From positions 1 through 64,000 of the forward strand of contig CAVYCN010000008.1 in the NCBI GenBank assembly GCA_963767005.1: a stretch of DNA of 64,000 bases, written 5' to 3'. A program made the position numbers and the translations under genes. The notes below the pieces were generated by a model. It did not search any database, was not told where the DNA came from, and saw nothing but the letters and a program-made list of their open reading frames with translations. Below are positions 1 to 64,000 of the stretch, one piece after another. The DNA comes from an uncultured Actinomycetes bacterium. Its GTDB lineage: Bacteria; Actinomycetota; Thermoleophilia; UBA2241. Positions within the stretch are counted from its first letter, which is position 1; each line of letters starts with the position of its first letter.

Positions 1-48
1 GCATGGCTCCCGCGATCGGCGGCCGAGCCAAAGGCCGCGGCAGACGTA

Positions 49-74
49 TTACCCGCCCGTGCGAGCCGTGAAAG
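49..74 (-). promoter_or_regulatory. Possible SigB/SigF-type promoter for a gene leaving the window to the left
   Basis: Minus strand reads CTTT-N16-GGGTAA, with a minus-strand ATG at 4-2. The -35 is a weak match to GTTT. Confidence 0.25.
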
Positions 75-105
75 ATGTGGGCCATGGCACCTGGGCATGC
101 GGCGC

Positions 106-155
106 GGCGGGGGGCGGCGGGGGCCGGCGACAGCCGGCCCCCGCCGCCCCCCGCC
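106..155. repeat. Perfect 23-bp GC-only inverted repeat with 4-nt loop
   Basis: ggcggggggcggcgggggccggc-gaca-gccggcccccgccgccccccgcc; no U-tract. Confidence 0.9.
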
Positions 156-164
156 ATCGGATAC

Positions 165-195
165 CGTTTGCGTGCTAATCGTTAGTACGCTAACG
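165..195. promoter_or_regulatory. Putative MarR operator (AT-rich dyad)
   Basis: cgtttgcgtgctaat-c-gttagtacgctaacg is a 12/15 inverted repeat with a nested perfect cgttag-tacg-ctaacg dyad, 45 nt upstream of the MarR start. Confidence 0.65.
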
Positions 196-239
196 TTTAT
201 CGCGTCCGCCCGTCGTCGACCGTTCGAAGGAGGTGCGCC

Positions 240-757
240 GTGACCAAAGTCGAGACCAGGACCGATGCGGCCTTCAAGATGACGATCCCCGAGCTCGAGG
301 GCGTCGACGAGCTCTCGGCGCGCGTGTTTCGCGCCTTCCTGGCACGCCATGCGGCTGCACCGCCAGCTCATGATCGCGGCGCTGGCCGACAGCGGCACCC
401 ACCCCGGCCAGGCGTTCTGCCTGCGGTTGCTGGCCGTCAACGACGGCGTCGCCCAGCGCGACCTCGCCGACATGCTGCACCTGGCGCGGCCCACCGTCAC
501 CAAGATGCTCCAGGCGATGGAGAAGGCCGGCGCCGTCGAGCGCCGGCCCGACGAGCCGATCAGCGGCTCACGCGCGTGTACCTCACCGCGGCCGGGCGCA
601 GGCTCGAGAAGGAGATGCGGGCCGTGTCGGCGGCCCACATCAACGAGACCATCGCGACGCTGCCGGAGGCCGACCGCCGCGAGCTCGCGCGTCTGCTCGA
701 AGCGCTGAGCGCCAGCATCACGGCGGCGATCGAAGCGCGCCAGAGGCGCGCGCATGA
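240..757 (+). CDS. MarR-family transcriptional regulator (frameshifted in this sequence; end approximate)
   Basis: GGAGG RBS before GTG. Winged helix QRDLADMLHLARPTVTKMLQAMEKAGAVERRPD..DQRLTRVYLT is split over two frames. Confidence 0.85.
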
Positions 758-2489
758 TCCGCCTGATCCGGGAGCGCCTGACGCCCTACTGGCGCCAGAT
801 CCTGCTGGTGCTCGCCCTGCTGTTCGTGCAGGCGATCACCAACCTCTACCTGCCGACCCTCAACGCCGACCTCATCAACAACGGCATCGTCAAGGGCGAC
901 ACGCACTACATCGTGGTCACGGGCGCCTTCATGCTGGGCGTCACCCTGGTGCTGGTGATCGCCACCATCATCGCCGTCTACTGGGGCTCCAAGACGGCCA
1001 TGGCCTTCGGCCGCGACGTGCGCGCCCTCCTGTTTCGCAAGGTCGAGAGCTTCTCGCAGGCCGAGCTCAACCACTTCGGCACGCCCTCGCTGATCACGCG
1101 CATCGACGAACGACGTCCAGCAGGTGCAGATGGTCGTGCTGATGATGCTCAACCTGACGCTCGCGGCGCCGATCATGGCCATCGGCGGCATCATCATGGC
1201 GCTGCGCCTCGACGTGCCGCTCTCGAGCGTGATCCTGGTGGCCGTGCCGGTGATGGGCGTCTTCATCGGCCTCGTGGTGACCCGCGCCCTGCCGCTCTTC
1301 AGGTCGATGCAGAAGAAGATCGACCGCATCAACCAGGTCACGCGCGAGGTGCTGAGCGGCGTGCGCGTGATCCGCGCCTTCGACCGCGTCGGCTACGAGG
1401 AGCAGCGCTTCGACGTGGCCAACGACGACCTCACCGGGACGACGCTGCGGGTGACGCGGCTGTTCGCCGTCATGATGCCGGTCCTGACGCTGATCCTGAG
1501 CCTCTCGACGGTGGCCATCATCTGGTTCGGCAGCATCCAGGTCGCCAACCACGGCATGCCGATCGGCGACCTCACCGCCTTCCTCACGTACATCCTGCAG
1601 ATCCTGATGTCGGTGCTCATGGCGACCATCATGCTCGTCATGGTGCCGCGCGCGTCGGCCTCGGCCGAGCGCATCCAGCAGGTGCTGCACGCCGAGATCT
1701 CGGTCACCGACCCCGAGGCGCCGGTCGTCGACGCGCCCGCGCGCGGCCACGTCGAGTTCAGAGACGTGGAGTTCCGCTACCCGGGCGCCCAGGACCCCGT
1801 GCTTTCGCCACATCTCCTTCACGAGCGGCGCCCGGCGAGGTGACCGCCATCGTCGGCAGCACCGGCAGCGGCAAGTAGCACGCTCATCAACCTCATCCCG
1901 CGCTTCTACGACGTCACCGGCGGCAGCGTCTGCGTGGACGGCGTCGACGTGCGCGAGATGGAGCTGCAGGACCTGTGGCACAGGATCGGGCTCGTGCCGC
2001 AGAAGGCGTTCCTGTTCAGCGGCACGGTGGCCGACAACCTGCGCTACGGCGACGAGGAGGCCTCCGACGAGGAGCTCTGGCACTTCCTCGAGACCGCCCA
2101 GGGCACCGACTTCGTGAGCGAGATGCCCGAGGGGCTCGAGGCGCCGGTCGACCAGGGCGGCGCCAACGTCTCGGGCGGGCAGCGCCAGCGCCTCGCCATC
2201 GCCCGGGCGCTCGCCAAGAAGGCCAGAGATCCAGATCTTCGACGACAGCTTCTCGGCGCTCGACTTCACGACCGACGCCCGGCTGCGCGCGGCCCTCAAG
2301 AAGGAGACGACCGACGCGACCGTGATCATCGTCGCCCAGCGCGTCGGCACCGTCATGCACGCCGACCAGATCATCGTGCTCGAGGACGGCACCATCGTCG
2401 GCAAGGGCACGCACGAGGAGCTCCTGAAGACGAGCGAGACCTACCGCGAGATCGTGGAGTCGCAGCTCGGCGCGGAGGGCGTGGCATGA
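754..2489 (+). CDS. Heterodimeric ABC exporter subunit 1 (TMD+NBD), several frameshifts
   Basis: TM helices, Walker A GSTGSGK, degenerate signature NVSGGQRQR and Walker B IFDDSFSALD pieced together across frames. Stop overlaps the next ATG (ATGA). Confidence 0.9.
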
Positions 2490-4500
2490 GCAGCCCGCAG
2501 GCGCCGTCGTCCGCAGGGCAGGCGGACCGCGCGAGCGACCAGGCGCCGCGCCCGCCCCCCAGGCAGCGCGGCCCGGGCGGCGGCGGACCCGCCGGGGCGC
2601 TCGCCCGGCCGACCGAGAAGGCCAAGGACTTCCGCGGCACGCTCAAGCGCATCGTGGGCATGCTCAGGCCCGAGCGCGCGCGCATCATCGTCGTGCTGCT
2701 GCTCGCCGTCGTGAGCGTGACCTTCGCCGTCCTCGGCCCCAAGATCCTGGGCAACGCCGTGAACATCCTCTACGAGGGCGTCGCCAGCAAGAAGCTGCCG
2801 GCCGGCGTGACGCAGGCGCAGGCCGTCGCCGGGCTCAGGCTCAAGGGCAGAGTCGACGCTGGCGGAGATGCTGTCGGCCATGCACCTGCACCCCGGCCAC
2901 GGCGTCGACTTCGGCGCCCTCGGACGCACCCTGCTGCTGCTGGTCGGCATCTACCTGCTGAGCGCGCTCTTCGGCTGGGGCCAGCAGTACATCATGGCCG
3001 GCGCCGCCCAGCGCACCATGTTCCGCCTGCGCCGCGACGTCGACTTGAAGCTCGCCCGCCTGCCGCTGCGCTACTTCGACGACCACTCCCGCGGCGACGT
3101 GCTCTCGCCGCATGACCAACGACATCGACAACATCTCGCAGTCGCTGCAGCAGAGCCTCACGCAGATCATCACGTCGGTGCTCACGATCATCGGCGTGCT
3201 CATCATGATGCTCACGATCAGCCCGCTGCTGGCCGCCATCTCGGTGCTCTGCGTGCCGCTCTCGTTCGTGCTCACCCTCCTCATCGCCAAGCGCTCGCAG
3301 AAGCAGTTCGCGGCGCAGTGGCAGCACACCGGCGACCTCGGCGGCCACGTCGAGGAGATGTTCACCGGCCACAACGTCGTCAAGGTCTTCGGCCGCCAGG
3401 ACGAGGCGATCGCGACCTTCGACGAGCAGAACGAGCAGCTCTACCAGGCGAGCTTCAGGGCGCAGTTCATCAGCGGCATCATCCTGCCGGTGATGAACTT
3501 CGTCAGCAACCTGAACTACGTGGCGATCTGCGTGGTCGGCGGCCTCGAGGGTCGCCAACGGCACGATGTCGCTCGGCGGCGTGACGGCCTTCATCCAGTA
3601 CTCGCGGCAGTTCACGCATGCCGATCACGCAGGTGGCCAGCATCATGAACGTCCTGCAGTCGACGGCCGCCTCGGCGGAGCGCGTCTTCGAGCTGCTCGA
3701 CGAGACCGAGGAGGAGGCCGACCCGGCCGCGCCGGTCGTGCTCGAGCACACGCGCGGCCACATCACGCTCGAGGACGTGTCGTTCCGCTACCTGGCCGAC
3801 ACGCCGCTGATCGACGACCTGAACCTGGACGTGCGGCCCGGCGAGACCGTGGCCATCGTCGGCCCGACGGGCGCCGGCAAGACCACCCTGGTGAACCTGC
3901 TGCTGCGCTTCTACGAGATCGACCACGGCCGCATCACGATCGACGGCGTCGACGCGCACGACATGACGCGCAGCGACCTGCGCGACCTGTTCGGCATGGT
4001 GCTGCAGGACACCTGGCTGTTCAGCGGCACGATCCGCGAGAACATCGCCTACGGGCGCGAGGGCGCGACCGAGGACGAGGTGCGCGCCGCCGCCCAGGCG
4101 GCGCGCGTCGACCACTTCGTGCGCACCCTGCCCGACGGCTACGACACCGTCCTCGACGACGACGCCACCGCCGTGTCGCAGGGCGAGAAGCAGCTCCTGA
4201 CCATCGCCCGGGCGTTCCTGTCCGACCCCGACATCCTCATCCTCGACGAGGCCACGAGCTCGGTCGACACGCGCACCGAGGTGCTCATCCAGGAGGCCAT
4301 GGCCGAGCTCATGAAGGGCCGCACGAGCTTCGTCATCGCCCACCGCCTCTCGACCATCCGCGGCGCCGACATCATCCTCGTCATGGACCACGGGCACATC
4401 ATCGAGCAGGGCATCGCACGAGGAGCTCATGGAGGCGCGCGGCTTCTACTACGACCTCTACGCCAGCCAGTTCGAGGAGGCCCTCGAAGAGGCGTCGTGA
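2486..4500 (+). CDS. Heterodimeric ABC exporter subunit 2 (TMD+NBD), several frameshifts
   Basis: [30 protein letters not shown] and IAHRLSTI; TMD fragments lie in alternating frames. Confidence 0.9.
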
Positions 4501-4732
4501 CGGCCAACCATCGAGACATCGAGCGCTGCTCGGAGGTCTGGCGCGGCGCGCCTGCGTCGGCCAACGACGTGGCCCGCGTCGATCTGTGCATCGCGGCGGT
4601 CAGGTGCTCGTGGTCGAACGGCGGCTCCACGAACTCTACGTCCAAGCGCCCGAGCGTCGCGCGACAGTGCCGGCGACACACGCTGGCTCTTGCCCGGAAG
4701 GGCCACCTCCTTCGAGCGTGTCGCGAGCCCCG

Positions 4733-5596
4733 TCAACTCGTGTGGCGAACACCTCGCAGGAACTCACGCACGGTTGCGACAGCCTCCGCCTGCAGTCGCG
4801 CTTTGCCCTCCTCGTCTGATGGCTCCGCGAGGAATGAAGCGTACGCGTGAGGACCATCTTGCTTGATGTCCCGGAAACGGTCCTCCGCAAGCTCGAGAGC
4901 CTCCAGGACCTGCGCATGCGCTGCAACAGGACTTGACGCCGCGGCCCGGCCGGCTGTGAGGGGGCCGCCGTCGCGGTTCAGAAGGGTGAACACCAGGTCA
5001 TAGGCATCCTTGTTCTCGTGGCGATCCTGGAAGGCGAGGATCTTCAGTACGGTGTAAGGCAGCAAGTTGGCCACGCGAACCCCGACACGCGACATCCCGC
5101 CGCCGTCGAGGCGTTCTCCTTCGATGCTGCATTCGATGAAGTCGGCGCGGGCGAGCTGCGCTCCGCGGACGTTGAATGCTCCAAGTTTCGACCCGGTGGA
5201 TTCGCCCTTCGGCCGATAGATCCGCCCACGTGGAACTTGATCGGTCTCGCACAGGAACTCAACCTTCACCTTGACGCCGTCCACACTCCGAGACCAGCGA
5301 AAGCTCGGTTCCTCTTGCGCGAAGCAGGCCTTCTCGAGATTGCTCTGCAGCGTGCTGTAGGTTTCCGGCGCCTCATCACCTAAGGCGAGACCTATGACCA
5401 GGTCGACATCCGTAGTGCCGACATGCGCGTGCGCACCCTCCGGCAGGCGTCCGACCAGGTATCGAGGCGCCAGACCACCGGCCAAATAGAATCGCTGTCC
5501 CCAGGGTCCCAGATCTCCCAGCAGTGTGAGCAGCACGCGCTCACACCGACCGGTCGTCGCTTCGTCGTAGTCGGTGTGGTGCGCCCGCGGGGTCAA
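4733..5596 (-). CDS. Pol-beta-like nucleotidyltransferase, AbiEii/MenT-like type IV toxin
   Basis: YLAGGLA, GTTDVDL and LK..AFQDR...KDAYDL motifs; start overlaps the upstream gene's stop (TTGA). Confidence 0.75.
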
Positions 5597-6630
5597 AAGC
5601 CGATGATCTCCCTACGCAGATTGTCGGCCTGTTCTCGACCCCGGCGTGGATTCGTACGCAAATCGAAATACAGCCGGAAGCGGTTAGCCAGCCAGAGGCC
5701 CTCTTTTCGCTCGGAGAAGGCAAGCGGCGTGTCACCCTTCGCCTGCAAGAAGACCAGATTATGCCCATCGCTGACCTGGTCGGCTCCGACAGCGTCACAC
5801 AATTCGCGCTGCGCCGCAGCAGCGCTCACCGATACCTCCACGACAGGTATTGCCGTTACGAAGGGGGCGACGAGGCTGGTCGCGGCAGCTCCCGTCAGCG
5901 CATAGTCAGTTCCAACAGCACCCAGGTTCTTTCCGAGCTGTCTGATCAACTGCTGCGGCGTTTGCGACAGCAGATGGGCGAGGGTCCGCGCAGGGTGCTC
6001 GTAGTTCTCCTCAGCCCAGAGATCAAGAAGTGCCGTTGGGTTGGTCACGCGGCGAACTCGAGCTGGTCCGCTCCCCTCCGCCGCGACGATCGCCTCGAGT
6101 TCCAGTCGGGCCAGGACACGGTGCGCAAAGCCGACCGAGATTCGTGCTTCCGTGGCCAGCTCCGAGACTTTCCAGTCGTGTTCCGGGTGGAGTAGAAGTG
6201 CCTGAGCAGCTACACCAGCCCTTCCTGCGAGCCGTGTCGGCACCGCCTTCGCGGAGCGTCGGCGAGCCTCCACATGAAAGAGGAGGCCCGGAAGCTCGAT
6301 GTGCGCATTGCCAGAACCATCGACTACCGCAATTCCGTGCTCAACCAGAATCTCCCGTGCTTCTTCGGTCGTCTCCTGGGCGACGAGAATCCGGCGGGTC
6401 TGGGTCTGAGCGGTCTGTTGAACAACGTGCCACGCAGTTGCTGCATTGACGCGTAGTTTGAACTCGACCGCGACGGGTGTTTCCGAGCCGCCGAACCGAA
6501 GGATTGCTGGGAGACCGCGATTCGCGTGGAGCGGCTCTGAACTCACCGTGAGGCCGGGGATTTCCCGCAACACTCGCAGTGCCTCAGACTCAAGCGGCCC
6601 TTGAATGTTTACTGATTCGCGCTTATTCAC
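5593..6630 (-). CDS. AbiEi-like antitoxin / winged-helix regulator
   Basis: Central HTH (WKVSELATEARISVGFAHRVLARLE), ALLDLW, YALTGAAA and C-terminal LYFDL....RGREQA. Start placed at GTG 6630, just downstream of the promoter. Confidence 0.7.
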   Translation of the reverse strand: MNKRESVNIQGPLESEALRVLREIPGLTVSSEPLHANRGLPAILRFGGSETPVAVEFKLRVNAATAWHVVQQTAQTQTRRILVAQETTEEAREILVEHGIAVVDGSGNAHIELPGLLFHVEARRRSAKAVPTRLAGRAGVAAQALLLHPEHDWKVSELATEARISVGFAHRVLARLELEAIVAAEGSGPARVRRVTNPTALLDLWAEENYEHPARTLAHLLSQTPQQLIRQLGKNLGAVGTDYALTGAAATSLVAPFVTAIPVVEVSVSAAAAQRELCDAVGADQVSDGHNLVFLQAKGDTPLAFSERKEGLWLANRFRLYFDLRTNPRRGREQADNLRREIIGF

Positions 6631-6668
6631 AGCGGTTGTGAATATAGCCAATTCCGTAAAAATTGCAA
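6608..6668 (-). promoter_or_regulatory. Sigma70-type promoter overlapped by a long inverted-repeat operator
   Basis: TTGCAA-N16-TATATT on the minus strand; perfect TATTCACA-N5-TGTGAATA core (6624-6644) inside a 24-bp-arm imperfect IR (6608-6660). Confidence 0.75.
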
Positions 6669-6864
6669 GAGTCCGGCAGGGCCTTACGTCCGTGACCATG
6701 GACTTTGGTATCAGGCGAGTCTGCCGCTGCCATCGAACCTTTGATCGACGCATCGGTGGTGATGGGCCTCGTAAACGTGGCAGGTGTGTTCGAGCGGCTC
6801 CACTGTCCAGCGCGGAGTCAGCGCCGTTCTGGGGACCTACCCTGACACCCTCTTAGCGCGACGA

Positions 6865-8820
6865 CTACGCCGCCCCGCCCCGCTTGGCGGCTTTCTTGCG
6901 CTCCTCTGAGCTCAGCACGTGCTTGCGCACCCGCACGGAGGCGGGCGTGACTTCGACGAGCTCGTCGCCGGCGATCCACTCGAGGGCGCTCTCGAGCGTG
7001 AGGGTGCGCACCACCTTGAGACCGGCGTCGATGTCCTTGGTGGATTGCCGGTAGTTGCCGAGCTGCTTGCGCTTGGTGGGGTTGCACAGCATGTCGTCGG
7101 CGCGCGAGTTCTCGCCCACGATCATGCCCTCGTAGACGCGCTCCATGGGCCGCACGAACAGGACGGCGCGCTGCTGTAAGTTCTCGAGGGAGTAGCCGGC
7201 CGCCTCGCCGCTCGCCTGGCTCACCAGCGAGCCGCGGTCGCGGCTCGGCAGCTCGCCGGCCCACGGCCCGTAGCCTATGAAGCGCGAGCTCATGACCCCC
7301 AGGCCGCGGGTCTCGGTCAGGAACTCGTTGCGGTAGCCGATCAGGCCGCGCGTCGTGATCGTGAACTCGAGGCGCACGAGGCCGGTGAGGCTGGCGTGCA
7401 TGGCGGTGAGCTCGCCCTTGCGCAGGCTGATTGCCTGGATCACGGTGCCCTGGTAGTCGTCGGGCACGTCGATGACGAGCTCTTCGAGCGGCTCCAGCAA
7501 CCGGTCGCGGTCGTCGCGGCGGGTGATCACCTCGGGCTTCGAGACGCAGAGCTCCATGCCTTCGCGGCGCATCTCCTCGATCAGGATGGCGAGGTGCAGC
7601 TCGCCGCGGCCCGAGACCTTGACGCCGTCGGGCCGCCCCAGGTCCTCGACGCGCAGCGCCACGTTGACGCGCAGCTCGCGCTCGAGGCGGTCCTTGATCT
7701 GGCGCAGCGTCACGGCGCGGCCGTCCTCGCCGGCGAACGGGCCGTTGTTGACGAGGAAGAACATGCTGACCGTGGGCTCCTCGATCTCGAGCGGCGGGAG
7801 GGCCACGGCGGCCGGGTCGAGCGCGGGCGCGGCCAGCGTGTCGCCGATGGCGATCTCGTCGGGCCCGGCGAGCCAGACGATGTCGCCGGCCGCGACCTCG
7901 TCGACCTCGCGGTTCTCGAGGCCGCGCGTCACCCAGAGATGGGTGGCGCGCGCCGTCTCCTCGCCGGCGAGCTCGTAGGCGCCGTCGTCGGCGGGCGGCG
8001 AGCTGCGCCGCGTCGAGACGCGGCGCAGCTCACCGCCCGCCGCGAGGCGGCCCTGCAGCACCCGGCCGCAGCCGATGCGCCCGATGTAGTCGCTCCAGGC
8101 CAGTGTGCTCACCTGCATGAGGAAGGGCGCCTCGAGGTCGACCTGGGGCGGCGGTACCGCGGCGACGATGGTCTCGAAGAGGTCGCGCATGCCGAGGGCG
8201 GCGAGCTCGGCGCGCAGGGCCGGCGAGAGCACGCCGCCCTCGGCCAGATGGGCCTCGCGGTCGCGCTCCTCGCGGCGGTACTCGTCGATGTCGCTCACGA
8301 TCCAGCCCTCGAGGCCCGAGCCGTAGAGCACGGGGAAGTCGAGTTGCTCGTTCGACGCGCCCAGCTCGACGAACAGGTCGAAGGTCGCGTCGAGGGCGCC
8401 CGACGGGTCGGCGTTGGGACGGTCGGCCTTGTTCACCACGACGATCGGGCGCAGGCCCAGGCGCAGCGCTCGCATGAGCACGTAGCGGGTCTGGGGCATG
8501 GGCCCCTCGTTGGCGTCGACCAGGAGCAGCACCGAGTCGACCATGCTGAGCACGCGCTCGACCTCGCCGCTGAAGTCGGCGTGGCCGGGCGTGTCGATGA
8601 TGTTGATCAGGTACTCGTGCCACTCGACCGTGCAGTGCTTGCTGCGGATCGTGATGCCGCGCTCGCGCTCGAGGTCGTTGCTGTCCATGACGCGTTCTTC
8701 GACCCGGGCGTTCTCGCGAAACACGCGGGCGGCGCGGAAGATGGCGTCGATCAGCGTCGTCTTGCCGTGGTCGATGTGGGCCACGATGGCGAGGTTGCGG
8801 ATGCGGTCTGGGGGGTGCAT
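6865..8820 (-). CDS. typA: Translational GTPase TypA/BipA
   Basis: [64 protein letters not shown]; TACACT -10 at 8885-8890. Confidence 0.97.
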
Positions 8821-9050
8821 CGGGGTGGAGCGGTCCCTTCGTCGGTCCATTGGACGGCCGGGCGGCGTGGCCGCGGCCCCTGAGAGTGTACACGCCCCGG
8901 GGGGGAGCGGTCGCGCCGCGGCCGTCGGGGGCCGCTGCCAGCCGTTCCACAGGCTGGTGAACATTCCTTAATACGCTGCTGACAGTGTTTTGCCACGATC
9001 GCGGGTAGAAGCCCGCCGACCGTCCAGCTCAGATGATCAAGGAGGGACCG

Positions 9051-9329
9051 ATGTCGAAGAAGCTTCTCGCCGCAGTCGCGGTCGTTGCGGTCCTGGTGCT
9101 CGCGGTGTGGGTCGTCCCGACGGCCTTCGGCAGCGGGACCGGGTCGAAAGCCACGCCGGCGACGACCACGGCGGCGAGCTCTCCAGCGCCGTCGCCCTCG
9201 CACGGCACGAGCGGTTGCGATCACGCGTCGAGCTCGGCGTCGACGACGACCACGGCGGCAAGCTCCGCCACGCCGGGCACGGGCACCGCGAACTGCGACC
9301 ACGCCGCGACGCCGACGACCACGCAGTGA
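9051..9329 (+). CDS. Small secreted Ser/Thr-rich protein with two CDHA motifs
   Basis: AAGGAGG RBS, signal peptide MSKKLLAAVAVVAVLVLAVW..AFG, low-complexity mature part. Confidence 0.8.
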   Translation: MSKKLLAAVAVVAVLVLAVWVVPTAFGSGTGSKATPATTTAASSPAPSPSHGTSGCDHASSSASTTTTAASSATPGTGTANCDHAATPTTTQ

Positions 9330-9334
9330 GAGGA

Positions 9335-9450
9335 CGCGCGGCCGGCCCGCCGGCCGGCCGCGCGCCGGTGACAGACGAGGGGCGGCTCCCGCAGGCTTGC
9401 GGGAGCCGCCCCTCGTCGCGTCGGCGCCGGGGTCGCATGCGACCCCGGCG
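9335..9450. terminator. Three consecutive hairpins between convergent genes
   Basis: 13-bp IR 9335-9364, perfect 20-bp IR 9374-9417, perfect 26-bp palindrome 9425-9450. Confidence 0.75.
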
Positions 9451-9453
9451 GCA

Positions 9454-11286
9454 CTACTTGACCGTGAGCGCGGCCCGGCCGACCGACGACTGGACGTTGC
9501 CCCAGCGGTCGGTGGCATAGACGTAATAGCGATAGGAGCCGCGCGCCAGCTTGCAGAGGTAACGGTACGACAGCGAGACGTTGGGCTGCTTGCTGCCCAC
9601 CGCGATCGTCTTGACGAGCTTGCCGGCGCGCGTGCGGATGCGGATCACGACCTTCTCGATGTCGTGCTTGCCGGTCGCGTCGTTGACGCGGTAGCGCAGG
9701 TTGACGTAATGCCCGCGCACGACGCTGGCCGCGGCCAGCGCCTTCGTGACCGGCTTGTGAGTGTCGGGCGTCGCCGCGCCGGCGAAGACCTTGAGGCAGA
9801 CGTCGGGTGAGTAGGTGGGATAGGCGACATCGAGGTCGGTCCACTGCGAACCGTCGCTGCTCACGTAGCTCTGTCCGGGAGCGCTCGCGGCCTTGCTCGA
9901 GTAGTCGGGCTCGTAGTCCTCGAGGGGGATCGGTCCGCCGATCTTCGTGCCGGTGCCCGGCGCCGTGAGCTCGGCGATGACGTAGAACTTGACGCCGGCG
10001 ACCACGTTCTGCGGCGCGATGCCGAGCGTGAAGTAGCCGGCCGTGTCGGTGGTGCCCGAGCCGACGGATGTCCAGGTGGCCCGGTCGGTGAGGCTCGAGC
10101 CGATGTAGAGCGTGTAGGACGTCCCCGGGCTCAGGGCGTAGAGCCCGACGGCCTCGAGGGAGCTGGCGCCCTTCACCGTGTAGCCCGCCGCCATCCAGGC
10201 CGTGTCGCTGCCGTAGCCGTAGTTGTCGGTGAAACCAAGGGTGTCGTGACCGAGGTTCTGCGCGTAGTCGGTCGTCGGCTCGCCGGTGAACACCGCCATC
10301 GAGGTGCCGATCAGCACGTCGGCGTAGGAGACGTAGAAATAACCCTGGGTGCTGGGGCTGCTCTGATCGCCGAAGCCGGTGCCCCAGCTGTTGCGGCAGA
10401 TGAAGGCGCCGTCCATGCCGGGATCGGTGCTGAAGTCGGCGCGCGGGTAGGAGTCGTCCCAGCCGACGATGTCGACGGCATGGTCGGCTGGCGAGGAGTC
10501 GTAGTAGTAGTAAGCGCTTGTGGACGGGTTGTAGTAGTCGGAGGTAGCGTTGGAGGCCATGCCCTCGTCGGCGTACATGGCGGTGTAGACGGCCCCGTAC
10601 TGCAGGACCGCGTTCTTGATCGTGTCGTTGTCGGACGGCGAGGTGCGATCGGGCAGGAAGAGCACGTCCTTGACGTGCTCGATGGTCGGCAGGCCGGAGA
10701 CGTAGCCACTGTCGGCTCCGGCCGACACCGACACGGGAGCGTGCCAGCGGGCGAGCTCGGCAGCGGCGATCTGATAGTTGCCGCCCTCCTGCAGGCCCCA
10801 GTCGAAGTCGGCCGCGGCCTTGTAGGCGAGGTCGTACTCGCCGTACATCGTGGTGGCCGGCAGGAGCGACCACTCGAGCGACGCGATGCTCGAGTAGGCC
10901 CAGCAGTCGTCGTCCTGGCCCTGGTCGCGGATGGCCGGCAGAAGATCGTAGTGGTCCGGGTCGTCACCGGGGTCGCGCGGGTCGTACGACGTCGGCAGGG
11001 TCGAGTCGCCCAGGGCGAGGGGCCCGCGACGAAGCGCGGTGGCGGACCATGCGACCGGGTCGACCGGCACCGGCACGAGCGGGTTGAGGGAGCGACCCGT
11101 CGCGGTGGCCGGCACGAGAGGGCCGGCGGTCCGGTCGTGAAGCCAGGCGCGAAACGCCGGGTTGAGCGGGCCGAAGTGCCCGGCCGGAGCGGCGTGGGCG
11201 GCGGGGGCCGCAAGGGCGGCCGCGCTCGCGGTCATGATGACCGCGAGGACGATCGTCCTGAACAACGGTCGGCGTGAACGTGTCAT
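9454..11286 (-). CDS. Secreted C1 (papain-family) cysteine peptidase with lectin-like and basic C-terminal beta domains
   Basis: Signal peptide; IRDQGQDDDCWAY (Gln/Cys), DHAVDIVGWDD (His), CRNSWG (Asn); GQSYVSSDG..W.D..VCLKVF lectin-like tail; GGAGG RBS. Confidence 0.9.
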   Translation of the reverse strand: MTRSRRPLFRTIVLAVIMTASAAALAAPAAHAAPAGHFGPLNPAFRAWLHDRTAGPLVPATATGRSLNPLVPVPVDPVAWSATALRRGPLALGDSTLPTSYDPRDPGDDPDHYDLLPAIRDQGQDDDCWAYSSIASLEWSLLPATTMYGEYDLAYKAAADFDWGLQEGGNYQIAAAELARWHAPVSVSAGADSGYVSGLPTIEHVKDVLFLPDRTSPSDNDTIKNAVLQYGAVYTAMYADEGMASNATSDYYNPSTSAYYYYDSSPADHAVDIVGWDDSYPRADFSTDPGMDGAFICRNSWGTGFGDQSSPSTQGYFYVSYADVLIGTSMAVFTGEPTTDYAQNLGHDTLGFTDNYGYGSDTAWMAAGYTVKGASSLEAVGLYALSPGTSYTLYIGSSLTDRATWTSVGSGTTDTAGYFTLGIAPQNVVAGVKFYVIAELTAPGTGTKIGGPIPLEDYEPDYSSKAASAPGQSYVSSDGSQWTDLDVAYPTYSPDVCLKVFAGAATPDTHKPVTKALAAASVVRGHYVNLRYRVNDATGKHDIEKVVIRIRTRAGKLVKTIAVGSKQPNVSLSYRYLCKLARGSYRYYVYATDRWGNVQSSVGRAALTVK

Positions 11287-11509
11287 GTGGGCCCTCCGGC
11301 GGCTGTTACCCGACCAACGTACCTCATCGAGTTGTCGGCTGCGTCCCGGCAGAACTTGACGATGGCGCCGTTGCCGGCCCGGGGGCGCCGGGCGGGGCAC
11401 GGGCGCGCTGGTTTTGCGGGCCCGGGCGGCAGGGACAATCTGAGGGCTCGGCAAGTGCGGGCCGGGCCGTGGCGGGGGCGTTCGACGGCCGGCCGGAAGG
11501 GAGGCTTCG

Positions 11510-13336
11510 ATGCTGTCTTCGCTGCGTCAGCGCAAGGTCGCGCGCGTCCTGTTCGACGAAGCTCACGGCGAGCCCTGGAGCATCAGGCCCGAGGCCGCCG
11601 CCATCCTGCGTTCGGACCGCCCCGCGGCGGCCTCGTACGCCCTGGCGGCCGCCGAGCTTGCCGGTCGCGACTTCACCGTGGCGGCGCACACGGCGGGGCC
11701 GCTCACGGCGGAGATCCTGGCGGCGGCCGACGTGCTGGTCCTCGCCGGTCCGCCGGGCGTCGTCCTCGCGACCACCGGCCGCGTCCTCGGGGGCGCGCCG
11801 TTCGCGGGCGCGACGGCGGCGCCGGCCGCTCTGCGCGAGGCAGAGGCCGACGCCGTGGCGGCGTTCGTCGCGGCCGGCGGCGGCCTCGTCGTGCTGGACG
11901 TGGCCGAAGCTGAGCGGTTCGGCGACGAGCGTCTCGACGAGCCCGACCACCGCCGGCTCTGGCTCGACACGCTGTACCGCGCCGCGCTGCCGGCGTTCCG
12001 CGCCGCGCCGGAGCCGATCGTGTCGGCCGCCGCCGCCGACCCGGCGTGGACGCGCCTGCGCGACGCGACCGACGCGCTGCGCCTGCTGCAGGAGCCGCGT
12101 GGCGAGGTCGACCTCTCCCGTCACGACGCCGCCCGCGTCGGCGCCCTGGTCGAAGCCATGGTCGCGGCGATCGCCGAGCTTGCGCCGCGCTTCCCTCACG
12201 ACGCCGCCTACCTCGAGCAGGTGCGAGGCGACCTGCGCCGCTGGGTCGACGAGGGCTGCGGCAAGCCCGACTTCGGCGCCGCGCTCGCCCTCTTTCGTCC
12301 GGAGCTCGCGCGCCGCGACGGCATCGAGCACCTCGTCGTGTTCCCCCTGTACACGCCGAACGGCTCGCCCGACACGCGCTTCGAGGCCCTGATCGTGCGC
12401 ACGCCCTGGCCCGACTTTGTGGCGACGCTCGAGCGCGAGCGCTACGACAACGCCAAGTACGTGCCGGTGCAGCTCGTCGACCACACCGCCGGCTACGACG
12501 GCGAGTGCGCCGTGCTGTTCCCCGAGACGGTGAGCGTCGCCGTCCGGCCGACCAACAACTTCGGCGCCATCTTCTGCGACCGCGAGGCCGAGCGCTTCCA
12601 GCGCGCCACGCGCCGCGCCGCCGACGTCCTGCGCATCGACCTGCCGCCCGCCGCCGCGGCGTTGCTCGAAAGCGGCGACCTCGTGCGCGATACGTACATC
12701 CTCTGGGACATGATCCACGACCGCTGGCACAGCCACGGCGACCTGCCCTTCGACCCGTTCATGATCCGCCAGCGCCTGCCCTACTGGATGTACTCGCTCG
12801 AGGAGCTGCGCGTCGACCTCGCCACCTACGGCACGGCCGCGGAGCTCGTCGGCGAGGGCTTCGCCTTCGCGCGCCACGTGCAGTACGCGATCCTGTTCGA
12901 CCGCATCCTGCGCTTCCCGATCACCGGGAACCGGGTGCGCAACTACGACGGTCTCGGCGGCCAGCTCCTGTTCGCCTACCTGCATCAGACCGGCGTGCTG
13001 CGCTGGACCGACAACCGCCTCGTCATCGACTGGGAGCGGGTCGACGCCGGCGTGGCCGAGCTGCGGGAACGGCTCGACGACCTGTACCGGCGCGGCATCG
13101 ACCTGAGCCGGGTCTCCTACTGGATCGCGGCCCACGACCTGATCGCCGAGCACGTCCAGCCCAACGTGCAGTCGCAGTGGCAGCGCGAGCGGCGCGTGTA
13201 CTCCGACGAGGCCGAGCCGCGGGCCTGGGTCGAGCGCATGCTCGACGACGAGTTCCCGCTCAGCATGTTCTACGAGACCTACAAGAAGAAGCTCGCCGAG
13301 CAGGAGGCGCCGGTCGCCGCGGCTGCGGCGGCGTAG
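11510..13336 (+). CDS. DUF6421-like actinobacterial protein with N-terminal GATase-like (FDEAHGE) domain
   Basis: HLVVFPLYTPNGS, FGAIFCDREAERF, WDMIHDRWHSHGDLPFDPFMI, LEELRVD, NYDGLGGQLLF; GGAGG RBS. Confidence 0.75.
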   Translation: MLSSLRQRKVARVLFDEAHGEPWSIRPEAAAILRSDRPAAASYALAAAELAGRDFTVAAHTAGPLTAEILAAADVLVLAGPPGVVLATTGRVLGGAPFAGATAAPAALREAEADAVAAFVAAGGGLVVLDVAEAERFGDERLDEPDHRRLWLDTLYRAALPAFRAAPEPIVSAAAADPAWTRLRDATDALRLLQEPRGEVDLSRHDAARVGALVEAMVAAIAELAPRFPHDAAYLEQVRGDLRRWVDEGCGKPDFGAALALFRPELARRDGIEHLVVFPLYTPNGSPDTRFEALIVRTPWPDFVATLERERYDNAKYVPVQLVDHTAGYDGECAVLFPETVSVAVRPTNNFGAIFCDREAERFQRATRRAADVLRIDLPPAAAALLESGDLVRDTYILWDMIHDRWHSHGDLPFDPFMIRQRLPYWMYSLEELRVDLATYGTAAELVGEGFAFARHVQYAILFDRILRFPITGNRVRNYDGLGGQLLFAYLHQTGVLRWTDNRLVIDWERVDAGVAELRERLDDLYRRGIDLSRVSYWIAAHDLIAEHVQPNVQSQWQRERRVYSDEAEPRAWVERMLDDEFPLSMFYETYKKKLAEQEAPVAAAAAA

Positions 13337-13371
13337 CCGGGTGGGCGACGCCCGCCCGCGCCGCCTGCCTT

Positions 13372-13794
13372 TCAGTCCTCGATTCGGAAGCTCGCGACGA
13401 TCGGGGTGGCCGGCCTGATCATGGCCCAGACCGGGCAGATCTTCTCGTCGGCCAGGGCGATGCAGTGCTCGACGACCGCGGGGTCGAGGCCCTCGCCGCG
13501 CAGCACGAGCTCGACGTCGATGCGCGTCAGCACGGTGGGATGCTCGTCGCGGCGCTGGCCGCGGGCCGTGACGCGCAGGCCGCTCACCTGCTGGCCGCGC
13601 TTGGCCAGCAGCATGGGCACGGTGTTGCCGGCGCAGCAGGCGACGCTCACGAGCAGCAGCTTGAGCGGGGTGAGGCCGGCGACCTCCTGCCCAGGCTCGA
13701 GCGGGTAGTCGACCGTGACGCTGTGCTCGCCGTCGCCGGCGGTCAACTTCATGCCGCCCTGGTAGTCGGCCTGGATCACGAGCTCGCTGGGCAC
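13372..13794 (-). CDS. OsmC-family protein
   Basis: TPLKLLLVSVACC and EKICPV conserved Cys positions; HP.VLTRI. Confidence 0.88.
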   Translation of the reverse strand: MPSELVIQADYQGGMKLTAGDGEHSVTVDYPLEPGQEVAGLTPLKLLLVSVACCAGNTVPMLLAKRGQQVSGLRVTARGQRRDEHPTVLTRIDVELVLRGEGLDPAVVEHCIALADEKICPVWAMIRPATPIVASFRIED

Positions 13795-13807
13795 GGACTT
13801 CCCTTCG

Positions 13808-14791
<984 letters not shown>

Positions 14792-14863
14792 CGGTCTCCC
14801 TTTGCCTTCGAACGGTGGGCGTGCGCCGCTTTCGCGCGGCGTTCGCCCCGTCGCGCGCCTAGT

Positions 14864-16060
14864 CTACTCGCTCGGAGAGGCGCTCGGCGTGGGCGAGTCG
14901 GTGGCCGACGGCGACGCCGAGGGCGTCGGCGACGGGCTCGCGCTGTCGCTGGTGGAGGGCGACGGGGTCGGCGAGGTCGGAGTCGAGGCGGAGGGCGTGG
15001 GCGTGGGGGTCGGTGCGGCGTCGCCGAGGTGCGTGTCGCTCGGTGATGGCGACGGCGTCGGCGAAGGCGAGAGCACGGCCACAGCCGGCGGCGACGCTAC
15101 GGCGCTCGTCGAGACGCTCGGCGACGGTGTCGCGTGGCCAGTGACGCCCAGGGCGCTCGTGGCGCTCGCGCGGACGCCGGGCCGCGCGCTGGCTGCGGCG
15201 ACCACGCCGGAGCGGACCGGCGCGCGGTGGTGCGCACCGTGGTGGGCGTCGCTCACGCCGCTCGCCACGGTGGCGGCCGCGGCCAGCACGGCGGCGAGCT
15301 TGAGCGCGGCCGAGCCGCCGAGGGCCGAACCGAGGCCGCCGCCGGCCACGCCGACCGGGGCGGCTGAGCCGGCGCCGAGGGCGAGCGGGCTCAGGTCGGG
15401 CAGGGGATGCGCGGGCAGGACGGGCGCCGCCGGCGGGGGCGGCGCCATGAGCGAGGGCGGCAGCGCGACGAGCGGCAAAAGGGCCCCGGCGCCGATCCAG
15501 GCCGGCAGGGCGCGCTGCTCGACGCCGGCAAGCGCGGCGAAACGGGTGCGAAACGACGTGCGGGCGCGGGCCAGCAGCACCTCGGCCGAGCCGGGTGTCA
15601 CCTCGAGAAGCAGGGCGAGCTCCGCCGTCGAGAGCCCATGGACGTCCTTGAGCAGTAGGGCGGCCTGCTGGCGGGCGCTCAGCGTCTCGAGCGTACGCTC
15701 GAACAGGGCGCCGAGCTCGGCCTGCTCGAACGGGTCGCCGGGCGCGGCCGCGTCGCGCTCGGGCTCGGCGGCAGCCGGCCGCCGCCGAGCCGTGGCGCGC
15801 AGGTGGTCGTAGCAGCGGTTGAGCGTGATGCGGTAGAGCCAGGGTCGCAGGCGCACCTCGCGGTCGCGCGGCAGGCGCTCGTAGGCGCGGATGAGCACGT
15901 CGTGGGTGATGTCTTCGGCGTCTTCGCGCTGGCGGACGAGGCGCAGCGCGAGGTTGTAGATGCCGACCGCGTAGCGGCCGTGCAGCCGGGCGAGCGAGCC
16001 GGGCGCGTGACGACGCAGGTCGGCGACCAGGCGGGCGTCGTCGGGCTCGACGTCGATCAC
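14864..16060 (-). CDS. ECF sigma factor with long hydrophobic and Pro/Ser/Thr-rich C-terminal extension (start uncertain: GTG 16060 or ATG 16108)
   Basis: Region 2 AEDITHDVLIRAY/PWLYRITLNRC; region 4 LSARQQAALLLKDVHGLSTAELA..GSAEVLLARAR. Confidence 0.88.
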   Translation of the reverse strand: MIDVEPDDARLVADLRRHAPGSLARLHGRYAVGIYNLALRLVRQREDAEDITHDVLIRAYERLPRDREVRLRPWLYRITLNRCYDHLRATARRRPAAAEPERDAAAPGDPFEQAELGALFERTLETLSARQQAALLLKDVHGLSTAELALLLEVTPGSAEVLLARARTSFRTRFAALAGVEQRALPAWIGAGALLPLVALPPSLMAPPPPAAPVLPAHPLPDLSPLALGAGSAAPVGVAGGGLGSALGGSAALKLAAVLAAAATVASGVSDAHHGAHHRAPVRSGVVAAASARPGVRASATSALGVTGHATPSPSVSTSAVASPPAVAVLSPSPTPSPSPSDTHLGDAAPTPTPTPSASTPTSPTPSPSTSDSASPSPTPSASPSATDSPTPSASPSE

Positions 16061-16290
16061 GTCGTGCCGGCGCCCAGCCGTGTGTTCGCCGCCCCCCGAC
16101 CTGCCCATGACACCCCCGTCTCGATGACTACCGCCCCACTACTTAACGTGAGGCGCACGAGAACCTTAGCACCCCGCCGGGAGGCTGTCGCGGCGCGGGT
16201 CGTGGCCGTTAGGGTTCGCCGCCGCGGCGACGTTCCATGTGTCGAGAGCGCTGTCCCCGCAGCGAGGTCTCCCGTCCAAGGAGGAGGAAC

Positions 16291-17022
16291 ATGAAGAAGG
16301 TCCTGCTGGCGCTGGCCGTGGCCCTCGTGGCGCTGGCCTGCAGCGCTCCGGCGTTCGCCGCGACGAGCGTCGTGCCCGAGAACCAGATCCCGTGGTGGCA
16401 CCCGGCCCACACGTTCGTCGCGGCCGGCAATGCGCAGGCCGTCGACACCGCGAACGGCCGCCTGGTCGTGCGCGTGACGCTCGCCTCGGCGGGCGTCGCC
16501 CAGTACCTCGGCGACGACCTCACCGTGGTCGTCACCGCCAAGACCCAGCTGCTGCGGCCTCACGGTCGGCTGTACCGGGCCATCACCCTCGGCGCGATCC
16601 GTCTGGGCGACCACGTGCGCGTGACCGGCAAGATCGACTTGACCGACCCGGCCCAGCCGGTCTACACGGCGACCCGGGTGATCGCGACCCACGTGGTACA
16701 GCCGAACCAGATCAAGTGGTTCGCCTTCCGCGGCCCCGTCAAGGCGATCGACACGACCGCCGGCACGATCGTCGCCCGGCCGGTGCAGGTGACGCGCGGG
16801 CTCTTCGACGTGGTAGGCGTGAAGACGACCTTCGTCGTCGCCCCGACCGCCCGCATCTTCACCTGGGTGGCAGGCAAGCCCGTCGTGCTCACGCTGGCCG
16901 ACGTCACGGTCGGCGAGCACATCCTCGCCCAGGGCTCGATCGACCGCAGCGTGCCGGCCGCGCCTGTGTTCACCATCAAGTGGATGCGCGTCTTCGTGCC
17001 GCAGCCGACGCCCGCGTCGTGA
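16291..17022 (+). CDS. Secreted protein with two internally repeated beta-rich (DUF5666/OB-like) domains
   Basis: AAGGAGG RBS, signal peptide, repeated F.G...A.DT..G...ITL..I..G.H....G.ID...PA.PV.T units. Confidence 0.8.
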   Translation: MKKVLLALAVALVALACSAPAFAATSVVPENQIPWWHPAHTFVAAGNAQAVDTANGRLVVRVTLASAGVAQYLGDDLTVVVTAKTQLLRPHGRLYRAITLGAIRLGDHVRVTGKIDLTDPAQPVYTATRVIATHVVQPNQIKWFAFRGPVKAIDTTAGTIVARPVQVTRGLFDVVGVKTTFVVAPTARIFTWVAGKPVVLTLADVTVGEHILAQGSIDRSVPAAPVFTIKWMRVFVPQPTPAS

Positions 17023-17240
17023 CGCTCCGCTCGTGACGCCGGCGGCGTGACGCCGGTGTCGTGACCGCCACGACCCGGGGTGGGCGCTCGCCTAAAGCGA
17101 GCGCCCACCCCGTCCGGTCGGCCGCCATGGCCTTTCGCGCCGGCTGGCCTCGTGCCGCCCGGGGCGCCGCCGCTCCCGCCGGCCGGTGCGCGCGCCGGAC
17201 CTTGAGTCGAGGTGCTTGAGGCGCCCCCTCGAGTGGTCGA

Positions 17241-17246
17241 TATACT
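17241..17246 (+). promoter_or_regulatory. -10 box, probably for a leaderless transcript
   Basis: TATACT 7 nt before ATG 17254; no SD. Confidence 0.55.
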
Positions 17247-17253
17247 GGCCGTG

Positions 17254-18552
17254 ATGGAGCTCCCACCCGCAGCACCGTCCGCACCGAAGGGCACCTGGCC
17301 GTCGCGGCGCGCCCTCGCGCTGCTGCTCGTGCTGCTGGTCGCGGCCGTGGCGACGAGCTACTGGGTCGAGATCGTGTCGAACGCCTTCAACGACGTCGAC
17401 CCCATCGTGCACGTCCCCAACTACGACTTCTTCCAGTACTACGCCGGCGGCCACAACTGGAACATGGGGCTCGACCCCTACGTCAACCACCCGGGCGTGC
17501 CCGGCGCCATCCTCCACCCGCGCTTCGACACGCACCAGATCACCGGCTTCATCTACCCGCCGACCCTCCTGCCGGTCTACGGCGCCCTGGCGAAGTACTC
17601 CTACGACGACGCGCGCCGCGCCTGGCTGGCGATCACCCTGAGCGCCTTCGCCCTGCTCATCGCCGTCGCTGCGTGGACGACCCCCGGGCGCCGGCTCGAG
17701 GTGCTGGCCGCCACGCTGCTGCTCACGATCGCGTCGTACCCGTTCATCTACCACGTCCACAACGGTCAGGCCGACCTGCTGTCGGCCGCCCTGACCTGCT
17801 CGGGCTTCCTGCTCTACCCACGCTGGCGCGGCTGGCCGACGGCCGCACTGCTCGCGCTCGCCGTGGCCACCAAGGTGACGCCGGTCCTGATCCTCGCCGT
17901 CATGGTCGTGTACTTCCGCGACTGGCGCCTGGCCGTCAAGGCGCTCGTCTGTGGCGCCGTGCTCGCCGGCGTCTCGCTCATCTGGGTGCACCCCGCACTC
18001 TATCGCGAGTACTTCTTCACCACGCTGCCGTCGATCGCCGTGTCCGACCCGTCGCGCTTCAATCAGACGGTGCTGCGCTTCTGGTGGAAGTATCCGCTCG
18101 TGCTGAAGGCGATGTCGGGGCTCGGCTATCTCGCGCTGCTGTTCCTGGTGTACGTGGCGAGTCGGAACCGGCGTCGTGAGCCGCTGCCGCCCGACGCCGT
18201 CGAGGAGCGGCGCACCGAGCGGTACGCGGTCCTGCTCCTCGCCGTGCTCTTCATGCTGTTCTTCTCGCCGCTCGCCTGGCAGATGGCCTACGTCTGGCCG
18301 ATCGTGCCGCTCGCCCTCGTCCTCACGGCGCGCCCGCCGGCGGGCCGCCCGGCCGCGGTCCTGGCCCTCGGCGTGGCCGCGGCGCTGCTCTGCAGCCGCG
18401 TCTTCGCGGTGCGCGCGCTCGACCTGCTGAACGTGCTGGGCGCGGCGGTCGCCATGCTCTCGCTCATGCGCTGGTACCTGCCGCTCGAGCAGCCCGCGGG
18501 GGTAGCCGTGCCGGCGACACTCGACGCGGAGGCCGGCGGCTCGGGTCCCTAG
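17254..18552 (+). CDS. GT-C polytopic glycosyltransferase (GT87/DUF2029-like)
   Basis: DFFQYY, FIYPP, NGQ, ATKVTP and NQT motifs; many TM helices. Confidence 0.85.
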   Translation: MELPPAAPSAPKGTWPSRRALALLLVLLVAAVATSYWVEIVSNAFNDVDPIVHVPNYDFFQYYAGGHNWNMGLDPYVNHPGVPGAILHPRFDTHQITGFIYPPTLLPVYGALAKYSYDDARRAWLAITLSAFALLIAVAAWTTPGRRLEVLAATLLLTIASYPFIYHVHNGQADLLSAALTCSGFLLYPRWRGWPTAALLALAVATKVTPVLILAVMVVYFRDWRLAVKALVCGAVLAGVSLIWVHPALYREYFFTTLPSIAVSDPSRFNQTVLRFWWKYPLVLKAMSGLGYLALLFLVYVASRNRRREPLPPDAVEERRTERYAVLLLAVLFMLFFSPLAWQMAYVWPIVPLALVLTARPPAGRPAAVLALGVAAALLCSRVFAVRALDLLNVLGAAVAMLSLMRWYLPLEQPAGVAVPATLDAEAGGSGP

Positions 18553-18628
18553 AGACGGCTCGGGCCGGCATGCGGCCGGCCCGTCGGTCCGTTCGTGTCT
18601 GTCCGCGCCCTCGGGCGCGCGGCGCCGC

Positions 18629-19279
18629 TCAGCTTCCCTTGACCGGCCCGATCGTGAACGACGCCATCGCCGGGCCGAGCTTGGACCAGGCGCTCGACCA
18701 GGTCGCCTTGCTCGACTGACCGGTGACCCAGTAGCCGTACGCGCCCTTGGCCAGCAGGTACGACATCGCGCCCACCTGCGCGCCCTGGTTGCTGTAGGTG
18801 TAGGTCACCTGGAGCCCCGGCGTGCCGTTCAGGGTGATCGGCTTGATGGGGTCGGTGATCTTCACGTCGGGGAGAAGCTTGAGCAGGCCCGCCACGATGC
18901 CGACGAAGGCGGCGCGGTGGACGGTCAGGTCGTGGGCGCCGACCCGCTTGCTCATCGCGTAGACCGACACCTGCAGACCGTCGATGTAGCCCAGGCCGCC
19001 CGCGGTCGCGCCCTTGGGGTCGGCCCAGTTCATCGACAGCAGGCTGGTGACGACCTTGTCGTTGGCCTTGGCGGCGTGCACCGCGCTCACCCAGCGCAGC
19101 GGGTACCGGATCGAGAACTGGTACTTGGCGTTCGTGACGAGGGCGAACGCCGACACGGGCGCGGCGGTCGGCGAGCCCGCGGCGCTGGGGGCGCTCGACG
19201 AGCAAGCCGAGAGCGCGGCGAGCGGCACGATGAGGGCCGCGCCGGCGAGCAGGGTGAGGATGAGGTGGCGAGTGCGCAC
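18629..19279 (-). CDS. Lipoprotein, possibly PsbP-like fold
   Basis: AAGGAG RBS; lipobox LSAC; FSIRYP..W, ITLNGTPG and C-terminal MASF pattern. Confidence 0.75.
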   Translation of the reverse strand: MRTRHLILTLLAGAALIVPLAALSACSSSAPSAAGSPTAAPVSAFALVTNAKYQFSIRYPLRWVSAVHAAKANDKVVTSLLSMNWADPKGATAGGLGYIDGLQVSVYAMSKRVGAHDLTVHRAAFVGIVAGLLKLLPDVKITDPIKPITLNGTPGLQVTYTYSNQGAQVGAMSYLLAKGAYGYWVTGQSSKATWSSAWSKLGPAMASFTIGPVKGS

Positions 19280-19492
19280 GACATCTCCTTTGGTCGTTGC
19301 AGGCGGCCCGCGGCCCGGTCTGCCCGCGAGGGCCCGGCGGGTCTCCTCGGGTTTCGGCGCAAGTGCCGCCGAGCTTGAGGGTGTGGGAGCGCATTTTCCG
19401 CTGCCGTTGCGATACCATCGAGGCCCGGCCGCACGGGCGCGGCGGGCACGGCGGCGGCCACCGGGGCGGCCGTGCGGGCGGCGGAGGCGTGC

Positions 19493-20656
19493 GTGGACTT
19501 CGACAGGCCGATCGAGCGTCGCGGGACGGCGAGCTACAAATGGGACCGCTACGGGCCGGACGTGCTGCCGTTCTGGGTGGCCGACATGGACCTGCCCTCG
19601 CCGCCGGCCGTCGTGGCGGCGCTCGAGCGCCGCGCCGCGCACGGCGTCTACGGCTACTCGACGGTGCCCGACTCGCTCGTTGAGGCCATGCTCGCCCACC
19701 TCGCCGGGTCGTACGGCTGGCGCGTGCCGGCCGGGGCGCTCGTGTTCCTGCCGGGGGTGGTGCCGGCTCTCAACCTCGCCTGCCGGGCCTTTGCAGCACG
19801 CGACGAGGCGGTTCTCACCGTCGTGCCGGCCTACCCGCCGTTCCTCGAGGCGCCGGGCCTGCAGGGCCGCCGCCTGGTCACGGCGGCGGCGCGCCTCGAA
19901 GACGGACGCTGGCGGCTGCCGCTCGCCGCGCTCGAGGACGCCGTCACGCCGGACACGAGGGTGCTGCTCTTCTGCCATCCCCACAACCCGCTCGGCCGCG
20001 TCTGGGACGAGGCCGAGCTCGCCGCCGTGGTCGACCTCTGCCGCCGCCGCGACCTGGTGCTCGTCTCCGACGAGATCCACTGCGACCTGGTCCTCGACCC
20101 GGTCCGTCACGTGCCGGCCGCCGTGTCTGCCCCCGATGCCGCCGCGCGCATCGTCACGCTCATGGCGCCGAGCAAGACGTTCAACCTGCCCGGCCTGAAC
20201 TTCGCCTTCGCGGTGATCACCGACGAGGAGCTGCGGCGCCGCTTCGTGGCGGCCGGCGGCGGCCTGCTGCCGTTCCCCGGCTGCTTCGCGCTCGCCGCGG
20301 CCGAGGCCGCCTACCGCGAGGGCGGCGAGTGGCTCGCCGAGCTGCGCGCCTACCTGCGCGGCAACGCCGACCGCGTCGCCGCGTTCGTCGCCGACTCGCT
20401 GCCCGGCGTGGCGACCACGCGGGTCGAGGCGACCTACCTCGCGTGGCTCGACGCGCGCGCCTGGCTCGGGGTCCACGGCGACGCTCCCGACGCCGCCGCG
20501 CGCGCCTGCCTGCGCTCGGGGGTCGCCCTGTCCGACGGGCGTGCCTTCGGCGCCGAACCCGGCCATTTGCGGCTGAACTTCGGCTGCCCGCGGGCGCAGC
20601 TCGACGAGGGCCTGCGCCGGCTCGGCCGGGCCCTGGGCGGAGGCCGGGCCACGTGA
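19493..20656 (+). CDS. MalY/PatB-family PLP-dependent C-S lyase
   Basis: KWD, WVADMD, CHPHNP.GRVW, SDEIH, APSKTFNLPG, EATYLAWLD, RLNFGC. Confidence 0.93.
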   Translation: MDFDRPIERRGTASYKWDRYGPDVLPFWVADMDLPSPPAVVAALERRAAHGVYGYSTVPDSLVEAMLAHLAGSYGWRVPAGALVFLPGVVPALNLACRAFAARDEAVLTVVPAYPPFLEAPGLQGRRLVTAAARLEDGRWRLPLAALEDAVTPDTRVLLFCHPHNPLGRVWDEAELAAVVDLCRRRDLVLVSDEIHCDLVLDPVRHVPAAVSAPDAAARIVTLMAPSKTFNLPGLNFAFAVITDEELRRRFVAAGGGLLPFPGCFALAAAEAAYREGGEWLAELRAYLRGNADRVAAFVADSLPGVATTRVEATYLAWLDARAWLGVHGDAPDAAARACLRSGVALSDGRAFGAEPGHLRLNFGCPRAQLDEGLRRLGRALGGGRAT

Positions 20657-22134
20657 CGATCCTGGCCCTCGATCAGGGCACGACGAGCTCGCGGGCGCTC
20701 CTCGTCGATCGCGCGGGCCACGTGGTCGCGTCGGCCCAACGGACGGTCGGTCAGACCTACCCCCAGCCCGGCTGGGTCGAGCAGGACGCCGTCGCCATCT
20801 GGCGCACGCAGCTCGAGACGGCGCGCGAGGCCCTGGGCCGAGCCGGCCCGAACGCGGCCGGCGTCGCGGCCGTCGGCATCGCCAACCAGCGCGAGACGAC
20901 GGTCGTGTGGGATCGGGCGAGCGGCGCGCCGGTCGCGCCGGCGATCGTCTGGCAGGACCGCCGCACGGCCGACGCCTGCGCCGCGCTCGCCGCCGCCGGC
21001 CACGAGGCGCTCGTGCGCGAACGCACCGGTCTGCTGCTCGATCCCTACTTCACGGCGACCAAGCTGGGCTGGATCCTCGACCACGCGCCCGGCGGCCGCG
21101 CCCGCGCCGCGCGCGGCGAGCTCGCCGCCGGCACGGTCGACTCGTGGCTCGTCTGGAACCTCACCGGCGGCCGGCTGCACGTGACCGACGCGACCAACGC
21201 CTCGCGCACGCTGCTCTACGACCTGCGCGCCGGCGACTGGGACGACGAGCTGCTCACCCTGTTCGACCTGCCGCGCGAGCTGCTGCCCCGCGTGGTCGAC
21301 ACCTGCCGCGTGGTCGGCGAGACCGAGCGCGACCTGTTCGGCCGGCCGCTGCCCATCGCCGCGCTCTGCGGCGACCAGCAGGCGGCCCTGTTCGGTCAGG
21401 GCTGCACGGAGCCCGGCCGGGCCAAGGTCACCTACGGCACGGGCTGCTTCCTGCTCGCGCACACAGGCGACTCGCCGGTCGCGTCGTCGCGCGGCCTGCT
21501 CGCGACCGTCGCGTTGCAGCGCGACGGCGCCCGCAGCTTCGCGCTCGAGGGCAGCGCCTTCGTCGGCGGCGCCGCCGTGCGCTGGCTCTGCGACGCCCTC
21601 GGCGTGATCGAGACGGCGGCCGAGGCGAGCGCGCTCGCCGCCCAGGTCGGGTCGGGCGAGGGCGTCACCTTCGTGCCCGCCCTCGCCGGCCTCGGCGCCC
21701 CCCACTGGGACCCCGCGGCGCGCGGCGCCTTCTTCGGCCTCTCGCTGGGCACGACGCGGGCCCACCTGGCGAGAGCGGTGCTCGAGGGCGTCGCCTTCGA
21801 GGTCGCCGACCTTGCCGCTGCCGCCGCGGCCGACGCCGGGCGCCCGCTCGACGAGCTGCGCGCCGACGGCGGCGCGTCGGTGAGCGACGCGCTGCTCCAG
21901 CTCCAGGCCGATCTCCTCGGCGTCCCGGTCGTGCGCGCCGCCCAGCCCGAGTCGACGGCCCTGGGCGCGGCCGCCCTGGCCGGTCTCGCCGTCGGCCTCT
22001 GGCGCGACGCCGCCGAGATCGCGGCGCTCGCGCTTCCGGGCCGGCGCTTCATCCCGGATCCCGCGGTCGAGCGCGGACCGCTCCTGGAGCGCTGGCGGCG
22101 CGCGGTGACGGCGGTGCGCCGGCTGGGGAGCTGA
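20653..22134 (+). CDS. glpK: Glycerol kinase
   Basis: LDQGTTSSRA, NQRETT, IVWQDRRT, DPYFTATK, GDQQAALFGQ, YGTGCF. Confidence 0.93.
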   Translation: MTILALDQGTTSSRALLVDRAGHVVASAQRTVGQTYPQPGWVEQDAVAIWRTQLETAREALGRAGPNAAGVAAVGIANQRETTVVWDRASGAPVAPAIVWQDRRTADACAALAAAGHEALVRERTGLLLDPYFTATKLGWILDHAPGGRARAARGELAAGTVDSWLVWNLTGGRLHVTDATNASRTLLYDLRAGDWDDELLTLFDLPRELLPRVVDTCRVVGETERDLFGRPLPIAALCGDQQAALFGQGCTEPGRAKVTYGTGCFLLAHTGDSPVASSRGLLATVALQRDGARSFALEGSAFVGGAAVRWLCDALGVIETAAEASALAAQVGSGEGVTFVPALAGLGAPHWDPAARGAFFGLSLGTTRAHLARAVLEGVAFEVADLAAAAAADAGRPLDELRADGGASVSDALLQLQADLLGVPVVRAAQPESTALGAAALAGLAVGLWRDAAEIAALALPGRRFIPDPAVERGPLLERWRRAVTAVRRLGS

Positions 22135-22143
22135 GGGGACGCG

Positions 22144-22755
22144 ATGAGCGCTCCCACGCCGGCCGAGATCGACCGCGCCCTCGAGCGCGCCTGGGACCAG
22201 CTCGACGCCGGTGAGTCGAGGCGGGTCGCCGAGCTGCTGCGGCCGCTGCTGGCTCGCGGCGTGCGCGATCCGGCCGATGCGGCCGACCTGCACCACCTGC
22301 TGGGTCTGGCCTGCGAGGCGGCGGGCGACCGCGCCGGCATGGTGGCGGAGTGGCTCGAGACGCTGCGCCTCGACCGCGAGAGCGACGGCCCCCGCGAGCT
22401 CGGCGACGCCGCGCTCGCCGACGCCGTCGCGGACGCCCTCGATGAGCTGCCCGACGAGATCGTGGAGCGGCTCGGCAACCTGCCGATCATCGCCGACGAG
22501 CGGCCCTCGGCCGACATGGTGCGCGACGGGACCGACCCGCGCCTCCTCGGGCTGTTCCACGGCCTGCCGCTCGGCCACGAATCGCAGCTCGGGCCGGCCT
22601 ACGCCGGCACCATCCACCTGTTCGTGCGCAACCTCGAGCGCGAGAGCGCCGACGCCCGCGAGCTGCGCGAGCAGATCCGGGTGACGGTGCTCCACGAGAC
22701 GGCCCACTTCATCGGGCTCGACGAGGACGACCTGCATCGCCTCGGCCTGGATTGA
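22144..22755 (+). CDS. Minimal zincin metallopeptidase (Zincin_1-like) with helical N-terminus
   Basis: LLGLFHG, VTVLHETAHFIG (HEXXH), C-terminal LHRLGL. Confidence 0.85.
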   Translation: MSAPTPAEIDRALERAWDQLDAGESRRVAELLRPLLARGVRDPADAADLHHLLGLACEAAGDRAGMVAEWLETLRLDRESDGPRELGDAALADAVADALDELPDEIVERLGNLPIIADERPSADMVRDGTDPRLLGLFHGLPLGHESQLGPAYAGTIHLFVRNLERESADARELREQIRVTVLHETAHFIGLDEDDLHRLGLD

Positions 22756-22863
22756 GGGAAGTCGCGCCGGTCTGAGCGCCGGGTACGGGGTCCCCTGGCG
22801 CGTGCGGCGCGCGGCGCAGTCGCTCGTCGAACGAGCCACGCCCGGGCGCCGTCGGCTATGTCG

Positions 22864-22869
22864 TAGACT
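22864..22869 (+). promoter_or_regulatory. -10 box, probably for a leaderless transcript
   Basis: TAGACT 6 nt before ATG 22876; no SD. Confidence 0.55.
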
Positions 22870-22875
22870 TAGCAC

Positions 22876-25800
22876 ATGTGCCGTGCCGACGCCTCGCCCC
22901 GCCGCGATCAGCCAGAGCCCGGTGCTCGATCCCTTCTGATCGGCGTCGACGCCGGCAAGGTCACGACCTCGCTCGCCTGGGGCCGGCTCACGCCGGACGG
23001 CGCGCTCGCCGTCGAGGGCACGAGCGCCGTCCGCCACCTCGGCGACCCGCTCGCCGCGCTGCGCGACCTGTACGGGTCGCTCGGCCCGGACAGGATCGCC
23101 GGCATCGTGGCGACCGGCGCCTTCGGCGACCGTCTCGCGGCGCCGGCGCTGGGCGGCGTGCCCGAGGAGATCGCTCAGGAGTGGGCCGCGCGGGAGCTGC
23201 AGGGCGACGCGGGGCCGCTCACCGTCGTGCGCATCGGCGGCGGCGGCTACTCGGTGCTCGCGCGCGACGCCGCCGGCCGCACCTCGTATGAGACCAACGA
23301 GCGCTGCTCGGCCGGTACCGGCGAGACGGTCGAGGGGCTGTGCGCCCGTCTCGGCTGCGACCTCGACGAGGCCGTGGCCCTCGCGACGGCGGCCGACAGG
23401 GGCGTCACCGTCACCTCGCGCTGCGCGGTCTTCGCCAAGAGCGAGCTCACCCATTTCGCCAATCAGGGCGAGGACCACGGCCGCCTGTTCCGCGGCCTGT
23501 TCGAGAGCGTCGCGCGCAACGTGCACGCGCTCTACGACCGCGCCAAGGTCGAGGGGCCCGTCGTGCTGATCGGCCATGGCGCCCTGATCGGCCCGCTGGT
23601 CGAAGCCTTCCGCGGCCTTGCGCAGGCGCCGGTCGAGGTGTCGCCGCGGGCGGGCGTGTTCGAGGCCCTCGGTGCTTTGCATCTGGCGGCGACCCAGGAC
23701 TGGGACGGTCGCGCCTGGCCGGCGAGCTTCGACGACCTGGTCGTGGCGCACCGCGGCCGCGTGCGGGCGCTCGCGCCGGCCGACGCGGGACCGGGCTCGG
23801 TGGTGCTCCTCGACGGGCAGCGCGCGGCAGGGGTCGCGGCCACGACGGACACACCCGCACCCGGCGAGGCGGACGGGCCGCCGGCCGCGGCGCCCGCCGG
23901 CGCCGTGCTCGGCCTCGATCTCGGTTCGACCGGCTCCAAGGGTCTGCTCCTCGACCCCGGCAGCGGGGCGGTGCTGGCCGACGTGTATCGGCGCACCGAC
24001 GGCAACCCGGTCGAGGCCGCCAAGCGGCTCGTCGACGACCTGCGCGCGGCGCGCCCGGACGACGCCGTCGTGGCCGTGGGCCTCACCGGCTCGGGACGCG
24101 ACGCCGTCGCGACCGTCATGCGCGCCGCCTGGCCCGACCTCGGCGAACGTCTCACCGTGCTGAACGAGATCGTGGCGCACGCCGCCGCGGCCGTGCGCTT
24201 CGACCCCGAAGGCGGCCGCAGCCTGTCGATCGTCGAGATCGGGGGGCAGGACGCCAAGTTCATCAACGTGCGCGACGGCCGTGTGCTCGAGTCGGACATG
24301 AACCGGGTCTGCAGCGCCGGCACCGGCTCGTTCCTCGAGGAGCAGGCGCTCGCCCACGGCCTCGACGACATCGCCGGGTTCGGCGACCTCGCCGCCGCCT
24401 CGCAGCGGCCGCCCGACCTCGGCCAGACCTGCACAGTGTTCGTCGCCGACGTCGCCGCCGAAGCCCTCGCCGACGGCTTCAGCCGGGCCGACATCTTCGC
24501 CGGGCTGCAGTACTCGGTGATCAAGAACTACATCGGCCGGGTCATGGGCGACCGGCGTTTTCTCGACCGCGTCTTCTTTCAGGGCAAGCCGGCGAGCAAC
24601 CCCTCGCTGGCGCGCACGCTGGCGGCGGTGACCGGCCGCGAGGTCGTGGTGCCGCCCAACCCGGGGGCGATGGGTGCCCTCGGCATCGCCCTGCTGGCCG
24701 CGGAGAAGGCGGCGGCGGACGTGCCGGCCGCCGCGGCGCCGGTCTCGCCGGCCGCCGCGACGGCGCTCAACCTCGACGTCTTCGCGGCCGCCCGCGTCGT
24801 CGAGCGCAGGAGCGGGCGCTGCGGCGACCGGCAGTGCGCCAACCTCTGCCGCCTCGAGACGGCCGTCGTCGAGGTCGCCGGCGAGCGCCGCCGCGTGGTG
24901 AGCGGCGGCAACTGCCCCAAATACGACGAGCGCTCCGAGGTCGGTGCCAAGCTGCCGCGCGAGGCGCCGAACCCCTATCGCGAGCGGGCCGAGCTGATCG
25001 AGGAGCTCCTGCGCGAGGCCGGCGGCGACGGGGCGGCGCCGGCCGGCCCGCTGGCCGGCCGCCGCCTCGGCCTGCCCGCCGCCCACTATCTGATCGACAC
25101 GCTGCCGTTCTTCGCCGCCTTCCTTGGCGCGCTGGGGGCGCGCGTCGAGGTGCTGCGTCCCACGGTCGACACGCTGGCGCGCGGCGACCGTCGCTGCGCC
25201 GCACCGGGCGCCTGCGCGCCCGTCAAGATGGCCCACGGCCTGACCGGCGACGGGTCGCTCGACGCCCTGTTCCTGCCGGCGTTCATCAACCTGCCGACCG
25301 CCGGAGCGGCCGGCACCTACACCTGTCCGATCGCCCAGGGCACGCCTCAGATGCTCGACTTCGCGCTGCGCGGCGAGCGCGACGCGCCGCCCGTGGTGCG
25401 CCCCGTGCTCTTCGAGCGCGCTGCCGACGGCTTCGCCGGCGCCGCCTTCGTGAGCGAGCTCGAGGAGGCCGCCGCCCTGCTCGGCGTCCACGACGCGGCG
25501 GCCGTGCGCGCCGCCCACGCGGCCGCCTGCGCGGTCTGGGAACGGTATCGCGCCGGCCTCGCCGCGATCGGCGCGCGCGCCCTGGCCTTCGCTCGCGCGC
25601 ACGACGCGCCGGTGGTGCTCGTCGTCGGCGAGGTGCACGTGGTCCACGACGAGGTCCTGAACTCGGGCATCCACGAGCTCGTGGCCGAGAACGGCGCCGT
25701 GCCGCTACCGCTCGACTGCCTGCCGGCCGGCGACGACGTGCCGGCACTGCGCTGCGTGCACTGGGCGGGCGCGGGTGAGACCCTGCGCGCCGCCGTGGCC

Positions 25801-27345
25801 GCGCCCGACCGCGGCGACGTCTTCCCGCTGCTGCTGTGCGCCTACGGCTGCGGCCCCAACTCGATGGTCGAGCATCTCTTCGACGACCTGCTCGCCGACT
25901 ACCCGCACACCGTGCTCGAGAGCGACGGTCACGGCGGCTCGGCCGGCTACGTCACGCGGGTCCAGGCCTTCCTGCACGCGGTGCGCGGCTATCGCGAGAC
26001 GCGGCGCATCGCGCCGGGCGCCGTCGCGCCGAGCCCCGTCGCGCCGCACGTGCTCGCCCGTTGCGAGCGCCCGGTCGGCCTGTCGCTGCGCACAAACCGC
26101 GACCGCACCTTCGTCTTTGGCAACATCGGCGGCAACGGCGGCCGCTTCGCGGCCGCCGCCATGCGTGGCGCCGGGCTCGACGCGCGCTTCGTGGGCGCGA
26201 CCTCGGCGGCCGCCCTCGACAGCGGCCGTCAGGGCTGCTCGGGCAAGGAGTGCCTGCCCTACCAGCTCATCTGGGGCACCCTGTCCGACTACCTGCGCCG
26301 CGACGGCGACACGCTGGGCCCGGGCGGCTGCATCTTCGTGAGCATCGGCCGTGGCTTCCAGGCCTGCCGGCCCAACCTGTTCCCGGTCGTGCAGCAGATC
26401 CAGCTCGAGCGCCTCGGTTACGACGGCGCCGTCGAGGTGGCCGACTTCAGCCTGATCTTCGAGGACTGGGCGCTCACGTCGGTCGTCTGGGTCGGCGCGG
26501 CGACGGCCGACCTGCTCAACATGCTGCGCTTCTACCACTACGCCGACGAGCCGCGCCGGGGCGCCGCCGACGCCCTCTACGACGCCTACGCCGACCGGCT
26601 CGAGGCCCTGCTGGCCGCGCCGCGCCTGACCGGCAAGGTCAAGGGCCTGAACGACGCCCGGGCCGTGCTGCGCCGCTGCGAGACGCTCCTCGGCGAAGCG
26701 GCCGCCGCCTTCGCGGCGCTCGCGCCGGCCGCGCCCGACGGCGACCTGCGCACGATCTTCCTGTGCGGCGACATCTACCTGCGCGTCGACGAATGGGGCA
26801 ACGACGACCTGCAGCGCAAGCTCGCCGACGAGGGCCTGCACGTGATCTTCGAGCCGTTCGGCGAGATCTTCGAGCTGCTCGCCCTGCGCGACGCGCGCGA
26901 GCACGGCCTGACCACGCGCCTCGGCGGCAAGCGCCTCGCCACCCTCAAGTTCATGCGCTACGTCGTGCGCCGCCTGGTGGCCGTCACCAGGCGTCACGAG
27001 CCGTGGGTGTTCTGGCACGACGTCGGCGACGTCTGGCGAGCGAGCGAGGAGCTCTTCGACGGCTACCCGTTCGGCGAGACGATCCCGACCGTGGGCAGCG
27101 CCCTGCGCACCTGGGCGACGGAGCCGGTCGACGGCGTCGTCGTGGTCTCGCCGCGCGGCTGCGCGCCGGCTCTGGTGAGCGAGGCGCAGCTCCGCCGCGG
27201 CGCCGGCTTTCCGCTGCTCTTCGTGTACAACGACGGCGACCCGATCGACCAGGCCCGGCTGGCAGGCTTCGCCTGGCGCCTGCGGTCCCGCCCGGAGCGC
27301 GCGCTCCCGCCGGCGACCTCGGCCGTGGCCCGTCAGCGCCGGTAG
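22876..27345 (+). CDS. 2-hydroxyacyl-CoA dehydratase activase-type multidomain protein (2x BadF/BcrAD ATPase plus dehydratase-like domains)
   Basis: NERCSAGTG, RCAVFAKS, GLDLGSTGSK, EIGGQDAKF, MNRVCSAGTGSFLEEQ, CxxCxNxC, CAPVK, YGCGPNS, ECLP. Confidence 0.9.
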   Translation: MCRADASPRRDQPEPGARSLLIGVDAGKVTTSLAWGRLTPDGALAVEGTSAVRHLGDPLAALRDLYGSLGPDRIAGIVATGAFGDRLAAPALGGVPEEIAQEWAARELQGDAGPLTVVRIGGGGYSVLARDAAGRTSYETNERCSAGTGETVEGLCARLGCDLDEAVALATAADRGVTVTSRCAVFAKSELTHFANQGEDHGRLFRGLFESVARNVHALYDRAKVEGPVVLIGHGALIGPLVEAFRGLAQAPVEVSPRAGVFEALGALHLAATQDWDGRAWPASFDDLVVAHRGRVRALAPADAGPGSVVLLDGQRAAGVAATTDTPAPGEADGPPAAAPAGAVLGLDLGSTGSKGLLLDPGSGAVLADVYRRTDGNPVEAAKRLVDDLRAARPDDAVVAVGLTGSGRDAVATVMRAAWPDLGERLTVLNEIVAHAAAAVRFDPEGGRSLSIVEIGGQDAKFINVRDGRVLESDMNRVCSAGTGSFLEEQALAHGLDDIAGFGDLAAASQRPPDLGQTCTVFVADVAAEALADGFSRADIFAGLQYSVIKNYIGRVMGDRRFLDRVFFQGKPASNPSLARTLAAVTGREVVVPPNPGAMGALGIALLAAEKAAADVPAAAAPVSPAAATALNLDVFAAARVVERRSGRCGDRQCANLCRLETAVVEVAGERRRVVSGGNCPKYDERSEVGAKLPREAPNPYRERAELIEELLREAGGDGAAPAGPLAGRRLGLPAAHYLIDTLPFFAAFLGALGARVEVLRPTVDTLARGDRRCAAPGACAPVKMAHGLTGDGSLDALFLPAFINLPTAGAAGTYTCPIAQGTPQMLDFALRGERDAPPVVRPVLFERAADGFAGAAFVSELEEAAALLGVHDAAAVRAAHAAACAVWERYRAGLAAIGARALAFARAHDAPVVLVVGEVHVVHDEVLNSGIHELVAENGAVPLPLDCLPAGDDVPALRCVHWAGAGETLRAAVAAPDRGDVFPLLLCAYGCGPNSMVEHLFDDLLADYPHTVLESDGHGGSAGYVTRVQAFLHAVRGYRETRRIAPGAVAPSPVAPHVLARCERPVGLSLRTNRDRTFVFGNIGGNGGRFAAAAMRGAGLDARFVGATSAAALDSGRQGCSGKECLPYQLIWGTLSDYLRRDGDTLGPGGCIFVSIGRGFQACRPNLFPVVQQIQLERLGYDGAVEVADFSLIFEDWALTSVVWVGAATADLLNMLRFYHYADEPRRGAADALYDAYADRLEALLAAPRLTGKVKGLNDARAVLRRCETLLGEAAAAFAALAPAAPDGDLRTIFLCGDIYLRVDEWGNDDLQRKLADEGLHVIFEPFGEIFELLALRDAREHGLTTRLGGKRLATLKFMRYVVRRLVAVTRRHEPWVFWHDVGDVWRASEELFDGYPFGETIPTVGSALRTWATEPVDGVVVVSPRGCAPALVSEAQLRRGAGFPLLFVYNDGDPIDQARLAGFAWRLRSRPERALPPATSAVARQRR

Positions 27346-27830
27346 AAGCGGCGCACGCTCGGCGCCAGCGTGAGCGCCACGATCGCGGCGCCCACCACGG
27401 CGTACACGGGCTGCAGGAACGAGAACGGGATGATCGCCGACTCGACCGCTATCCAGATGAGGAGCGCGACCCCGACGACGCCGGAGAGCGTCCAGCCCCA
27501 GTGCTGCCCGGGGAAGGGGTTGAGCGCGGCGAGCGCCTCGCCCGCGGGCCGGCGCAGCAGCGCGCCGGCGGTGAGCAGCGGCCCGAGCCCGAGCACGACG
27601 AAGAGGACGATCCCGGGCACGAGGTAGTCGTGGAACGGCGAGCCGGCGAGGTAGGACACCGGCATCTTCATGATGCCGCCGTGCGGCGCGGCGACCAGGG
27701 CGCCGCCGCCGGCCATGGCGCCGACCGCCTGCACGAGCAGGACGACGATCAGCGCGCTGGCGGCGACGGGTCGGCGCCCGCCGGCGGGCCGGCCGGCGGT
27801 GGTGCGCGGGCGGGTCGTGTCGGTCTGCAC
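27333..27830 (-). CDS. Four-TM hypothetical membrane protein
   Basis: GG..L..P.G..M....L.GSPF.DYL.PG..LF pattern; TACACT -10 at 27872-27877. Confidence 0.8.
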   Translation of the reverse strand: MQTDTTRPRTTAGRPAGGRRPVAASALIVVLLVQAVGAMAGGGALVAAPHGGIMKMPVSYLAGSPFHDYLVPGIVLFVVLGLGPLLTAGALLRRPAGEALAALNPFPGQHWGWTLSGVVGVALLIWIAVESAIIPFSFLQPVYAVVGAAIVALTLAPSVRRFYRR

Positions 27831-27912
27831 CAGACCTCCGGGTCTCGTTTCGGGGAGCGGGCTCAGGCGAAAGTGTAGGCGACGGCGCCGCCGCGTGCAG
27901 CCCGGCGGCCTC

Positions 27913-28716
27913 TCAGTGGCCCGTCAGGCGCAGGGTGGCGACGACGGGTAGATGGTCCGAGGGGCGGCGGCGGTGGCGGCCGCCGGCCGCCGCCGCCCCC
28001 ACCTCCCACCCGGCGCTCACGAGCAGGTAGTCGATGCGGCGCCCCGGCCGGCCGTGCGCCGGCAGGGTCGTGGGCGGGCAGTCGCCGAGCGCCCGCTGGT
28101 GTGCCGCGTCGTGGCCGGCGGCGAGCGCGAAGACGTCGCGCAGGCCGCCGTCGAGCAGGGTCGCGACCGCCTCGTCGCCGGGCTCGGCGTTGAGGTCGCC
28201 GGCGACGACCCAGGGGAGACCGGGGTCGAGCCAGGCGAGCAGCGCGCGGGCGCTGCGGTGGCGTGAGCTCGCCGGGCGGCCCTCGAGGTGGCAGTCGGCG
28301 ACCGCGAAGGAGCGGCCGCTCACGCGGTCGGTGAAGCGCGCGAGTGTGACCACCCGCGGCTGGCGGTTGCCCCAGCCGGTCGAGCCGGGCAGGTCCGGCG
28401 TGTCCGAGAACCAGCGGGTGCGGGCCTCATCGAGCCGCAGGCGGTCGGTCCGCCAGAGCACGGCGCAGCGCTCGCCGCGGCGGCCGTTCGTGCGGCCGTC
28501 ACCGGCCGCCGCGTAGCCCGGCAGGCGGCGCAGCAGGTACCGCTGCTGAAAGCCGTGGACCTCCTGGAGGCAGGCGACGTCGGCGTCGAGGCCGGCGAGC
28601 ACGGCGGCCGTCGCCCGGCGCCGCAGCGGCCACGAGTCGAGGCCGTCGCAGGCGATGCCGTTGCGCACGTTGAAGGTCGCCACGCGCAGCGACGGGGAGC
28701 CGGCGACGGTGCTCAC
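27913..28716 (-). CDS. Endonuclease/exonuclease/phosphatase-family protein
   Basis: ATFNV, CLQEV, GDLN, RIDY, SDH; GTG overlaps the upstream stop. Confidence 0.92.
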   Translation of the reverse strand: MSTVAGSPSLRVATFNVRNGIACDGLDSWPLRRRATAAVLAGLDADVACLQEVHGFQQRYLLRRLPGYAAAGDGRTNGRRGERCAVLWRTDRLRLDEARTRWFSDTPDLPGSTGWGNRQPRVVTLARFTDRVSGRSFAVADCHLEGRPASSRHRSARALLAWLDPGLPWVVAGDLNAEPGDEAVATLLDGGLRDVFALAAGHDAAHQRALGDCPPTTLPAHGRPGRRIDYLLVSAGWEVGAAAAGGRHRRRPSDHLPVVATLRLTGH

Positions 28717-29177
28717 CGGGGGCGCGGCGCGCGCAGCAGGGCGAGCGCGGCGGCGATGAACGCGGCCGAGGCCAGCAGCGGCACCCAGACCGGCTCCCAC
28801 CACTGATGCGGCATCAGGAACAGCAGGTCACGGGTGGAAAGCGAAGCCGGCCAGTCGAGCATGATCCGCAGGGCGACGTAGTAGCCGATGTCCCAGACGC
28901 CGAAGGCGAGCAGGAAATAGGCGAGCCATTGGCGCGGGCCGCGGCCGGCGAGCAGGGCGACGGCGGCCAGCATGACGATGGTGGCCGCCTCGCGCGCCCG
29001 CTCGTGGCTGAGGTAAGCGGTCGGGAACGTGAAGCGGCCCTGGGCGAACACGGCGCCGTACTGCAGGGCAAAGAGCCGGCGCAGGTAGTAGACGACCATG
29101 GCCTCGACCAGCGCCATGGCGGTCGCGTAAACGCCGACGACGAGGAGCCGGAGCCACAGTGACGAACTTGTCGGCAT
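28713..29177 (-). CDS. Hypothetical membrane protein
   Basis: E..VVYYLR, REAATIVML, FGVWDI.YY, DLLFL.P..W..PV; hydrophobic helices. Confidence 0.8.
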   Translation of the reverse strand: MPTSSSLWLRLLVVGVYATAMALVEAMVVYYLRRLFALQYGAVFAQGRFTFPTAYLSHERAREAATIVMLAAVALLAGRGPRQWLAYFLLAFGVWDIGYYVALRIMLDWPASLSTRDLLFLMPHQWWEPVWVPLLASAAFIAAALALLRAPRPR

Positions 29178-29228
29178 GAACGTCAGTATCGCCGAAACGG
29201 CGGGGGCGGCGCGAGCGGCGGCGACGCC

Positions 29229-29636
29229 GTGACCGTCGCGCCCCTCAATCCCGCCAGGACCGAGCTGAAGGCGCTGGTGCGCCGCTACCTCACCGCCATG
29301 CGGGAGCGGGGCCGCGCGCCCAATCGCATCGTGCGCTTCGAGAACGTGCCGCTGCCGGCCTGGCTGCTCGACGACCCCGCGCCGCACGCCGAAAGCCGCC
29401 GTTACCTGCTCATGAACGACGGCGATACCTGGTGCGAGACGGTCTACGGCCCGCAGCCGGCGAGCAGCGGCCTGCAGAACAGCTACTCCTGGCTTGCCGC
29501 GCCGACACCGGCCCTCGCCTACACGCTGGACTGCTCGCTCGACGACCTTTGCGGCGGCGGCGACGGTTTCCTCTTCGCCAAGGCGCCTCCGGGCGCCTGG
29601 TACACCGTGAGCGATCGCCGCTCGCGGCCGCGCTGA
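29229..29636 (+). CDS. Hypothetical protein
   Basis: GC3-rich codon usage and balanced composition; fills the gap between neighbours; no family recognised. Confidence 0.6.
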   Translation: MTVAPLNPARTELKALVRRYLTAMRERGRAPNRIVRFENVPLPAWLLDDPAPHAESRRYLLMNDGDTWCETVYGPQPASSGLQNSYSWLAAPTPALAYTLDCSLDDLCGGGDGFLFAKAPPGAWYTVSDRRSRPR

Positions 29637-29711
29637 CGCTCGGGCCGGCGTGACTTCGGCGCGCGCCTAGCGCGCGTCGCGGTCCGGACCGCCGCGGCCC
29701 TACCTGCTACG

Positions 29712-30659
29712 ATGCGGGCCGCAGTGGACGCACCCCGCTCAGATCCTCCCCCCGCCGCCGCCGGTGCTCGCCGGCCGAGCGGCCCGCTGCTCGCGCCGCT
29801 GCTCGTGCTGGCGCTTGCCTTCTCGTTCCAGAGCGGCTCGGCCCTGGCCACCCGGGTCATCGTCGGCGTCGGCGTGATCGCCGCGCTCTGGCTGCGCACG
29901 GCGATCGCCGCCGCTGTGCTCGTGGCCGTGCGGCCGCGCTCGCTGCGCCTGCCGCCGCGCGAGCTGCGTCTCACCATGGGGCTGCTCGCCCTCGCGCTGC
30001 TCGGCATGAACCTGAGCTTCTACGGCGCGATCTCGATGGCGCCGCTCGGCGTGGTCGTGGCGATCGAGTTCGCGGGGCCACTCGTCGTGGCCGTGGTCGA
30101 CTCGCGGCGGGCGCTCGACCTGGTCTGGGTCGCGCTCGCCGGCGCGGGCATCGTCGCGCTCGCCGGGCCGAGCGGTTCGATCGGCGCGGCCGGCCTCGCC
30201 CTCGCGCTGTCGGCCGGCCTGTTCTGGGGCCTCTACCTGGTGCTCGCGCGTCGTGCCGTGCGCACGCTCGAGCCGCTGCACGCCACGACGCTCATGATCG
30301 TCGGCTCGACCATCGTGCTCACCGCGATCGCCGCGCCGTTCGCGCCGCGCCTGGTCCGGCATCCGGCCGACGTCGGCCTGGGGGTCGTCGTCGCGCTGCT
30401 GTCGACCGCCGTGCCGTACTTCCTCGAGCTCGTCGCCCTGCGGCTCGTGCGGGCCTCGACCTACGGTGTGCTGCTCAGCCTCGAACCGGCGGTGGCCGCC
30501 CTGACCGGCTTCGTCATCGCCGGCCAGGCGCTGGGCGCCCTCGACGTGGCCGCCATCGCGACGGTCATGGTGGCGGCCGCCGGGGCGAGCTGGCGCGCGG
30601 TCTCCGGGAGCCGGCCCCCGGAGCCGGAACCGTCCGACGTGGGCGTCCCGCCGCTCTAG
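29712..30659 (+). CDS. EamA/RhtA-like DMT exporter
   Basis: Q.GSALA, MNLSFY.AI...PLG..VAIEF.GP, LLSTAVPY.LE, LLSLEPA. Confidence 0.92.
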   Translation: MRAAVDAPRSDPPPAAAGARRPSGPLLAPLLVLALAFSFQSGSALATRVIVGVGVIAALWLRTAIAAAVLVAVRPRSLRLPPRELRLTMGLLALALLGMNLSFYGAISMAPLGVVVAIEFAGPLVVAVVDSRRALDLVWVALAGAGIVALAGPSGSIGAAGLALALSAGLFWGLYLVLARRAVRTLEPLHATTLMIVGSTIVLTAIAAPFAPRLVRHPADVGLGVVVALLSTAVPYFLELVALRLVRASTYGVLLSLEPAVAALTGFVIAGQALGALDVAAIATVMVAAAGASWRAVSGSRPPEPEPSDVGVPPL

Positions 30660-30704
30660 AGACGCGGCAGGGAGCGGGCGCCCGACGGCGAACGACGAGC
30701 GACC

Positions 30705-32474
30705 ATGGCAAGGTCTGGACGGCGGCACGATGACGAGGGCGGCGCGGTGGGGCCCGACGGGCCCCGCCGCGCCGCCCTCGTCCCCTGGCTCTCCGGGTAT
30801 CGCGCCGGCTACCTTCCCACTGATCTCGTCGCCGGCGTCACGCTCGTCGCGATCGCCGTGCCGGAGCAGCTTGCCACCGCTCGCCTGGCCGGCATGCCCG
30901 TGGTCGCCGGCCTCTACGCGTTCCTCGCCGCCGTCGTCGCGTTCGCCTTCCTCGGCTCGAACCGCGTCCTGTCGGTCGGCGCCGACTCGACGATCGCCCC
31001 CATGCTGGCGGCCGCCGTGGCGACCGTCGCCGGCGCGGCCGGCGGGCGCTACGGCGCCGACATGGCGCTCCTGTCGCTGCTCGTCGGCCTGCTCGTGATC
31101 GCGGTCGGCCTGGCCCGCATGGGCTGGATCGCCGACTTCCTCTCGGTGCCCGTCGTCACCGGCTTCCTCGCCGGCATCGCCGTGACCATCGTCGCCGGCC
31201 AGCTCTCCGAGGTGCTGGGCCTGCCCGCCGCTCACGGCAGCGCCTTGCACAAGCTGGCCGGCGTGGCGCGCCACCTCGGCGCCGTGAACGGCCGGGCGCT
31301 CGCCGTCGCCGCCGTCGTGTTCGCCGTGATCGTCGTGACCGAGCGCGTCGACCGCCGTCTGCCCGGCGCGCTGTTCGGCGTGGTGCTCTCGCTCGTGGCG
31401 TCGGCCGCGTTCGACCTGTCGGCGCACGGCGTGGTGACCATGGGCCGGCTGCCGGCAGGGCTGCCGGCGCTGCAGGCGCCGCCCCTGTCGGCGCACCTTG
31501 TCTGGCGGCTCCTGCCGGCCGCGGCGGCGATCGCCCTGATCGTCGTCACACAGACCTCGGCGACGGCCCGCTCGTTCGCCGGCGGCGCTGGCGATGACGT
31601 CGACCGCGACTTCGTCGGGGTCGGCGCCGGCAGCGTGCTCGCCGCCCTCGCGGGTGGCTTCGCCGTCGATGCGAGCCCGCCGCGCACGGCCGTCATCGTC
31701 GAGTCCGGCGCCCGCTCGCAGGTGCCTGGCCTGGTCGCCGGCCTGGTCGTGGTCGCCCTGATCGTGGCGGCGGCCGGCCTGCTCGCCGACCTGCCGCTTG
31801 CCACCCTGGGCGCCGTGCTGATCTGGATCGCCCTGCGCATCTTGCGCGTGCCCGAGCTGCGCGCCATCTACCGCTTCGACAAGGTCGAGTTCGGCGTGTC
31901 GATGGTCACGCTCGCCACGGTCGTCGTCCTGGGCGTCGGCCCCGGGGTGCTGGCCGCCGTGCTGCTCTCGATCCTCTACCGCACGTGGCGCAGTGCGCGG
32001 CCGCGCGACGCGCTGCTCGGCCGCCTGCCCGGCACCACGGTCTGGTGGTCGCTGCGCGAGCGTCCCGACGCCGAGCAGCTCGCCGGTGTCGTCGCCTACC
32101 GCTTCGACGCACCGCTCTACTTCGCCAACGCGACGCGCTTCCACGAGCGGGTCCGCGAGCTGGTCGACGCTGCGCGTCCCACGCCCCGCCTCTTCGTGCT
32201 CGACGCGTCCGGCATCGACGACGTCGACTACACCGGCGGTCGGGCGCTGCTCAGCCTGGTGGACGAGCTCAAGGCCGGTGGCGTCGACGTGGCGGTGGCG
32301 AGGGCGACCGGCGATGTGCCGCGCGACACGGCTCGCGCCGGTCTGCGCCGCCACGTGCCCGACGACCACATCTTCGTCACCGTCGACGACGCGGTGCGCG
32401 CCCTCGGGCCCCGGGCCGGCGACGCCGGGACGGGGCCGCGCCAGACGCCTGACGCTCGGCCGGCGCGCGAGTAG
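30705..32474 (+). CDS. SulP-family anion transporter with STAS domain
   Basis: DLVAGVTL.A..VPE, PV.GLY, VVTGFLAG, RFDAPLYFANA, LDAS.I.DVDYT. Confidence 0.93.
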   Translation: MARSGRRHDDEGGAVGPDGPRRAALVPWLSGYRAGYLPTDLVAGVTLVAIAVPEQLATARLAGMPVVAGLYAFLAAVVAFAFLGSNRVLSVGADSTIAPMLAAAVATVAGAAGGRYGADMALLSLLVGLLVIAVGLARMGWIADFLSVPVVTGFLAGIAVTIVAGQLSEVLGLPAAHGSALHKLAGVARHLGAVNGRALAVAAVVFAVIVVTERVDRRLPGALFGVVLSLVASAAFDLSAHGVVTMGRLPAGLPALQAPPLSAHLVWRLLPAAAAIALIVVTQTSATARSFAGGAGDDVDRDFVGVGAGSVLAALAGGFAVDASPPRTAVIVESGARSQVPGLVAGLVVVALIVAAAGLLADLPLATLGAVLIWIALRILRVPELRAIYRFDKVEFGVSMVTLATVVVLGVGPGVLAAVLLSILYRTWRSARPRDALLGRLPGTTVWWSLRERPDAEQLAGVVAYRFDAPLYFANATRFHERVRELVDAARPTPRLFVLDASGIDDVDYTGGRALLSLVDELKAGGVDVAVARATGDVPRDTARAGLRRHVPDDHIFVTVDDAVRALGPRAGDAGTGPRQTPDARPARE

Positions 32475-32557
32475 ACTGTCCCGGCCGCCGCGCACGGCGG
32501 CCCCGCTCCGGCGGCGCCATGCAGCCCGAGCGACCACAAAGCCCTGGAGGCAGACAC

Positions 32558-33382
32558 ATGACCACACGGCGTCCGCTCGCTCTCGTCACCGGCGCCTCGT
32601 CGGGCATCGGCCGGGCGCTGGCCCGGCTGCTGGCCCGCGAAGGCTACGACCTGATCGTCGCGGCGCGTCGCCGCGAGCGGCTCGAGGAGCTCGCCGCCGA
32701 GCTCGCGCGGCACTGCGTGCGCGTCGAACCGGTGGTCGCCGACCTGACGGCGCCGGCCGACGTCGAGCGGCTCGCCGAGCAAGCGGCCGCCGCGCCGCTC
32801 GCGCTGCTCGTCAACAACGCCGGCTTCGGCGGCTACGGTCCGTTCGTCGAGATCGACCCCGACGTCCTGCGCGGCCTGCTCGCGATCCACGTGACCACGC
32901 CGGCCACGCTCGTGCGGGCCGCTCTGCCCGGCATGGTGGCGCGCGCCGCCGGCGCCGTCGTCACCGTCTCGTCGCTGCTCGCGCTGAGCGGGCCGCTGCG
33001 CCTGGGCATGGCCGGGCGCGCGACGTACGCGGGCGCGAAGTCGTTCCAGCTCGTCTTCACGCAGGCGCTGGCGGCCGAGCTCGAGGGCAGCGGCGTGCAC
33101 GCCATGGTGTGCCTGCCCGGCATGGTCGAGAGCGAGTTCCACGGCGGACGCTCGCTCGCCGGCCGGCCGGGCGTGCCGCCACTCATGAGCGCCGAGGACT
33201 GTGCCGCCGCGATCGTCGCCGGCCTGGCCCAGCGTGAGGTCGTGTGCGTGCCCGGGCTCGACGGCGCGCCGGCCGTCTTCGAGCGGCTCGCCGAGCTGCA
33301 GCGAGCCGCGCTGGCCGCCGGCAACCGCAGCGGCGGCCTGGCGGCACGCTACGGCGGGCCGGAGGCGGGCAGCACGGCATAG
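32558..33382 (+). CDS. Short-chain dehydrogenase/reductase
   Basis: TGASSGIG, LVNNAG, YAGAK; GGAGG RBS. Confidence 0.93.
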   Translation: MTTRRPLALVTGASSGIGRALARLLAREGYDLIVAARRRERLEELAAELARHCVRVEPVVADLTAPADVERLAEQAAAAPLALLVNNAGFGGYGPFVEIDPDVLRGLLAIHVTTPATLVRAALPGMVARAAGAVVTVSSLLALSGPLRLGMAGRATYAGAKSFQLVFTQALAAELEGSGVHAMVCLPGMVESEFHGGRSLAGRPGVPPLMSAEDCAAAIVAGLAQREVVCVPGLDGAPAVFERLAELQRAALAAGNRSGGLAARYGGPEAGSTA

Positions 33383-33478
33383 CCGCCGGCCCGCGCGAGC
33401 GCGCGGCGTCGCGAGCGCGGCCGCCTCGCGCGCGCTCGCGAGCGACGCCACTGGCGCGCGGGCTCGGCGGGCTCGCTC

Positions 33479-34891
33479 TCAGTCGCCCTGGGAGCGGCGC
33501 CGCATGCGCTCCCACAGCCCGGGGCCGGTCGCCTGACCGCGGCGCCGCAGCTCGCGCCAGCTCGCGGCGTGCTCGACGTCGACCAGCCGGTTGCTGCGGT
33601 TGCGCGTCGTCATCTGCAGGAGCCAGCGCAGCAGCGTGACCCCGCGGTTGCCCCAGCCGATCAGGTAGTAGAGGTGGATGAAGGCCCACAGCACCGAGCC
33701 GGGAAAGCCGCCGACGCGCAGGCCGTAGGCGTCGACCACCGCGCGCCGCGGGCCGACCGTCGCCATTGTGCCCTTGTCGCGGTAGCGGAAGGTCGCCGGC
33801 GCCGGCCGGCCGGCGACGCGCGCCGCGATGACCGAGGCGACGAAGCGCCCCTCCTGCATGGCCACGGGGGCGACGCCGGGCAGGTCGTCGACCGCGGCGA
33901 CGTCGCCGACGACGAACACCTCGGGACGACCCGGCAGGCTGAGATCGGGGGCGACGACGAGGCGGCCGATGCGGTCGCGGGCGGCGCCGGCGGCGGCCGC
34001 CAGGGCGGCCGCCGCCGGCGCCGCCCGCACTCCCGCCGCCCAGATGATCGTGTGGCTGCGGATGCGCTCGCCCGTCCCCTTTTCGGCGTCGCTCGCCCGC
34101 ACGTTCACGCCGCCGACGTCGATCTCCTCGGCGAGGGCGCCGGTGCTGATCTCTACGCCCAGGCTGCGCAGGTCGCGCGCCGCGCGCTGCGACAGCGCGG
34201 CGGGAAAGCGCGGCAGGATGGCGGGCGCGGCGTCCATCAGCAGGACGCGTGCCTCACGCGTCGCCACGTTGCGAAAGTCGCGCGGCAGGACGCGATGGGC
34301 GAGCGTCGCGATCTCGCCGGTGAGCTCGACGCCGGTCGGCCCGGCGCCGATCACGACGAACGTGAGCCAGGCGCGGCGTTCCTCGGGGTCGGCGGCAAGC
34401 TCGGCCATCTCGAAGGCGCCCAGGATGTGGCTGCGCAGCCAGCGCGCGTCCTCGAGGCTCTTGAGGCCCGGGGCGGCGGCGGCCCAGTCGTCGTGGCCGA
34501 AGTAGTCGGTCTCGACGCCGGTGGCAAGGGCGAGGATGTCGTAGGGCAGGTCGAACGGCCGGCCGTCGGGCGCGACCGCCTGCACCGAGCGCGCCGCGAC
34601 GTCGAAGTCGACGACCTCGGCCAGCAGCACGGCGGCGTTGTCCTGGTCGCGCAGCACGCCGCGGAGCGCCGGGGCGACCGAGCCCTCGTCTATGGTGCCG
34701 GTCGCGACCTGGTAGAGCAGCGGCTGGAAGAGGTGGTGATTGACGCGGTCGACGAGCGTCACCTCGACGGGCGCCGTCGCCAGCGCGCGGGCGAGGTAGA
34801 GGCCGGCGAAGCCGCCGCCGACCACCACGACGCGGGGTCGTGCGGCGGCGGCGCCATCCTGAAGGTCTGTCTCGCTGGTCGCGTCGCTCAT
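33479..34891 (-). CDS. ndh: Type II NADH:quinone oxidoreductase
   Basis: VVVGGGFAG, LFQPLLYQVATG, GAGPTGVEL, WAAGV, VAPVAMQEG, FRYRDKG; TATGAT -10 at 34901-34906. Confidence 0.92.
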   Translation of the reverse strand: MSDATSETDLQDGAAAARPRVVVVGGGFAGLYLARALATAPVEVTLVDRVNHHLFQPLLYQVATGTIDEGSVAPALRGVLRDQDNAAVLLAEVVDFDVAARSVQAVAPDGRPFDLPYDILALATGVETDYFGHDDWAAAAPGLKSLEDARWLRSHILGAFEMAELAADPEERRAWLTFVVIGAGPTGVELTGEIATLAHRVLPRDFRNVATREARVLLMDAAPAILPRFPAALSQRAARDLRSLGVEISTGALAEEIDVGGVNVRASDAEKGTGERIRSHTIIWAAGVRAAPAAAALAAAAGAARDRIGRLVVAPDLSLPGRPEVFVVGDVAAVDDLPGVAPVAMQEGRFVASVIAARVAGRPAPATFRYRDKGTMATVGPRRAVVDAYGLRVGGFPGSVLWAFIHLYYLIGWGNRGVTLLRWLLQMTTRNRSNRLVDVEHAASWRELRRRGQATGPGLWERMRRRSQGD

Positions 34892-34981
34892 GGCGCCGGC
34901 ATCATACCGCGTCCGGCACGGCCGCCGGCGGTGGCGGGCAGCGCGATAAGATGCCGGCGAGGCGACGGGACGGGAGGCCGG

Positions 34982-35731
34982 GTGGAAGCGAAGGTCGTGG
35001 TGCTGGTGGCGGCGACGAGCGAGTGGCGCGCCCTCGAGGTGCTCTGGCCGGCGCCGGCGCGGCGGTCCTCGCCGTTCGGGGAGTGGTTCGTCCTGCCCGA
35101 CGAGGCGGCCGGTCCCGGCGTCGTCGTGCTCCACGGGGGCTGGGGCAAGATCGCGGCGGCGGCCGCGACGCAGTACGCGATCGACCGCTTCGCGCCCGAG
35201 CTGCTCGTGAACCTCGGCACCTGCGGCGGCCTCGCCGGCGACGTCGAGCGCGGCGAGGTGCTGCTCGCCGACGAGACGCTCGTCTACGACATCGTCGAGC
35301 GCATGACCGACCCCGACGAGGCGATCGCCGCCTTCACCACCCGCATCGACCTGTCGTGGCTCGGGCCGTCGCCGTGGCCCACGCCGGTGCGCCGCGCCCG
35401 CCTCGTGTCGGCCGACGGTGACATCGCGCCGGCCCGGGTCGTCGAGCTGCGGGAGCGCTTCGCGGCCGTCGCCGCCGACTGGGAGAGCGGCGCCATCGCC
35501 TGGACGGCGGCGCGCAGCGGTGTGCCCTGCCTCATCCTGCGTGCGGTGAGCGACCTGGTCGACGGGGCGGCCGGCGAGGTCTACGACGACTACGCCGAGT
35601 TCGAGCGTCGCAGCCGCGCCGTGATGGAGACGCTGCTCGCCGCGCTGCCGGCCTGGCTCGCGGCGTGGGAGCGGCGGCCGCCGGGCTGGCGCCCGGCCGC
35701 CGCCGGCCGGCCCTCGACCGAGGGCCGTTGA
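34982..35731 (+). CDS. MTA/SAH nucleosidase (PNP_UDP_1)-family protein
   Basis: GWGKIAAA, NLGTCGG, DWESGAIA, LRAVSD; GGAGG RBS. Confidence 0.85.
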   Translation: MEAKVVVLVAATSEWRALEVLWPAPARRSSPFGEWFVLPDEAAGPGVVVLHGGWGKIAAAAATQYAIDRFAPELLVNLGTCGGLAGDVERGEVLLADETLVYDIVERMTDPDEAIAAFTTRIDLSWLGPSPWPTPVRRARLVSADGDIAPARVVELRERFAAVAADWESGAIAWTAARSGVPCLILRAVSDLVDGAAGEVYDDYAEFERRSRAVMETLLAALPAWLAAWERRPPGWRPAAAGRPSTEGR

Positions 35732-35799
35732 CGGGCGGTCTTGCCCGGCACAGCGCGGGAAACTGCTGGAGTGCAGGCAACGACCGATAGCACTCCGGA

Positions 35800-36009
35800 G
35801 TGAGCGGCACGTGGTTCCCGATCGGCAGTCACGGCGTGCTGCATGAGGTCGCCCAGTTCCTGCCGTCGTACTGGCTCGTGCAGGCAAGCCACGTCGGCGT
35901 CGGCGGCAGGAGCTGGACCGCGCTGGGGTGGATCACGATCGCGGTCTGGAGCGTGGCGCTCACTTTGCTTGCCGCCGTCGCCTATCGCCGCGACACGAAC
36001 CGGGTGTAG
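35800..36009 (+). pseudogene. Orphan C-terminal fragment of an ABC-2 permease
   Basis: GTWFP...L..VA.FLPSYWL and AYRRD match ABC-2 permease C-termini; no N-terminal part or ATPase partner upstream. Confidence 0.7.
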
Positions 36010-36056
36010 GCGGCGGGGGCGCGGGCCGGCGTTCGTGTGCGGGCGGCAGGGCGCCC

Positions 36057-36802
36057 ATGGTCGGCGTCGAATCGCCAGGCGTCGTGGACAGCGGAGCTAC
36101 CATCGGCTGGCCGGAGAGTGCCGACGAGCTCGTCGAGCTGCAGGCGCGCCTCGCGGCGGCGACCGCGGCGCCGTGGTCGCGCCGCCGCCGCCGCGCGGCC
36201 TGCTCGTCGCCGGGGTCTTCGTCACGTTCCCGACCGGCGCGAGCGGGCCGGGACACGCCGGCGACGCCGCCTGGGCCGCCGCGGCCACGGAGCGCGACGG
36301 CGCGCCGGTCGAGGAGGTCGTGGCGCGCGGCGTGGCGGGCGCGCCCTACCGCGCCGGGCTGCTCGCCCTGCGCGAGGGGGCGCTGCTCGAGGCCGCCCTG
36401 CGCACCCTCGCGGAGCGCCCCGATCTCGTGCTGGTCGACGCCACCGGGCGCGACCACCCACGCCGCGCCGGCCTCGCTGCGCACCTGGGCGCCGTCCTTG
36501 CGCTGCCCACGATCGGGGTGACCGATCGGGCTCTCGCCGCGACGGCCGTCACGCCTGGCGAGGAGCGGGGCGCGAGCGCCCCGCTCCTGCTCGACGGCGA
36601 GACGGTGGGCTACGCGGTGCGCACGCGTGCCGGCATCAGGCCGCTGCTGGCCCACGCCGGTTGGCGCACGACGCCCGAGCAGGCGCGCGACCTGCTGCTC
36701 GCGCTCACGCCGCGCTGGCGCACGCCGCGACCTCTGCGCGCGGCGCGCACGCTGGCGCGCGTCGCGCGCGCAGCCGGCGAGGGGCGCCTGCCGGGCGGCT
36801 GA
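36057..36802 (+). CDS. nfi: Endonuclease V-like protein, divergent active site, one frameshift near 36180
   Basis: WP.SA.EL..LQ..LA, PY..GLLALRE, VLVDATGRDHPRRAGLA.HLG, PTIGV. Confidence 0.82.
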
Positions 36803-36955
36803 GCACCTGCTCGAGCGGTCGCGCGAGGCGTCAACGTCGCCCGCGCGGCCGGAGGTAGGATACGGTGACGCGGGCGGCCTTTGGCCACCCGCGGACGACG
36901 ACGATCGACAGGAAGAGGCGATGGCCGACAGCAGCTCGAGCGGGGGGGCACCGAC

Positions 36956-37213
36956 GTGAGCACGCCCGCGCGCTCGAGGTCGTCGATGGCGCGCCTCGTC
37001 CTGGGCGTGCTGGTCGGCGCGATCGCCGTGGCCGTCGTCGCTTTCGTCACGCAGAACCGTCACCAGGTCAAGCTGACCTGGCTCGTCTGGAGCTTCTCGT
37101 GGCCGCTGTGGCTGCTGCTCGTCGTGACGATCGGTCTCTCGCTGCTTGCCTGGCAGCTGCTCGTGCTCGCGCTGCGGTTCCGGCGGCGCCGGTCCCGCTC
37201 GACGCTTCGGTAG
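36956..37213 (+). CDS. LapA/DUF1049-like small membrane protein
   Basis: FVTQN...V.L..L.W....PLW.LL pattern; two TMs and a basic tail. Confidence 0.8.
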   Translation: MSTPARSRSSMARLVLGVLVGAIAVAVVAFVTQNRHQVKLTWLVWSFSWPLWLLLVVTIGLSLLAWQLLVLALRFRRRRSRSTLR

Positions 37214-37264
37214 GCGCGCCGCCGCCCGTCCGCGCGGCGGGCCGGGAAACGACAAGGAGTCGCC

Positions 37265-38200
37265 GTGGCCGACAAGACCTTTCGCAACCTCGCGGAGTTC
37301 ATCGCGCCGTTCCGGGTGACGCCCGGCCGGCGCGTGCGCCTGGCCCGCGACTACGATCCCGCCTTCAGGGCGCACTACCTGAAGAAAAAAGACGGCGCGG
37401 AGTTCCTGCAGCAGGGCGTGGCGCTGCTCAGCGACTATCAGGCGCGCCTGGCCGCGCAGGACACCTGGGGGCTGCTCGTCGTGCTCCAGGCTCTCGACGC
37501 CGCCGGCAAGGACGGCACCATCCGTCACGTCATGAGCGGCGTCAACCCGCAGGGGGTGGCCGTCTCGAGCTTCAAGACGCCGTCGGCCGAGGAGCTCGAC
37601 CACGACTTCCTCTGGCGCTACGCGCGGCGGCTGCCGCGGCGCGGCGAGATCGGCATCTTCAATCGCTCCCACTACGAAGAGGTCCTGGTCGTGCGCGTGC
37701 ACCCGGAGCTGCTCGGGGCGCAGCGGCTGCCGAAGGCGGCGACCCGGCGCGACGTCTGGCGCCGCCGCTACCGCGAGATCAACGACTGGGAGCGCTACCT
37801 GTCCGACAACGGCCTGCGGGTCGTCAAGCTGCTGCTCAACGTCTCGCGTGAGGAGCAGCGCCGGCGCTTCCTGGCGCGCATCGACAGCCCCGATAAGAAC
37901 TGGAAGTTCTCGGCCCACGACGTGGCCGAGCGCCGCTACTGGGACGACTACCAGAAGGCCTTCTCGGAGATGTTGTCGGCCACGAGCACGACGTGGGCGC
38001 CGTGGCATGTGATCCCCGCCGACCACAAGTGGTTCGCGCGGGCCGCCGCCGCCGCCGTCATCGTGCACGCCCTCAAGGAGATCGACCCGCGGTACCCCAA
38101 GGTCGACGAGGCGACGCACACGGAGCTGCTGCAGGCCAGGACCGAGCTCGAGGCCGAGGGCGGCGGCGAGTCGGCGCCGACCTCCGGCACCGCCGGCTGA
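37265..38200 (+). CDS. ppk2: Polyphosphate kinase 2 family (class III-like)
   Basis: QALDAAGKDG, GVNPQG, FKTPS.EEL.HDFLWR, FNRSHYE, KNWKF, IPADHKW; AAGGAG RBS. Confidence 0.93.
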   Translation: MADKTFRNLAEFIAPFRVTPGRRVRLARDYDPAFRAHYLKKKDGAEFLQQGVALLSDYQARLAAQDTWGLLVVLQALDAAGKDGTIRHVMSGVNPQGVAVSSFKTPSAEELDHDFLWRYARRLPRRGEIGIFNRSHYEEVLVVRVHPELLGAQRLPKAATRRDVWRRRYREINDWERYLSDNGLRVVKLLLNVSREEQRRRFLARIDSPDKNWKFSAHDVAERRYWDDYQKAFSEMLSATSTTWAPWHVIPADHKWFARAAAAAVIVHALKEIDPRYPKVDEATHTELLQARTELEAEGGGESAPTSGTAG

Positions 38201-38250
38201 CGGCCGGCGCGGCGACGTCGCGCCGTCGCCCCGCGTGCCCGAGCGGCCGC

Positions 38251-39714
38251 CTACGGCAGCCCGGCGACGACGTGCTCGAGCAGCCGGATGAGAGGCGAGG
38301 GGTAGACGCCGAAGAACAGCACGGCGGCGACCACGACGGCGAGGGTCGAGGGGCCGGCGAGCCGGCCGGCGGCTGTGGCCAGGGGCGGCAGCGCCGCCGC
38401 GGCGTCTGCTTCGAGCGGCTTCTGCACGTACATGGCGACGACGATCCGCGTGTAGTAGTAGAGGCCGACGGTGCTCGTCGACACGAGCACGATGAGCAGC
38501 CACCACAGGTTCGAGCCGGCGCCGGCCGTCACCACGTAGAACTTGGCGAGGAAGCCGGCCGTCAGCGGGATGCCGGCCAGCGAGAACAGCACCGCGGCGA
38601 AGGTGCCGGCGAGCAGCGGCCGGCGGGCGCCGAGGCCGCGGTAGTCGTCGATCCGCTCGGCGTCGCGGCCGTCGGGGCCGGACAGCTCGGCGACGACGCC
38701 GAAGGCGCCCAGCGTGGTCGCGAAGTAGGCGACGAGGTAGAAGAGCACGGCGACCGCCGCCGTGCGGCCGAGGGCGAGGAAGGCGACCAGGATGTAGCCG
38801 AGGTGAGCGATCGACGAGTAGGCGAGCAGCCGCTTGACGTTGGTCTGCAGGAGCGCGAGCAGGTTGCCGGCCACCATCGACGCGGCGGCGATCGCGGCGA
38901 AGATCACCCAGACGGTGTCGTGCGGCGCGAGCGTCACGTGACGGAAGTAGCGCAGCAGGAGCGCCACCATGGCGCCCTTCGAGACCGTCGCGACGAAGGC
39001 GGTGACCGGCGCCGGCGCGGCCTGGTAGATGTCGGGCGTCCACATGTGGAACGGTACGACGCCGAGCTTGAAGCCGATCCCCACGATGATCAGGGCCAGG
39101 CCGCCGATCAGCACCTCGGTCTCGCCGGCGCCGCCGGTCACGTGCAGGCCGGCGAGCCCGCTCAGGCTCATCGTGCCGGTCTCGGCGTAGACGAGCGCCA
39201 TGCCGAAGAGCAGGAACGCGGCGGTGGCGGCCGCCAGCACGAGGTACTTGACGCCGGCCTCGATGAACTCGGGACGCTTGCGCGGGTAGGCGATCAGCGT
39301 GTAGAGCGAGACCGAGAGCACCTCGAGGCCTAAGAAGAACGAGGCGAAGTGGGTCGAGGCGACCAGGGCGGCGCCCCCGAGCGTGGCGAGCAGCAGCAGC
39401 GTGTAGTAGTCGTGGGGCCGCTCGCCGCGGCGCTCGAGGTAGCCGTACGACAGCAGCACGACGCCGGCCGTGGTGGCCGCGAGCAAGCCGATGAAGAACA
39501 GGGTGTAGTCGTCGAGCAGCAGCAGAGGAGTCACCTGCCGGTCGGCGCGCGTGGCCGCGACCGGCAGCATGGCGACCGTCCAGGCGAGGCCGGCGAGCGT
39601 GAGCCCTACAGTGAGCCGGTGGCTGCGGTGGAAGGTGCTGGCGACCATCACGATCACCGGCGACAGCGTGAGCGCGATGAAGGGCAGCAGGGTGACGGCG
39701 TCGGCGGGCTTCAC
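38251..39714 (-). CDS. nuoN: NADH-quinone oxidoreductase subunit N
   Basis: EAGVKY, FKLGVVPFHMWTPDIYQ.AP, KRLLAYSSIAH, SLAGIPLTAGF. Confidence 0.96.
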   Translation of the reverse strand: MKPADAVTLLPFIALTLSPVIVMVASTFHRSHRLTVGLTLAGLAWTVAMLPVAATRADRQVTPLLLLDDYTLFFIGLLAATTAGVVLLSYGYLERRGERPHDYYTLLLLATLGGAALVASTHFASFFLGLEVLSVSLYTLIAYPRKRPEFIEAGVKYLVLAAATAAFLLFGMALVYAETGTMSLSGLAGLHVTGGAGETEVLIGGLALIIVGIGFKLGVVPFHMWTPDIYQAAPAPVTAFVATVSKGAMVALLLRYFRHVTLAPHDTVWVIFAAIAAASMVAGNLLALLQTNVKRLLAYSSIAHLGYILVAFLALGRTAAVAVLFYLVAYFATTLGAFGVVAELSGPDGRDAERIDDYRGLGARRPLLAGTFAAVLFSLAGIPLTAGFLAKFYVVTAGAGSNLWWLLIVLVSTSTVGLYYYTRIVVAMYVQKPLEADAAAALPPLATAAGRLAGPSTLAVVVAAVLFFGVYPSPLIRLLEHVVAGLP

Positions 39715-41279
39715 TGCGGCGCTCCGGTGTCCGACCCGGTGGGCTCGGTCGCCACGCCCGGACCGGCGGGGCGGTCGGCGGCGGACGCCGCCGGGGCGTT
39801 GCGCACGGCGTGCTGCTGCAGGGCGGTCAGGCTGGGTCGCACGGCGTTGAAGATCGGCTGGGGGTAGACGCCGAGCCAGAGCAGCGGCGTCGCCATGGCC
39901 GCCAGCATGACGCCCTCGGCCGGCGAGAGGTCCTTCATGACCACGGCCGGGGTCTCGCGCCCCTGGAAGACGCGCTGCACGATCCACAGCGAGTAGACGG
40001 TGGCGGCCACCAGGCCGACCGCGCCCAGCACGGTGGCCGGTTCGCTCACGCGCCAGGTGCCGAGGAGGATGAGGAACTCGGCCACGAAGTTGCCGAGGGT
40101 GGGCAGGCCGAGCGAGGCCAGGGCGAAGACGAGAGCCGCCGCGCCCATGCGCGGCGCGGTGATCCAGAGGCCGCCCATCTTCTCCATGTCGCGGGTGTGC
40201 AGGCGGTCCTGCATGAGGCCGACGATGGCAAACAGGGCGCCGGTCGAGAAGGCGTGGCAGACGATCTCGAGCACCGCGCCCTGCAGGGCGAGCGAGTTCC
40301 AGGCGAAGATCGCGAGCAGCACGAAGCCCATGTGACTGACGCTCGTGTAGGCGACCAGGCGCTTGAGGTCGCGCTGGGCGAAGGCGAGCACGGCGCCGTA
40401 GAGGATGCCGAGCACGGCGAGCGCCATGAACAGCGGCGCCAGGCGGAAGGCGGCGTGCGGGAACAGCGGCACCATGAAGCGGATCATCCCGTAGGCGCCG
40501 ATCTTGATGAGCAGCCCGGCGAGCACGAGGCTGCCGGCGGTCGGCGCCTGCGTATGGGCGTCGGGCAGCCAGGTGTGCAGCGGCACGGCCGGCAGCTTGA
40601 CGGCGAAGGCGGCGAAGAAACCGAGCAGCAGCCAGGTGGCGGTGGCCGTCGACAGGTGCGTGCCGAGCAGGCGCAGGTAATCGAAGGTGTAGACGCCCGT
40701 CTGGCGGCCGTGGATGACGTAGAGCGCGATGATCGCGACCAGCATGAGCAGGCCGCCGATCTGGGTGAACAGGAAGAACTTGATCGCCGCGTAGACGCGC
40801 CGCTCGTGGCCCCAGAGCGCGATCAGGAAGTACATCGGCACGAGCATCATCTCGAACAGGAAGTAGAAGAGGAACAGGTCGAGGGCGGTGAACACGCCGA
40901 CCAGGGCGGCGATCGTCCAGAGCAGCATGAAGTGGAAGAAGCCGACGCGCTCGGTGACCTCGTGCCACGACGACAGCACGGCCAGCAGGCCCAGCGCGTA
41001 GCAGAGCGTGACGAGCAGCAGGCTGAGGCCGTCGGCCGCCAGGAAGAAGCTGATGCCGAGCTGCGGCACCCAGCTCGCGTGCACGCTGACCACGAAGGGG
41101 CCGTGCGCGGCGATGCTCAGGGCGTGGCCTTTCAGCGCCCACTCGACGACCGTGGCGACCAGGCCGGCGCCCATGGCGAGCGCCGACACCCAGCGGGCGA
41201 CGTCGGGGCGCCGGCGGCCGGCGATCCAGGCGACGACGCCGGCGACGAAGGGCCAGGCGAGCAGCGCGACGAGGATCAT
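39711..41279 (-). CDS. nuoM: NADH-quinone oxidoreductase subunit M
   Basis: DGLS, FEMMLVPMY, KLP.VPLHTWLPDAH.QAPT.GS, AYTSVSHMG. Confidence 0.96.
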   Translation of the reverse strand: MILVALLAWPFVAGVVAWIAGRRRPDVARWVSALAMGAGLVATVVEWALKGHALSIAAHGPFVVSVHASWVPQLGISFFLAADGLSLLLVTLCYALGLLAVLSSWHEVTERVGFFHFMLLWTIAALVGVFTALDLFLFYFLFEMMLVPMYFLIALWGHERRVYAAIKFFLFTQIGGLLMLVAIIALYVIHGRQTGVYTFDYLRLLGTHLSTATATWLLLGFFAAFAVKLPAVPLHTWLPDAHTQAPTAGSLVLAGLLIKIGAYGMIRFMVPLFPHAAFRLAPLFMALAVLGILYGAVLAFAQRDLKRLVAYTSVSHMGFVLLAIFAWNSLALQGAVLEIVCHAFSTGALFAIVGLMQDRLHTRDMEKMGGLWITAPRMGAAALVFALASLGLPTLGNFVAEFLILLGTWRVSEPATVLGAVGLVAATVYSLWIVQRVFQGRETPAVVMKDLSPAEGVMLAAMATPLLWLGVYPQPIFNAVRPSLTALQQHAVRNAPAASAADRPAGPGVATEPTGSDTGAPQ

Positions 41280-41353
41280 GGCGTCACCTCGCGGCCGGCC
41301 GCACCGCGGGCGCCGGTGGCGATGTCGTCGAGGCGCTGACTCGCCCTGCTCAT
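41276..41353 (-). CDS. 25-aa mini-ORF bridging nuoL stop and nuoM start
   Basis: ATGA overlap at both ends; MSRASQRLDDIATGARGAAGREVTP. Confidence 0.35.
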   Translation of the reverse strand: MSRASQRLDDIATGARGAAGREVTP

Positions 41354-43236
41354 CGCAGCACCACGAACAGGACGCCTACGGCGACGCCCAGGCCGACGAC
41401 GAACACGTAGGAGCGCACGAGACCGTTCTGCGTGGCCGACAGGCCGCGCCAGCCGGCCCGGGTGAGGCGCGCGAGGGCGGCCACGGGCGGGTCGAAGAGG
41501 TCGCCCCTGCTCACGCGCGCGAACCACAGGAAGGGCACCTCGAACGCGTAACGGTAGAGGGTGTCGAAGCCCCAGCCGGCCAGGAAGAAGCGCGCGGCAA
41601 ACGACGTCTCGGCCTCGGCGCGCTCCTGGCGGCGGCGCTCGTAGAGCAGCCAGCCGAGGCCGATGCCGGCGACGGCGATCACACCGGGCAGGTACACCGT
41701 CCAGGCGTCGGCGGCCAGGCCGGCGTGGCGCAGCGCCGCCTCGGGCAGCACCGGCGCGAGGAACTTGTCGAGCGCCTGGATGTGCGCCCAACCGCGCGGG
41801 ACGTCGATCAGGCCGGCGACCACGGAACCCACGGCGAGCACATACAGCGGCAGCCTGATCGCGAGGCCGGTGCGAAAGCCGGGCCGCGGCTCGGTGCGCA
41901 CGGGGCCGAAGAACACCGTAAAGACGGCGCGGAACGAGTAGAGGCCGGTGAGCAGGGAGCCGACCAGGCCGCCTGCCCACAGCCAGGCGCTGCCCTGCGT
42001 GGACTGCAGGGCGCGGTCGATGATGAGGTCCTTGCTGTAGAAGCCGGCGGTCACGATCGGCAGGGCCGACAGGGCGGCGGCGCCGATCAGGAAGGTCCAG
42101 AAGGCCAGGGGCAGCCGCGTGCGCAGGCCGCCCATCCTGAAGATCTCGTGCTCGTCGTCCATGGCGTCGATCACGACGCCGGCCGACAGGAACAGCAGCG
42201 CCTTGAAGAAGGCGTGGGTGATGAACATGAACACGCCGGCCGACCAGGCGCCGACACCCAGGGCGAGGAACATGTAGCCCACCTGGCTGACCGTCGAGTA
42301 GGCAAGGATGCGCTTGAGGTCGACCTGGAACAGGGCGCTCACACCCGCGTAGAGCAGGGTCGCCGCGCCGATCACGGCGACCGTGGTGCGGGCCGCCGGC
42401 GCGAGGTCGAAGAGCAGGTTGGTACGAGCCACGAGGTAGACGCCCGCGGTGACCATGGTCGCGGCGTGGATGAGGGCGCTGACGGGCGACGGGCCGGCCA
42501 TGGCGTCGGGCAGCCAGGTCTGCAGAGGAAGCTGCGCCGACTTGCCGACCGCGCCGCCCAGCAGCAGCAGGGCGGCGGCGACCGGCAGGGCGGAACCGTG
42601 CGCCCAGGTGGCCGCCGCGCGATGCATGAGCGGCTGGATCTGCAGCGTGCCGAGCTGCGTGTACAGCAGGAACAGCCCGACGATCAGCGCGGTATCGCCG
42701 ACACGGGTGACGACGAACGCCTTGCGGGCCGCGTAGCCGTTGTACCAGTGCTTGTACCAGAAGCCGATCAGCAGGTAGCTGCACAGGCCGACGCCCTCCC
42801 AGCCCAGGTAGAGCAGCAGCAGGTTGTCGGCCAGCACGAGCACGAGCATGAAGCCCACGAAGAGGTTCATGTAGGTAAAGAAGCGGGCGTAGCCGTCGTC
42901 CGCGGCCATGTGCTCCACCGAGTAGAGGTGGATGAGGAAGCCCACGCAGGTGACGATCAGGATGAAGCAGATCGCGAGCGGATCGAGGTAGAGGGCGACC
43001 TGCACCTTGAGGCCGGCCACGCTGAACCAGGTCCACAGGGCCTGGTCGAAGGCGTGGCCGGCCGGCGGCGCGGCGATGAAGTCGAGCGAGACGGCGAGCG
43101 CGACGAGCGCCGCGAGGCCGACCGAGCCGGCGCCCACCAGGGCCACGCCGCGCTGCGGCAGGCGGCGCCCGCCGAGGGCCAGCACGGCGAAGCCGGCGAA
43201 GGGCAGCAGAGGCACGAGGAAGAGGGCGTGCAGCAT
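41350..43236 (-). CDS. nuoL: NADH-quinone oxidoreductase subunit L
   Basis: GWEGVGLCSYLLIGFW, GKSAQLPL.TWLPDAMAGP.PVSALIHAATMV, THAFFKALLFL. Confidence 0.97.
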   Translation of the reverse strand: MLHALFLVPLLPFAGFAVLALGGRRLPQRGVALVGAGSVGLAALVALAVSLDFIAAPPAGHAFDQALWTWFSVAGLKVQVALYLDPLAICFILIVTCVGFLIHLYSVEHMAADDGYARFFTYMNLFVGFMLVLVLADNLLLLYLGWEGVGLCSYLLIGFWYKHWYNGYAARKAFVVTRVGDTALIVGLFLLYTQLGTLQIQPLMHRAAATWAHGSALPVAAALLLLGGAVGKSAQLPLQTWLPDAMAGPSPVSALIHAATMVTAGVYLVARTNLLFDLAPAARTTVAVIGAATLLYAGVSALFQVDLKRILAYSTVSQVGYMFLALGVGAWSAGVFMFITHAFFKALLFLSAGVVIDAMDDEHEIFRMGGLRTRLPLAFWTFLIGAAALSALPIVTAGFYSKDLIIDRALQSTQGSAWLWAGGLVGSLLTGLYSFRAVFTVFFGPVRTEPRPGFRTGLAIRLPLYVLAVGSVVAGLIDVPRGWAHIQALDKFLAPVLPEAALRHAGLAADAWTVYLPGVIAVAGIGLGWLLYERRRQERAEAETSFAARFFLAGWGFDTLYRYAFEVPFLWFARVSRGDLFDPPVAALARLTRAGWRGLSATQNGLVRSYVFVVGLGVAVGVLFVVLR

Positions 43237-43237
43237 G

Positions 43238-43546
43238 TCAGCCTCGCATCCTGTTCGCGGCGTCGATGTCGAGCGAGCCGAAGGCACGCCGGAACAGCAG
43301 CGCCAGCGCGAGGCCCACGGCCACCTCGGCGGCCGCCATGGCGAGGATGAAGATGAACATGACCTGGCCGTCGGGGCGGCCCCAGCGCGAGCCGGCCACG
43401 ACGAAGGCCAGGCCGGAGGCGTTCAGCATGATCTCGATCGAGGCCAGCACGAAGATCAGGTTGCGGCGCACGAGCACGCCGGTCAGGCCGACCAGGAACA
43501 GGGCGGCGGCCAGGTAGAGGCCGTACTGGAAGGGCACGTGGGCCAT
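43238..43546 (-). CDS. nuoK: NADH-quinone oxidoreductase subunit K
   Basis: [23 protein letters not shown]. Confidence 0.96.
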
Positions 43547-44169
43547 CAGGCATCCCTCCCCACGGCCTGCCGCAGCGGCTCGCCGGGCCGCGGCGGTTCG
43601 CCGGGCCGCGGCGTTTCGCCCGGCCGCGGCGGCTCGACGAACTGCGCCTCGCCGCCGCGCACCCGCTCGAGCTCCGGCTCGCGCTGGCGCTGGCCGAGGT
43701 GACGAGCGCCGATCAGGGCGGCGAGCAGCAGCGTCGAGGCCAGCTCGACGCCGATCGCATAGGGCCCGTAGAGGGCGACGCCGACCGCGCGGGGCGGCAC
43801 CGCGTGCACGCCGGTGTGGGCCGCCGGACCGGTCGAGATCGCCAGGGCGAGCTCGACGAGCAGGGCGACGGACAGCAGGCCGGGGCCGAGGAACGAGATC
43901 GGCCGCAGGCGCGCGGGCTCGTCGCCCTCGGCCTGGCGACCGACGTTCAGGAGCATCACCGTGAACAGGAAGAGCACGATGATGGCGCCGGCGTAGATGA
44001 TCACCTCGAGGGCCGCGACGAACGGCGCGCCGAGGGTGTAGAAGACGACCGCCACGGCGAGCAGCGACACGACCAGATAGAGCAGCGCGTGGATCGTGTC
44101 GCGGCGCGTCACGACGAGCAGCGTCGAGACGAGCGCGACGGCGGCGGCCAGGTAGAAGACGACGGTCAC
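43546..44169 (-). CDS. nuoJ: NADH-quinone oxidoreductase subunit J
   Basis: [42 protein letters not shown]. Confidence 0.95.
43577..43636. repeat. In-frame 18-bp tandem repeat (~3.3 copies) in the nuoJ tail
   Basis: ggYtcgccgggccgcggc-like units encoding (P/T)PRPGE x3. Confidence 0.9.
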
Positions 44170-44186
44170 GGCTCGCGCGTCCTCAC
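44166..44186 (-). CDS. 6-aa mini-ORF bridging nuoI stop and nuoJ start
   Basis: GTG AGG ACG CGC GAG CCG TGA; GTGA overlap at both ends. Confidence 0.3.
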
Positions 44187-44695
44187 GGCAGCAGCCGCTT
44201 CGGATCGTACGGCGGGGCCTCGTGCTCGGCCTCGCCGGTCGCCTTGCCGCCGATGGCGAGGCCGGCGATCCGGTAGAAGTCGTAGTCGTGGTACTTGCCG
44301 GTGCCCGCGATCAGCAGGTCTTCCTTCTCGTAGACCATGTTGGCGCGCACGTACTCGCTCATCTCGAAGTCTGGGGTGAGCTGGATGGCGTAGGTCGGGC
44401 AGGCCTCCTCGCAGTAGCCGCAGAAGATGCAGCGCGAGAAGTTGATGCGAAACCACTCGGGGTAGCGCCGGCCGTGCTCGTCCTGCGTAGCCTGCAGCGC
44501 GATGCAGTCGACGGGGCAGGCCACGGCGCACAGGTAGCAGGCCACGCAGCGCTCGCCGCCGTCGGGGTCGCGCGACAGGATGATGCGCCCCTTGAAGCGC
44601 GGCGGGTGGTAAGCCATCTCCTTGGGGTACTCGACCGTGTCGCTGCGCCGGAACAGGTGCAAAAAGACGATCCACAGGCCGCGCAGCAGGCTCAT
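44183..44695 (-). CDS. nuoI: NADH-quinone oxidoreductase subunit I
   Basis: [14 protein letters not shown] and [15 protein letters not shown] (2x[4Fe-4S]); alternative GTG start at 44704. Confidence 0.97.
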
Positions 44696-44745
44696 CGCCG
44701 CCACCTCGTCTCTGCACGGCCGGCATGATCACACGCCGCCCTCAT
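44692..44745 (-). CDS. 17-aa mini-ORF bridging nuoH stop and nuoI start
   Basis: [17 protein letters not shown]; ATGA overlap at both ends. Confidence 0.3.
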
Positions 44746-45761
44746 CTCTGCACCGCCAGCACGATCGCGCCGGTGACGGCGAGGTTGGCGAGCGAGATCG
44801 GCAGAAGGATCTTCCAGCCGAGCTCCATGAGCTGGTCGTAGCGCGGCCGCGGATAGGTGGCGCGCACGAGGATGAAGAAGGCGATGAAGGCGAACGTCTT
44901 GATCAGGAACCAGACGAAACCGGGCAGCACAGGCCCGAGCCAGCCGCCGAAGTAGAACGTCGCGATGAGCGCCGAGATGAGCGTGATCCCCATGTACTCG
45001 CCGACGAAGAACATGCCGAACTTCATGCCGGAGTACTCGGTGTGATAGCCGGCGACGAGCTCGCTCTCAGCCTCGACCAGGTCGAACGGGATGCGGCGCG
45101 TCTCGGCGAAGCCGGCCAGCAGGAACACGACGAAGCCGGGGAACTGGGGCACGATGTACCACAGGCCGCGCTGGCCCGCGACGATGTCGTTCAGGCTGAA
45201 CGAGCCGGCGAGCAGCACCACGCCGGTGAGCGCGAGACCCATGAAGACCTCGTAGCTGATCATCTGGGCGGCCGCTCGCAGGCCGCCGATCACCGAGTAC
45301 TTGCTGTGCGAGGCCCAGCCGGCCAGGGCCACCGAGTAGACGCCGAACGACGACATCGCCAGGAAGTAGAGCAGGCCGACGTTCATGTTCGCGACCACGA
45401 CGGTGTGGTTGACCGGCACGACGGCGAAGCCGAGCAGCACCGAGAGCACGATGATGGCCGGCGCGGCCACGAAGAGCGCGCGGTCGGCAAAGGGCGGGAC
45501 CCAGTCCTCCTTCGTGAAGATCTTGATCATGTCGGCGACCGGCTGCAGGAGCCCGGCCGGTCCTACCCGGTTGGGGCCCAGGCGGTCCTGGAACAGGCCC
45601 AGGAGGCGGCGCTCCATCCAGATGAGGAAGGCCGCGACGTTGAGCGCGCCGAGCAGCACGATGAGCACCACCACGACCTTCCAGAGGTCCTCGGCCCAGG
45701 CCGCGACGCCGAGCGGCGCGGCAGCGAGGACACGGGCGAGCGGCAAGGCGAGGTCAGGCAT
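44742..45761 (-). CDS. nuoH: NADH-quinone oxidoreductase subunit H
   Basis: ERRLLGLFQDR.GPNRVG, KEDW.P, AQ.ISYE, PFDL.EAE.EL..GYH.EYSGMKF, PRPRYDQ. Confidence 0.97.
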   Translation of the reverse strand: MPDLALPLARVLAAAPLGVAAWAEDLWKVVVVLIVLLGALNVAAFLIWMERRLLGLFQDRLGPNRVGPAGLLQPVADMIKIFTKEDWVPPFADRALFVAAPAIIVLSVLLGFAVVPVNHTVVVANMNVGLLYFLAMSSFGVYSVALAGWASHSKYSVIGGLRAAAQMISYEVFMGLALTGVVLLAGSFSLNDIVAGQRGLWYIVPQFPGFVVFLLAGFAETRRIPFDLVEAESELVAGYHTEYSGMKFGMFFVGEYMGITLISALIATFYFGGWLGPVLPGFVWFLIKTFAFIAFFILVRATYPRPRYDQLMELGWKILLPISLANLAVTGAIVLAVQR

Positions 45762-48573
45762 CGGCCGGCCCCCCGGGCTCGATGGCGACCTCGCCGGGCA
45801 GGTCGACGAAGGGCAGCCCCGGCAGGCCGACCGGCAGGCCGCACACGCCGGCCGGCAGCGACGGTACGACCCGCATCGGCAGGTGGAGGAGCCCACCAGC
45901 CGCGCCGTCGGGCGCCGGCTTCACCCGCACGCCGTCGCCGCGGCGCAGGCCGAGGCGCTCGGCGTCGAGCGCGCCGAGCGCCAGGTAGGGCGCCGGGGCC
46001 CGTCCCGCGATCGGCGGCGAGAGCACGCTGAGCTCCTCGCTGCCGTAGATCTCGTGCAACGGCACGGCGAGGAAGCGGTCGGCGGCCGCTGCGAAGCGCG
46101 CCGGGAGGGCGGGCGTCGGCGCCGCCTGCGGCGTCGCCGGCGGCTCGACCAGGCGCGCGCCGGGGTCGCCGCCGCGCAGCGGCCCGGCGACCTCTTCCTG
46201 GAACTTGTTGAGCGCCTGCACAGAGTTCCAGCGCGGTACCCGGTAGCGGGCAAGGAGCGCTCCCGGCGCCTCGCCGCCGTAGCCCTCCATGCTGAAGGCA
46301 AGGGGCGCGTCGCGGTCGTCGGGCGGCGGCGGCTCGTGCACGGTCCGGTCGGCGACGATCGCCGTACGGCCGCTGAACCGCGACGCCGCGCGCGGCACCT
46401 TCATGCCGGCGAAGCGCGCGCCGGCGGGCGGCGCCGCGAGCGCGGCCGGCGCGAGGTCGGGACGCTCGCGGGCGAGCTCGTCGAGCACGTCGTCGACCGC
46501 GTACCAGCGCTGGCCCACCGGCAGGCGGGCGGCGGCGGCGAGGCTCGACAGCCAGCGCCAGGTGGGCTGCACGGCACGCTCCGACTCCATCACCTGGAAC
46601 GAGCGCTGGGCGCGGCCCTCGAAGCCGACCCACGTCCCGGTCGACTCGGCCCACGACGCCGCCGGCATGACGGCCGTCGCGCGCGCTGTGGTCGGCGTCG
46701 TCACGTGGTCGAAGACGAGCACGGTGGGGCAGTGCTCGAAGAAGGCGTCGACCCGGGCCGCGGGCGCGCGCCGGTAGAGGTCGTTCTCGACGACCAGGGC
46801 GACCTCGACGTCGTCGGCGGCGGCCAGGTCGAACGCCTCGCTCAGGCGGCGGCCGCCGAGCAGGGCGAGGCCGAGGGTGTTGGCCTCGGGCAGCACCAGG
46901 GCGAGCGGGCAGCCGGCGCCGCGCGGCACGGCGCCCGCGACGTCGTCGCCGGCGCGCCAGGCGGGCAGCACGTGGGCCAGCCGGGCGGCGGCCTCGAGCA
47001 ACTCGAGGCTGCCGGCGCTCACGCCCGACACCACGAGCGGCCGGCCGGCACCGCGCAGCGCCGCGGCGAACCGCTCGACGGCGGCGCGCTCGGCGTCGTC
47101 GGCGGGCTTCACGGCCGGCGCGGCGCTCCGGCCGCCGACGGCCCGGGCGAGGGCCAGGGCGAAGCGGGCGAGGTCGGCCGGCGCCGCGTGCCAGGTCGCC
47201 TCGGCTACCTCGTCGAGCTTGCCGGCGTGCGTGTCGGCGATCCAGAGGGCGCTCGGCTCCTCCTTCTTGACCATGCCGAGACCGGCGTCGTTCCAGCGGG
47301 CGATGCCGAGGCGTTCCTCGGCCTGCGTCGGCCGCAGGCGGTTCCAGCGCCGCAGCGAGAGGGCGAGCAGCGGGCCGGTGTTGGTGAGGTCCTCGCCGAG
47401 CACGAGCACGAGGTCGGCCGCGTCGAGGTCGCGCAGGGTCGGCGTCGGCGAGGGACCCGTGGTCAGGATCTCGAGGGCGCGCTCGACCAAGGTGTGCTCG
47501 CGATCGGCGAGACCCAGGAAGAAGCGCTCGTCGCCGACCAGGCGCTTGAGGGCGAAGTTGGCCTCGAGCGACGCGCGCGGCGAGCCGATGCCGACCGGGC
47601 GCGGCCGCGCGAGGCGCGGCCGCGCCCCCACCGCCGCGCGCCGGTCGCGCGTGGCCGACTCGAGGCGCGCGCCCATGCCGCGCACAAGCTCACCGGCCGA
47701 CAGACCGCCGATGCCGACGATCGCCTGGCGCACGCGCCGCTCGCCGTTCACCGACTGATACGCGTAGCGACCGCGGTCGCACAGGAAGTAGCCGTTGACG
47801 TCGCCGTTGTACCGGTTGAGCACGCGGCGCAGCTCGCCGTAGCGCTGGCCCGGGATGGTGTTGCAGCCGCGTCCGCAGAAGACGCACACGGCGGGTGCGG
47901 TCTCCAGGTCCCATTTGCGCGTGTAGTGCGCCGCCAGGGTCTTGTCGTCGAAGACGCCGACGGGGCAGACCTCGACGAGGTTGCCGCTGAACTCGCTGTC
48001 GAGTGCCCCGTCGGTGAGGCGTCCGAAGTAGACGTCGTTGCGCAGCCCGAAGACGCCGAAGTCGCGGCCGCCGGCGTAGTCGTTGTAGAACCGCGTGCAG
48101 CGGTAGCACTGGATGCAGCGGTTCATCTCGTGGGTCACGAAGGGCCCCAGGTCGTGGTTCTCCCAGGTGCGCTTGCGGTAGGGGTAGCGGCGGTAGACGT
48201 GGCCGGTCATCACCGTCATGTCCTGCAGGTGGCACTCGCCGCCCTCGTCGCAGACCGGGCAGTCGTGAGGGTGGCTCGTCATGAGCAGCTCGATGACGCG
48301 GGCGCGGAAGCGCACGGCCTCGTCGTCGGTGATCGCCACGCGGTTGCCGGCGCGGGGCCGCGTCAGGCAGGCCATGACGATCTCGCCGTCGTGGTCGTCG
48401 TCGTCCCAGTACAGCTTGACGGCGCACTGGCGGCAGGCGCCGATCGAGCCCATCGCCGGATGCCAGCAGAAGTAGGGCAGGTCGTAGCCGAGCGACAGGC
48501 AGATGTCGAGCAGGTTGCGGCCGTCGTCGACCTCGTAGGACGTGCCCTCGATCGTGATCGCCACGCGCGCCAC
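45754..48573 (-). CDS. nuoG: NADH-quinone oxidoreductase subunit G (long E. coli type with N7 cluster motif)
   Basis: YFCWHP...GACRQC, HPHDCPVCDEGG.C, RCIQCYRC, CVFCGRGCN...FLCDRGR. Confidence 0.96.
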   Translation of the reverse strand: MARVAITIEGTSYEVDDGRNLLDICLSLGYDLPYFCWHPAMGSIGACRQCAVKLYWDDDDHDGEIVMACLTRPRAGNRVAITDDEAVRFRARVIELLMTSHPHDCPVCDEGGECHLQDMTVMTGHVYRRYPYRKRTWENHDLGPFVTHEMNRCIQCYRCTRFYNDYAGGRDFGVFGLRNDVYFGRLTDGALDSEFSGNLVEVCPVGVFDDKTLAAHYTRKWDLETAPAVCVFCGRGCNTIPGQRYGELRRVLNRYNGDVNGYFLCDRGRYAYQSVNGERRVRQAIVGIGGLSAGELVRGMGARLESATRDRRAAVGARPRLARPRPVGIGSPRASLEANFALKRLVGDERFFLGLADREHTLVERALEILTTGPSPTPTLRDLDAADLVLVLGEDLTNTGPLLALSLRRWNRLRPTQAEERLGIARWNDAGLGMVKKEEPSALWIADTHAGKLDEVAEATWHAAPADLARFALALARAVGGRSAAPAVKPADDAERAAVERFAAALRGAGRPLVVSGVSAGSLELLEAAARLAHVLPAWRAGDDVAGAVPRGAGCPLALVLPEANTLGLALLGGRRLSEAFDLAAADDVEVALVVENDLYRRAPAARVDAFFEHCPTVLVFDHVTTPTTARATAVMPAASWAESTGTWVGFEGRAQRSFQVMESERAVQPTWRWLSSLAAAARLPVGQRWYAVDDVLDELARERPDLAPAALAAPPAGARFAGMKVPRAASRFSGRTAIVADRTVHEPPPPDDRDAPLAFSMEGYGGEAPGALLARYRVPRWNSVQALNKFQEEVAGPLRGGDPGARLVEPPATPQAAPTPALPARFAAAADRFLAVPLHEIYGSEELSVLSPPIAGRAPAPYLALGALDAERLGLRRGDGVRVKPAPDGAAGGLLHLPMRVVPSLPAGVCGLPVGLPGLPFVDLPGEVAIEPGGPADA

Positions 48574-48574
48574 G

Positions 48575-49963
48575 TCAGGCCCCCCCGCCGGGAGCCGGGC
48601 CGCCGGCGCCGGGTCGTGCCGTGCCGCCGCGGGGATAGGCGCCGGTCCGGCCGCCATCGCGATAGCGGCAGCGGCCCTCCTCGATGTGCTGCGCGAAGTC
48701 GTCATGGAACAGCTTCATCGCCGTCGAGAGCGGCTTGGTGGCGCTCGGCGCGAGATCGCAGAAGCACATCTGCTCGCCCATGAACCAGCACATCTCGCGG
48801 AGCAGCTCGAGCTGCTCGGGGCGACCGCGGCCCTCCTCGATGTCGGTCAGCACGTCGACCGCCCACGGCAGCCCCGCCCAGCAGGGCGTGCACCAGCCGC
48901 ACGACTCCTGGGCGAAGAAGCGCAGCAGGTTGAGGGTGAGGCCGACCGGGCAGACCGAGTCGTCGACGAGCAGCGCGGTCGCGGTGCCGAGGCCGTAGCC
49001 GGCCTGCTTCATGTGGTCGAAGTCCATGGGCACGTCGAGGCCGTCGGCGGGGATGAAGGGCGTCGAGGCGCCGCCCGGCAGCACGGCGCGCAGGGTGTAG
49101 CCGTCGCGCATGCCGCCGGCCTGTCCCTCGATCATCTCGCGCAGGGGTGTGCCCACGGGCAGCTCCCAGGCGCCGGTGCGCCGCGCCCGGCCGGACACGC
49201 CGCAGACGCGCGTGCCGCCCTCGTCGGTCAGGCCGAGGGCGCGCCAGCGCTCGACCCCGAGGCGCAGGATGCCGGGCACGCAGCACAGCGACTCCACGTT
49301 GTTGATCACGGTCGGCCGGCTCCACAGCCCGGCGCTTGCCATGTGCGGCGGCCGCCAGCGCGGGTTGGGACGGTCGCTCTGCAGCGCGTTCAGCATGGCG
49401 GAGGCCTCGCCGCACATGTAACGCCCGATGCTCACGTGCACGTGCAGGTCGACGCTGAAGTCGGAGCCCAGGACGCGCTCGCCGAGGAAGCCGCGCTGGT
49501 GGGCCGCGGCGATCGCAGCCTCGAGCAGGGCGCGCGGCACGTCGTACTGGTCGCGCAAGAAGATGAAGCCGACCTTGGCGCCGATCGCGTAACAGGCGAG
49601 CGCCATGCCTTCGACCAGGAGGTGCGGGTCGCCCTGGATCAGGTGGCGGTCCTTGAACGAGCCGGGCTCCATCTCGTCGCCGTTGCAGACCACGTACTTG
49701 ACCGGCGGAGCGTCGGCGCCCATCGGCACGAAGCTCCATTTGCGGCCGGTGGCGTAGCCCGCGCCGCCGCGCCCGCGCAGGCCCGAGTCGCTCACCACCT
49801 GCGTGACCTCGGCCGGCGCCATGTCGCGCAGCGCGGTGCGCAGCGCCTCGTAGCCGCCGGCCGCGATGTACTCGTCGATGTCGAGCGGGCGGCCGTCGGC
49901 GCGGAAGGCGCCGGTGAGCGGACGCTCGTTCGGGTCGCCGATGCGGGCCGGGTCGTCACTCAT
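48575..49963 (-). CDS. nuoF: NAD(P)H-quinone oxidoreductase subunit F
   Basis: GRGGAG..TG.KW, CNGDEMEPG.FKDR, YMCGEASA, NNVE, ESCGWCTPC...FC. Confidence 0.96.
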   Translation of the reverse strand: MSDDPARIGDPNERPLTGAFRADGRPLDIDEYIAAGGYEALRTALRDMAPAEVTQVVSDSGLRGRGGAGYATGRKWSFVPMGADAPPVKYVVCNGDEMEPGSFKDRHLIQGDPHLLVEGMALACYAIGAKVGFIFLRDQYDVPRALLEAAIAAAHQRGFLGERVLGSDFSVDLHVHVSIGRYMCGEASAMLNALQSDRPNPRWRPPHMASAGLWSRPTVINNVESLCCVPGILRLGVERWRALGLTDEGGTRVCGVSGRARRTGAWELPVGTPLREMIEGQAGGMRDGYTLRAVLPGGASTPFIPADGLDVPMDFDHMKQAGYGLGTATALLVDDSVCPVGLTLNLLRFFAQESCGWCTPCWAGLPWAVDVLTDIEEGRGRPEQLELLREMCWFMGEQMCFCDLAPSATKPLSTAMKLFHDDFAQHIEEGRCRYRDGGRTGAYPRGGTARPGAGGPAPGGGA

Positions 49964-50420
49964 AGCGCGAGAGGATCTCATCGATGCGCTCGGGTGTGAG
50001 GTCGCCGTGGAAGTCCTCGTCGATCTGCATCGCCGGCGCGTGGTCGCACTGCGCGAGGCAGACGATCGGCAGGAAGGTGAAGCGGCCGTCGGGGGTCGTC
50101 TCGCCGAGCTCGATGCCGAGCCGTGCGCTCAGGTGCTGGCGCATGCGCTCGTAGCCCATCACGTAGCAGCAGTCGCTGTCGCAGATGAGGATGACGTGGC
50201 GCCCGACCGGCCGCCGGAACACCATGTTGGCGAAGGTCGCGGGCGAGTCGAGCTGCTCGACCGTCTCGCCGAGCAGCTCGGCGATGTCGGCGAGCGCCTC
50301 GTCGGACAGCCAGCCGCGGTGCTTCTGCACGATGCGAAAGGCGCTGGCCGCCGCCGACCGGGCGTGCGGGTAGTGCGGCAGGACGGCTTCGATCTCGGCG
50401 CGTTCTTCGTCGCTCAGCAT
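49956..50420 (-). CDS. nuoE: NADH-quinone oxidoreductase subunit E
   Basis: PVGRH.I.ICDS..C, T.DGRFT.LP..CLAQCD ([2Fe-2S]). Confidence 0.95.
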   Translation of the reverse strand: MLSDEERAEIEAVLPHYPHARSAAASAFRIVQKHRGWLSDEALADIAELLGETVEQLDSPATFANMVFRRPVGRHVILICDSDCCYVMGYERMRQHLSARLGIELGETTPDGRFTFLPIVCLAQCDHAPAMQIDEDFHGDLTPERIDEILSRYE

Positions 50421-50459
50421 GGTGTCCTCAGGGCGCGGTCTGCGGGCCTTGGCACGGCG

Positions 50460-52223
50460 TCACCGGTCCACGTCGGCCATCGTGAAGTCGATGCTGCCGA
50501 GGATCGTGATGAGGTCGGGGATCTCGAGGCCCTCGGTCATCAGGGGCAGGGCCTGCAGGTGCGGGAACGAGGGCGTGCGCACGCGGTTGCGGTAGGCGCT
50601 GTCGCCGCCGTCGCTGACCAGGTAGTAGGTGCTGTTGCCGCGCGGCATCTCGGTCGCGACCGCGGCCTCGCCGGGCGGCACGACCGGTCCCCAGCTCACG
50701 CCGAGGAAATGGTCGATCAGGGTCTCGATGCTGTGCATCGTGCCGGGCTGCTTGATCGGCGGCGTGGCGAGCGGCTGCCGCGACTTATGGTCGCCGGCCG
50801 GCATGTGCTCGAGGCACTGGCGCACGATGCGCAGGCTCTGCCGCATCTCCTGGCTGCGCACGACGAGGCGGTCGTAGGAGTCGCCGCCGGCCGCCGTCGG
50901 CACCTCGAAGTCGAACCAGTCGTAGCCCGAGTAGGGGCGCTTCTTGCGCAGGTCCCAGTCGCTGCCGCAGCAACGCAGGTTGGGGCCGGTGACGCCCCAC
51001 TCGACGGCCTGCTCGAGCGTCAGCGTGCCGACGCCCTTGGCGCGGGCCTTGGTCAGGCGGCTGTCGAGCACCAGGTGGTCGTACTCGTCGAGGCGCGGCG
51101 CCAGGTAGTCGAGGAACTCGCGCACGAGCTCGTCCCAGCCGCGCGGCAGGTCGTCGGCGACGCCGCCGAGGCGGAACCAGCCGGGGTGCATGCGGCCGCC
51201 GGCGACCGCCTGGACGATGTCGTGGATGCGCTCGCGGTCGCTGAACATGTAGAAGACCGGCGACAGGGCGCCGATGTCCTGGGCGAACGTGCCGTAGTAG
51301 AGCAGATGGCTGTTGATGCGGAAGAGCTCGCACATCATCACCCGGATGGCCTTCGCCCGGTCCGGCACCTCGAGGCCGGCCAGGCGCTCGGCCGAGACCA
51401 GGTAGCAGAGCTCGTTATTGCTGCCGCCGAGGTAGTCGACGCGGTCGGTGTAGGGGATGTAGGTGTGCCAGCTCTGCCGCTCGCCGATCTTCTCCTGGGC
51501 GCGGTGGTGGTAGCCGATGTCGACCACACAGGCCGCGATCTCCTCGTCGCGCAGGCCCACCACGATGTGCACGACGCCGTGCGTGCCGCCGTGCTGCGGC
51601 CCGACGTTCAGGAACATGATCTCGGGGTCGGTCGCGAGCTCCTCGAGGCCCCAGTCCTCGGGCCTGAACGCCATCATGTCTTGCCACTCCGCGGCAAGGG
51701 CCGGCGGCATGTGCAGGACGCCGATGTCGGTCGCCCGGCAGTGCTCCTCTTTGCGCAGCGGATGGCCGTCCCACCACGGCGGCGTGAGGATGCGCGGCCG
51801 CCAGGGCAGCCCCTCGACCTCGATGCCGAACATGTCCCAGACCTCGCGCTCGTACCACGCGGCCACGGGGAACCGGTCGGTCACGGTGGGGATGCTCGGG
51901 TGCTCGCCGCGCAGGGCGACCTTGAGGCGCACGTCGGCGTTGCGCTCCAGCGACAGCAGGTGGTACACGACGGTGAAGTCGCTCGCCGGCTGGCCCTCGC
52001 GGTGCACGCGCGTGCGCTCGTCGATCGCGGTCAGGTCGTAGAGCATCCGGTAGGGGCGCTCGACGCCGCTCTTCAGGTGCTCGAGCGCCGCGGCGGCGCG
52101 CTCGGCCGGCAGCCAGACGGTGGGGATGTCGTCGGCGGTCGGCTGCACGACGAGCTCGAGGTCCGGGAACCGGGCCGCGAGCTCGTCGACTACGCCGACC
52201 GGCTGTGCCTGCGCGTCGGTCAC
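50460..52223 (-). CDS. nuoC: Fused NADH-quinone oxidoreductase subunit C/D
   Basis: NuoC WYERE.WDMFG..GHPLRK continues in frame into NuoD FLNVGPQH...HG, IGYHHR, YTDRVDY, E.PRG and C-terminal DVDR. Confidence 0.96.
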   Translation of the reverse strand: MTDAQAQPVGVVDELAARFPDLELVVQPTADDIPTVWLPAERAAAALEHLKSGVERPYRMLYDLTAIDERTRVHREGQPASDFTVVYHLLSLERNADVRLKVALRGEHPSIPTVTDRFPVAAWYEREVWDMFGIEVEGLPWRPRILTPPWWDGHPLRKEEHCRATDIGVLHMPPALAAEWQDMMAFRPEDWGLEELATDPEIMFLNVGPQHGGTHGVVHIVVGLRDEEIAACVVDIGYHHRAQEKIGERQSWHTYIPYTDRVDYLGGSNNELCYLVSAERLAGLEVPDRAKAIRVMMCELFRINSHLLYYGTFAQDIGALSPVFYMFSDRERIHDIVQAVAGGRMHPGWFRLGGVADDLPRGWDELVREFLDYLAPRLDEYDHLVLDSRLTKARAKGVGTLTLEQAVEWGVTGPNLRCCGSDWDLRKKRPYSGYDWFDFEVPTAAGGDSYDRLVVRSQEMRQSLRIVRQCLEHMPAGDHKSRQPLATPPIKQPGTMHSIETLIDHFLGVSWGPVVPPGEAAVATEMPRGNSTYYLVSDGGDSAYRNRVRTPSFPHLQALPLMTEGLEIPDLITILGSIDFTMADVDR

Positions 52224-52224
52224 G

Positions 52225-52875
52225 TCAGACCTCGCTCTGCGGTCGCAGCTCGGTCTCGGCGCTGCGCTCGGGCCGCTTGAGGTCGCGCAGCGACACCGGC
52301 TCGGCGCGCGTGGCGCCTTGGGGGCCGACCACCCAGCTGAGCGGCCGCTGCTCGGTGCCGACCATGGCCTGCAGCAGGAGCAGGCCCTCCATGAAGGCGG
52401 TGGGCGACGGCGGGCAGCCCTGGACGTAGACGTCGACGGGCAGGAAGGTGTCGACGCCCTGCACCACGCTGTAGCAGTCGAACATCCCGCCGGAGTTGGC
52501 GCACGAGCCCATCGAGATGACCCAGCGAGGCTCCATCATCTGCTCGTAGAGGCGCTGTACGATCGGCGCCATCTTGAGGAACACCGTGCCGGCCACCACC
52601 ATGACGTCGGCCTCGCGAGGCGAGATGCGCAGCACCTCGGCGCCGAAGCGCGCGATGTCGTAGCGCGGCGTCACGGTGGTGGCGAGCTCGACGAAGCAGC
52701 ACGACAGGCCGAAGTTGAACGGCCACATCGAGTTCTTGCGACCCCAGGCCACGAGGTCCTGCAGGCTGCCGAAGGCGGTCGGCGGGCGCTGGCCGAACAC
52801 GCCGGGCGCAGTGGTCGCGAGGCCGCTCAGAGCGAGGGCGGTGCGGGAAGGCCCGCTGGTGCGCGGCCGCTTCAC
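52225..52875 (-). CDS. nuoB: NADH-quinone oxidoreductase subunit B
   Basis: [41 protein letters not shown]; GTG overlaps the oxidase stop. Confidence 0.97.
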
Positions 52876-55349
52876 AGCAGGTACACCACGATGAGGATGG
52901 CGATCCAGACGGCATCGACGAAGTGCCAGTAGTAGATCGCCGACTCGACCATGCCGGGGGTGCCGGTGCCGCGCGCGATCGCTGCGGCGGGACCCTCGCC
53001 GGCCGGCACGACGCGACGTGTGCGATCGCCGGCCTGCCGGAAGAGCAGGTAGACGAGCAGCAGGAGCCCCACGGTGACGTGGGCGCCGTGCAGGCCGGTC
53101 AGGGTGAAGAACGACTCACCGGTGAGGCCGCTCGAGAGGCCGAAGCCGGCGTGCGTGTACTCCCAGCCCTGGCCGCCCAGGAAGACCACGCCCAGGATCA
53201 TGGTGACGACGAGGTGGAAGCGGAACCAGCCGATGCGGTCCTTGCGGTAGCTCGTCAGGGCGTAGTGGGCGAAGATCCCGCTCGACATGAGGATGACCGT
53301 GTTGACGATGGGCAGCGTGAGCGGCAGCCGGCCCGACGTCGTGTTCAGCGTGACGAAGTTGTCGTGGATGCGCAGGTGCAGGTCGGCCGCCAGCAGCGCG
53401 CCGAACAGCACGACCTCGGAGCCGATGAAGGTGAGCGTGCCGGCGCCGAGGGCGGTGAAGCGCTGGCCGGGCACGACCGGTGGCTGGGGGACCGTCCAGC
53501 GCGCCGACACCCAGAGGGCGGCCAGGACGAGCAGCAGGGCGATGCCGATGAACGACACGACCAGGCTGGTGAGCAGGCCGACGCCCACGACGACCGCGGC
53601 GAGCGCCGTGACCAAGGGCAGCTTCGTCCAGTGGTCGGCGTGCGGCGGCGGCGCGTGGAGGGCGGCCACCTCGGCGGCTCGTCGGGCCGCCGGCGACGTG
53701 GTGTCGAGCGCCGGGGCGCCGGACTGGCGGGCGCGCTTCATGTCGAACAGCGGACGCTCGCTTGTGATCACCGGCAGCTCGTAGGTGAAGTTGTCCTCGG
53801 GGGGCGGTGAGCTCGTCGCCCACTCGAGTGTCCAGGCATCCCAGGGGTCGTCGCCGGCCGGCTCGCCGGCGACGAGGCTGCGCACGACGTTGACCATGAA
53901 GACGACCATGGCCGCGCCGATCGTGAAGGCGCCGATCGCCGAGACGAGCTCGAGCGTCGTCCAGCCGATGTTCGCGGGGTAGGTATAGATGCGCCGCGGC
54001 GCGCCCATGAGGCCGAGCGCGTACATGGGCATGAAGGTCAGCAGGAAGCCGACCAGGATCACGGCGAAGTGGATCTTGCCGAGGCGGTCCGACAGCATCC
54101 GGCCAGAGAACTTCGGGAACCAGTAGTAGAAGGCCGCAAAGCCGATGAACACGGTGCCGCCGAACAGCACGTTGTGCAGGTGGCCGACGATGAACATGCT
54201 GTCGTTGGCCTGCCAGTCGAAGGGCACCGAGGCCTGCAGCACGCCGGTGATGCCGCCGATCGTGAAGGTCGCGATCATGCCGCAGGCGAAGAGCAAGGGG
54301 GTCTTCAGGCGCAGGCTGCCGCCCCACATCGTGGCGAGCCAGTTGAAGATCTTCACGCCGGTGGGCACGGCGATGATCATGCTGGTGGCCGCCATGATGG
54401 CGTTGAAGTAGCTGGGCAGGCCGGTCGCGAACATGTGGTGGCCCCACACGAGGAAGCCGATGAAGCCGATCGCGGCGAGGCTGATGATCATCGCCGAGCG
54501 CCCGAACAGCGGCTTGCGCGAGAACACCGGCACGATCTCGCTCATCATGCCGAAGGCCGGCAGGATGAGGATGTAGACCTCGGGGTGGCCGAAGAACCAG
54601 AACAGGTGCTGCCAGATGATGGGGTCGCCGCCGCGCGCCGGATTGAACCAGCCCGTGTGGTGGTAGCGGTCGAGGTAGAGCAAGCCGGCCGCCACGGTGA
54701 GGCTGGGGAACGCGAAGAGGATGAGCAGCGAGTTGACGAACGTGGCGATGCAGAGCAGCGGCATGCGGCGGAAGCTCATGCCGGGGGCGCGCAGGCGCAG
54801 CATGGTCATGATGAAGTTCACGGCGCCGGCGATCGACGAGACGCCGAGCAGCAGCAGCGCCACGATCCACAGATCGACGCCGCGCGGCGAGAAGGCGCGC
54901 TCGGTGAGCGGCGCATAGCTGAACCAGCCGGTGTTGAGCAGATCGCCGTTGAAGACGCCCGAGTAGAACAGGATGCCGCCGAACAGGAACAGCCAGTAGC
55001 TGAGCGCGTTCAGGCGCGGGAAAGCCATGTCGCGGGCGCCGATCATGATCGGCACGAGGTAGTTGGCAAAGCCGATCAGCATGGGCATGGCAAACAGGAA
55101 GACCATGGTGGTGCCGTGCACCGAGAAGGCCTCGTTGTACTGCTCGGGGGTGAGCACCTTCAGGCCGGGCAGCATGGTCTGCGTGCGCATCGTGATGGCG
55201 ATGCACATGCCGATCAGAAAGAAGACGAGCGACGTCGTCATGTACTGCTTGCCGACGTGCTTGTGGTCGGTGCCCATGAGCCAGGCGGCCAGGCCGCGCG
55301 GCTCTTCGCCGACGAGGGCGACGTCGTGGGGCAGGGTGATGTCCGTCAT
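52872..55349 (-). CDS. ctaD: A1-type heme-copper oxidase subunit I fused to subunit III
   Basis: [38 protein letters not shown]; C-terminal [13 protein letters not shown] and YWHFVD of subunit III; a single 825-aa ORF. Confidence 0.95.
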
Positions 55350-56368
55350 CTCAGCTCATTCAGGTAGGCGACGATCTCGCTCACGATCTGCGGCGTGAGC
55401 GGCACGTCGGGCATGCGCGTGCCGGGCTTCACGCCCTGCGGGTCGGCTATCCAGCGCGTCAGGTTCGCCGGGGTGTTGGTGAGGGTGACGGCGGCGATCG
55501 TGCTGCGGCTCGCGAGGTGCGTGAGGTCGGGGCCGAACGTGCCGTGCAGGCTGGTGCCGCGGATGGTGTGGCAACTGGCGCAGGGCAGGCGCGTCATGGC
55601 CGCCTCGCCGGCGATCGCCTGCGTCCCGGTGGCCGTGACGGCAGGCTTGAGCTGGTCGTGGAACCAGGTCGAGAAGGCGGCCGGCGACTCGACGTAGACC
55701 AGGAAGTGCATGTGGGCGTGCTGGGCGCCGCAGAAATCGGCGCACACGCCCAGGTACCTGCCGGGGGTCACCGGCAGGATCGTCAGGTAGTTCACGTGGC
55801 CCGGGATGAGCTGGATCTTGCCGGCGATCTGCGGGCACCAGAAGCTGTGGATGACGTCGGCCGACAGCAGGTCGAGCCTGACCGTCTGGTCGGCCGGGAT
55901 GTGGATCTCGTTCGCGGTCGCGAAGTCGGCGCCCGCGTAGCTGACCTGCCACCACCACTGGTGACCGGTCACCGTGAGCTGCACCGGGTCGGCGGGGCCG
56001 ACGAGCCGTCCGGTGGTCTGCATGGTGAGGCTGAACAGGACGACCACGATGATCGCCGGGATCACCGTCCACACCGCCTCGATCGTCGTGTTGCCGTGCA
56101 CCTGGCTGGCCTCGCGACCGGGACGCTCGCGGAACCTGATAAGCACGAGCGCGAGCAGTGTCCAGACGGTGATCAGCACGCCGGAGAGGATGGCGAACAT
56201 GGTGATGGTCAGCACCTTGATGTCGTGGGCGCTCGCGCCGTGGGTCTGGAACACGTTCGGCGAGACCTGCGTGCAGCCGGCGAGGCCGGCCGTCAGGGCG
56301 ACGAGGACGGCCGCGCGCAGCACGACCGGGCGCAGAGCGTGGACGCGGCGTGCGGGCTCGCGCGTCAT
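55346..56368 (-). CDS. ctaC: Cytochrome c oxidase subunit II with C-terminal cytochrome c (caa3 type)
   Basis: Lipobox LAGC, E.VWT.IP, GHQWWW, DVIHSFW, CADFCGAQHAHM (CuA), CASCH...GPDLTH...KPG..MP. Confidence 0.95.
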   Translation of the reverse strand: MTREPARRVHALRPVVLRAAVLVALTAGLAGCTQVSPNVFQTHGASAHDIKVLTITMFAILSGVLITVWTLLALVLIRFRERPGREASQVHGNTTIEAVWTVIPAIIVVVLFSLTMQTTGRLVGPADPVQLTVTGHQWWWQVSYAGADFATANEIHIPADQTVRLDLLSADVIHSFWCPQIAGKIQLIPGHVNYLTILPVTPGRYLGVCADFCGAQHAHMHFLVYVESPAAFSTWFHDQLKPAVTATGTQAIAGEAAMTRLPCASCHTIRGTSLHGTFGPDLTHLASRSTIAAVTLTNTPANLTRWIADPQGVKPGTRMPDVPLTPQIVSEIVAYLNELR

Positions 56369-57288
56369 CGCGTCACCAGCCTTTCGATGATCATGGCCAG
56401 AAGGAGCACGGCGAGGTACGGTCCCGAGAGCTTGTGCAGCAGCCACGCGGTCGTCCGGCGGCGACGGCCGGCCAGGTCGCCTGCGAGGGCGAGAAAGACG
56501 AGGCCGGCCGGCGCGGCGACCAGCAGGTAGCCCGTCCCGTACATCCCTATCACCACCGGCGTCAGGCTGAGGGCTACCAGGGCGGCGGCGGCGGCGAGGA
56601 TCATGCCCGCCGCCGCGCGCTCGCCCAGGGCGACGGGCGGCGTGGGGACGCCCGAGGCCAGGTAGTCGTCCTGCAGCGCGAAGGCCAGCGCCCAGAAGTG
56701 GGGCGGCGACCAGACCGCGATCAGGGCGCAGAGGAAGACGATGTCAGTCGTCAGGCCGCCGCCGGCCGCCGTCCAGCCGATCAGGGCCGGGAACACGCCG
56801 GCGAGGCCGCCGGGCAGGGAGCTGAGCGCGGTGCGCGGCTTGATGAGCAGCGTGTAGACGACCACGTAGTAGACGACGCCGGCGGCCGCGAACAGGGCGG
56901 CGGCGGCGCCGCCGCAGCTCCACACCGCGCCGACGCCGGCGGCTATCGCGGCGAGGCCGGCGAGGAGCGCGGTCCGCGGGTCGAGCGTGCCGTCGGCCGT
57001 CGGCCGACGGCGGGTGCGCGACATGACGGCGTCGAGGTCGTGCTCGCAGGCGTTGTTGAGCAGGGCGGCGCCGCCCACGGTGAGCGCCGCCGCGGCGACG
57101 ATCGCGACCGTGCTGGCCGGCCCGCGCGGGCCGGCCAGCACGGTCGCGACGAGCACGGTGAGGGCGAAGAGCGCGACGATGCGCGGCTTGGCGGCGCGCA
57201 CGAGCGCGCCGCCAAGCCGCGCATCGCGGTGCAGGCGACCGTTGCGCAGGTCGAGGCGCGGCGCGGCGTGGTCGAGCGCCCAGCTCAA
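56365..57288 (-). CDS. ctaB: Protoheme IX farnesyltransferase (heme O synthase)
   Basis: KPRI, N...E.DLD.VM.RT..RP, YT..IK.RT, W.PPHFWAL, DDY; TTG start overlapping the qcrB stop is inferred. Confidence 0.92.
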   Translation of the reverse strand: MSWALDHAAPRLDLRNGRLHRDARLGGALVRAAKPRIVALFALTVLVATVLAGPRGPASTVAIVAAAALTVGGAALLNNACEHDLDAVMSRTRRRPTADGTLDPRTALLAGLAAIAAGVGAVWSCGGAAAALFAAAGVVYYVVVYTLLIKPRTALSSLPGGLAGVFPALIGWTAAGGGLTTDIVFLCALIAVWSPPHFWALAFALQDDYLASGVPTPPVALGERAAAGMILAAAAALVALSLTPVVIGMYGTGYLLVAAPAGLVFLALAGDLAGRRRRTTAWLLHKLSGPYLAVLLLAMIIERLVTR

Positions 57289-58679
57289 AACGCCGGCTCC
57301 TTCACGATCACCGGCGCGACGGCCGCGTGGCGCCGGCGGAACACGGCCCAGGCGATCAGGCCGACCACAAACGGCAGGCCGAGCGTGAGGCCCTGCATGA
57401 CCGCGACGACGGTCGGCAGGCTCCAGTGGAAGTGCACGGCGTACACGTCGTCGCCGCCGGCGATCAGCAGCATGACGAGGAACGTGACGAGACCGAAACC
57501 GATCGCCGTGCGCCCCGGCCGGTCGCGCGGCGTCTGCAGCAGGTTGTGGAGGTCGTCGTCGCGCGTGATGAAGGCGTCGAGCCACGGCCACGAGAACAGG
57601 AAGCCGGCGATCACGCCGGGCAGCACGGCGGCCGGCCAGAACAGGCCGGGCAGCAGGAAGCCGCCGATGTGGATGTCCGAGGAGGGCATCAGGCGCACGG
57701 CGCCCTCGAGCCAGCCGGTGTACCAGTCGGGCTGGGCGAAGCTCGTCGAGTTCCACGGCGTGTACGGTCCGTACAGCCAGACCGGGTTGATCTGGATGAA
57801 GCCGCCCATCGCCGTGAGCAGGCCGGCGAGCATGAGCATGAAGCCGCTCGTGCGCAGCGCGTAGGCCGGCACGAGCGGCGTGCCGACGATCACCCGGTCG
57901 CTGCGCTTGCGGCCGCGGTACTGCGTGTGGCGCTGGACCCAGAGCAGACCGAGGTGGGCGCCGAGGACGCCCGCGATGGCAGCGGGGACGAGCAGGATGT
58001 GCAGGGCGTAGATGCGCGGGATCAGGCTGTTCGTCGGGAAGCCGCCGCCGAAGAGCAGCGAGGCCATGTTGGGCCCGATCAGGGGCACCGACTGGGTGAT
58101 CGAGTAGGCGATGCGCAGGCCGGTGCCCGACAGCAGGTCGTCGGGCAGCGAATAGCCGAAGACGCCGTTCAGGATCACGAGGATCAGCATGGTCAGGCCG
58201 AGCAGCCAGTTGAGGCGCCGCGGGCGCCGGTAGGCGCCGGTGAAGAACATGCGCAGCAGGTGCAGCACGATGGCCGCGGCGAACACGAGCGCGGCCCAGT
58301 GGTGCACCTGCCTGACGAGCAGGCCGGCGCGCACGTCGAAGCTGAGGCGCAGGACCGAGTCGTAGGCCTGGGACACGACCGCGCCGTGGAGCGGCTGGTA
58401 GCGGCCGGTGTAGACGGTCGGCGCCACCGAGGCCTTGAAGAACATCGTGAGGTAGATGCCGGTCGCGATCAGGATGATGAAGCAGTAGAGGCCGATCTCG
58501 CCGAAGAAGAACGACCAGTCGTCGGGGAAGATGTGGCGCAGCTCGCGACGGATGAGGCCGCCGCCGCCCGTGGTCGAGTCGAGCCAGGCCGCCACCCGCC
58601 GGTAGCGGCCGCGCGGCAGGCGGAACGAGCGCGCGAGCGAGCGGTCGAGCCGGTCGCCTGCTGTGGGCTCGTCAGGCAT
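57285..58679 (-). CDS. qcrB: Actinobacterial-type cytochrome b of the bc complex
   Basis: FPD.WSF..GEI.LY, RQ.HHWAA, H..R.FFTGA.RRPR, GYSLPDDLLSG.GLR, LHI, HL, QPDWY. Confidence 0.95.
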   Translation of the reverse strand: MPDEPTAGDRLDRSLARSFRLPRGRYRRVAAWLDSTTGGGGLIRRELRHIFPDDWSFFFGEIGLYCFIILIATGIYLTMFFKASVAPTVYTGRYQPLHGAVVSQAYDSVLRLSFDVRAGLLVRQVHHWAALVFAAAIVLHLLRMFFTGAYRRPRRLNWLLGLTMLILVILNGVFGYSLPDDLLSGTGLRIAYSITQSVPLIGPNMASLLFGGGFPTNSLIPRIYALHILLVPAAIAGVLGAHLGLLWVQRHTQYRGRKRSDRVIVGTPLVPAYALRTSGFMLMLAGLLTAMGGFIQINPVWLYGPYTPWNSTSFAQPDWYTGWLEGAVRLMPSSDIHIGGFLLPGLFWPAAVLPGVIAGFLFSWPWLDAFITRDDDLHNLLQTPRDRPGRTAIGFGLVTFLVMLLIAGGDDVYAVHFHWSLPTVVAVMQGLTLGLPFVVGLIAWAVFRRRHAAVAPVIVKEPAF

Positions 58680-60342
58680 ACAGGTTCCAGAAGCCGGGGC
58701 CGATGGGCTCGTCGAAGTCGTGCTGGGCCACGAGAAAGCCGTCGGCGTCGATCGCGAGAGGAAGCTGGGGCAGCGGCCGCGAGGCCGGGCCGTGGACCGG
58801 GCGGCAGCCGTCGAGCAGGTCGAAGGTCGACTGGTGACAGGGGCAGAGCAGGACCTGGGCCTCGTCCTCGTACTGCGCGACGGCGCAGCCGGCGTGGGTG
58901 CAGACGCGCGAGTAGGCAAAGAAGCCGTCGGGGCTCCAGGACTCGCGACCGGGCAGCGGTGTGACACCGGCCAGGCGCACGAGCGCGACCTGCGAGTCGG
59001 CTGCGGCGGTGTGACCCTCGGGGAACGCGACGATGAAGCCGCCGCCCTGCAGCGCGTCGCTGCGGATGGGCTGGTTGTCGGGCGTGACGAGGCGGCGCCC
59101 CGGCCGCCATGCCGTCGAGTACAGGCCGCGCGACTTGGGGCCGAGGCCGCCGAGCAGCACGAGCTGGCTCAGGCCGACGACGCCGGCGGCGCTCACCAGC
59201 ACGCCCGTGAGGAACCGGCGCCGAGTGAGCACGCCGGCGCTGCGGGCGAGCTCGTCGCCCAGCGCCGCCGGCTCGTCGGGCTCTCCGGCCGCGGCCGCGA
59301 CGGCCGGCTCTGCCGGCAGCGGGTAGCGCCCGATCTCGACGTCGTCGCCCGAGAGGTCGCGGCCCCAATAGGCCAGGGCGAAGCCCAGGCCGAGGAAGGC
59401 GAGCGCGAGCGTGCCGCCGATCCGCGCGGTGTCGTTGCCGAGCACGAAGAGGACGACGAAGGCCACGGCTCCGCCGACGGCCACGAGCAGCGCGAGGCCG
59501 GCGGGCCACCCGGGCGCCGGCTGCTCGGCGCCGGCGGGCTCTGGCTTGACCTGCCCCTTGCCCCAGGCCAGCCACACGGTGAGCAGGATGAGCAGGCCGA
59601 GGCCGCCGGCGGCCGCGAAGCCCTCGGTCACCGGTCCGACGTAGCCGAGGCCCCAGCCACCGGGCGAAGCCGGCGACTCGAGGGTCTCGACGAACAGGGC
59701 GACCGACGCGGTCTGACGCACGTTGAACGTGGTGCCGGCGAAGATCGGCATGTTGCCGCGGCCGAGGATCATGGCGGCGATGGCCTCAGCCGCGGGGTAG
59801 TTGGAGAGGCGCGGCGCGTTGCGGCCCTGGCTCAGCGCGCCGCCGCGCCCGGTCGAGCTGTGGCAGCCCGAGCAGTAGAGGTGAAAGAGCTGCTGACCTT
59901 CGCCCACCGTGGCGTCGTGGGCCTGGGGCGCCGCGATCTGGGTGGCGACGTAGCCGGCGACCTCGTCGACCTGGACGGGTGAGAACTGCGGGAACGCCGG
60001 CATCTGGACGCCGCCGCGACGCACCATGCCGGCGACGAGGCTGGGAAAGGCGTCGGCCGCCTGGCTCGGCCCGATCAGGCCCTCGCCGTGGTCGCCGTGG
60101 CAGCCTGAGCAGTTCGCCGCGAAGATTGCGGCGCCCGGGCCCGCGGCCGGCGCGGTCGAGTCGGACGCGGCGCCGGCCAGGGGAGTGGCGGTGACCGCCG
60201 GGATAGGGCTGGACGAGGGCGACGCGGCCGCTGTGGGGCCGGCACTCGCCGCCCGCACGACGGCCGGCAGGACGATGGCGACGACCACCGCCACGACGAG
60301 CAGCAGCGCGGCGAGACGAAGGCGACCTGCGCGGCGCCGCAT
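58672..60342 (-). CDS. Fusion of diheme cytochrome c (QcrC) and Rieske protein (QcrA)
   Basis: Signal peptide, CSGCH x2, GPV.EG plus TM (QcrC C-terminus), two further TMs, TRRRFL twin-arginine helix, CTHAGC and CPCHQS. Confidence 0.9.
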   Translation of the reverse strand: MRRRAGRLRLAALLLVVAVVVAIVLPAVVRAASAGPTAAASPSSSPIPAVTATPLAGAASDSTAPAAGPGAAIFAANCSGCHGDHGEGLIGPSQAADAFPSLVAGMVRRGGVQMPAFPQFSPVQVDEVAGYVATQIAAPQAHDATVGEGQQLFHLYCSGCHSSTGRGGALSQGRNAPRLSNYPAAEAIAAMILGRGNMPIFAGTTFNVRQTASVALFVETLESPASPGGWGLGYVGPVTEGFAAAGGLGLLILLTVWLAWGKGQVKPEPAGAEQPAPGWPAGLALLVAVGGAVAFVVLFVLGNDTARIGGTLALAFLGLGFALAYWGRDLSGDDVEIGRYPLPAEPAVAAAAGEPDEPAALGDELARSAGVLTRRRFLTGVLVSAAGVVGLSQLVLLGGLGPKSRGLYSTAWRPGRRLVTPDNQPIRSDALQGGGFIVAFPEGHTAAADSQVALVRLAGVTPLPGRESWSPDGFFAYSRVCTHAGCAVAQYEDEAQVLLCPCHQSTFDLLDGCRPVHGPASRPLPQLPLAIDADGFLVAQHDFDEPIGPGFWNLYA

Positions 60343-60752
60343 CACGACCCCCGGCGGCGGCGTTGCCGGCCGCTCGTGCCCCAGTCGAGGGCGCCGAGAC
60401 GCCACAGGTACACGAGGCCGGCCAGCAGCAGGACGATGAAGACGAGGGCCTCGACGTAGCCGCTCCAGCCGGCCTGCCGCAGGCCCACGGCCCAGGCGAA
60501 GATGAAGACGGCCTCAAGGTCGAAGATCACGAAGAAGACGGCGATCTCGTAGAACTCGATCGAGAAGTGGCGCGGCAGCGGACCGGCCGGCGGCAGACCC
60601 GACTCGTAGCGCTCGTCGGTGGTCAGCTCACGGTGCCGCTGGCCGAGGAGGCTGGAGACGACGACGATGCCCACGGTGATGACCGCGGCAAGCGCTGCGT
60701 ACACCAGAAAGGGCCATCCGGCTCCTGAGATGGCCACGACAGTCGACCCCAC
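60342..60752 (-). CDS. nuoA: NADH-quinone oxidoreductase subunit A
   Basis: YESG, FY..A.FFVIFDLE..F..AW, GLVYLWR.GALDW. Confidence 0.96.
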   Translation of the reverse strand: MGSTVVAISGAGWPFLVYAALAAVITVGIVVVSSLLGQRHRELTTDERYESGLPPAGPLPRHFSIEFYEIAVFFVIFDLEAVFIFAWAVGLRQAGWSGYVEALVFIVLLLAGLVYLWRLGALDWGTSGRQRRRRGS

Positions 60753-60785
60753 GCTTCGACCCCCTGCTGCCAGACACGGCCCTGG

Positions 60786-60811
60786 CTACCCTGGAAAGAG
60801 CTCGCGGAACC
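60786..60811 (-). promoter_or_regulatory. Possible SigB/SigF-type promoter for the respiratory operon
   Basis: GGTTC-N15-GGGTAG ending about 34 nt before the nuoA GTG. Confidence 0.3.
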
Positions 60812-60910
60812 GCGTTTGGCCCCAGCGATGCTGCCAGTTAGGTAGGAAACAGGCAGGAGGCCCCTCTCGTCCAGTGTTTGGCGCTCCCGAGGCCAGCGCC
60901 GCGCGCTGAT

Positions 60911-61984
60911 CTACCCCCTGAGCCGCGCCCTGAGGTCGGCGGGCGGGGGCGGCACGGCCGTCCAGTCGAAGGCGTCGCCAATGGTCCGCAGGCGCTCGCG
61001 CGTGACCGGCGCGCAGAGCGCGCCGGCCACGCCGCTCTCGTAGGCCCAGCGCGGCTCGACGCCGAGATGGGCGGCGACCGCGTAGTCGAGGTCGAGGTCG
61101 GTGGCGAACAGGACCGGGTCGTCGGTCGAGATCGAGCAGCGTACGCCAGCCGCCCGCAGGGCGCGCAGCGGGTGCCGGCGGAGCGACTTCACAACGCGCG
61201 TGCGCAGGTTGGAGACCGGCGTGACGTCGAGCACCGTGCCGCGCGCGACGAGCTCGGCTACGAGGGTCGGGTCCTCGACCGCGCGGATGCCGTGGCGGAT
61301 GCGGTCGGCCCGCAGCGCGTCGAGCGCGGCACGCACCGACTCCGGGCCGGCAGCCTCGCCCGCATGCGGCACCGCGCCGAGGCCGAGCGAGCGCGCCAGG
61401 GCGAACACGTCGGCGAACTGCTCGGGCGGGTTCTCGAGACCTCCGAGGCCCACGGCGACGACCCCCCGCTCGCGGTAACGGCCGCACCAGCGGACCGTCT
61501 CCTCGGCCAGGCTCAGACTGAACGTGCGGGTGATGTCCGGGGTGAGGTTGACCTCGATCCCGAGGCGCTCGCGTGCCTCTTCCGCGCCGTCGCAGTAGCC
61601 CTCGAAGACCTGCTGCCACGCGATGCCGCGGACCACAGGCTCGGCCGGCGAGAAGATCGCCTCGATATACACGGCGCCACGGCCGGCTGCCTCGCGAGCG
61701 TAGTCGACGACGACCCGGCGAAAGTCGTCGGCGGTCTGCAGGGCGGGCGTGATCGCGATCCAGACGTTGAGGAAGCTCAGGAAGTCGCGGAACCGGCACA
61801 GCTCGGCGAGGCCCTCGACGGTGTCGACGGGCAGGGCGTAGCCGTTGCGCCGCGCGATGGCGAGCAGCGTGGCGGGCTGGACGGTCGCCTCGAGGTGGAC
61901 GTGGAGCTCGATCTTGGGGAACGCCGCCGGCCGGCGGCGTTCGGCCGTCGCCCCGGTCGTCTCGGTCGCTCTCGCTTGGCCCAC
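60911..61984 (-). CDS. add: Adenosine/adenine deaminase
   Basis: PKIELHVHLE, PHAGE, RIRHG, P.SN, STDDP; GGAGG RBS before GTG 61984. Confidence 0.92.
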   Translation of the reverse strand: MGQARATETTGATAERRRPAAFPKIELHVHLEATVQPATLLAIARRNGYALPVDTVEGLAELCRFRDFLSFLNVWIAITPALQTADDFRRVVVDYAREAAGRGAVYIEAIFSPAEPVVRGIAWQQVFEGYCDGAEEARERLGIEVNLTPDITRTFSLSLAEETVRWCGRYRERGVVAVGLGGLENPPEQFADVFALARSLGLGAVPHAGEAAGPESVRAALDALRADRIRHGIRAVEDPTLVAELVARGTVLDVTPVSNLRTRVVKSLRRHPLRALRAAGVRCSISTDDPVLFATDLDLDYAVAAHLGVEPRWAYESGVAGALCAPVTRERLRTIGDAFDWTAVPPPPADLRARLRG

Positions 61985-62003
61985 GCGGTCGCCTCCCTCG
62001 CTT

Positions 62004-62057
62004 CGGCGATCGACTGCGTCGTCGCCGCTCAGACATGCGTGACTTCGTCGCGCGCCT
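62004..62057 (+). repeat. Diverged single copy of the 58-bp repeat
   Basis: cggcgatcgactgcgtcgtcgccgctcagacatgcgtgacttcgtcgcgcgcct aligns with the unit at 63256. Confidence 0.85.
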
Positions 62058-62145
62058 GGTTCGAAGGAGCTTACCGTACGCCGCCGGGCGCCGGATGCTT
62101 GTGTTCCGCCGCGCGACGGGGAAGCGATAGCATGAGGCCGACGTG

Positions 62146-63255
62146 ATGGACAAGGACACCTCATCCGAGGAGCCTGCGCGGCCAACGCCGCCCACGCCGG
62201 ACGAGCAGCCGTCGACGCTACGCGCCCTGCTCAGGTGGCTGCCCGTCCGCCACATGATCTGGTTTGGCGTGGCGATCGTCGCGCTCTACTTCGTGTGGCC
62301 GCCGCTGCTCGGCATCTTTTCGCAGCTGCCCAAGCTACGCGGCATCTTCTGGCTGTGGTTCGTGCTCATGGCCCTGCTCGAGGTCGCGAGCTTCGCCTGT
62401 GCCTGGGGCCTCATGCGCCTCACGCTGAACGAGCGTAACTGGTTCCTGATCGCCACGGCCCAGCTCACCAGCAACGCGGTCAGCCGCATGCTGCCCGGCG
62501 GCGCCGCGTCCGGCGGCACGGCCAGCTACCAGATGTTCACCGCGCGCGGCGCGCGCCCTGAGCGGGTCGTGTCGGGGCTCACCGCGACCACGCTGGTCTC
62601 GACCGCGGTCCTCGTGTCGCTGCCGGTGCTGTCCTTGCCGGCCATCCTGTTCGGCGGCCTCACCGTCGCCCGCACGCTGCTGCACGCGCTCGTCTACGGG
62701 ATGGTCGTCTTCACGTTGATCCTGGCGGCCGGCGCCGTCGCGCTGTTCGCCGACGAGCCGCTGCGCGCCGTGGGCACGCTCGCGCAACGCGGCCGCAACC
62801 GCCTGCTGCGGCGGCGCAAGCCGGTCCACGACCTGCCCGACCGGCTGATCGACGAACGCGACCTCATCAGGAGCATGCTCGGCCGGCGCTGGTGGGAGGC
62901 GCTGCCCTACGCCGCCGGCAACTGGCTGCTCGACTACACCGCCCTGCTCGCTGCCCTTGCGGCCACCGGCGCGCATCCGCGCGCCTCGCTCGTGCTCATC
63001 GCCTACGTCGTGGCCGCCCTGCTCGGCATGGTGCCGATCACGCCGGGCGGCCTCGGGTTCGTCGAGGTCGGCCTGGTGGCGAGCCTCGGTCTGGCCGGTG
63101 TCGGGGCGGCCCAGGCGACGCTCGCCACGCTGGCCTATCGTCTCGTCGCCTTCTGGATGCCCATCCCTGCGGGCGGCGTCGCGTACGCCCTGTACCTGCG
63201 CCGGTTCGGCCACAAGGACGCCCCGCCGGCGGCCGGCGGCACGTCGGGCTCGTAG
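62146..63255 (+). CDS. Lysylphosphatidylglycerol-synthase-TM / UPF0104 flippase-like membrane protein
   Basis: N..LPGG, W..D...L, P.TPGG.G.VE, YRL..FW.P. Confidence 0.88.
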   Translation: MDKDTSSEEPARPTPPTPDEQPSTLRALLRWLPVRHMIWFGVAIVALYFVWPPLLGIFSQLPKLRGIFWLWFVLMALLEVASFACAWGLMRLTLNERNWFLIATAQLTSNAVSRMLPGGAASGGTASYQMFTARGARPERVVSGLTATTLVSTAVLVSLPVLSLPAILFGGLTVARTLLHALVYGMVVFTLILAAGAVALFADEPLRAVGTLAQRGRNRLLRRRKPVHDLPDRLIDERDLIRSMLGRRWWEALPYAAGNWLLDYTALLAALAATGAHPRASLVLIAYVVAALLGMVPITPGGLGFVEVGLVASLGLAGVGAAQATLATLAYRLVAFWMPIPAGGVAYALYLRRFGHKDAPPAAGGTSGS

Positions 63256-63431
63256 CTCGTCCGGCGAGCGACTGCGTCGTCGCCGCTCAGGCTGGCGTGG
63301 CTGCGCCGCGCGCCTCGTCCGGCGAGCAACTGCGTCGTCGCCGCTCAGGCTGGCGTGGCTGCGCCGCGCGCCTCGTCCGGCGAGCGACTGCGTCGTCGCC
63401 GCTCAGGCTGGCGTGGCTGCGCCGCGCGCCT
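63256..63431 (+). repeat. Intergenic tandem repeat, 3 x 58 bp
   Basis: Units start at 63256, 63314 and 63372; identical except one G>A in copy 2. Confidence 0.97.
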
Positions 63432-63723
63432 AGTCGAAGCGGCGGCGCAGGCGGCGCCAGTGGCGCCCGCGGTGCCCGGACGCATACGAGAGCAGGTCGA
63501 GCACGAAGCCGGCCAGCACGACGACCCAGCCGGCCTGCGAGGGGCCGTGGAGCGGCGCCGAGTAGACCAGCACGTAGAAGAGCGTCGTGAACGGCAGGAA
63601 CACGATGCCGAGCAGCGGCCACACGAACGTGCTGAAGGCGCGGTCGACGGCGCCGGTGAAGATCCAGAGAAAGAGCAGCACGAGGCGCGGCGCGAGCAGA
63701 CCGACGCAGCCGAGGCAGCACAC
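63430..63723 (-). CDS. Small hypothetical membrane protein
   Basis: PRL.L...W, WPLLG..FLP.TTL.Y, W......DL pattern; three TMs. Confidence 0.8.
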   Translation of the reverse strand: MCCLGCVGLLAPRLVLLFLWIFTGAVDRAFSTFVWPLLGIVFLPFTTLFYVLVYSAPLHGPSQAGWVVVLAGFVLDLLSYASGHRGRHWRRLRRRFD

Positions 63724-63734
63724 GCGGGGCCTCG

Positions 63735-64000
63735 CTAGCTCCCGAGCGCGGCGCCGAGCGCCGCCCCCAGGCGCCGGGCTGCCTCGGTGAGCTCGTCGGG
63801 CTCGTAGAGCGTGAACGCGAGGCGCAGACCGCCGTCGAAGCCGTCGAGGTGGCTGCGGCCGGCCGGCACGTACGACACGCCGGCCGCCTCGGCGGCCGGC
63901 AGCAGCGCGCTTGCGCGGGCGCCGTCGGGCAGGACCACCCAGACGAAGAAGCCGCCGCCTGGTGGGACCGTCCGGCAGCCCGCCGGCAGGTGGGCGGCCA
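63735..64000 (-). CDS. Class I PLP aminotransferase (MocR/LysN-like), C-terminal part only
   Basis: P.GGFFVWV.LP, GV...P, LRLAF; the ORF runs off the window edge. Confidence 0.85.
   Translation of the reverse strand, partial: AAHLPAGCRTVPPGGGFFVWVVLPDGARASALLPAAEAAGVSYVPAGRSHLDGFDGGLRLAFTLYEPDELTEAARRLGAALGAALGS

Follow-up and report, generated by a model that had tools for sequence, protein, structure and literature searches.

The 64,000-nt stretch of contig CAVYCN010000008.1 analyzed here (the window) encodes a complete NAD(P)H-to-O2 respiratory chain whose genes form a single block on one strand, free of gaps and with the cofactor motifs intact; the genes of complexes III and IV lie within the complex I operon. 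In the respective bacterial family, the conserved unit is this NAD(P)H-to-O2 module, which is co-inherited, with nesting being one of three layouts. We consider it probable that the block functions as one co-regulated aerobic module conveying electrons from NAD(P)H through a shared menaquinone pool to O2, for which a physical I-III-IV particle would not be required.

The block, 22.5 kb long, comprises 18 genes that run on the minus strand from position 60752 to 38251 and were identified with Pfam and NCBIfam profiles. The gene order is nuoA-[dihaem cytochrome c and Rieske]-qcrB-ctaB-ctaC-ctaD/E-nuoB-CD-E-F-G-H-I-J-K-L-M-N, as originally predicted, such that 7.5 kb of complex III and IV genes separate nuoA from nuoB. 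The features are as follows.

60753..60910, minus strand: non-coding leader 5' of nuoA, likely promoter region (alignment of upstream regions)
60342..60752, minus strand: nuoA, complex I membrane subunit (PF00507; dN/dS 0.20 against genome G011)
58672..60345, minus strand: qcrC-qcrA fusion (Pfam; NF050121 and NF050122 matches below cut-off)
57285..58679, minus strand: qcrB, actinobacterial-type cytochrome b, 464 aa, PDWY motif (NF050120, 530 bits against a cut-off of 500)
56365..57288, minus strand: ctaB, haem O synthase (TIGR01473 over cut-off)
55346..56368, minus strand: ctaC, caa3-type oxidase subunit II, bearing CuA ligands and, at the C-terminus, a cytochrome c domain (Pfam, PDB)
52872..55349, minus strand: ctaD/E, fused oxidase subunits I and III, A1-type GHPEVY (PF00115 and PF00510)
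52225..52875, minus strand: nuoB (PF01058)
50460..52223, minus strand: nuoCD, fused, clade E/NUO13 type (NF008728, 866 bits against a cut-off of 840)
49956..50420, minus strand: nuoE, 154 aa (Pfam/NCBIfam)
48575..49963, minus strand: nuoF, CGEA replacing CGEE (alignment to 7awt_F)
45754..48573, minus strand: nuoG, 939 aa, N7 cluster motif CxxCxxxC-x27-C (TIGR01973 and motif)
44742..45761, minus strand: nuoH (Pfam/NCBIfam)
44183..44704, minus strand: nuoI, two 4Fe-4S motifs, start approximate (Pfam and motifs)
43546..44169, minus strand: nuoJ (Pfam/NCBIfam)
43238..43546, minus strand: nuoK (Pfam/NCBIfam)
41350..43236, minus strand: nuoL (Pfam/NCBIfam)
41276..41353, minus strand: mini-ORF of 25 codons whose two ends, each ATGA, overlap the stop of nuoL and the start of nuoM
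39711..41279, minus strand: nuoM (Pfam/NCBIfam)
38251..39714, minus strand: nuoN (Pfam/NCBIfam)

All six start/stop overlaps claimed in the original prediction are present (GTGATG at 60345, ATGCCTGA at 58679, TTGA at 57288, ATGA at 56368, ATGA at 55349 and GTGA at 52875), and genus g1 has no intergenic DNA anywhere between nuoA and nuoB. Overlaps as such are common in the source genome (G000): 459 of 1313 close same-strand gene pairs (35%, by a crude gene caller) have an in-frame start at -1, -4 or -8. The nuoA/qcrC overlap is retained in 10 of 11 nested loci although the NuoA tails differ; the ctaE/nuoB overlap is retained in 7 of the 11, with a 55-nt gap in two loci and a copCD gene inserted in another two. 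The eight genes tested evolve under purifying selection (dN/dS 0.09-0.45), which, together with the intact cofactor motifs, bears out the prediction of an NAD(P)H-to-O2 chain in one same-strand block. The scan of the block for sigma-70-like promoters yielded one site (0.7 expected by chance), and that for terminator-like sites yielded eight (3.9 +/- 2.6 expected), every one within coding sequence. In genus g1, the block is probably transcribed as a single 22.5-kb mRNA. A conserved motif in the leader, at about 60777-60791, is exact in 15 of 218 loci, each time 5' of a nested nuoA, and the copy in the window is one base off. The mini-ORF between nuoL and nuoM, shorter forms of which occur in two relatives (G001 and G014), is a possible coupling relay.

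That the nested order is a misassembly has a negligible probability. The source genome is probably a metagenome assembly, in which RpoC was not found, and to this extent an artefact could be suspected; against it, the junctions are bridged by contigs from two other sequencing runs, one in run X1 covering 52786-53079 with 0 differences (ctaE/nuoB) and one in run X2 covering 60280-60606 with 1 difference (nuoA/qcrC). Both junctions are located on a single contig in nine genomes, including G000, and in 2 of 27 metagenome contigs, and the arrangement recurs in 11 other nested genomes with protein identity of up to about 95%. Misassembly was rejected on the strength of these bridging contigs, nested genomes and metagenome contigs.

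The complex I encoded in the block has all 13 subunits, Fe-S motifs included. NuoF, whose best structural matches reach E 3e-133, contains Ala187 in place of Glu183 of its best PDB match, 7awt_F; in E. coli NuoF, Glu183 is reported, from a mutant, to confer selectivity for NADH. Judging from this one residue, NuoF of the block probably accepts NADPH besides NADH. Of 44 module loci examined, 41 had a readable motif at this site, and all 41 show CGEA. An Ala/Gly NuoF is found also in 8 of 8 loci of family f4, all without the cassette, and thus does not represent adaptation to the aerobic module. The enzyme of family f6, by comparison, has the Glu. The ESM Atlas returned generic NuoF clusters and nothing more specific. 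NuoA of the nested genomes carries no added domain, and in two sister families complex I of this type has no adjacent qcr or cta genes in any of 16 loci.

The bcc complex is of the actinobacterial kind, with a dihaem QcrC, a three-helix Rieske protein QcrA, an actinobacterial QcrB, and the order C-A-B. The fused QcrC-QcrA combines a dihaem cytochrome cc (two CxxCH motifs), membrane helices, a twin-arginine-like RRRF and a Rieske domain (CTHAGC/CPCHQS), and the top Foldseek matches of its structure model are bcc:aa3 supercomplex chains. The best models for QcrA and QcrC are actinobacterial, yet the scores fall below the respective cut-offs. Outside genus g1, qcrC and qcrA are two separate genes. 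PDB alignments show that QcrB ends ~90 residues short of the C-terminus of the solved chains (535-573 aa).

The oxidase departs from the actinobacterial type. CtaD/E matches 2yev_A over its full length, and the best PDB match of CtaC is 2yev_B (E 1e-55, against 1e-19 for 8hcr_E); we take 2yev to be the Thermus thermophilus caa3 oxidase. The motifs DHKH, GHPEVY, WGHH, GHLH, PTGVK and H...CADFCGAQHAHM are present, and the features of an A-family (caa3) enzyme were found, namely the haem and CuB histidines, the D-channel Asp and Glu, the K-channel Lys, the CuA ligands and the haem c of subunit II. The actinobacterial oxidase models scored under their cut-offs (NF050117, 132 against 250; NF050116, 603 against 880; NF050119, 87 against 190), and, at variance with the actinobacterial supercomplex oxidase, CtaC bears a haem c and CtaD/E is fused, with no separate CtaE. 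CtaF (PF12270), a structural subunit of the actinobacterial III2IV2 supercomplex, had no match in G000, whereas the Corynebacterium control was matched. Haem A synthase (CtaA/Cox15, PF02628) did not reach the cut-off in G000 or in any of 25 relatives; the haem of the oxidase is therefore probably O or b rather than A. The original analogy with the obligate III-IV supercomplex of Actinobacteria thus does not extend to the oxidase, which is closest to 2yev and has sub-threshold CtaC, CtaD and CtaE, and the lack of a detectable CtaF and haem A synthase weakens the argument from an obligate supercomplex. By its sequence affinities, the chain is a mosaic of an E. coli-type complex I, an actinobacterial-type bcc complex and a Thermus caa3-like oxidase.

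Among the 89 family genomes searched, the qcr cassette is present in 54 and adjoins this nuo in all 54, which are kin rather than independent samples. The search for the nested order recovered it in 12 of the 54, conserved over three genera; 39 loci are head-to-head, three of these calls relying on nuoA alone ahead of a contig end, and 3 are tandem. Nesting as a family rule was accordingly rejected, and the nested order is dispensable, 42 cassette-bearing relatives having one of the other two layouts. One coupled mRNA does not hold as a family-wide rule either: in a nested genome, G013, ctaB is inverted within the block. Of the 50 family genomes that are at least 85% complete, 31 encode both modules, 18 neither, and one, fragmented, only a partial NuoCD; a COX1 match is altogether absent in 15 of the 18. 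It is the adjacency of cassette and nuo in every cassette genome, combined with these 18 well-assembled relatives without both, that identifies the co-inherited module as the conserved unit. In the RpoC tree, module-less genomes are scattered (7 changes, against a shuffled mean of 6.6), suggesting that the module is gained or lost as a whole. A single short intergenic region is common to the head-to-head loci; of 25 such regions, 21 possess a conserved core and none contains a full palindrome of the Rex, CRP or FNR consensus. Directly after ctaE, copCD is located in the head-to-head loci as well as in two nested genomes (G013 and G021), but not in the three tandem loci. Two metagenome contigs (L209 and L210) have the cassette and lack a nuo match in the 5-6 kb upstream, with only 1.1 kb and 0 kb visible downstream, and of 80 distant GTDB COX1 loci among the matches listed, only two (L038 and L039) contain the module.

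The history of the nesting differs between genes. The RpoC tree unites the nested genomes (88/76), with the module-less G006 among them, and places the head-to-head G014 as their sister (96/99); in the Rieske+QcrB tree (16 module genomes spanning genera) the nested genomes form one clade (98/97), with no firm root order for the three layouts. In contrast, the NuoB-H analyses (16 and 13 module genomes, likewise spanning genera, G021 and G064 being left out of the smaller set because frameshifts gave long branches) reject a single nested clade (AU p 0.0009), and Nuo of G013 groups with head-to-head genomes, so that the inversion history would have to include recombination or a second origin. Hence, a single origin of nesting across all genes, favored by Rieske+QcrB and RpoC, was rejected on account of NuoB-H. 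The FastTree trees are exploratory, and re-rooted support labels were left aside. Nesting is probably a by-product of inversion that was tightened afterwards by start/stop overlaps: the cassette would have joined a complex I that stands alone in the sister families, one inversion would interconvert the head-to-head and tandem layouts and two the head-to-head and nested ones, and the overlaps would then have closed the new junctions. The intermediate layout that this history predicts, nuoA head-to-head with qcrC and nuoB following ctaE/copCD, was not seen.

Under the co-regulated module interpretation, by analogy with known families, complex I would reduce menaquinone and pump protons, QcrB and the Rieske protein would oxidize menaquinol in a Q-cycle, and haem cc would hand electrons to CtaC, with its haem c and CuA, from which they would reach the binuclear centre for the reduction of O2. 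A futalosine-pathway gene is present, and menD falls below cut-off. G000 also has a second complex I with a HydB-like NuoF and a GltD-like flavoprotein, a second Rieske/cytochrome b set, and cytochrome bd; Wood-Ljungdahl AcsB was not found in this genome. The module likely serves as an oxygen option, supplementing a separate, anaerobic-looking chain of this genome. The layout is the basis on which co-regulation is proposed.

A stronger reading is that of a hard-wired respirasome, in which complexes I, III and IV form one particle, perhaps co-translationally, with nesting and translational coupling fixing their ratio. The persistence of the nuoA/qcrC overlap, the two subunit fusions in the cassette (QcrC-QcrA in genus g1 and CtaD-CtaE), the resemblance of the bcc part to chains of solved III2IV2 supercomplexes and the I-III-IV supercomplexes reported for Paracoccus denitrificans (PMC5040959) all point in this direction. 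We nevertheless regard it as unlikely, given that most relatives are not nested, that the nested G013 combines an inverted ctaB with Nuo of an ancestry other than that of its qcr genes, that the same complex I lacks qcr/cta neighbors in both sister families, and that NuoA gained no domain; furthermore, no CtaF was found, and the caa3-like oxidase has a haem c of its own. Quinone is a diffusible electron carrier, so contact between the complexes is not needed. The full version, a single-operon respirasome in which an NADPH-accepting complex I, a fused QcrC-QcrA bcc complex and a haem O caa3-like oxidase from three lineages would be made from one coupled mRNA into one I-III-IV particle, appears similarly doubtful.

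Two further explanations depart from forward respiration or from co-regulation. Complexes III and IV could serve to establish the proton gradient and to scavenge O2, with an NADP(H)-tolerant complex I either producing NADPH by uphill transfer from menaquinol or burning excess NADPH mainly for O2 protection. A1 oxidases have low O2 affinity and conserve energy, and cytochrome bd is already there for scavenging; the NADPH reading, moreover, depends on the E. coli mutant, and we assign this scheme a low probability. It is favored by the uniform NuoF CGEA, by the stand-alone occurrence of the NuoF variant in family f4, where 7 of 8 genomes lack a COX1 match, by NfnAB-like genes between the two modules in G014, and by the reverse electron transport suggested for NUO13 enzymes (PMC4758237). 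Very improbable, in our assessment, is linkage by co-transfer only, whereby the genes move or are deleted as a block and internal promoters control its parts separately. The patchy presence of the module on the RpoC tree, the discordance of the Nuo and Qcr trees and the case of G064, which belongs to genus g10 by RpoC but has a module grouping with genus g6, would fit this account, as would the many loci with an inverted ctaB, for which an internal promoter is implied. However, the GC content of the block (0.67-0.76) does not set it apart from the remainder of the window or from the genome, no mobility gene was found among the flanking ORFs scanned (part of all ORFs), no plasmid record covered 80% of QcrC-QcrA, and in genus g1 the nuoA-nuoB region lacks intergenic DNA and the lone sigma-70-like site is at the chance level. 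We therefore retain the co-regulated module as the preferred explanation.

Interruptions of the nuo operon by genes of another complex are, to our knowledge, extremely rare; in the present case, an entire III+IV cassette is accommodated within it, and this arrangement is kept over three genera. No description of this arrangement was found in the open-access literature (titles and beginnings of abstracts), in agreement with the original statement that none was known. The family amounts to a natural experiment on physical versus merely regulatory linkage, as three layouts (nested, tandem and head-to-head) encode the same proteins. Because the NAD(P)H-to-O2 chain fits into a compact and potentially portable block of 22.5 kb, a laboratory host could be used to address both the question of a respirasome and the transition from anaerobic to oxygen-using metabolism. 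The block also holds a candidate natural NADPH-using complex I along with an unusual pairing of bcc with a haem O caa3-like oxidase. A single-operon respirasome, if real, would be the first I-III-IV particle with its composition written into gene order; should co-regulation be all there is, the block would represent a striking example of how operons evolve and not a new machine.

In Paracoccus denitrificans, the genes of complexes I, III and IV reside in separate operons. The I-III-IV NADH oxidase supercomplex of this bacterium (Stroh et al. 2004, cited in PMC5040959) is a bacterial precedent for the physical particle originally proposed here; the evidence there is biochemical, whereas the present system is known from genes. 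Clade E (NUO13) complex I is defined by fused NuoCD and other features (Spero et al., PMC4453560), and the E. coli-type enzyme of the block resembles it in the fused NuoCD, short NuoE, long N7 NuoG and the order A-B-CD-E...N, differing in the split between nuoA and nuoB, in the Ala at NuoF position 183 and in the host, probably a Thermoleophilia family. With the actinobacterial bcc-aa3 supercomplex (III2IV2; PDB 6adq, 6hwh and 7qhm; ctaE-qcrCAB operon), the block shares the dihaem QcrC, the three-helix QcrA, a QcrB above the NF050120 cut-off, the order qcrC-A-B and the lack of a separate soluble cytochrome c; by contrast, its QcrC and QcrA are fused (genus g1), QcrB is ~90 residues shorter, the oxidase is of another type, with CtaF and haem A synthase not found, and the cassette is placed within the nuo operon. 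The caa3 oxidase 2yev, the best PDB match for both oxidase proteins, likewise has fused subunits I and III and a subunit II with a C-terminal haem c; it differs in having SHPTVY where the oxidase of the block is A1-type GHPEVY, the haem of the latter probably being O or b, and the oxidase described here shares one block with a bcc complex and complex I.

The 18 genes of the block were each identified with Pfam and NCBIfam profiles, in the order originally described and on a single strand, and the overlaps originally noted at all six junctions from nuoA to nuoB were reproduced exactly. The block and other features of the window are:

60752-38251, minus strand: nuoA-[QcrC-QcrA]-qcrB-ctaB-ctaC-ctaD/E-nuoB-CD-E-F-G-H-I-J-K-L-M-N, with the qcr and cta genes (the cassette) nested between nuoA and nuoB
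43546-43640, minus strand: C-terminal end of NuoJ, a proline-rich, PPRPGE-like repeat in three to four copies
41276-41353, minus strand: mini-ORF of 25 codons overlapping the nuoL stop and the nuoM start
22876-27345, plus strand: 1489-aa acyl-CoA dehydratase activase-like protein (BcrAD and DUF2229), typical of anaerobes
11510-13336, plus strand: DUF6421 protein
9454-11454, minus strand: C1 peptidase with a lectin-like domain

A short contig of one other run spans the ctaE/nuoB junction with 0 differences, and a short contig of a second one spans the nuoA/qcrC junction with 1 difference; the block is genuine and not an assembly product. Overlapping ends are frequent throughout the genome: a crude gene caller puts them in 459 of 1313 same-strand gene pairs that lie close together, so the overlaps by themselves say little. 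Among 11 nested loci, the nuoA/qcrC overlap is kept in 10, despite a differing NuoA tail, and the ctaE/nuoB overlap in seven. All eight genes tested against a relative of the same genus (G011) gave dN/dS of 0.09-0.45, and the block is probably transcribed as one mRNA in this genus. The nuoL/nuoM mini-ORF, with 6 codons in G001 and 3 in G014 and 4-nt overlaps at both ends in every case, is a possible relay for translational coupling.

QcrC/QcrA were matched in 54 of the 89 genomes of the order, all 54 in one family, and the region was retrieved for all 53 relatives with the cassette. The nuo genes adjoin the cassette in every one of these genomes, in three layouts: nested in 12, the source genome included; head-to-head in 39 (nuoA alone visible in three, a 6.6-kb gap in G014); and tandem, ctaE followed by nuoA-B, in three. 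Both junctions lie on one contig in nine nested genomes and on two contigs in one, and two show one junction before the contig end. Of the 50 family genomes with a completeness of 85% or more, 31 carry both complex I and the cassette (two missed by the strict NuoCD search owing to a frameshift or contig end), 18 carry neither, and one fragmented genome has a partial NuoCD alone; COX1 was unmatched in 15 of the 18 genomes with neither. The same module occurs in L038 at about 50-75% identity. The 27 metagenome loci, which may derive from the same sources as the genomes, include nuoA/qcrC in nine, ctaE/nuoB in three and both in two; in metagenome loci L209 and L210, no nuo gene is visible upstream of the cassette.

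The head-to-head loci have in common a control region of ~200 nt with a conserved core (21 of 25), unlike the upstream motif common to nested loci of the source genus and genus g11. Most non-nested loci have an inverted ctaB, as does nested G013; copCD comes after ctaE in the head-to-head loci and, among the nested ones, in G013 and G021. Several loci show further peculiarities. In G014 (L163:13600-15900), nuoA and qcrC are separated by NfnAB-like genes, apparently frameshift-broken, and by a trimethylamine-methyltransferase-like gene. In G077 (C25:834000-852000), a head-to-head module has been rearranged further: its COX1 sits ~8 kb past ctaB and on the other strand. Many frameshifts in the nuo and cta genes of G021 (L033), G022 (L031) and G064 (L189) reflect sequencing errors or module decay. 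L039, a record titled Bacteroidetes, has the head-to-head layout too, with 55-71% identity and a likeness to genus g10; the record may be mislabelled or misbinned, or the module may have been transferred. On a short Acidobacteriaceae contig (L076:1983-8936), a partial nuoN (56-85% identity) directly precedes ctaC-D-E and a Rieske/cytochrome b pair, possibly a separate nuo-cox linkage, and at an Amycolatopsis locus (L113:57-11608) only membrane-arm nuo genes (A, H, K, L, M, N matches) precede a ctaD by ~2 kb.

With the layouts treated as signed blocks (nuoA, nuoB-N, cassette), one inversion would turn head-to-head into tandem and two would give the nested layout, and getting from tandem to nested would take three inversions or a transposition. 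In the RpoC tree (24 rows, without the source genome, in which RpoC was not found), the nested genomes form a group (88/76) whose sister is head-to-head G014 (96/99), and genomes lacking the module fall at scattered positions. The Rieske+QcrB tree recovers one nested clade (98/97) and the tandem loci (87/82), the root order of layouts being unresolved. In the Nuo trees, nested G013 falls with head-to-head genomes (100/100), and the AU test rejects a single nested clade (p 0.0009); on these phylogenies, either modules recombined or nesting had two origins.

Judging by sequence, the chain is a mosaic of an E. coli-type complex I, an actinobacterial-type bcc and a non-actinobacterial oxidase, every component coming from a known family. 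Complex I has a fused NuoCD exceeding the NF008728 cut-off, a 154-aa NuoE and a 939-aa NuoG with the N7 motif. Profile and model assign complex III to the actinobacterial bcc type: QcrB exceeds the NF050120 cut-off, and the best structural matches to the AlphaFold model of the QcrC-QcrA protein (pLDDT 72.6, pTM 0.43) are Rieske and cytochrome cc chains from bcc:aa3 supercomplex structures. QcrC and QcrA form a single open frame in the source genus (intact in G000, the source genome, and in G011, G008, G005 and G004) and are two genes outside it. The block includes a haem O synthase gene, but a haem A synthase was found neither in the source genome nor, over the cut-off, in any of the 25 relatives searched; the oxidase haem is thus likely O or b.

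NuoF carries CGEA rather than CGEE, Ala187 aligning with Glu183 of 7awt_F. CGEA is present in all 41 module loci with a readable motif (44 examined); the best 120 database homologues comprise 94 CGEA, 25 CGEE and one unread. In E. coli, E183A, the subject of 2011 reports by Auriol and by Morina, reportedly enables NADPH oxidation by complex I; the Ala-bearing NuoF would probably take NADPH as well as NADH. E. coli NuoF has been shown able to work with NADPH, according to PMC6302529. All 16 loci examined from sister families f4 and f6 carry this complex I with nuoA immediately followed by nuoB and lack the cassette, ~12 kb of upstream sequence being available for nine of them; these stand-alone fused-NuoCD loci, L173-L188, are mostly from genomes without an A-type oxidase. 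The motif change is older than the module: all eight f4 loci lack the cassette yet read CGEA or CGEG. Family f6 has CGEE in six of eight loci (two unread), which makes f4 versus f6 a natural pair for an NADPH-specificity test.

Outside the block, the source genome encodes cytochrome c maturation genes, a futalosine-pathway gene, cytochrome bd, three further NuoEF-like pairs and a single COX1. A second complex I (C8:114322-129164, L165; A-B-C-D-H-I/E-F-flavoprotein-J-K-L-M-N, nuoA-B adjacent) has a HydB-like, 638-aa NuoF with extra ferredoxin domains and CGES, and a GltD/NfnB-like Fe-S flavoprotein in place of NuoG, making it a candidate electron-bifurcating complex I. At C12 ~129100-131900 (L166:5132-7861) lies a second Rieske/cytochrome b complex, in which b6 and subunit IV are split; a cytochrome c gene comes next. 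AcsB and CtaF were not found in this genome; RpoC (TIGR02386) is also missing at a stated completeness of 100%, so such absences call for caution. The cell looks like an anaerobe type with an aerobic chain added.

We consider the block to be, with good probability, a co-regulated and co-inherited aerobic module whose parts are joined by the quinone pool. Electrons would pass from NAD(P)H through complex I to menaquinone, bcc, haem c/CuA and O2, the pool linking the complexes and protons being pumped at every step. That complexes I, III and IV form one physical particle, as originally proposed, has a bacterial precedent in Paracoccus (in passages of PMC5040959), but is unlikely here: the layout varies freely among relatives, the same complex I is used stand-alone, nested G013 is mosaic and the oxidase is non-actinobacterial, so that nesting is no evidence for such a particle. 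Reverse electron flow or an NADPH sink is quite improbable, linkage through co-transfer alone is a still fainter prospect, and an artefact is practically inconceivable given the contigs that bridge both key junctions. The arrangement would surprise a bioenergetics specialist and be of experimental use, the step to a particle being without support.

Searches of the open-access literature yielded no description of the arrangement or of a family-wide I+III+IV module; the arrangement is absent from the passages of PMC4453560, PMC4758237 and bioRxiv 10.64898/2026.09.14.751414, and those of PMC8097209 hold nothing relevant. PMC4453560 puts the share of genomes with colocalised nuo genes at 86%, with fewer than 10 intervening ORFs allowed, and the NuoCD, NuoE and NuoG of the block have the features that define clade E complex I there. 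The likeness to the actinobacterial obligate supercomplex does not extend to the oxidase: its subunits I and III form one fused protein, a haem c is attached to its subunit II, it scores below the cut-off on actinobacterial models, and the best PDB match for both the fused I+III and subunit II is 2yev.

What the first reader, a model, noticed from the sequence alone, without database searches (positions are those of the whole stretch)
49355..49430. NuoF naturally carries the E183A-equivalent change: candidate NADPH-oxidising complex I
Seen: the motif reads GRYMCGEASAMLNAL (Ala codon 49403-49405) instead of the canonical GRYICGEETALINSL, and the downstream KPPFP becomes RPPHM. Known: the second Glu (E. 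coli NuoF E183) binds the adenosine ribose and discriminates against NADPH; E183A arose in laboratory-evolved E. coli and permits NADPH oxidation. Inference: this E. coli-type enzyme may be a natural proton-pumping NADPH:quinone oxidoreductase, with the added Arg/His possibly binding the 2'-phosphate. The ndh gene in this window could then handle NADH.
Basis: partly seen in the sequence, partly recalled or inferred. Interest (0 to 1): 0.85.

Follow-up and report, generated by a model that had tools for sequence, protein, structure and literature searches.

The report
Complex I with NADPH-type nucleotide pocket
An uncultured actinobacterium and its relatives encode an intact respiratory complex I whose fuel-binding pocket has swapped two conserved NADH-contacting residues, so this proton pump likely burns NADPH, alone or alongside NADH, which is untested at the bench.

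Summary
Observation confirmed. NuoF Ala193 (49403-49405) aligns without gaps with E. coli Glu183; His213 replaces Phe203. It is no read error: 94 of the 119 nearest homologue clusters share Ala+His, under purifying selection. All 13 nuo genes are intact, with complex III/IV genes inserted after nuoA. Across 140 distant representatives, all 13 with Ala/Ser/Gly at 183 have Arg/His at 203, against 1 of 125 with Glu. The NADP-only T. kivui HydB has Ser/Arg there, and its Arg340 contacts the nucleotide. Three sister operons sit directly behind zwf. Against: A. mobile WorB has Ser/His and works with NAD, so the pocket does not exclude NADH; Arg210 is not diagnostic; no activity was measured; the two E. 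coli E183 papers could not be read. The ndh gene is a real NDH-2. Verdict: a proton-pumping complex I that likely accepts NADPH (about 70%), with strict NADPH preference open (about 35%). A second, independent Ala/Arg lineage occurs as an extra complex I in Proteobacteria and Gemmatimonadota. The scan noted this kind of NuoF before on other DNA (e1-6688571, e1-9701299, e1-6637886, e1-7902041). New variant of a known kind.

The parts
49403..49405 (-). NuoF Ala193 (GCC), equivalent of E. coli Glu183
49343..49345 (-). NuoF His213 (CAC), equivalent of E. coli Phe203, T. kivui HydB Arg340, A. mobile WorB His327
49352..49354 (-). NuoF Arg210, equivalent of E. coli Lys200; not diagnostic of cofactor
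48575..49981 (-). nuoF (FMN/N3 subunit; real start probably 49960); 47% identical to E. coli NuoF; model pLDDT 91, TM 0.87 to E. coli NuoF
60342..60752 (-). nuoA
58672..60405 (-). cytochrome c + Rieske protein in one frame (QcrC-QcrA-like fusion), inserted after nuoA
57285..58967 (-). cytochrome b of the bc complex (QcrB; ORF bounds, real start later)
56365..57756 (-). heme o synthase CtaB (C-terminal part of the ORF)
55346..56446 (-). cytochrome c oxidase subunit II
52872..55349 (-). cytochrome c oxidase subunit I fused to subunit III; its stop overlaps the nuoB start (GTGA)
52225..52875 (-). nuoB, N2 ligands kept
50460..52223 (-). fused nuoCD, above the cut-off of PRK11742
49956..50420 (-). 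nuoE, four N1a cysteines kept; Gly135>Ala
45754..48705 (-). nuoG (ORF bounds; real start near 48573), all 16 tested Fe-S ligands kept
44742..45896 (-). nuoH (ORF bounds)
44183..44704 (-). nuoI, eight cysteines kept
43546..44169 (-). nuoJ
43238..43546 (-). nuoK
41350..43287 (-). nuoL (His334>Met, the other nine tested residues kept)
39711..41279 (-). nuoM
38251..39714 (-). nuoN (last 487 codons of the ORF listed as 38251-41142)
33479..34891 (-). ndh, type II NADH dehydrogenase; same strand, about 3.4 kb beyond nuoN, not shown to be co-transcribed

Best explanation
This is an intact E. coli-type respiratory complex I whose flavin subunit has Ala and His in place of the Glu and Phe that hold the adenosine end of NADH, and it likely oxidises NADPH, preferentially or alongside NADH, and likely pumps protons while reducing quinone. 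Shown: the two substitutions, their fixation in a lineage, the intact cofactor ligands and pumping residues, and complex III/IV genes inside the operon. Inferred: removing the Glu makes room for, and stops repelling, the 2'-phosphate; the His stacks on the adenine and helps bind the phosphate as Arg340 is placed to do in T. kivui HydB; hydride goes to FMN, then along the usual Fe-S chain to quinone, and on to the co-encoded bc complex and heme-copper oxidase. Ndh would take NADH if the complex prefers NADPH. My split: NADPH-preferring about 0.35-0.4, dual about 0.3.
For: Role of the two sites: in C. saccharolyticus NfnB the adenine sits between Phe159 and Phe294 and its ribose bonds to Lys164 and Glu274 (PMC11829005); Glu274/Phe294 are positions 183/203 (alignment). 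Natural precedent: T. kivui HydABC reduces NADP+ at 20.8 U/mg and NAD+ at <0.01 (PMC8578170); its HydB has Ser320 and Arg340 at 183/203, and Arg340 is named as a nucleotide contact (PMC10021017 Fig. 4 legend); the NAD-using A. woodii HydB keeps Glu/Phe. Covariation: of 140 usable of 150 representatives at 50% identity, 13 of 13 with Ala/Ser/Gly have Arg/His at 203, 1 of 125 with Glu, 2 of 2 with Asp; on a tree built without the motif columns the loss of Glu needs 21 changes. Selection: in eight same-genus loci residues 183-232 show dN 0.009-0.04 against dS 0.22-0.82. Context: zwf lies directly before nuoA in L028, L041 and L069, with pgl, NADP-type gnd and cydA in L041 and L069. All four tested genomes of the independent Ala/Arg lineage also hold a canonical Glu/Phe nuoF between nuoD/E and nuoG, as expected of a specialised second enzyme. 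Integrity. Own genome has two zwf and an NDH-2.
Against: A. mobile WorB (9MQX_B) has Ser307/His327, the closer match to the His of the query, yet is described as reducing NAD and was solved with NADH bound; I saw no NADP test for it. So only one characterised enzyme ties the signature to NADP, and it has Arg, not His. The zwf link is 3 of 19 Ala/His loci with at least 2 kb upstream against 0 of 13 Glu loci, the three are kin, and in the window's own genome zwf lies on another contig. Ala occurs without Arg/His in L002, L068, L050, L195, L032. Covariation shows a coupled rebuild of the pocket, not which nucleotide it serves. In the own genome two HydB-like paralogues with Ser/Arg sit beside a GltD-like subunit that in Nfn-Bfu enzymes binds NADPH while the B subunit binds NAD, which is not what a simple NADP code predicts. 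The genome has PntB, so it has another outlet for NADPH. The E. coli E183 kinetics are recalled, not read.
Confidence: 0.7

Rival explanations
1. An NADH-specific complex I with a compensated pocket: Ala/His is an alternative way to hold the adenosine of NADH and brings no useful NADPH activity.
For: WorB with Ser/His uses NAD and binds NADH. This is the only conventional complex I of the genome and it is fused in one operon with complex III/IV, as expected of the main respiratory entry. Nicotinamide- and pyrophosphate-side residues are kept (D92, E93, E95, K72).
Against: T. kivui HydB with Ser/Arg is NADP-only; loss of Glu is paired with a basic residue about 20 separate times; zwf/gnd adjacency in sister operons; E183 substitutions in E. 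coli are reported to allow NADPH oxidation (title seen, secondary passage, details recalled).
Confidence: 0.2
2. The complex binds NADP but works mainly backwards, using proton motive force to reduce NADP+ from quinol for biosynthesis under low oxygen.
For: The genome carries anaerobe-type enzymes (Nfn, Bfu modules, pyruvate:ferredoxin oxidoreductase, Fhs). Complex I is reversible (established knowledge).
Against: The operon encloses a bc complex and a heme-copper oxidase; sister operons are preceded by NADPH producers and a bd oxidase; PntB and Nfn already offer routes to NADPH.
Confidence: 0.07
3. Sequencing error, decay, or a flavin site that no longer uses pyridine nucleotides.
For: The protein scores below the NCBIfam NuoF cut-offs (475 vs 559 for TIGR01959).
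Against: Two-base codon difference, three synonymous Ala codons in 51 loci, purifying selection, all FMN-loop and N3 residues kept, confident NuoF fold.
Confidence: 0.03

Closest known systems
E. coli complex I (NuoA-N, fused NuoCD) and its NuoF E183 variants (Auriol et al. 2011, PMC3029715; Morina et al. 2011, PMC3186356). Neither paper was held: I saw their titles in reference lists and one secondary sentence; that the mutation is E183A and keeps NADH activity is recalled.
   Same: Same 13 subunits in the same order, 42-67% identity, same Fe-S ligands and pumping residues, same Ala at 183.
   Different: Natural and fixed in a lineage; adds Phe203>His, Pro204>Met, Thr184>Ser, Phe67>Tyr, Gly134-Glu135>Asp-Gln; complex III/IV genes inserted between nuoA and nuoB.
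HydB of the NADP-specific bifurcating hydrogenase HydABC of Thermoanaerobacter kivui (PDB 8A6T; PMC8578170 and PMC10021017, passages read)
   Same: Small residue at 183 (Ser320), Arg at 200, basic residue at 203 (Arg340) that contacts the nucleotide.
   Different: Soluble bifurcating enzyme with extra Fe-S domains; Arg rather than His at 203; 37-39% identity to the query.
WorB of the aldehyde oxidoreductase WorABCSL of Acetomicrobium mobile (PDB 9MQX; PMC12318220, passages read, supplement unreadable)
   Same: Small residue at 183 (Ser307) and His at 203 (His327).
   Different: Reported with NAD, NADH bound in the structure; loop reads KYIH, with a Tyr the query lacks; soluble bifurcating enzyme.
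Nuo-Bfu membrane complexes (Schut et al. 2022, PMC9304861, passages read)
   Same: Complex I body with an altered input module.
   Different: There a BfuABC module replaces NuoEFG; the window's enzyme keeps ordinary NuoEFG. The second operon of this genome (G000:C8, L130) is of that other kind.

Membership tests
E. coli-type proton-pumping complex I | nuoA, B, fused CD, E-N all present and open | tested here: met
   13 genes, 42-67% identity; NuoCD and NuoG above NCBIfam cut-offs
E. coli-type proton-pumping complex I | Ligands of N1a, N3, N1b, N4, N5, N7, N6a/b, N2 | tested here: met
   All tested Cys/His kept (E. coli position list recalled, letters read from L142)
E. coli-type proton-pumping complex I | Charged residues of the membrane arm and quinone site | tested here: met
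   All tested Glu/Lys/Asp/Arg of NuoA, H, K, L, M, N kept; NuoL His334>Met is the one tested exception; some NuoCD positions were given in another numbering and are not informative
E. coli-type proton-pumping complex I | Canonical NADH pocket (Glu183, Phe203) | tested here: not met
   Ala193, His213; NuoF below both NCBIfam equivalog cut-offs
E. coli-type proton-pumping complex I | NAD(P)H:quinone activity coupled to proton translocation | not testable with these tools
   needs enzyme assay
NADP-type pocket as in T. kivui HydB | Small residue at position 183 | tested here: met
   Ala193 versus Ser320
NADP-type pocket as in T. kivui HydB | Arg at position 203 | tested here: not met
   His213; the Ala/Arg lineage of Proteobacteria and Gemmatimonadota does have Arg
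NADP-type pocket as in T. kivui HydB | GDE rather than ADE loop, proposed as an NADP hint in PMC9431212 | tested here: inconclusive
   Query has GDE, but the lineage is mixed and Glu-type paralogues and T. maritima HydB also have GDE
NADP-type pocket as in T. kivui HydB | Measured NADP(H) preference | not testable with these tools
   needs kinetics
Electron-bifurcating HydB/BfuB | Phe before xCGE, GGPSG motif, extra Fe-S domains (Losey et al. 2020, PMC7311640) | tested here: not met
   Tyr188, PGGAST, no extra domains

The most novel reading that the evidence does not exclude
NADPH-specific proton-pumping complex I exists in nature and has evolved several times: in this actinobacterial lineage it is the cell's only conventional complex I, encoded in one operon with complex III and IV as an NADPH-to-oxygen chain, with NDH-2 left for NADH; sister operons are fed by the oxidative pentose phosphate genes in front of them; and Proteobacteria and Gemmatimonadota keep an Ala/Arg copy beside their ordinary NADH enzyme. 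A two-residue code (183 small, 203 Arg/His) would then predict cofactor across the NuoF/HydB family.
Probability: 0.35. Interest if true: 0.88.

Novelty: new variant of a known kind. Interest (0 to 1): 0.7.

Why it matters
Complex I is taught as the NADH entry to respiration, with NADPH kept for biosynthesis. A natural, evolved NADPH-oxidising version would show that some bacteria conserve energy directly from pentose-phosphate NADPH without a transhydrogenase, would change metabolic models of widespread uncultured lineages, and would give engineers an optimised pocket for relieving NADPH excess while making ATP. It also makes a clean test available: two residues, a known E. coli background, and two characterised homologues that disagree (T. 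kivui HydB, NADP; A. mobile WorB, NAD). Cultured or complete-genome carriers of the Ala/Arg form exist in the hit list (for example Rubrivivax sp. A210, L015).

Tried and rejected
Reading the primary E183 papers and Berrisford and Sazanov 2009, Schut 2021: not held; the WorABCSL supplement was too large and may hold an NADP test or the pocket figure. Paper searches for a natural NADPH complex I found nothing relevant; the library lacks most subscription journals, so this is weak. Expression: no RNA holder listed. Laid contigs of X2-X4 are mostly other organisms and say nothing on habitat. Single-sequence fold failed (pLDDT 35); the alignment fold gives no ligand pose. No complex job was sent, since a ligand cannot be scored. 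Arg210 as a marker: rejected. The GDE loop as a marker: inconclusive. My first tree lost most loci, E. coli included, to a filter error and was replaced. Monomeric IDH absent, three Iso_dh-family genes present but not typed for cofactor. A class-wide count of the motif was not obtained; distribution rests. Malic enzyme before 8 of 47 Ala/Arg loci is of untested cofactor and is not counted as support.

Full report
Observation. The minus-strand ORF 48575-49981 is NuoF; its best solved relative is E. coli NuoF (E 3e-133). Aligned to MG1655 NuoF (fetched) it shows Glu183>Ala193, Thr184>Ser, Lys200>Arg210, Phe203>His213 and Pro204>Met, while Asp92, Glu93, Glu95, Lys72, Tyr178, Glu182, Asn217, Asn218 and the four N3 cysteines are kept. 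The Ala codon is GCC at 49403-49405. Numbering runs from the ORF's first ATG; the real start is probably Met8.

It is not an error or decay. Of the 121 rows aligned (the query twice and the 119 best other clusters of 7,997 hits) 96 have Ala, all with His at 203, and 25 have Glu, one with His. In 51 Ala-type loci (one Ala/Phe locus, L195, left out) the Ala codon is GCC 29, GCG 20 and GCT 2 times, and in the eight same-genus loci the pocket segment has dN 0.009-0.04 against dS 0.22-0.82. Nine of 11 same-genus genomes hold an orthologue at 74-87% (one in two pieces); it was not found in G002 (61% complete) or G006 (92%). G039, of the same class but another family, has the same operon type with Glu and Tyr. 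Named loci with the nearest motif are labelled Thermoleophilia or Actinomycetes. A model from an 89-row alignment has pLDDT 91 and superposes on E. coli NuoF (TM 0.87, rmsd 1.3-1.7).

The operon. nuoA, B, fused CD and E-N are all present at 42-67% identity to E. coli, with all tested Fe-S ligands and all tested charged pumping residues kept; NuoL His334>Met and NuoE Gly135>Ala are the deviations. Between nuoA and nuoB lie a cytochrome c-Rieske fusion, cytochrome b, heme o synthase and oxidase subunits II and I/III; the last overlaps the nuoB start. G011 has the same order; such genes flank 15 of 28 Ala/His loci and 0 of 23 Glu loci, mostly upstream of nuoA. No Glu-type NuoF lies in a nuo operon in this genome: the four paralogues are HydB-like, two Glu/Phe and two Ser/Arg, one of the latter inside a second complex-I-like operon. 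The window's ndh is a true NDH-2; the genome also has PntB and two zwf on contig C2.

What the two positions do. In C. saccharolyticus NfnB the adenine is sandwiched by Phe159 and Phe294 and the adenine ribose bonds to Lys164 and Glu274 (PMC11829005, passage read); by the alignment these are positions 183 and 203. T. kivui HydABC reduces NADP+ (20.8 U/mg) and not NAD+ (<0.01) (PMC8578170, abstract and passages); its HydB has Ser320 and Arg340 at these positions, and Arg340 is named as a nucleotide contact (PMC10021017, Fig. 4 legend). A. woodii HydB, which uses NAD, S. ovata StnB, A. mobile HydB, both NfnB and T. maritima HydB keep Glu with Phe or Tyr. That E. coli E183A gains NADPH oxidation I could not read at source; I saw the two titles and one citing sentence, the rest is recalled.

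The counterexample. PDB 9MQX_B, A. mobile WorB, has Ser307 and His327. Its paper describes NAD as the acceptor and resolves NADH in the pocket (PMC12318220, passages). I saw no NADP test; the supplement and the earlier biochemical paper were not readable. A small residue with His therefore does not shut out NADH, and the query has His, not Arg.

Covariation and recurrence. Among 150 representatives at 50% identity, 140 were usable and 10 were dropped for gaps or partial cover. With Glu (125): 119 aromatic, 1 His, 5 other at 203; with Asp 2 of 2 basic; with Ala/Ser/Gly 13 of 13 Arg/His, three of them from the query's own lineage. On a 287-tip FastTree without columns 186-222 (34 partial rows dropped, 50 rows of the query's lineage thinned), position 183 needs 21 changes and position 203 needs 20; deep support is weak, the set is enriched for Ala by design, and one gap row and two Asp rows count among the changes. 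Of the 80 with flanks, 65 lie among nuo genes, 14 do not (one is a chance match) and one is unclear. They fall into separate groups: the query's Ala/His lineage, a tight Ala/Arg lineage (44 tips, about 36% identical to the query) in Betaproteobacteria, Thioalkalivibrio and Gemmatimonadota, and single cases in Armatimonadetes (Ala/Tyr), Francisellaceae (Ala/Trp) and L052 (Ala/Arg). Four of four Ala/Arg genomes tested also hold a canonical nuoF among nuo genes; of four Ala/His genomes one does (L168); in the genomes of L050 and L052 the Ala form is the only match.

Neighbourhood. zwf lies directly before nuoA in L028, L041 and L069, with pgl, NADP-type gnd and cydA in the last two: 3 of 19 Ala/His loci with at least 2 kb upstream, against 0 of 13 Glu loci and 0 of 43 Ala/Arg loci. 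The three are kin and the count is small, so it is suggestive only.

Mechanism and odds. Most likely NADPH binds where NADH does, its 2'-phosphate taking the space of the lost Glu and its adenine resting on His213; electrons pass FMN, the Fe-S chain and quinone to the co-encoded bc complex and oxidase, with proton pumping by an unchanged membrane arm. The substitutions, the conservation and the gene context are shown; binding, turnover and direction are inferred. NADPH accepted at a useful rate: 0.7 (preferred about 0.35-0.4, dual about 0.3); NADH-only 0.2; mainly reverse 0.07; artefact 0.03.

Novelty. Eight searches of the held library aimed at this question found no natural NADPH-oxidising complex I; most subscription journals are missing from it. 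It is a complex I by every structural test except the canonical pocket, hence a new variant of a known kind. The scan has flagged similar NuoF proteins in other genomes; those notes are unchecked and are not counted as support. Interest 0.7.

Noticed in passing
window 52872-60405: A whole bc-complex and heme-copper oxidase cluster (cytochrome c-Rieske fusion, cytochrome b, CtaB, CoxII, CoxI-III fusion) is inserted between nuoA and nuoB, giving one complex I+III+IV operon; same order in G011, L183, L189; upstream of nuoA, often inverted, in more distant relatives.
   Followed up: partly
G000:C8 about 114300-128000 (L130): Second complex-I-like operon: nuoA, B, C, D, H, a NuoI-like/NuoE fusion, a HydB-like flavoprotein with Ser/Arg pocket, a GltD/NfnA-like subunit with a C-terminal ferredoxin domain, then nuoJ-N; resembles Nuo-Bfu with an Nfn-type A subunit.
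   Followed up: partly
G000:C16 about 54300-62600 (L131): HydC/HydB (Ser/Arg pocket) between pyruvate:ferredoxin oxidoreductase genes, with a GltD-like subunit fused to a TPP-binding domain; Por-Bfu-like.
   Followed up: no
L003, L015, L042, L048, L004 and about 40 more: Independent Ala/Arg NuoF lineage forming a second nuo operon in Betaproteobacteria, Thioalkalivibrio and Gemmatimonadota; malic enzyme and PFOR-family genes precede it in 8 of 47 loci; a closer match to T. kivui HydB than the query is.
   Followed up: partly
L069:13985-20063, L041, L028: cydAB-gnd-pgl-zwf directly in front of nuoA on the same strand: a possible glucose-6-phosphate to oxygen module.
   Followed up: partly
window 49742-49744 (NuoF Arg80): Most of the Ala/His lineage has Arg just before the conserved Lys of the glycine-rich loop, where Glu-type neighbours vary, and many have Thr for the aromatic residue at query position 84; a possible third pocket change.
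   Followed up: no
L049, L057, L023: Gammaproteobacterial loci with two NuoF-like flavoprotein motifs within 20 kb, one Ala/Arg and one Glu/Tyr, outside nuo operons.
   Followed up: no
window 22876-27345: 1489-aa CoA-substrate enzyme activase (two BadF/BadG ATPase domains plus DUF2229), an anaerobe-type gene near an aerobic respiratory operon.
   Followed up: no
window 11510-13336: DUF6421 protein of unknown function, 608 aa.
   Followed up: no
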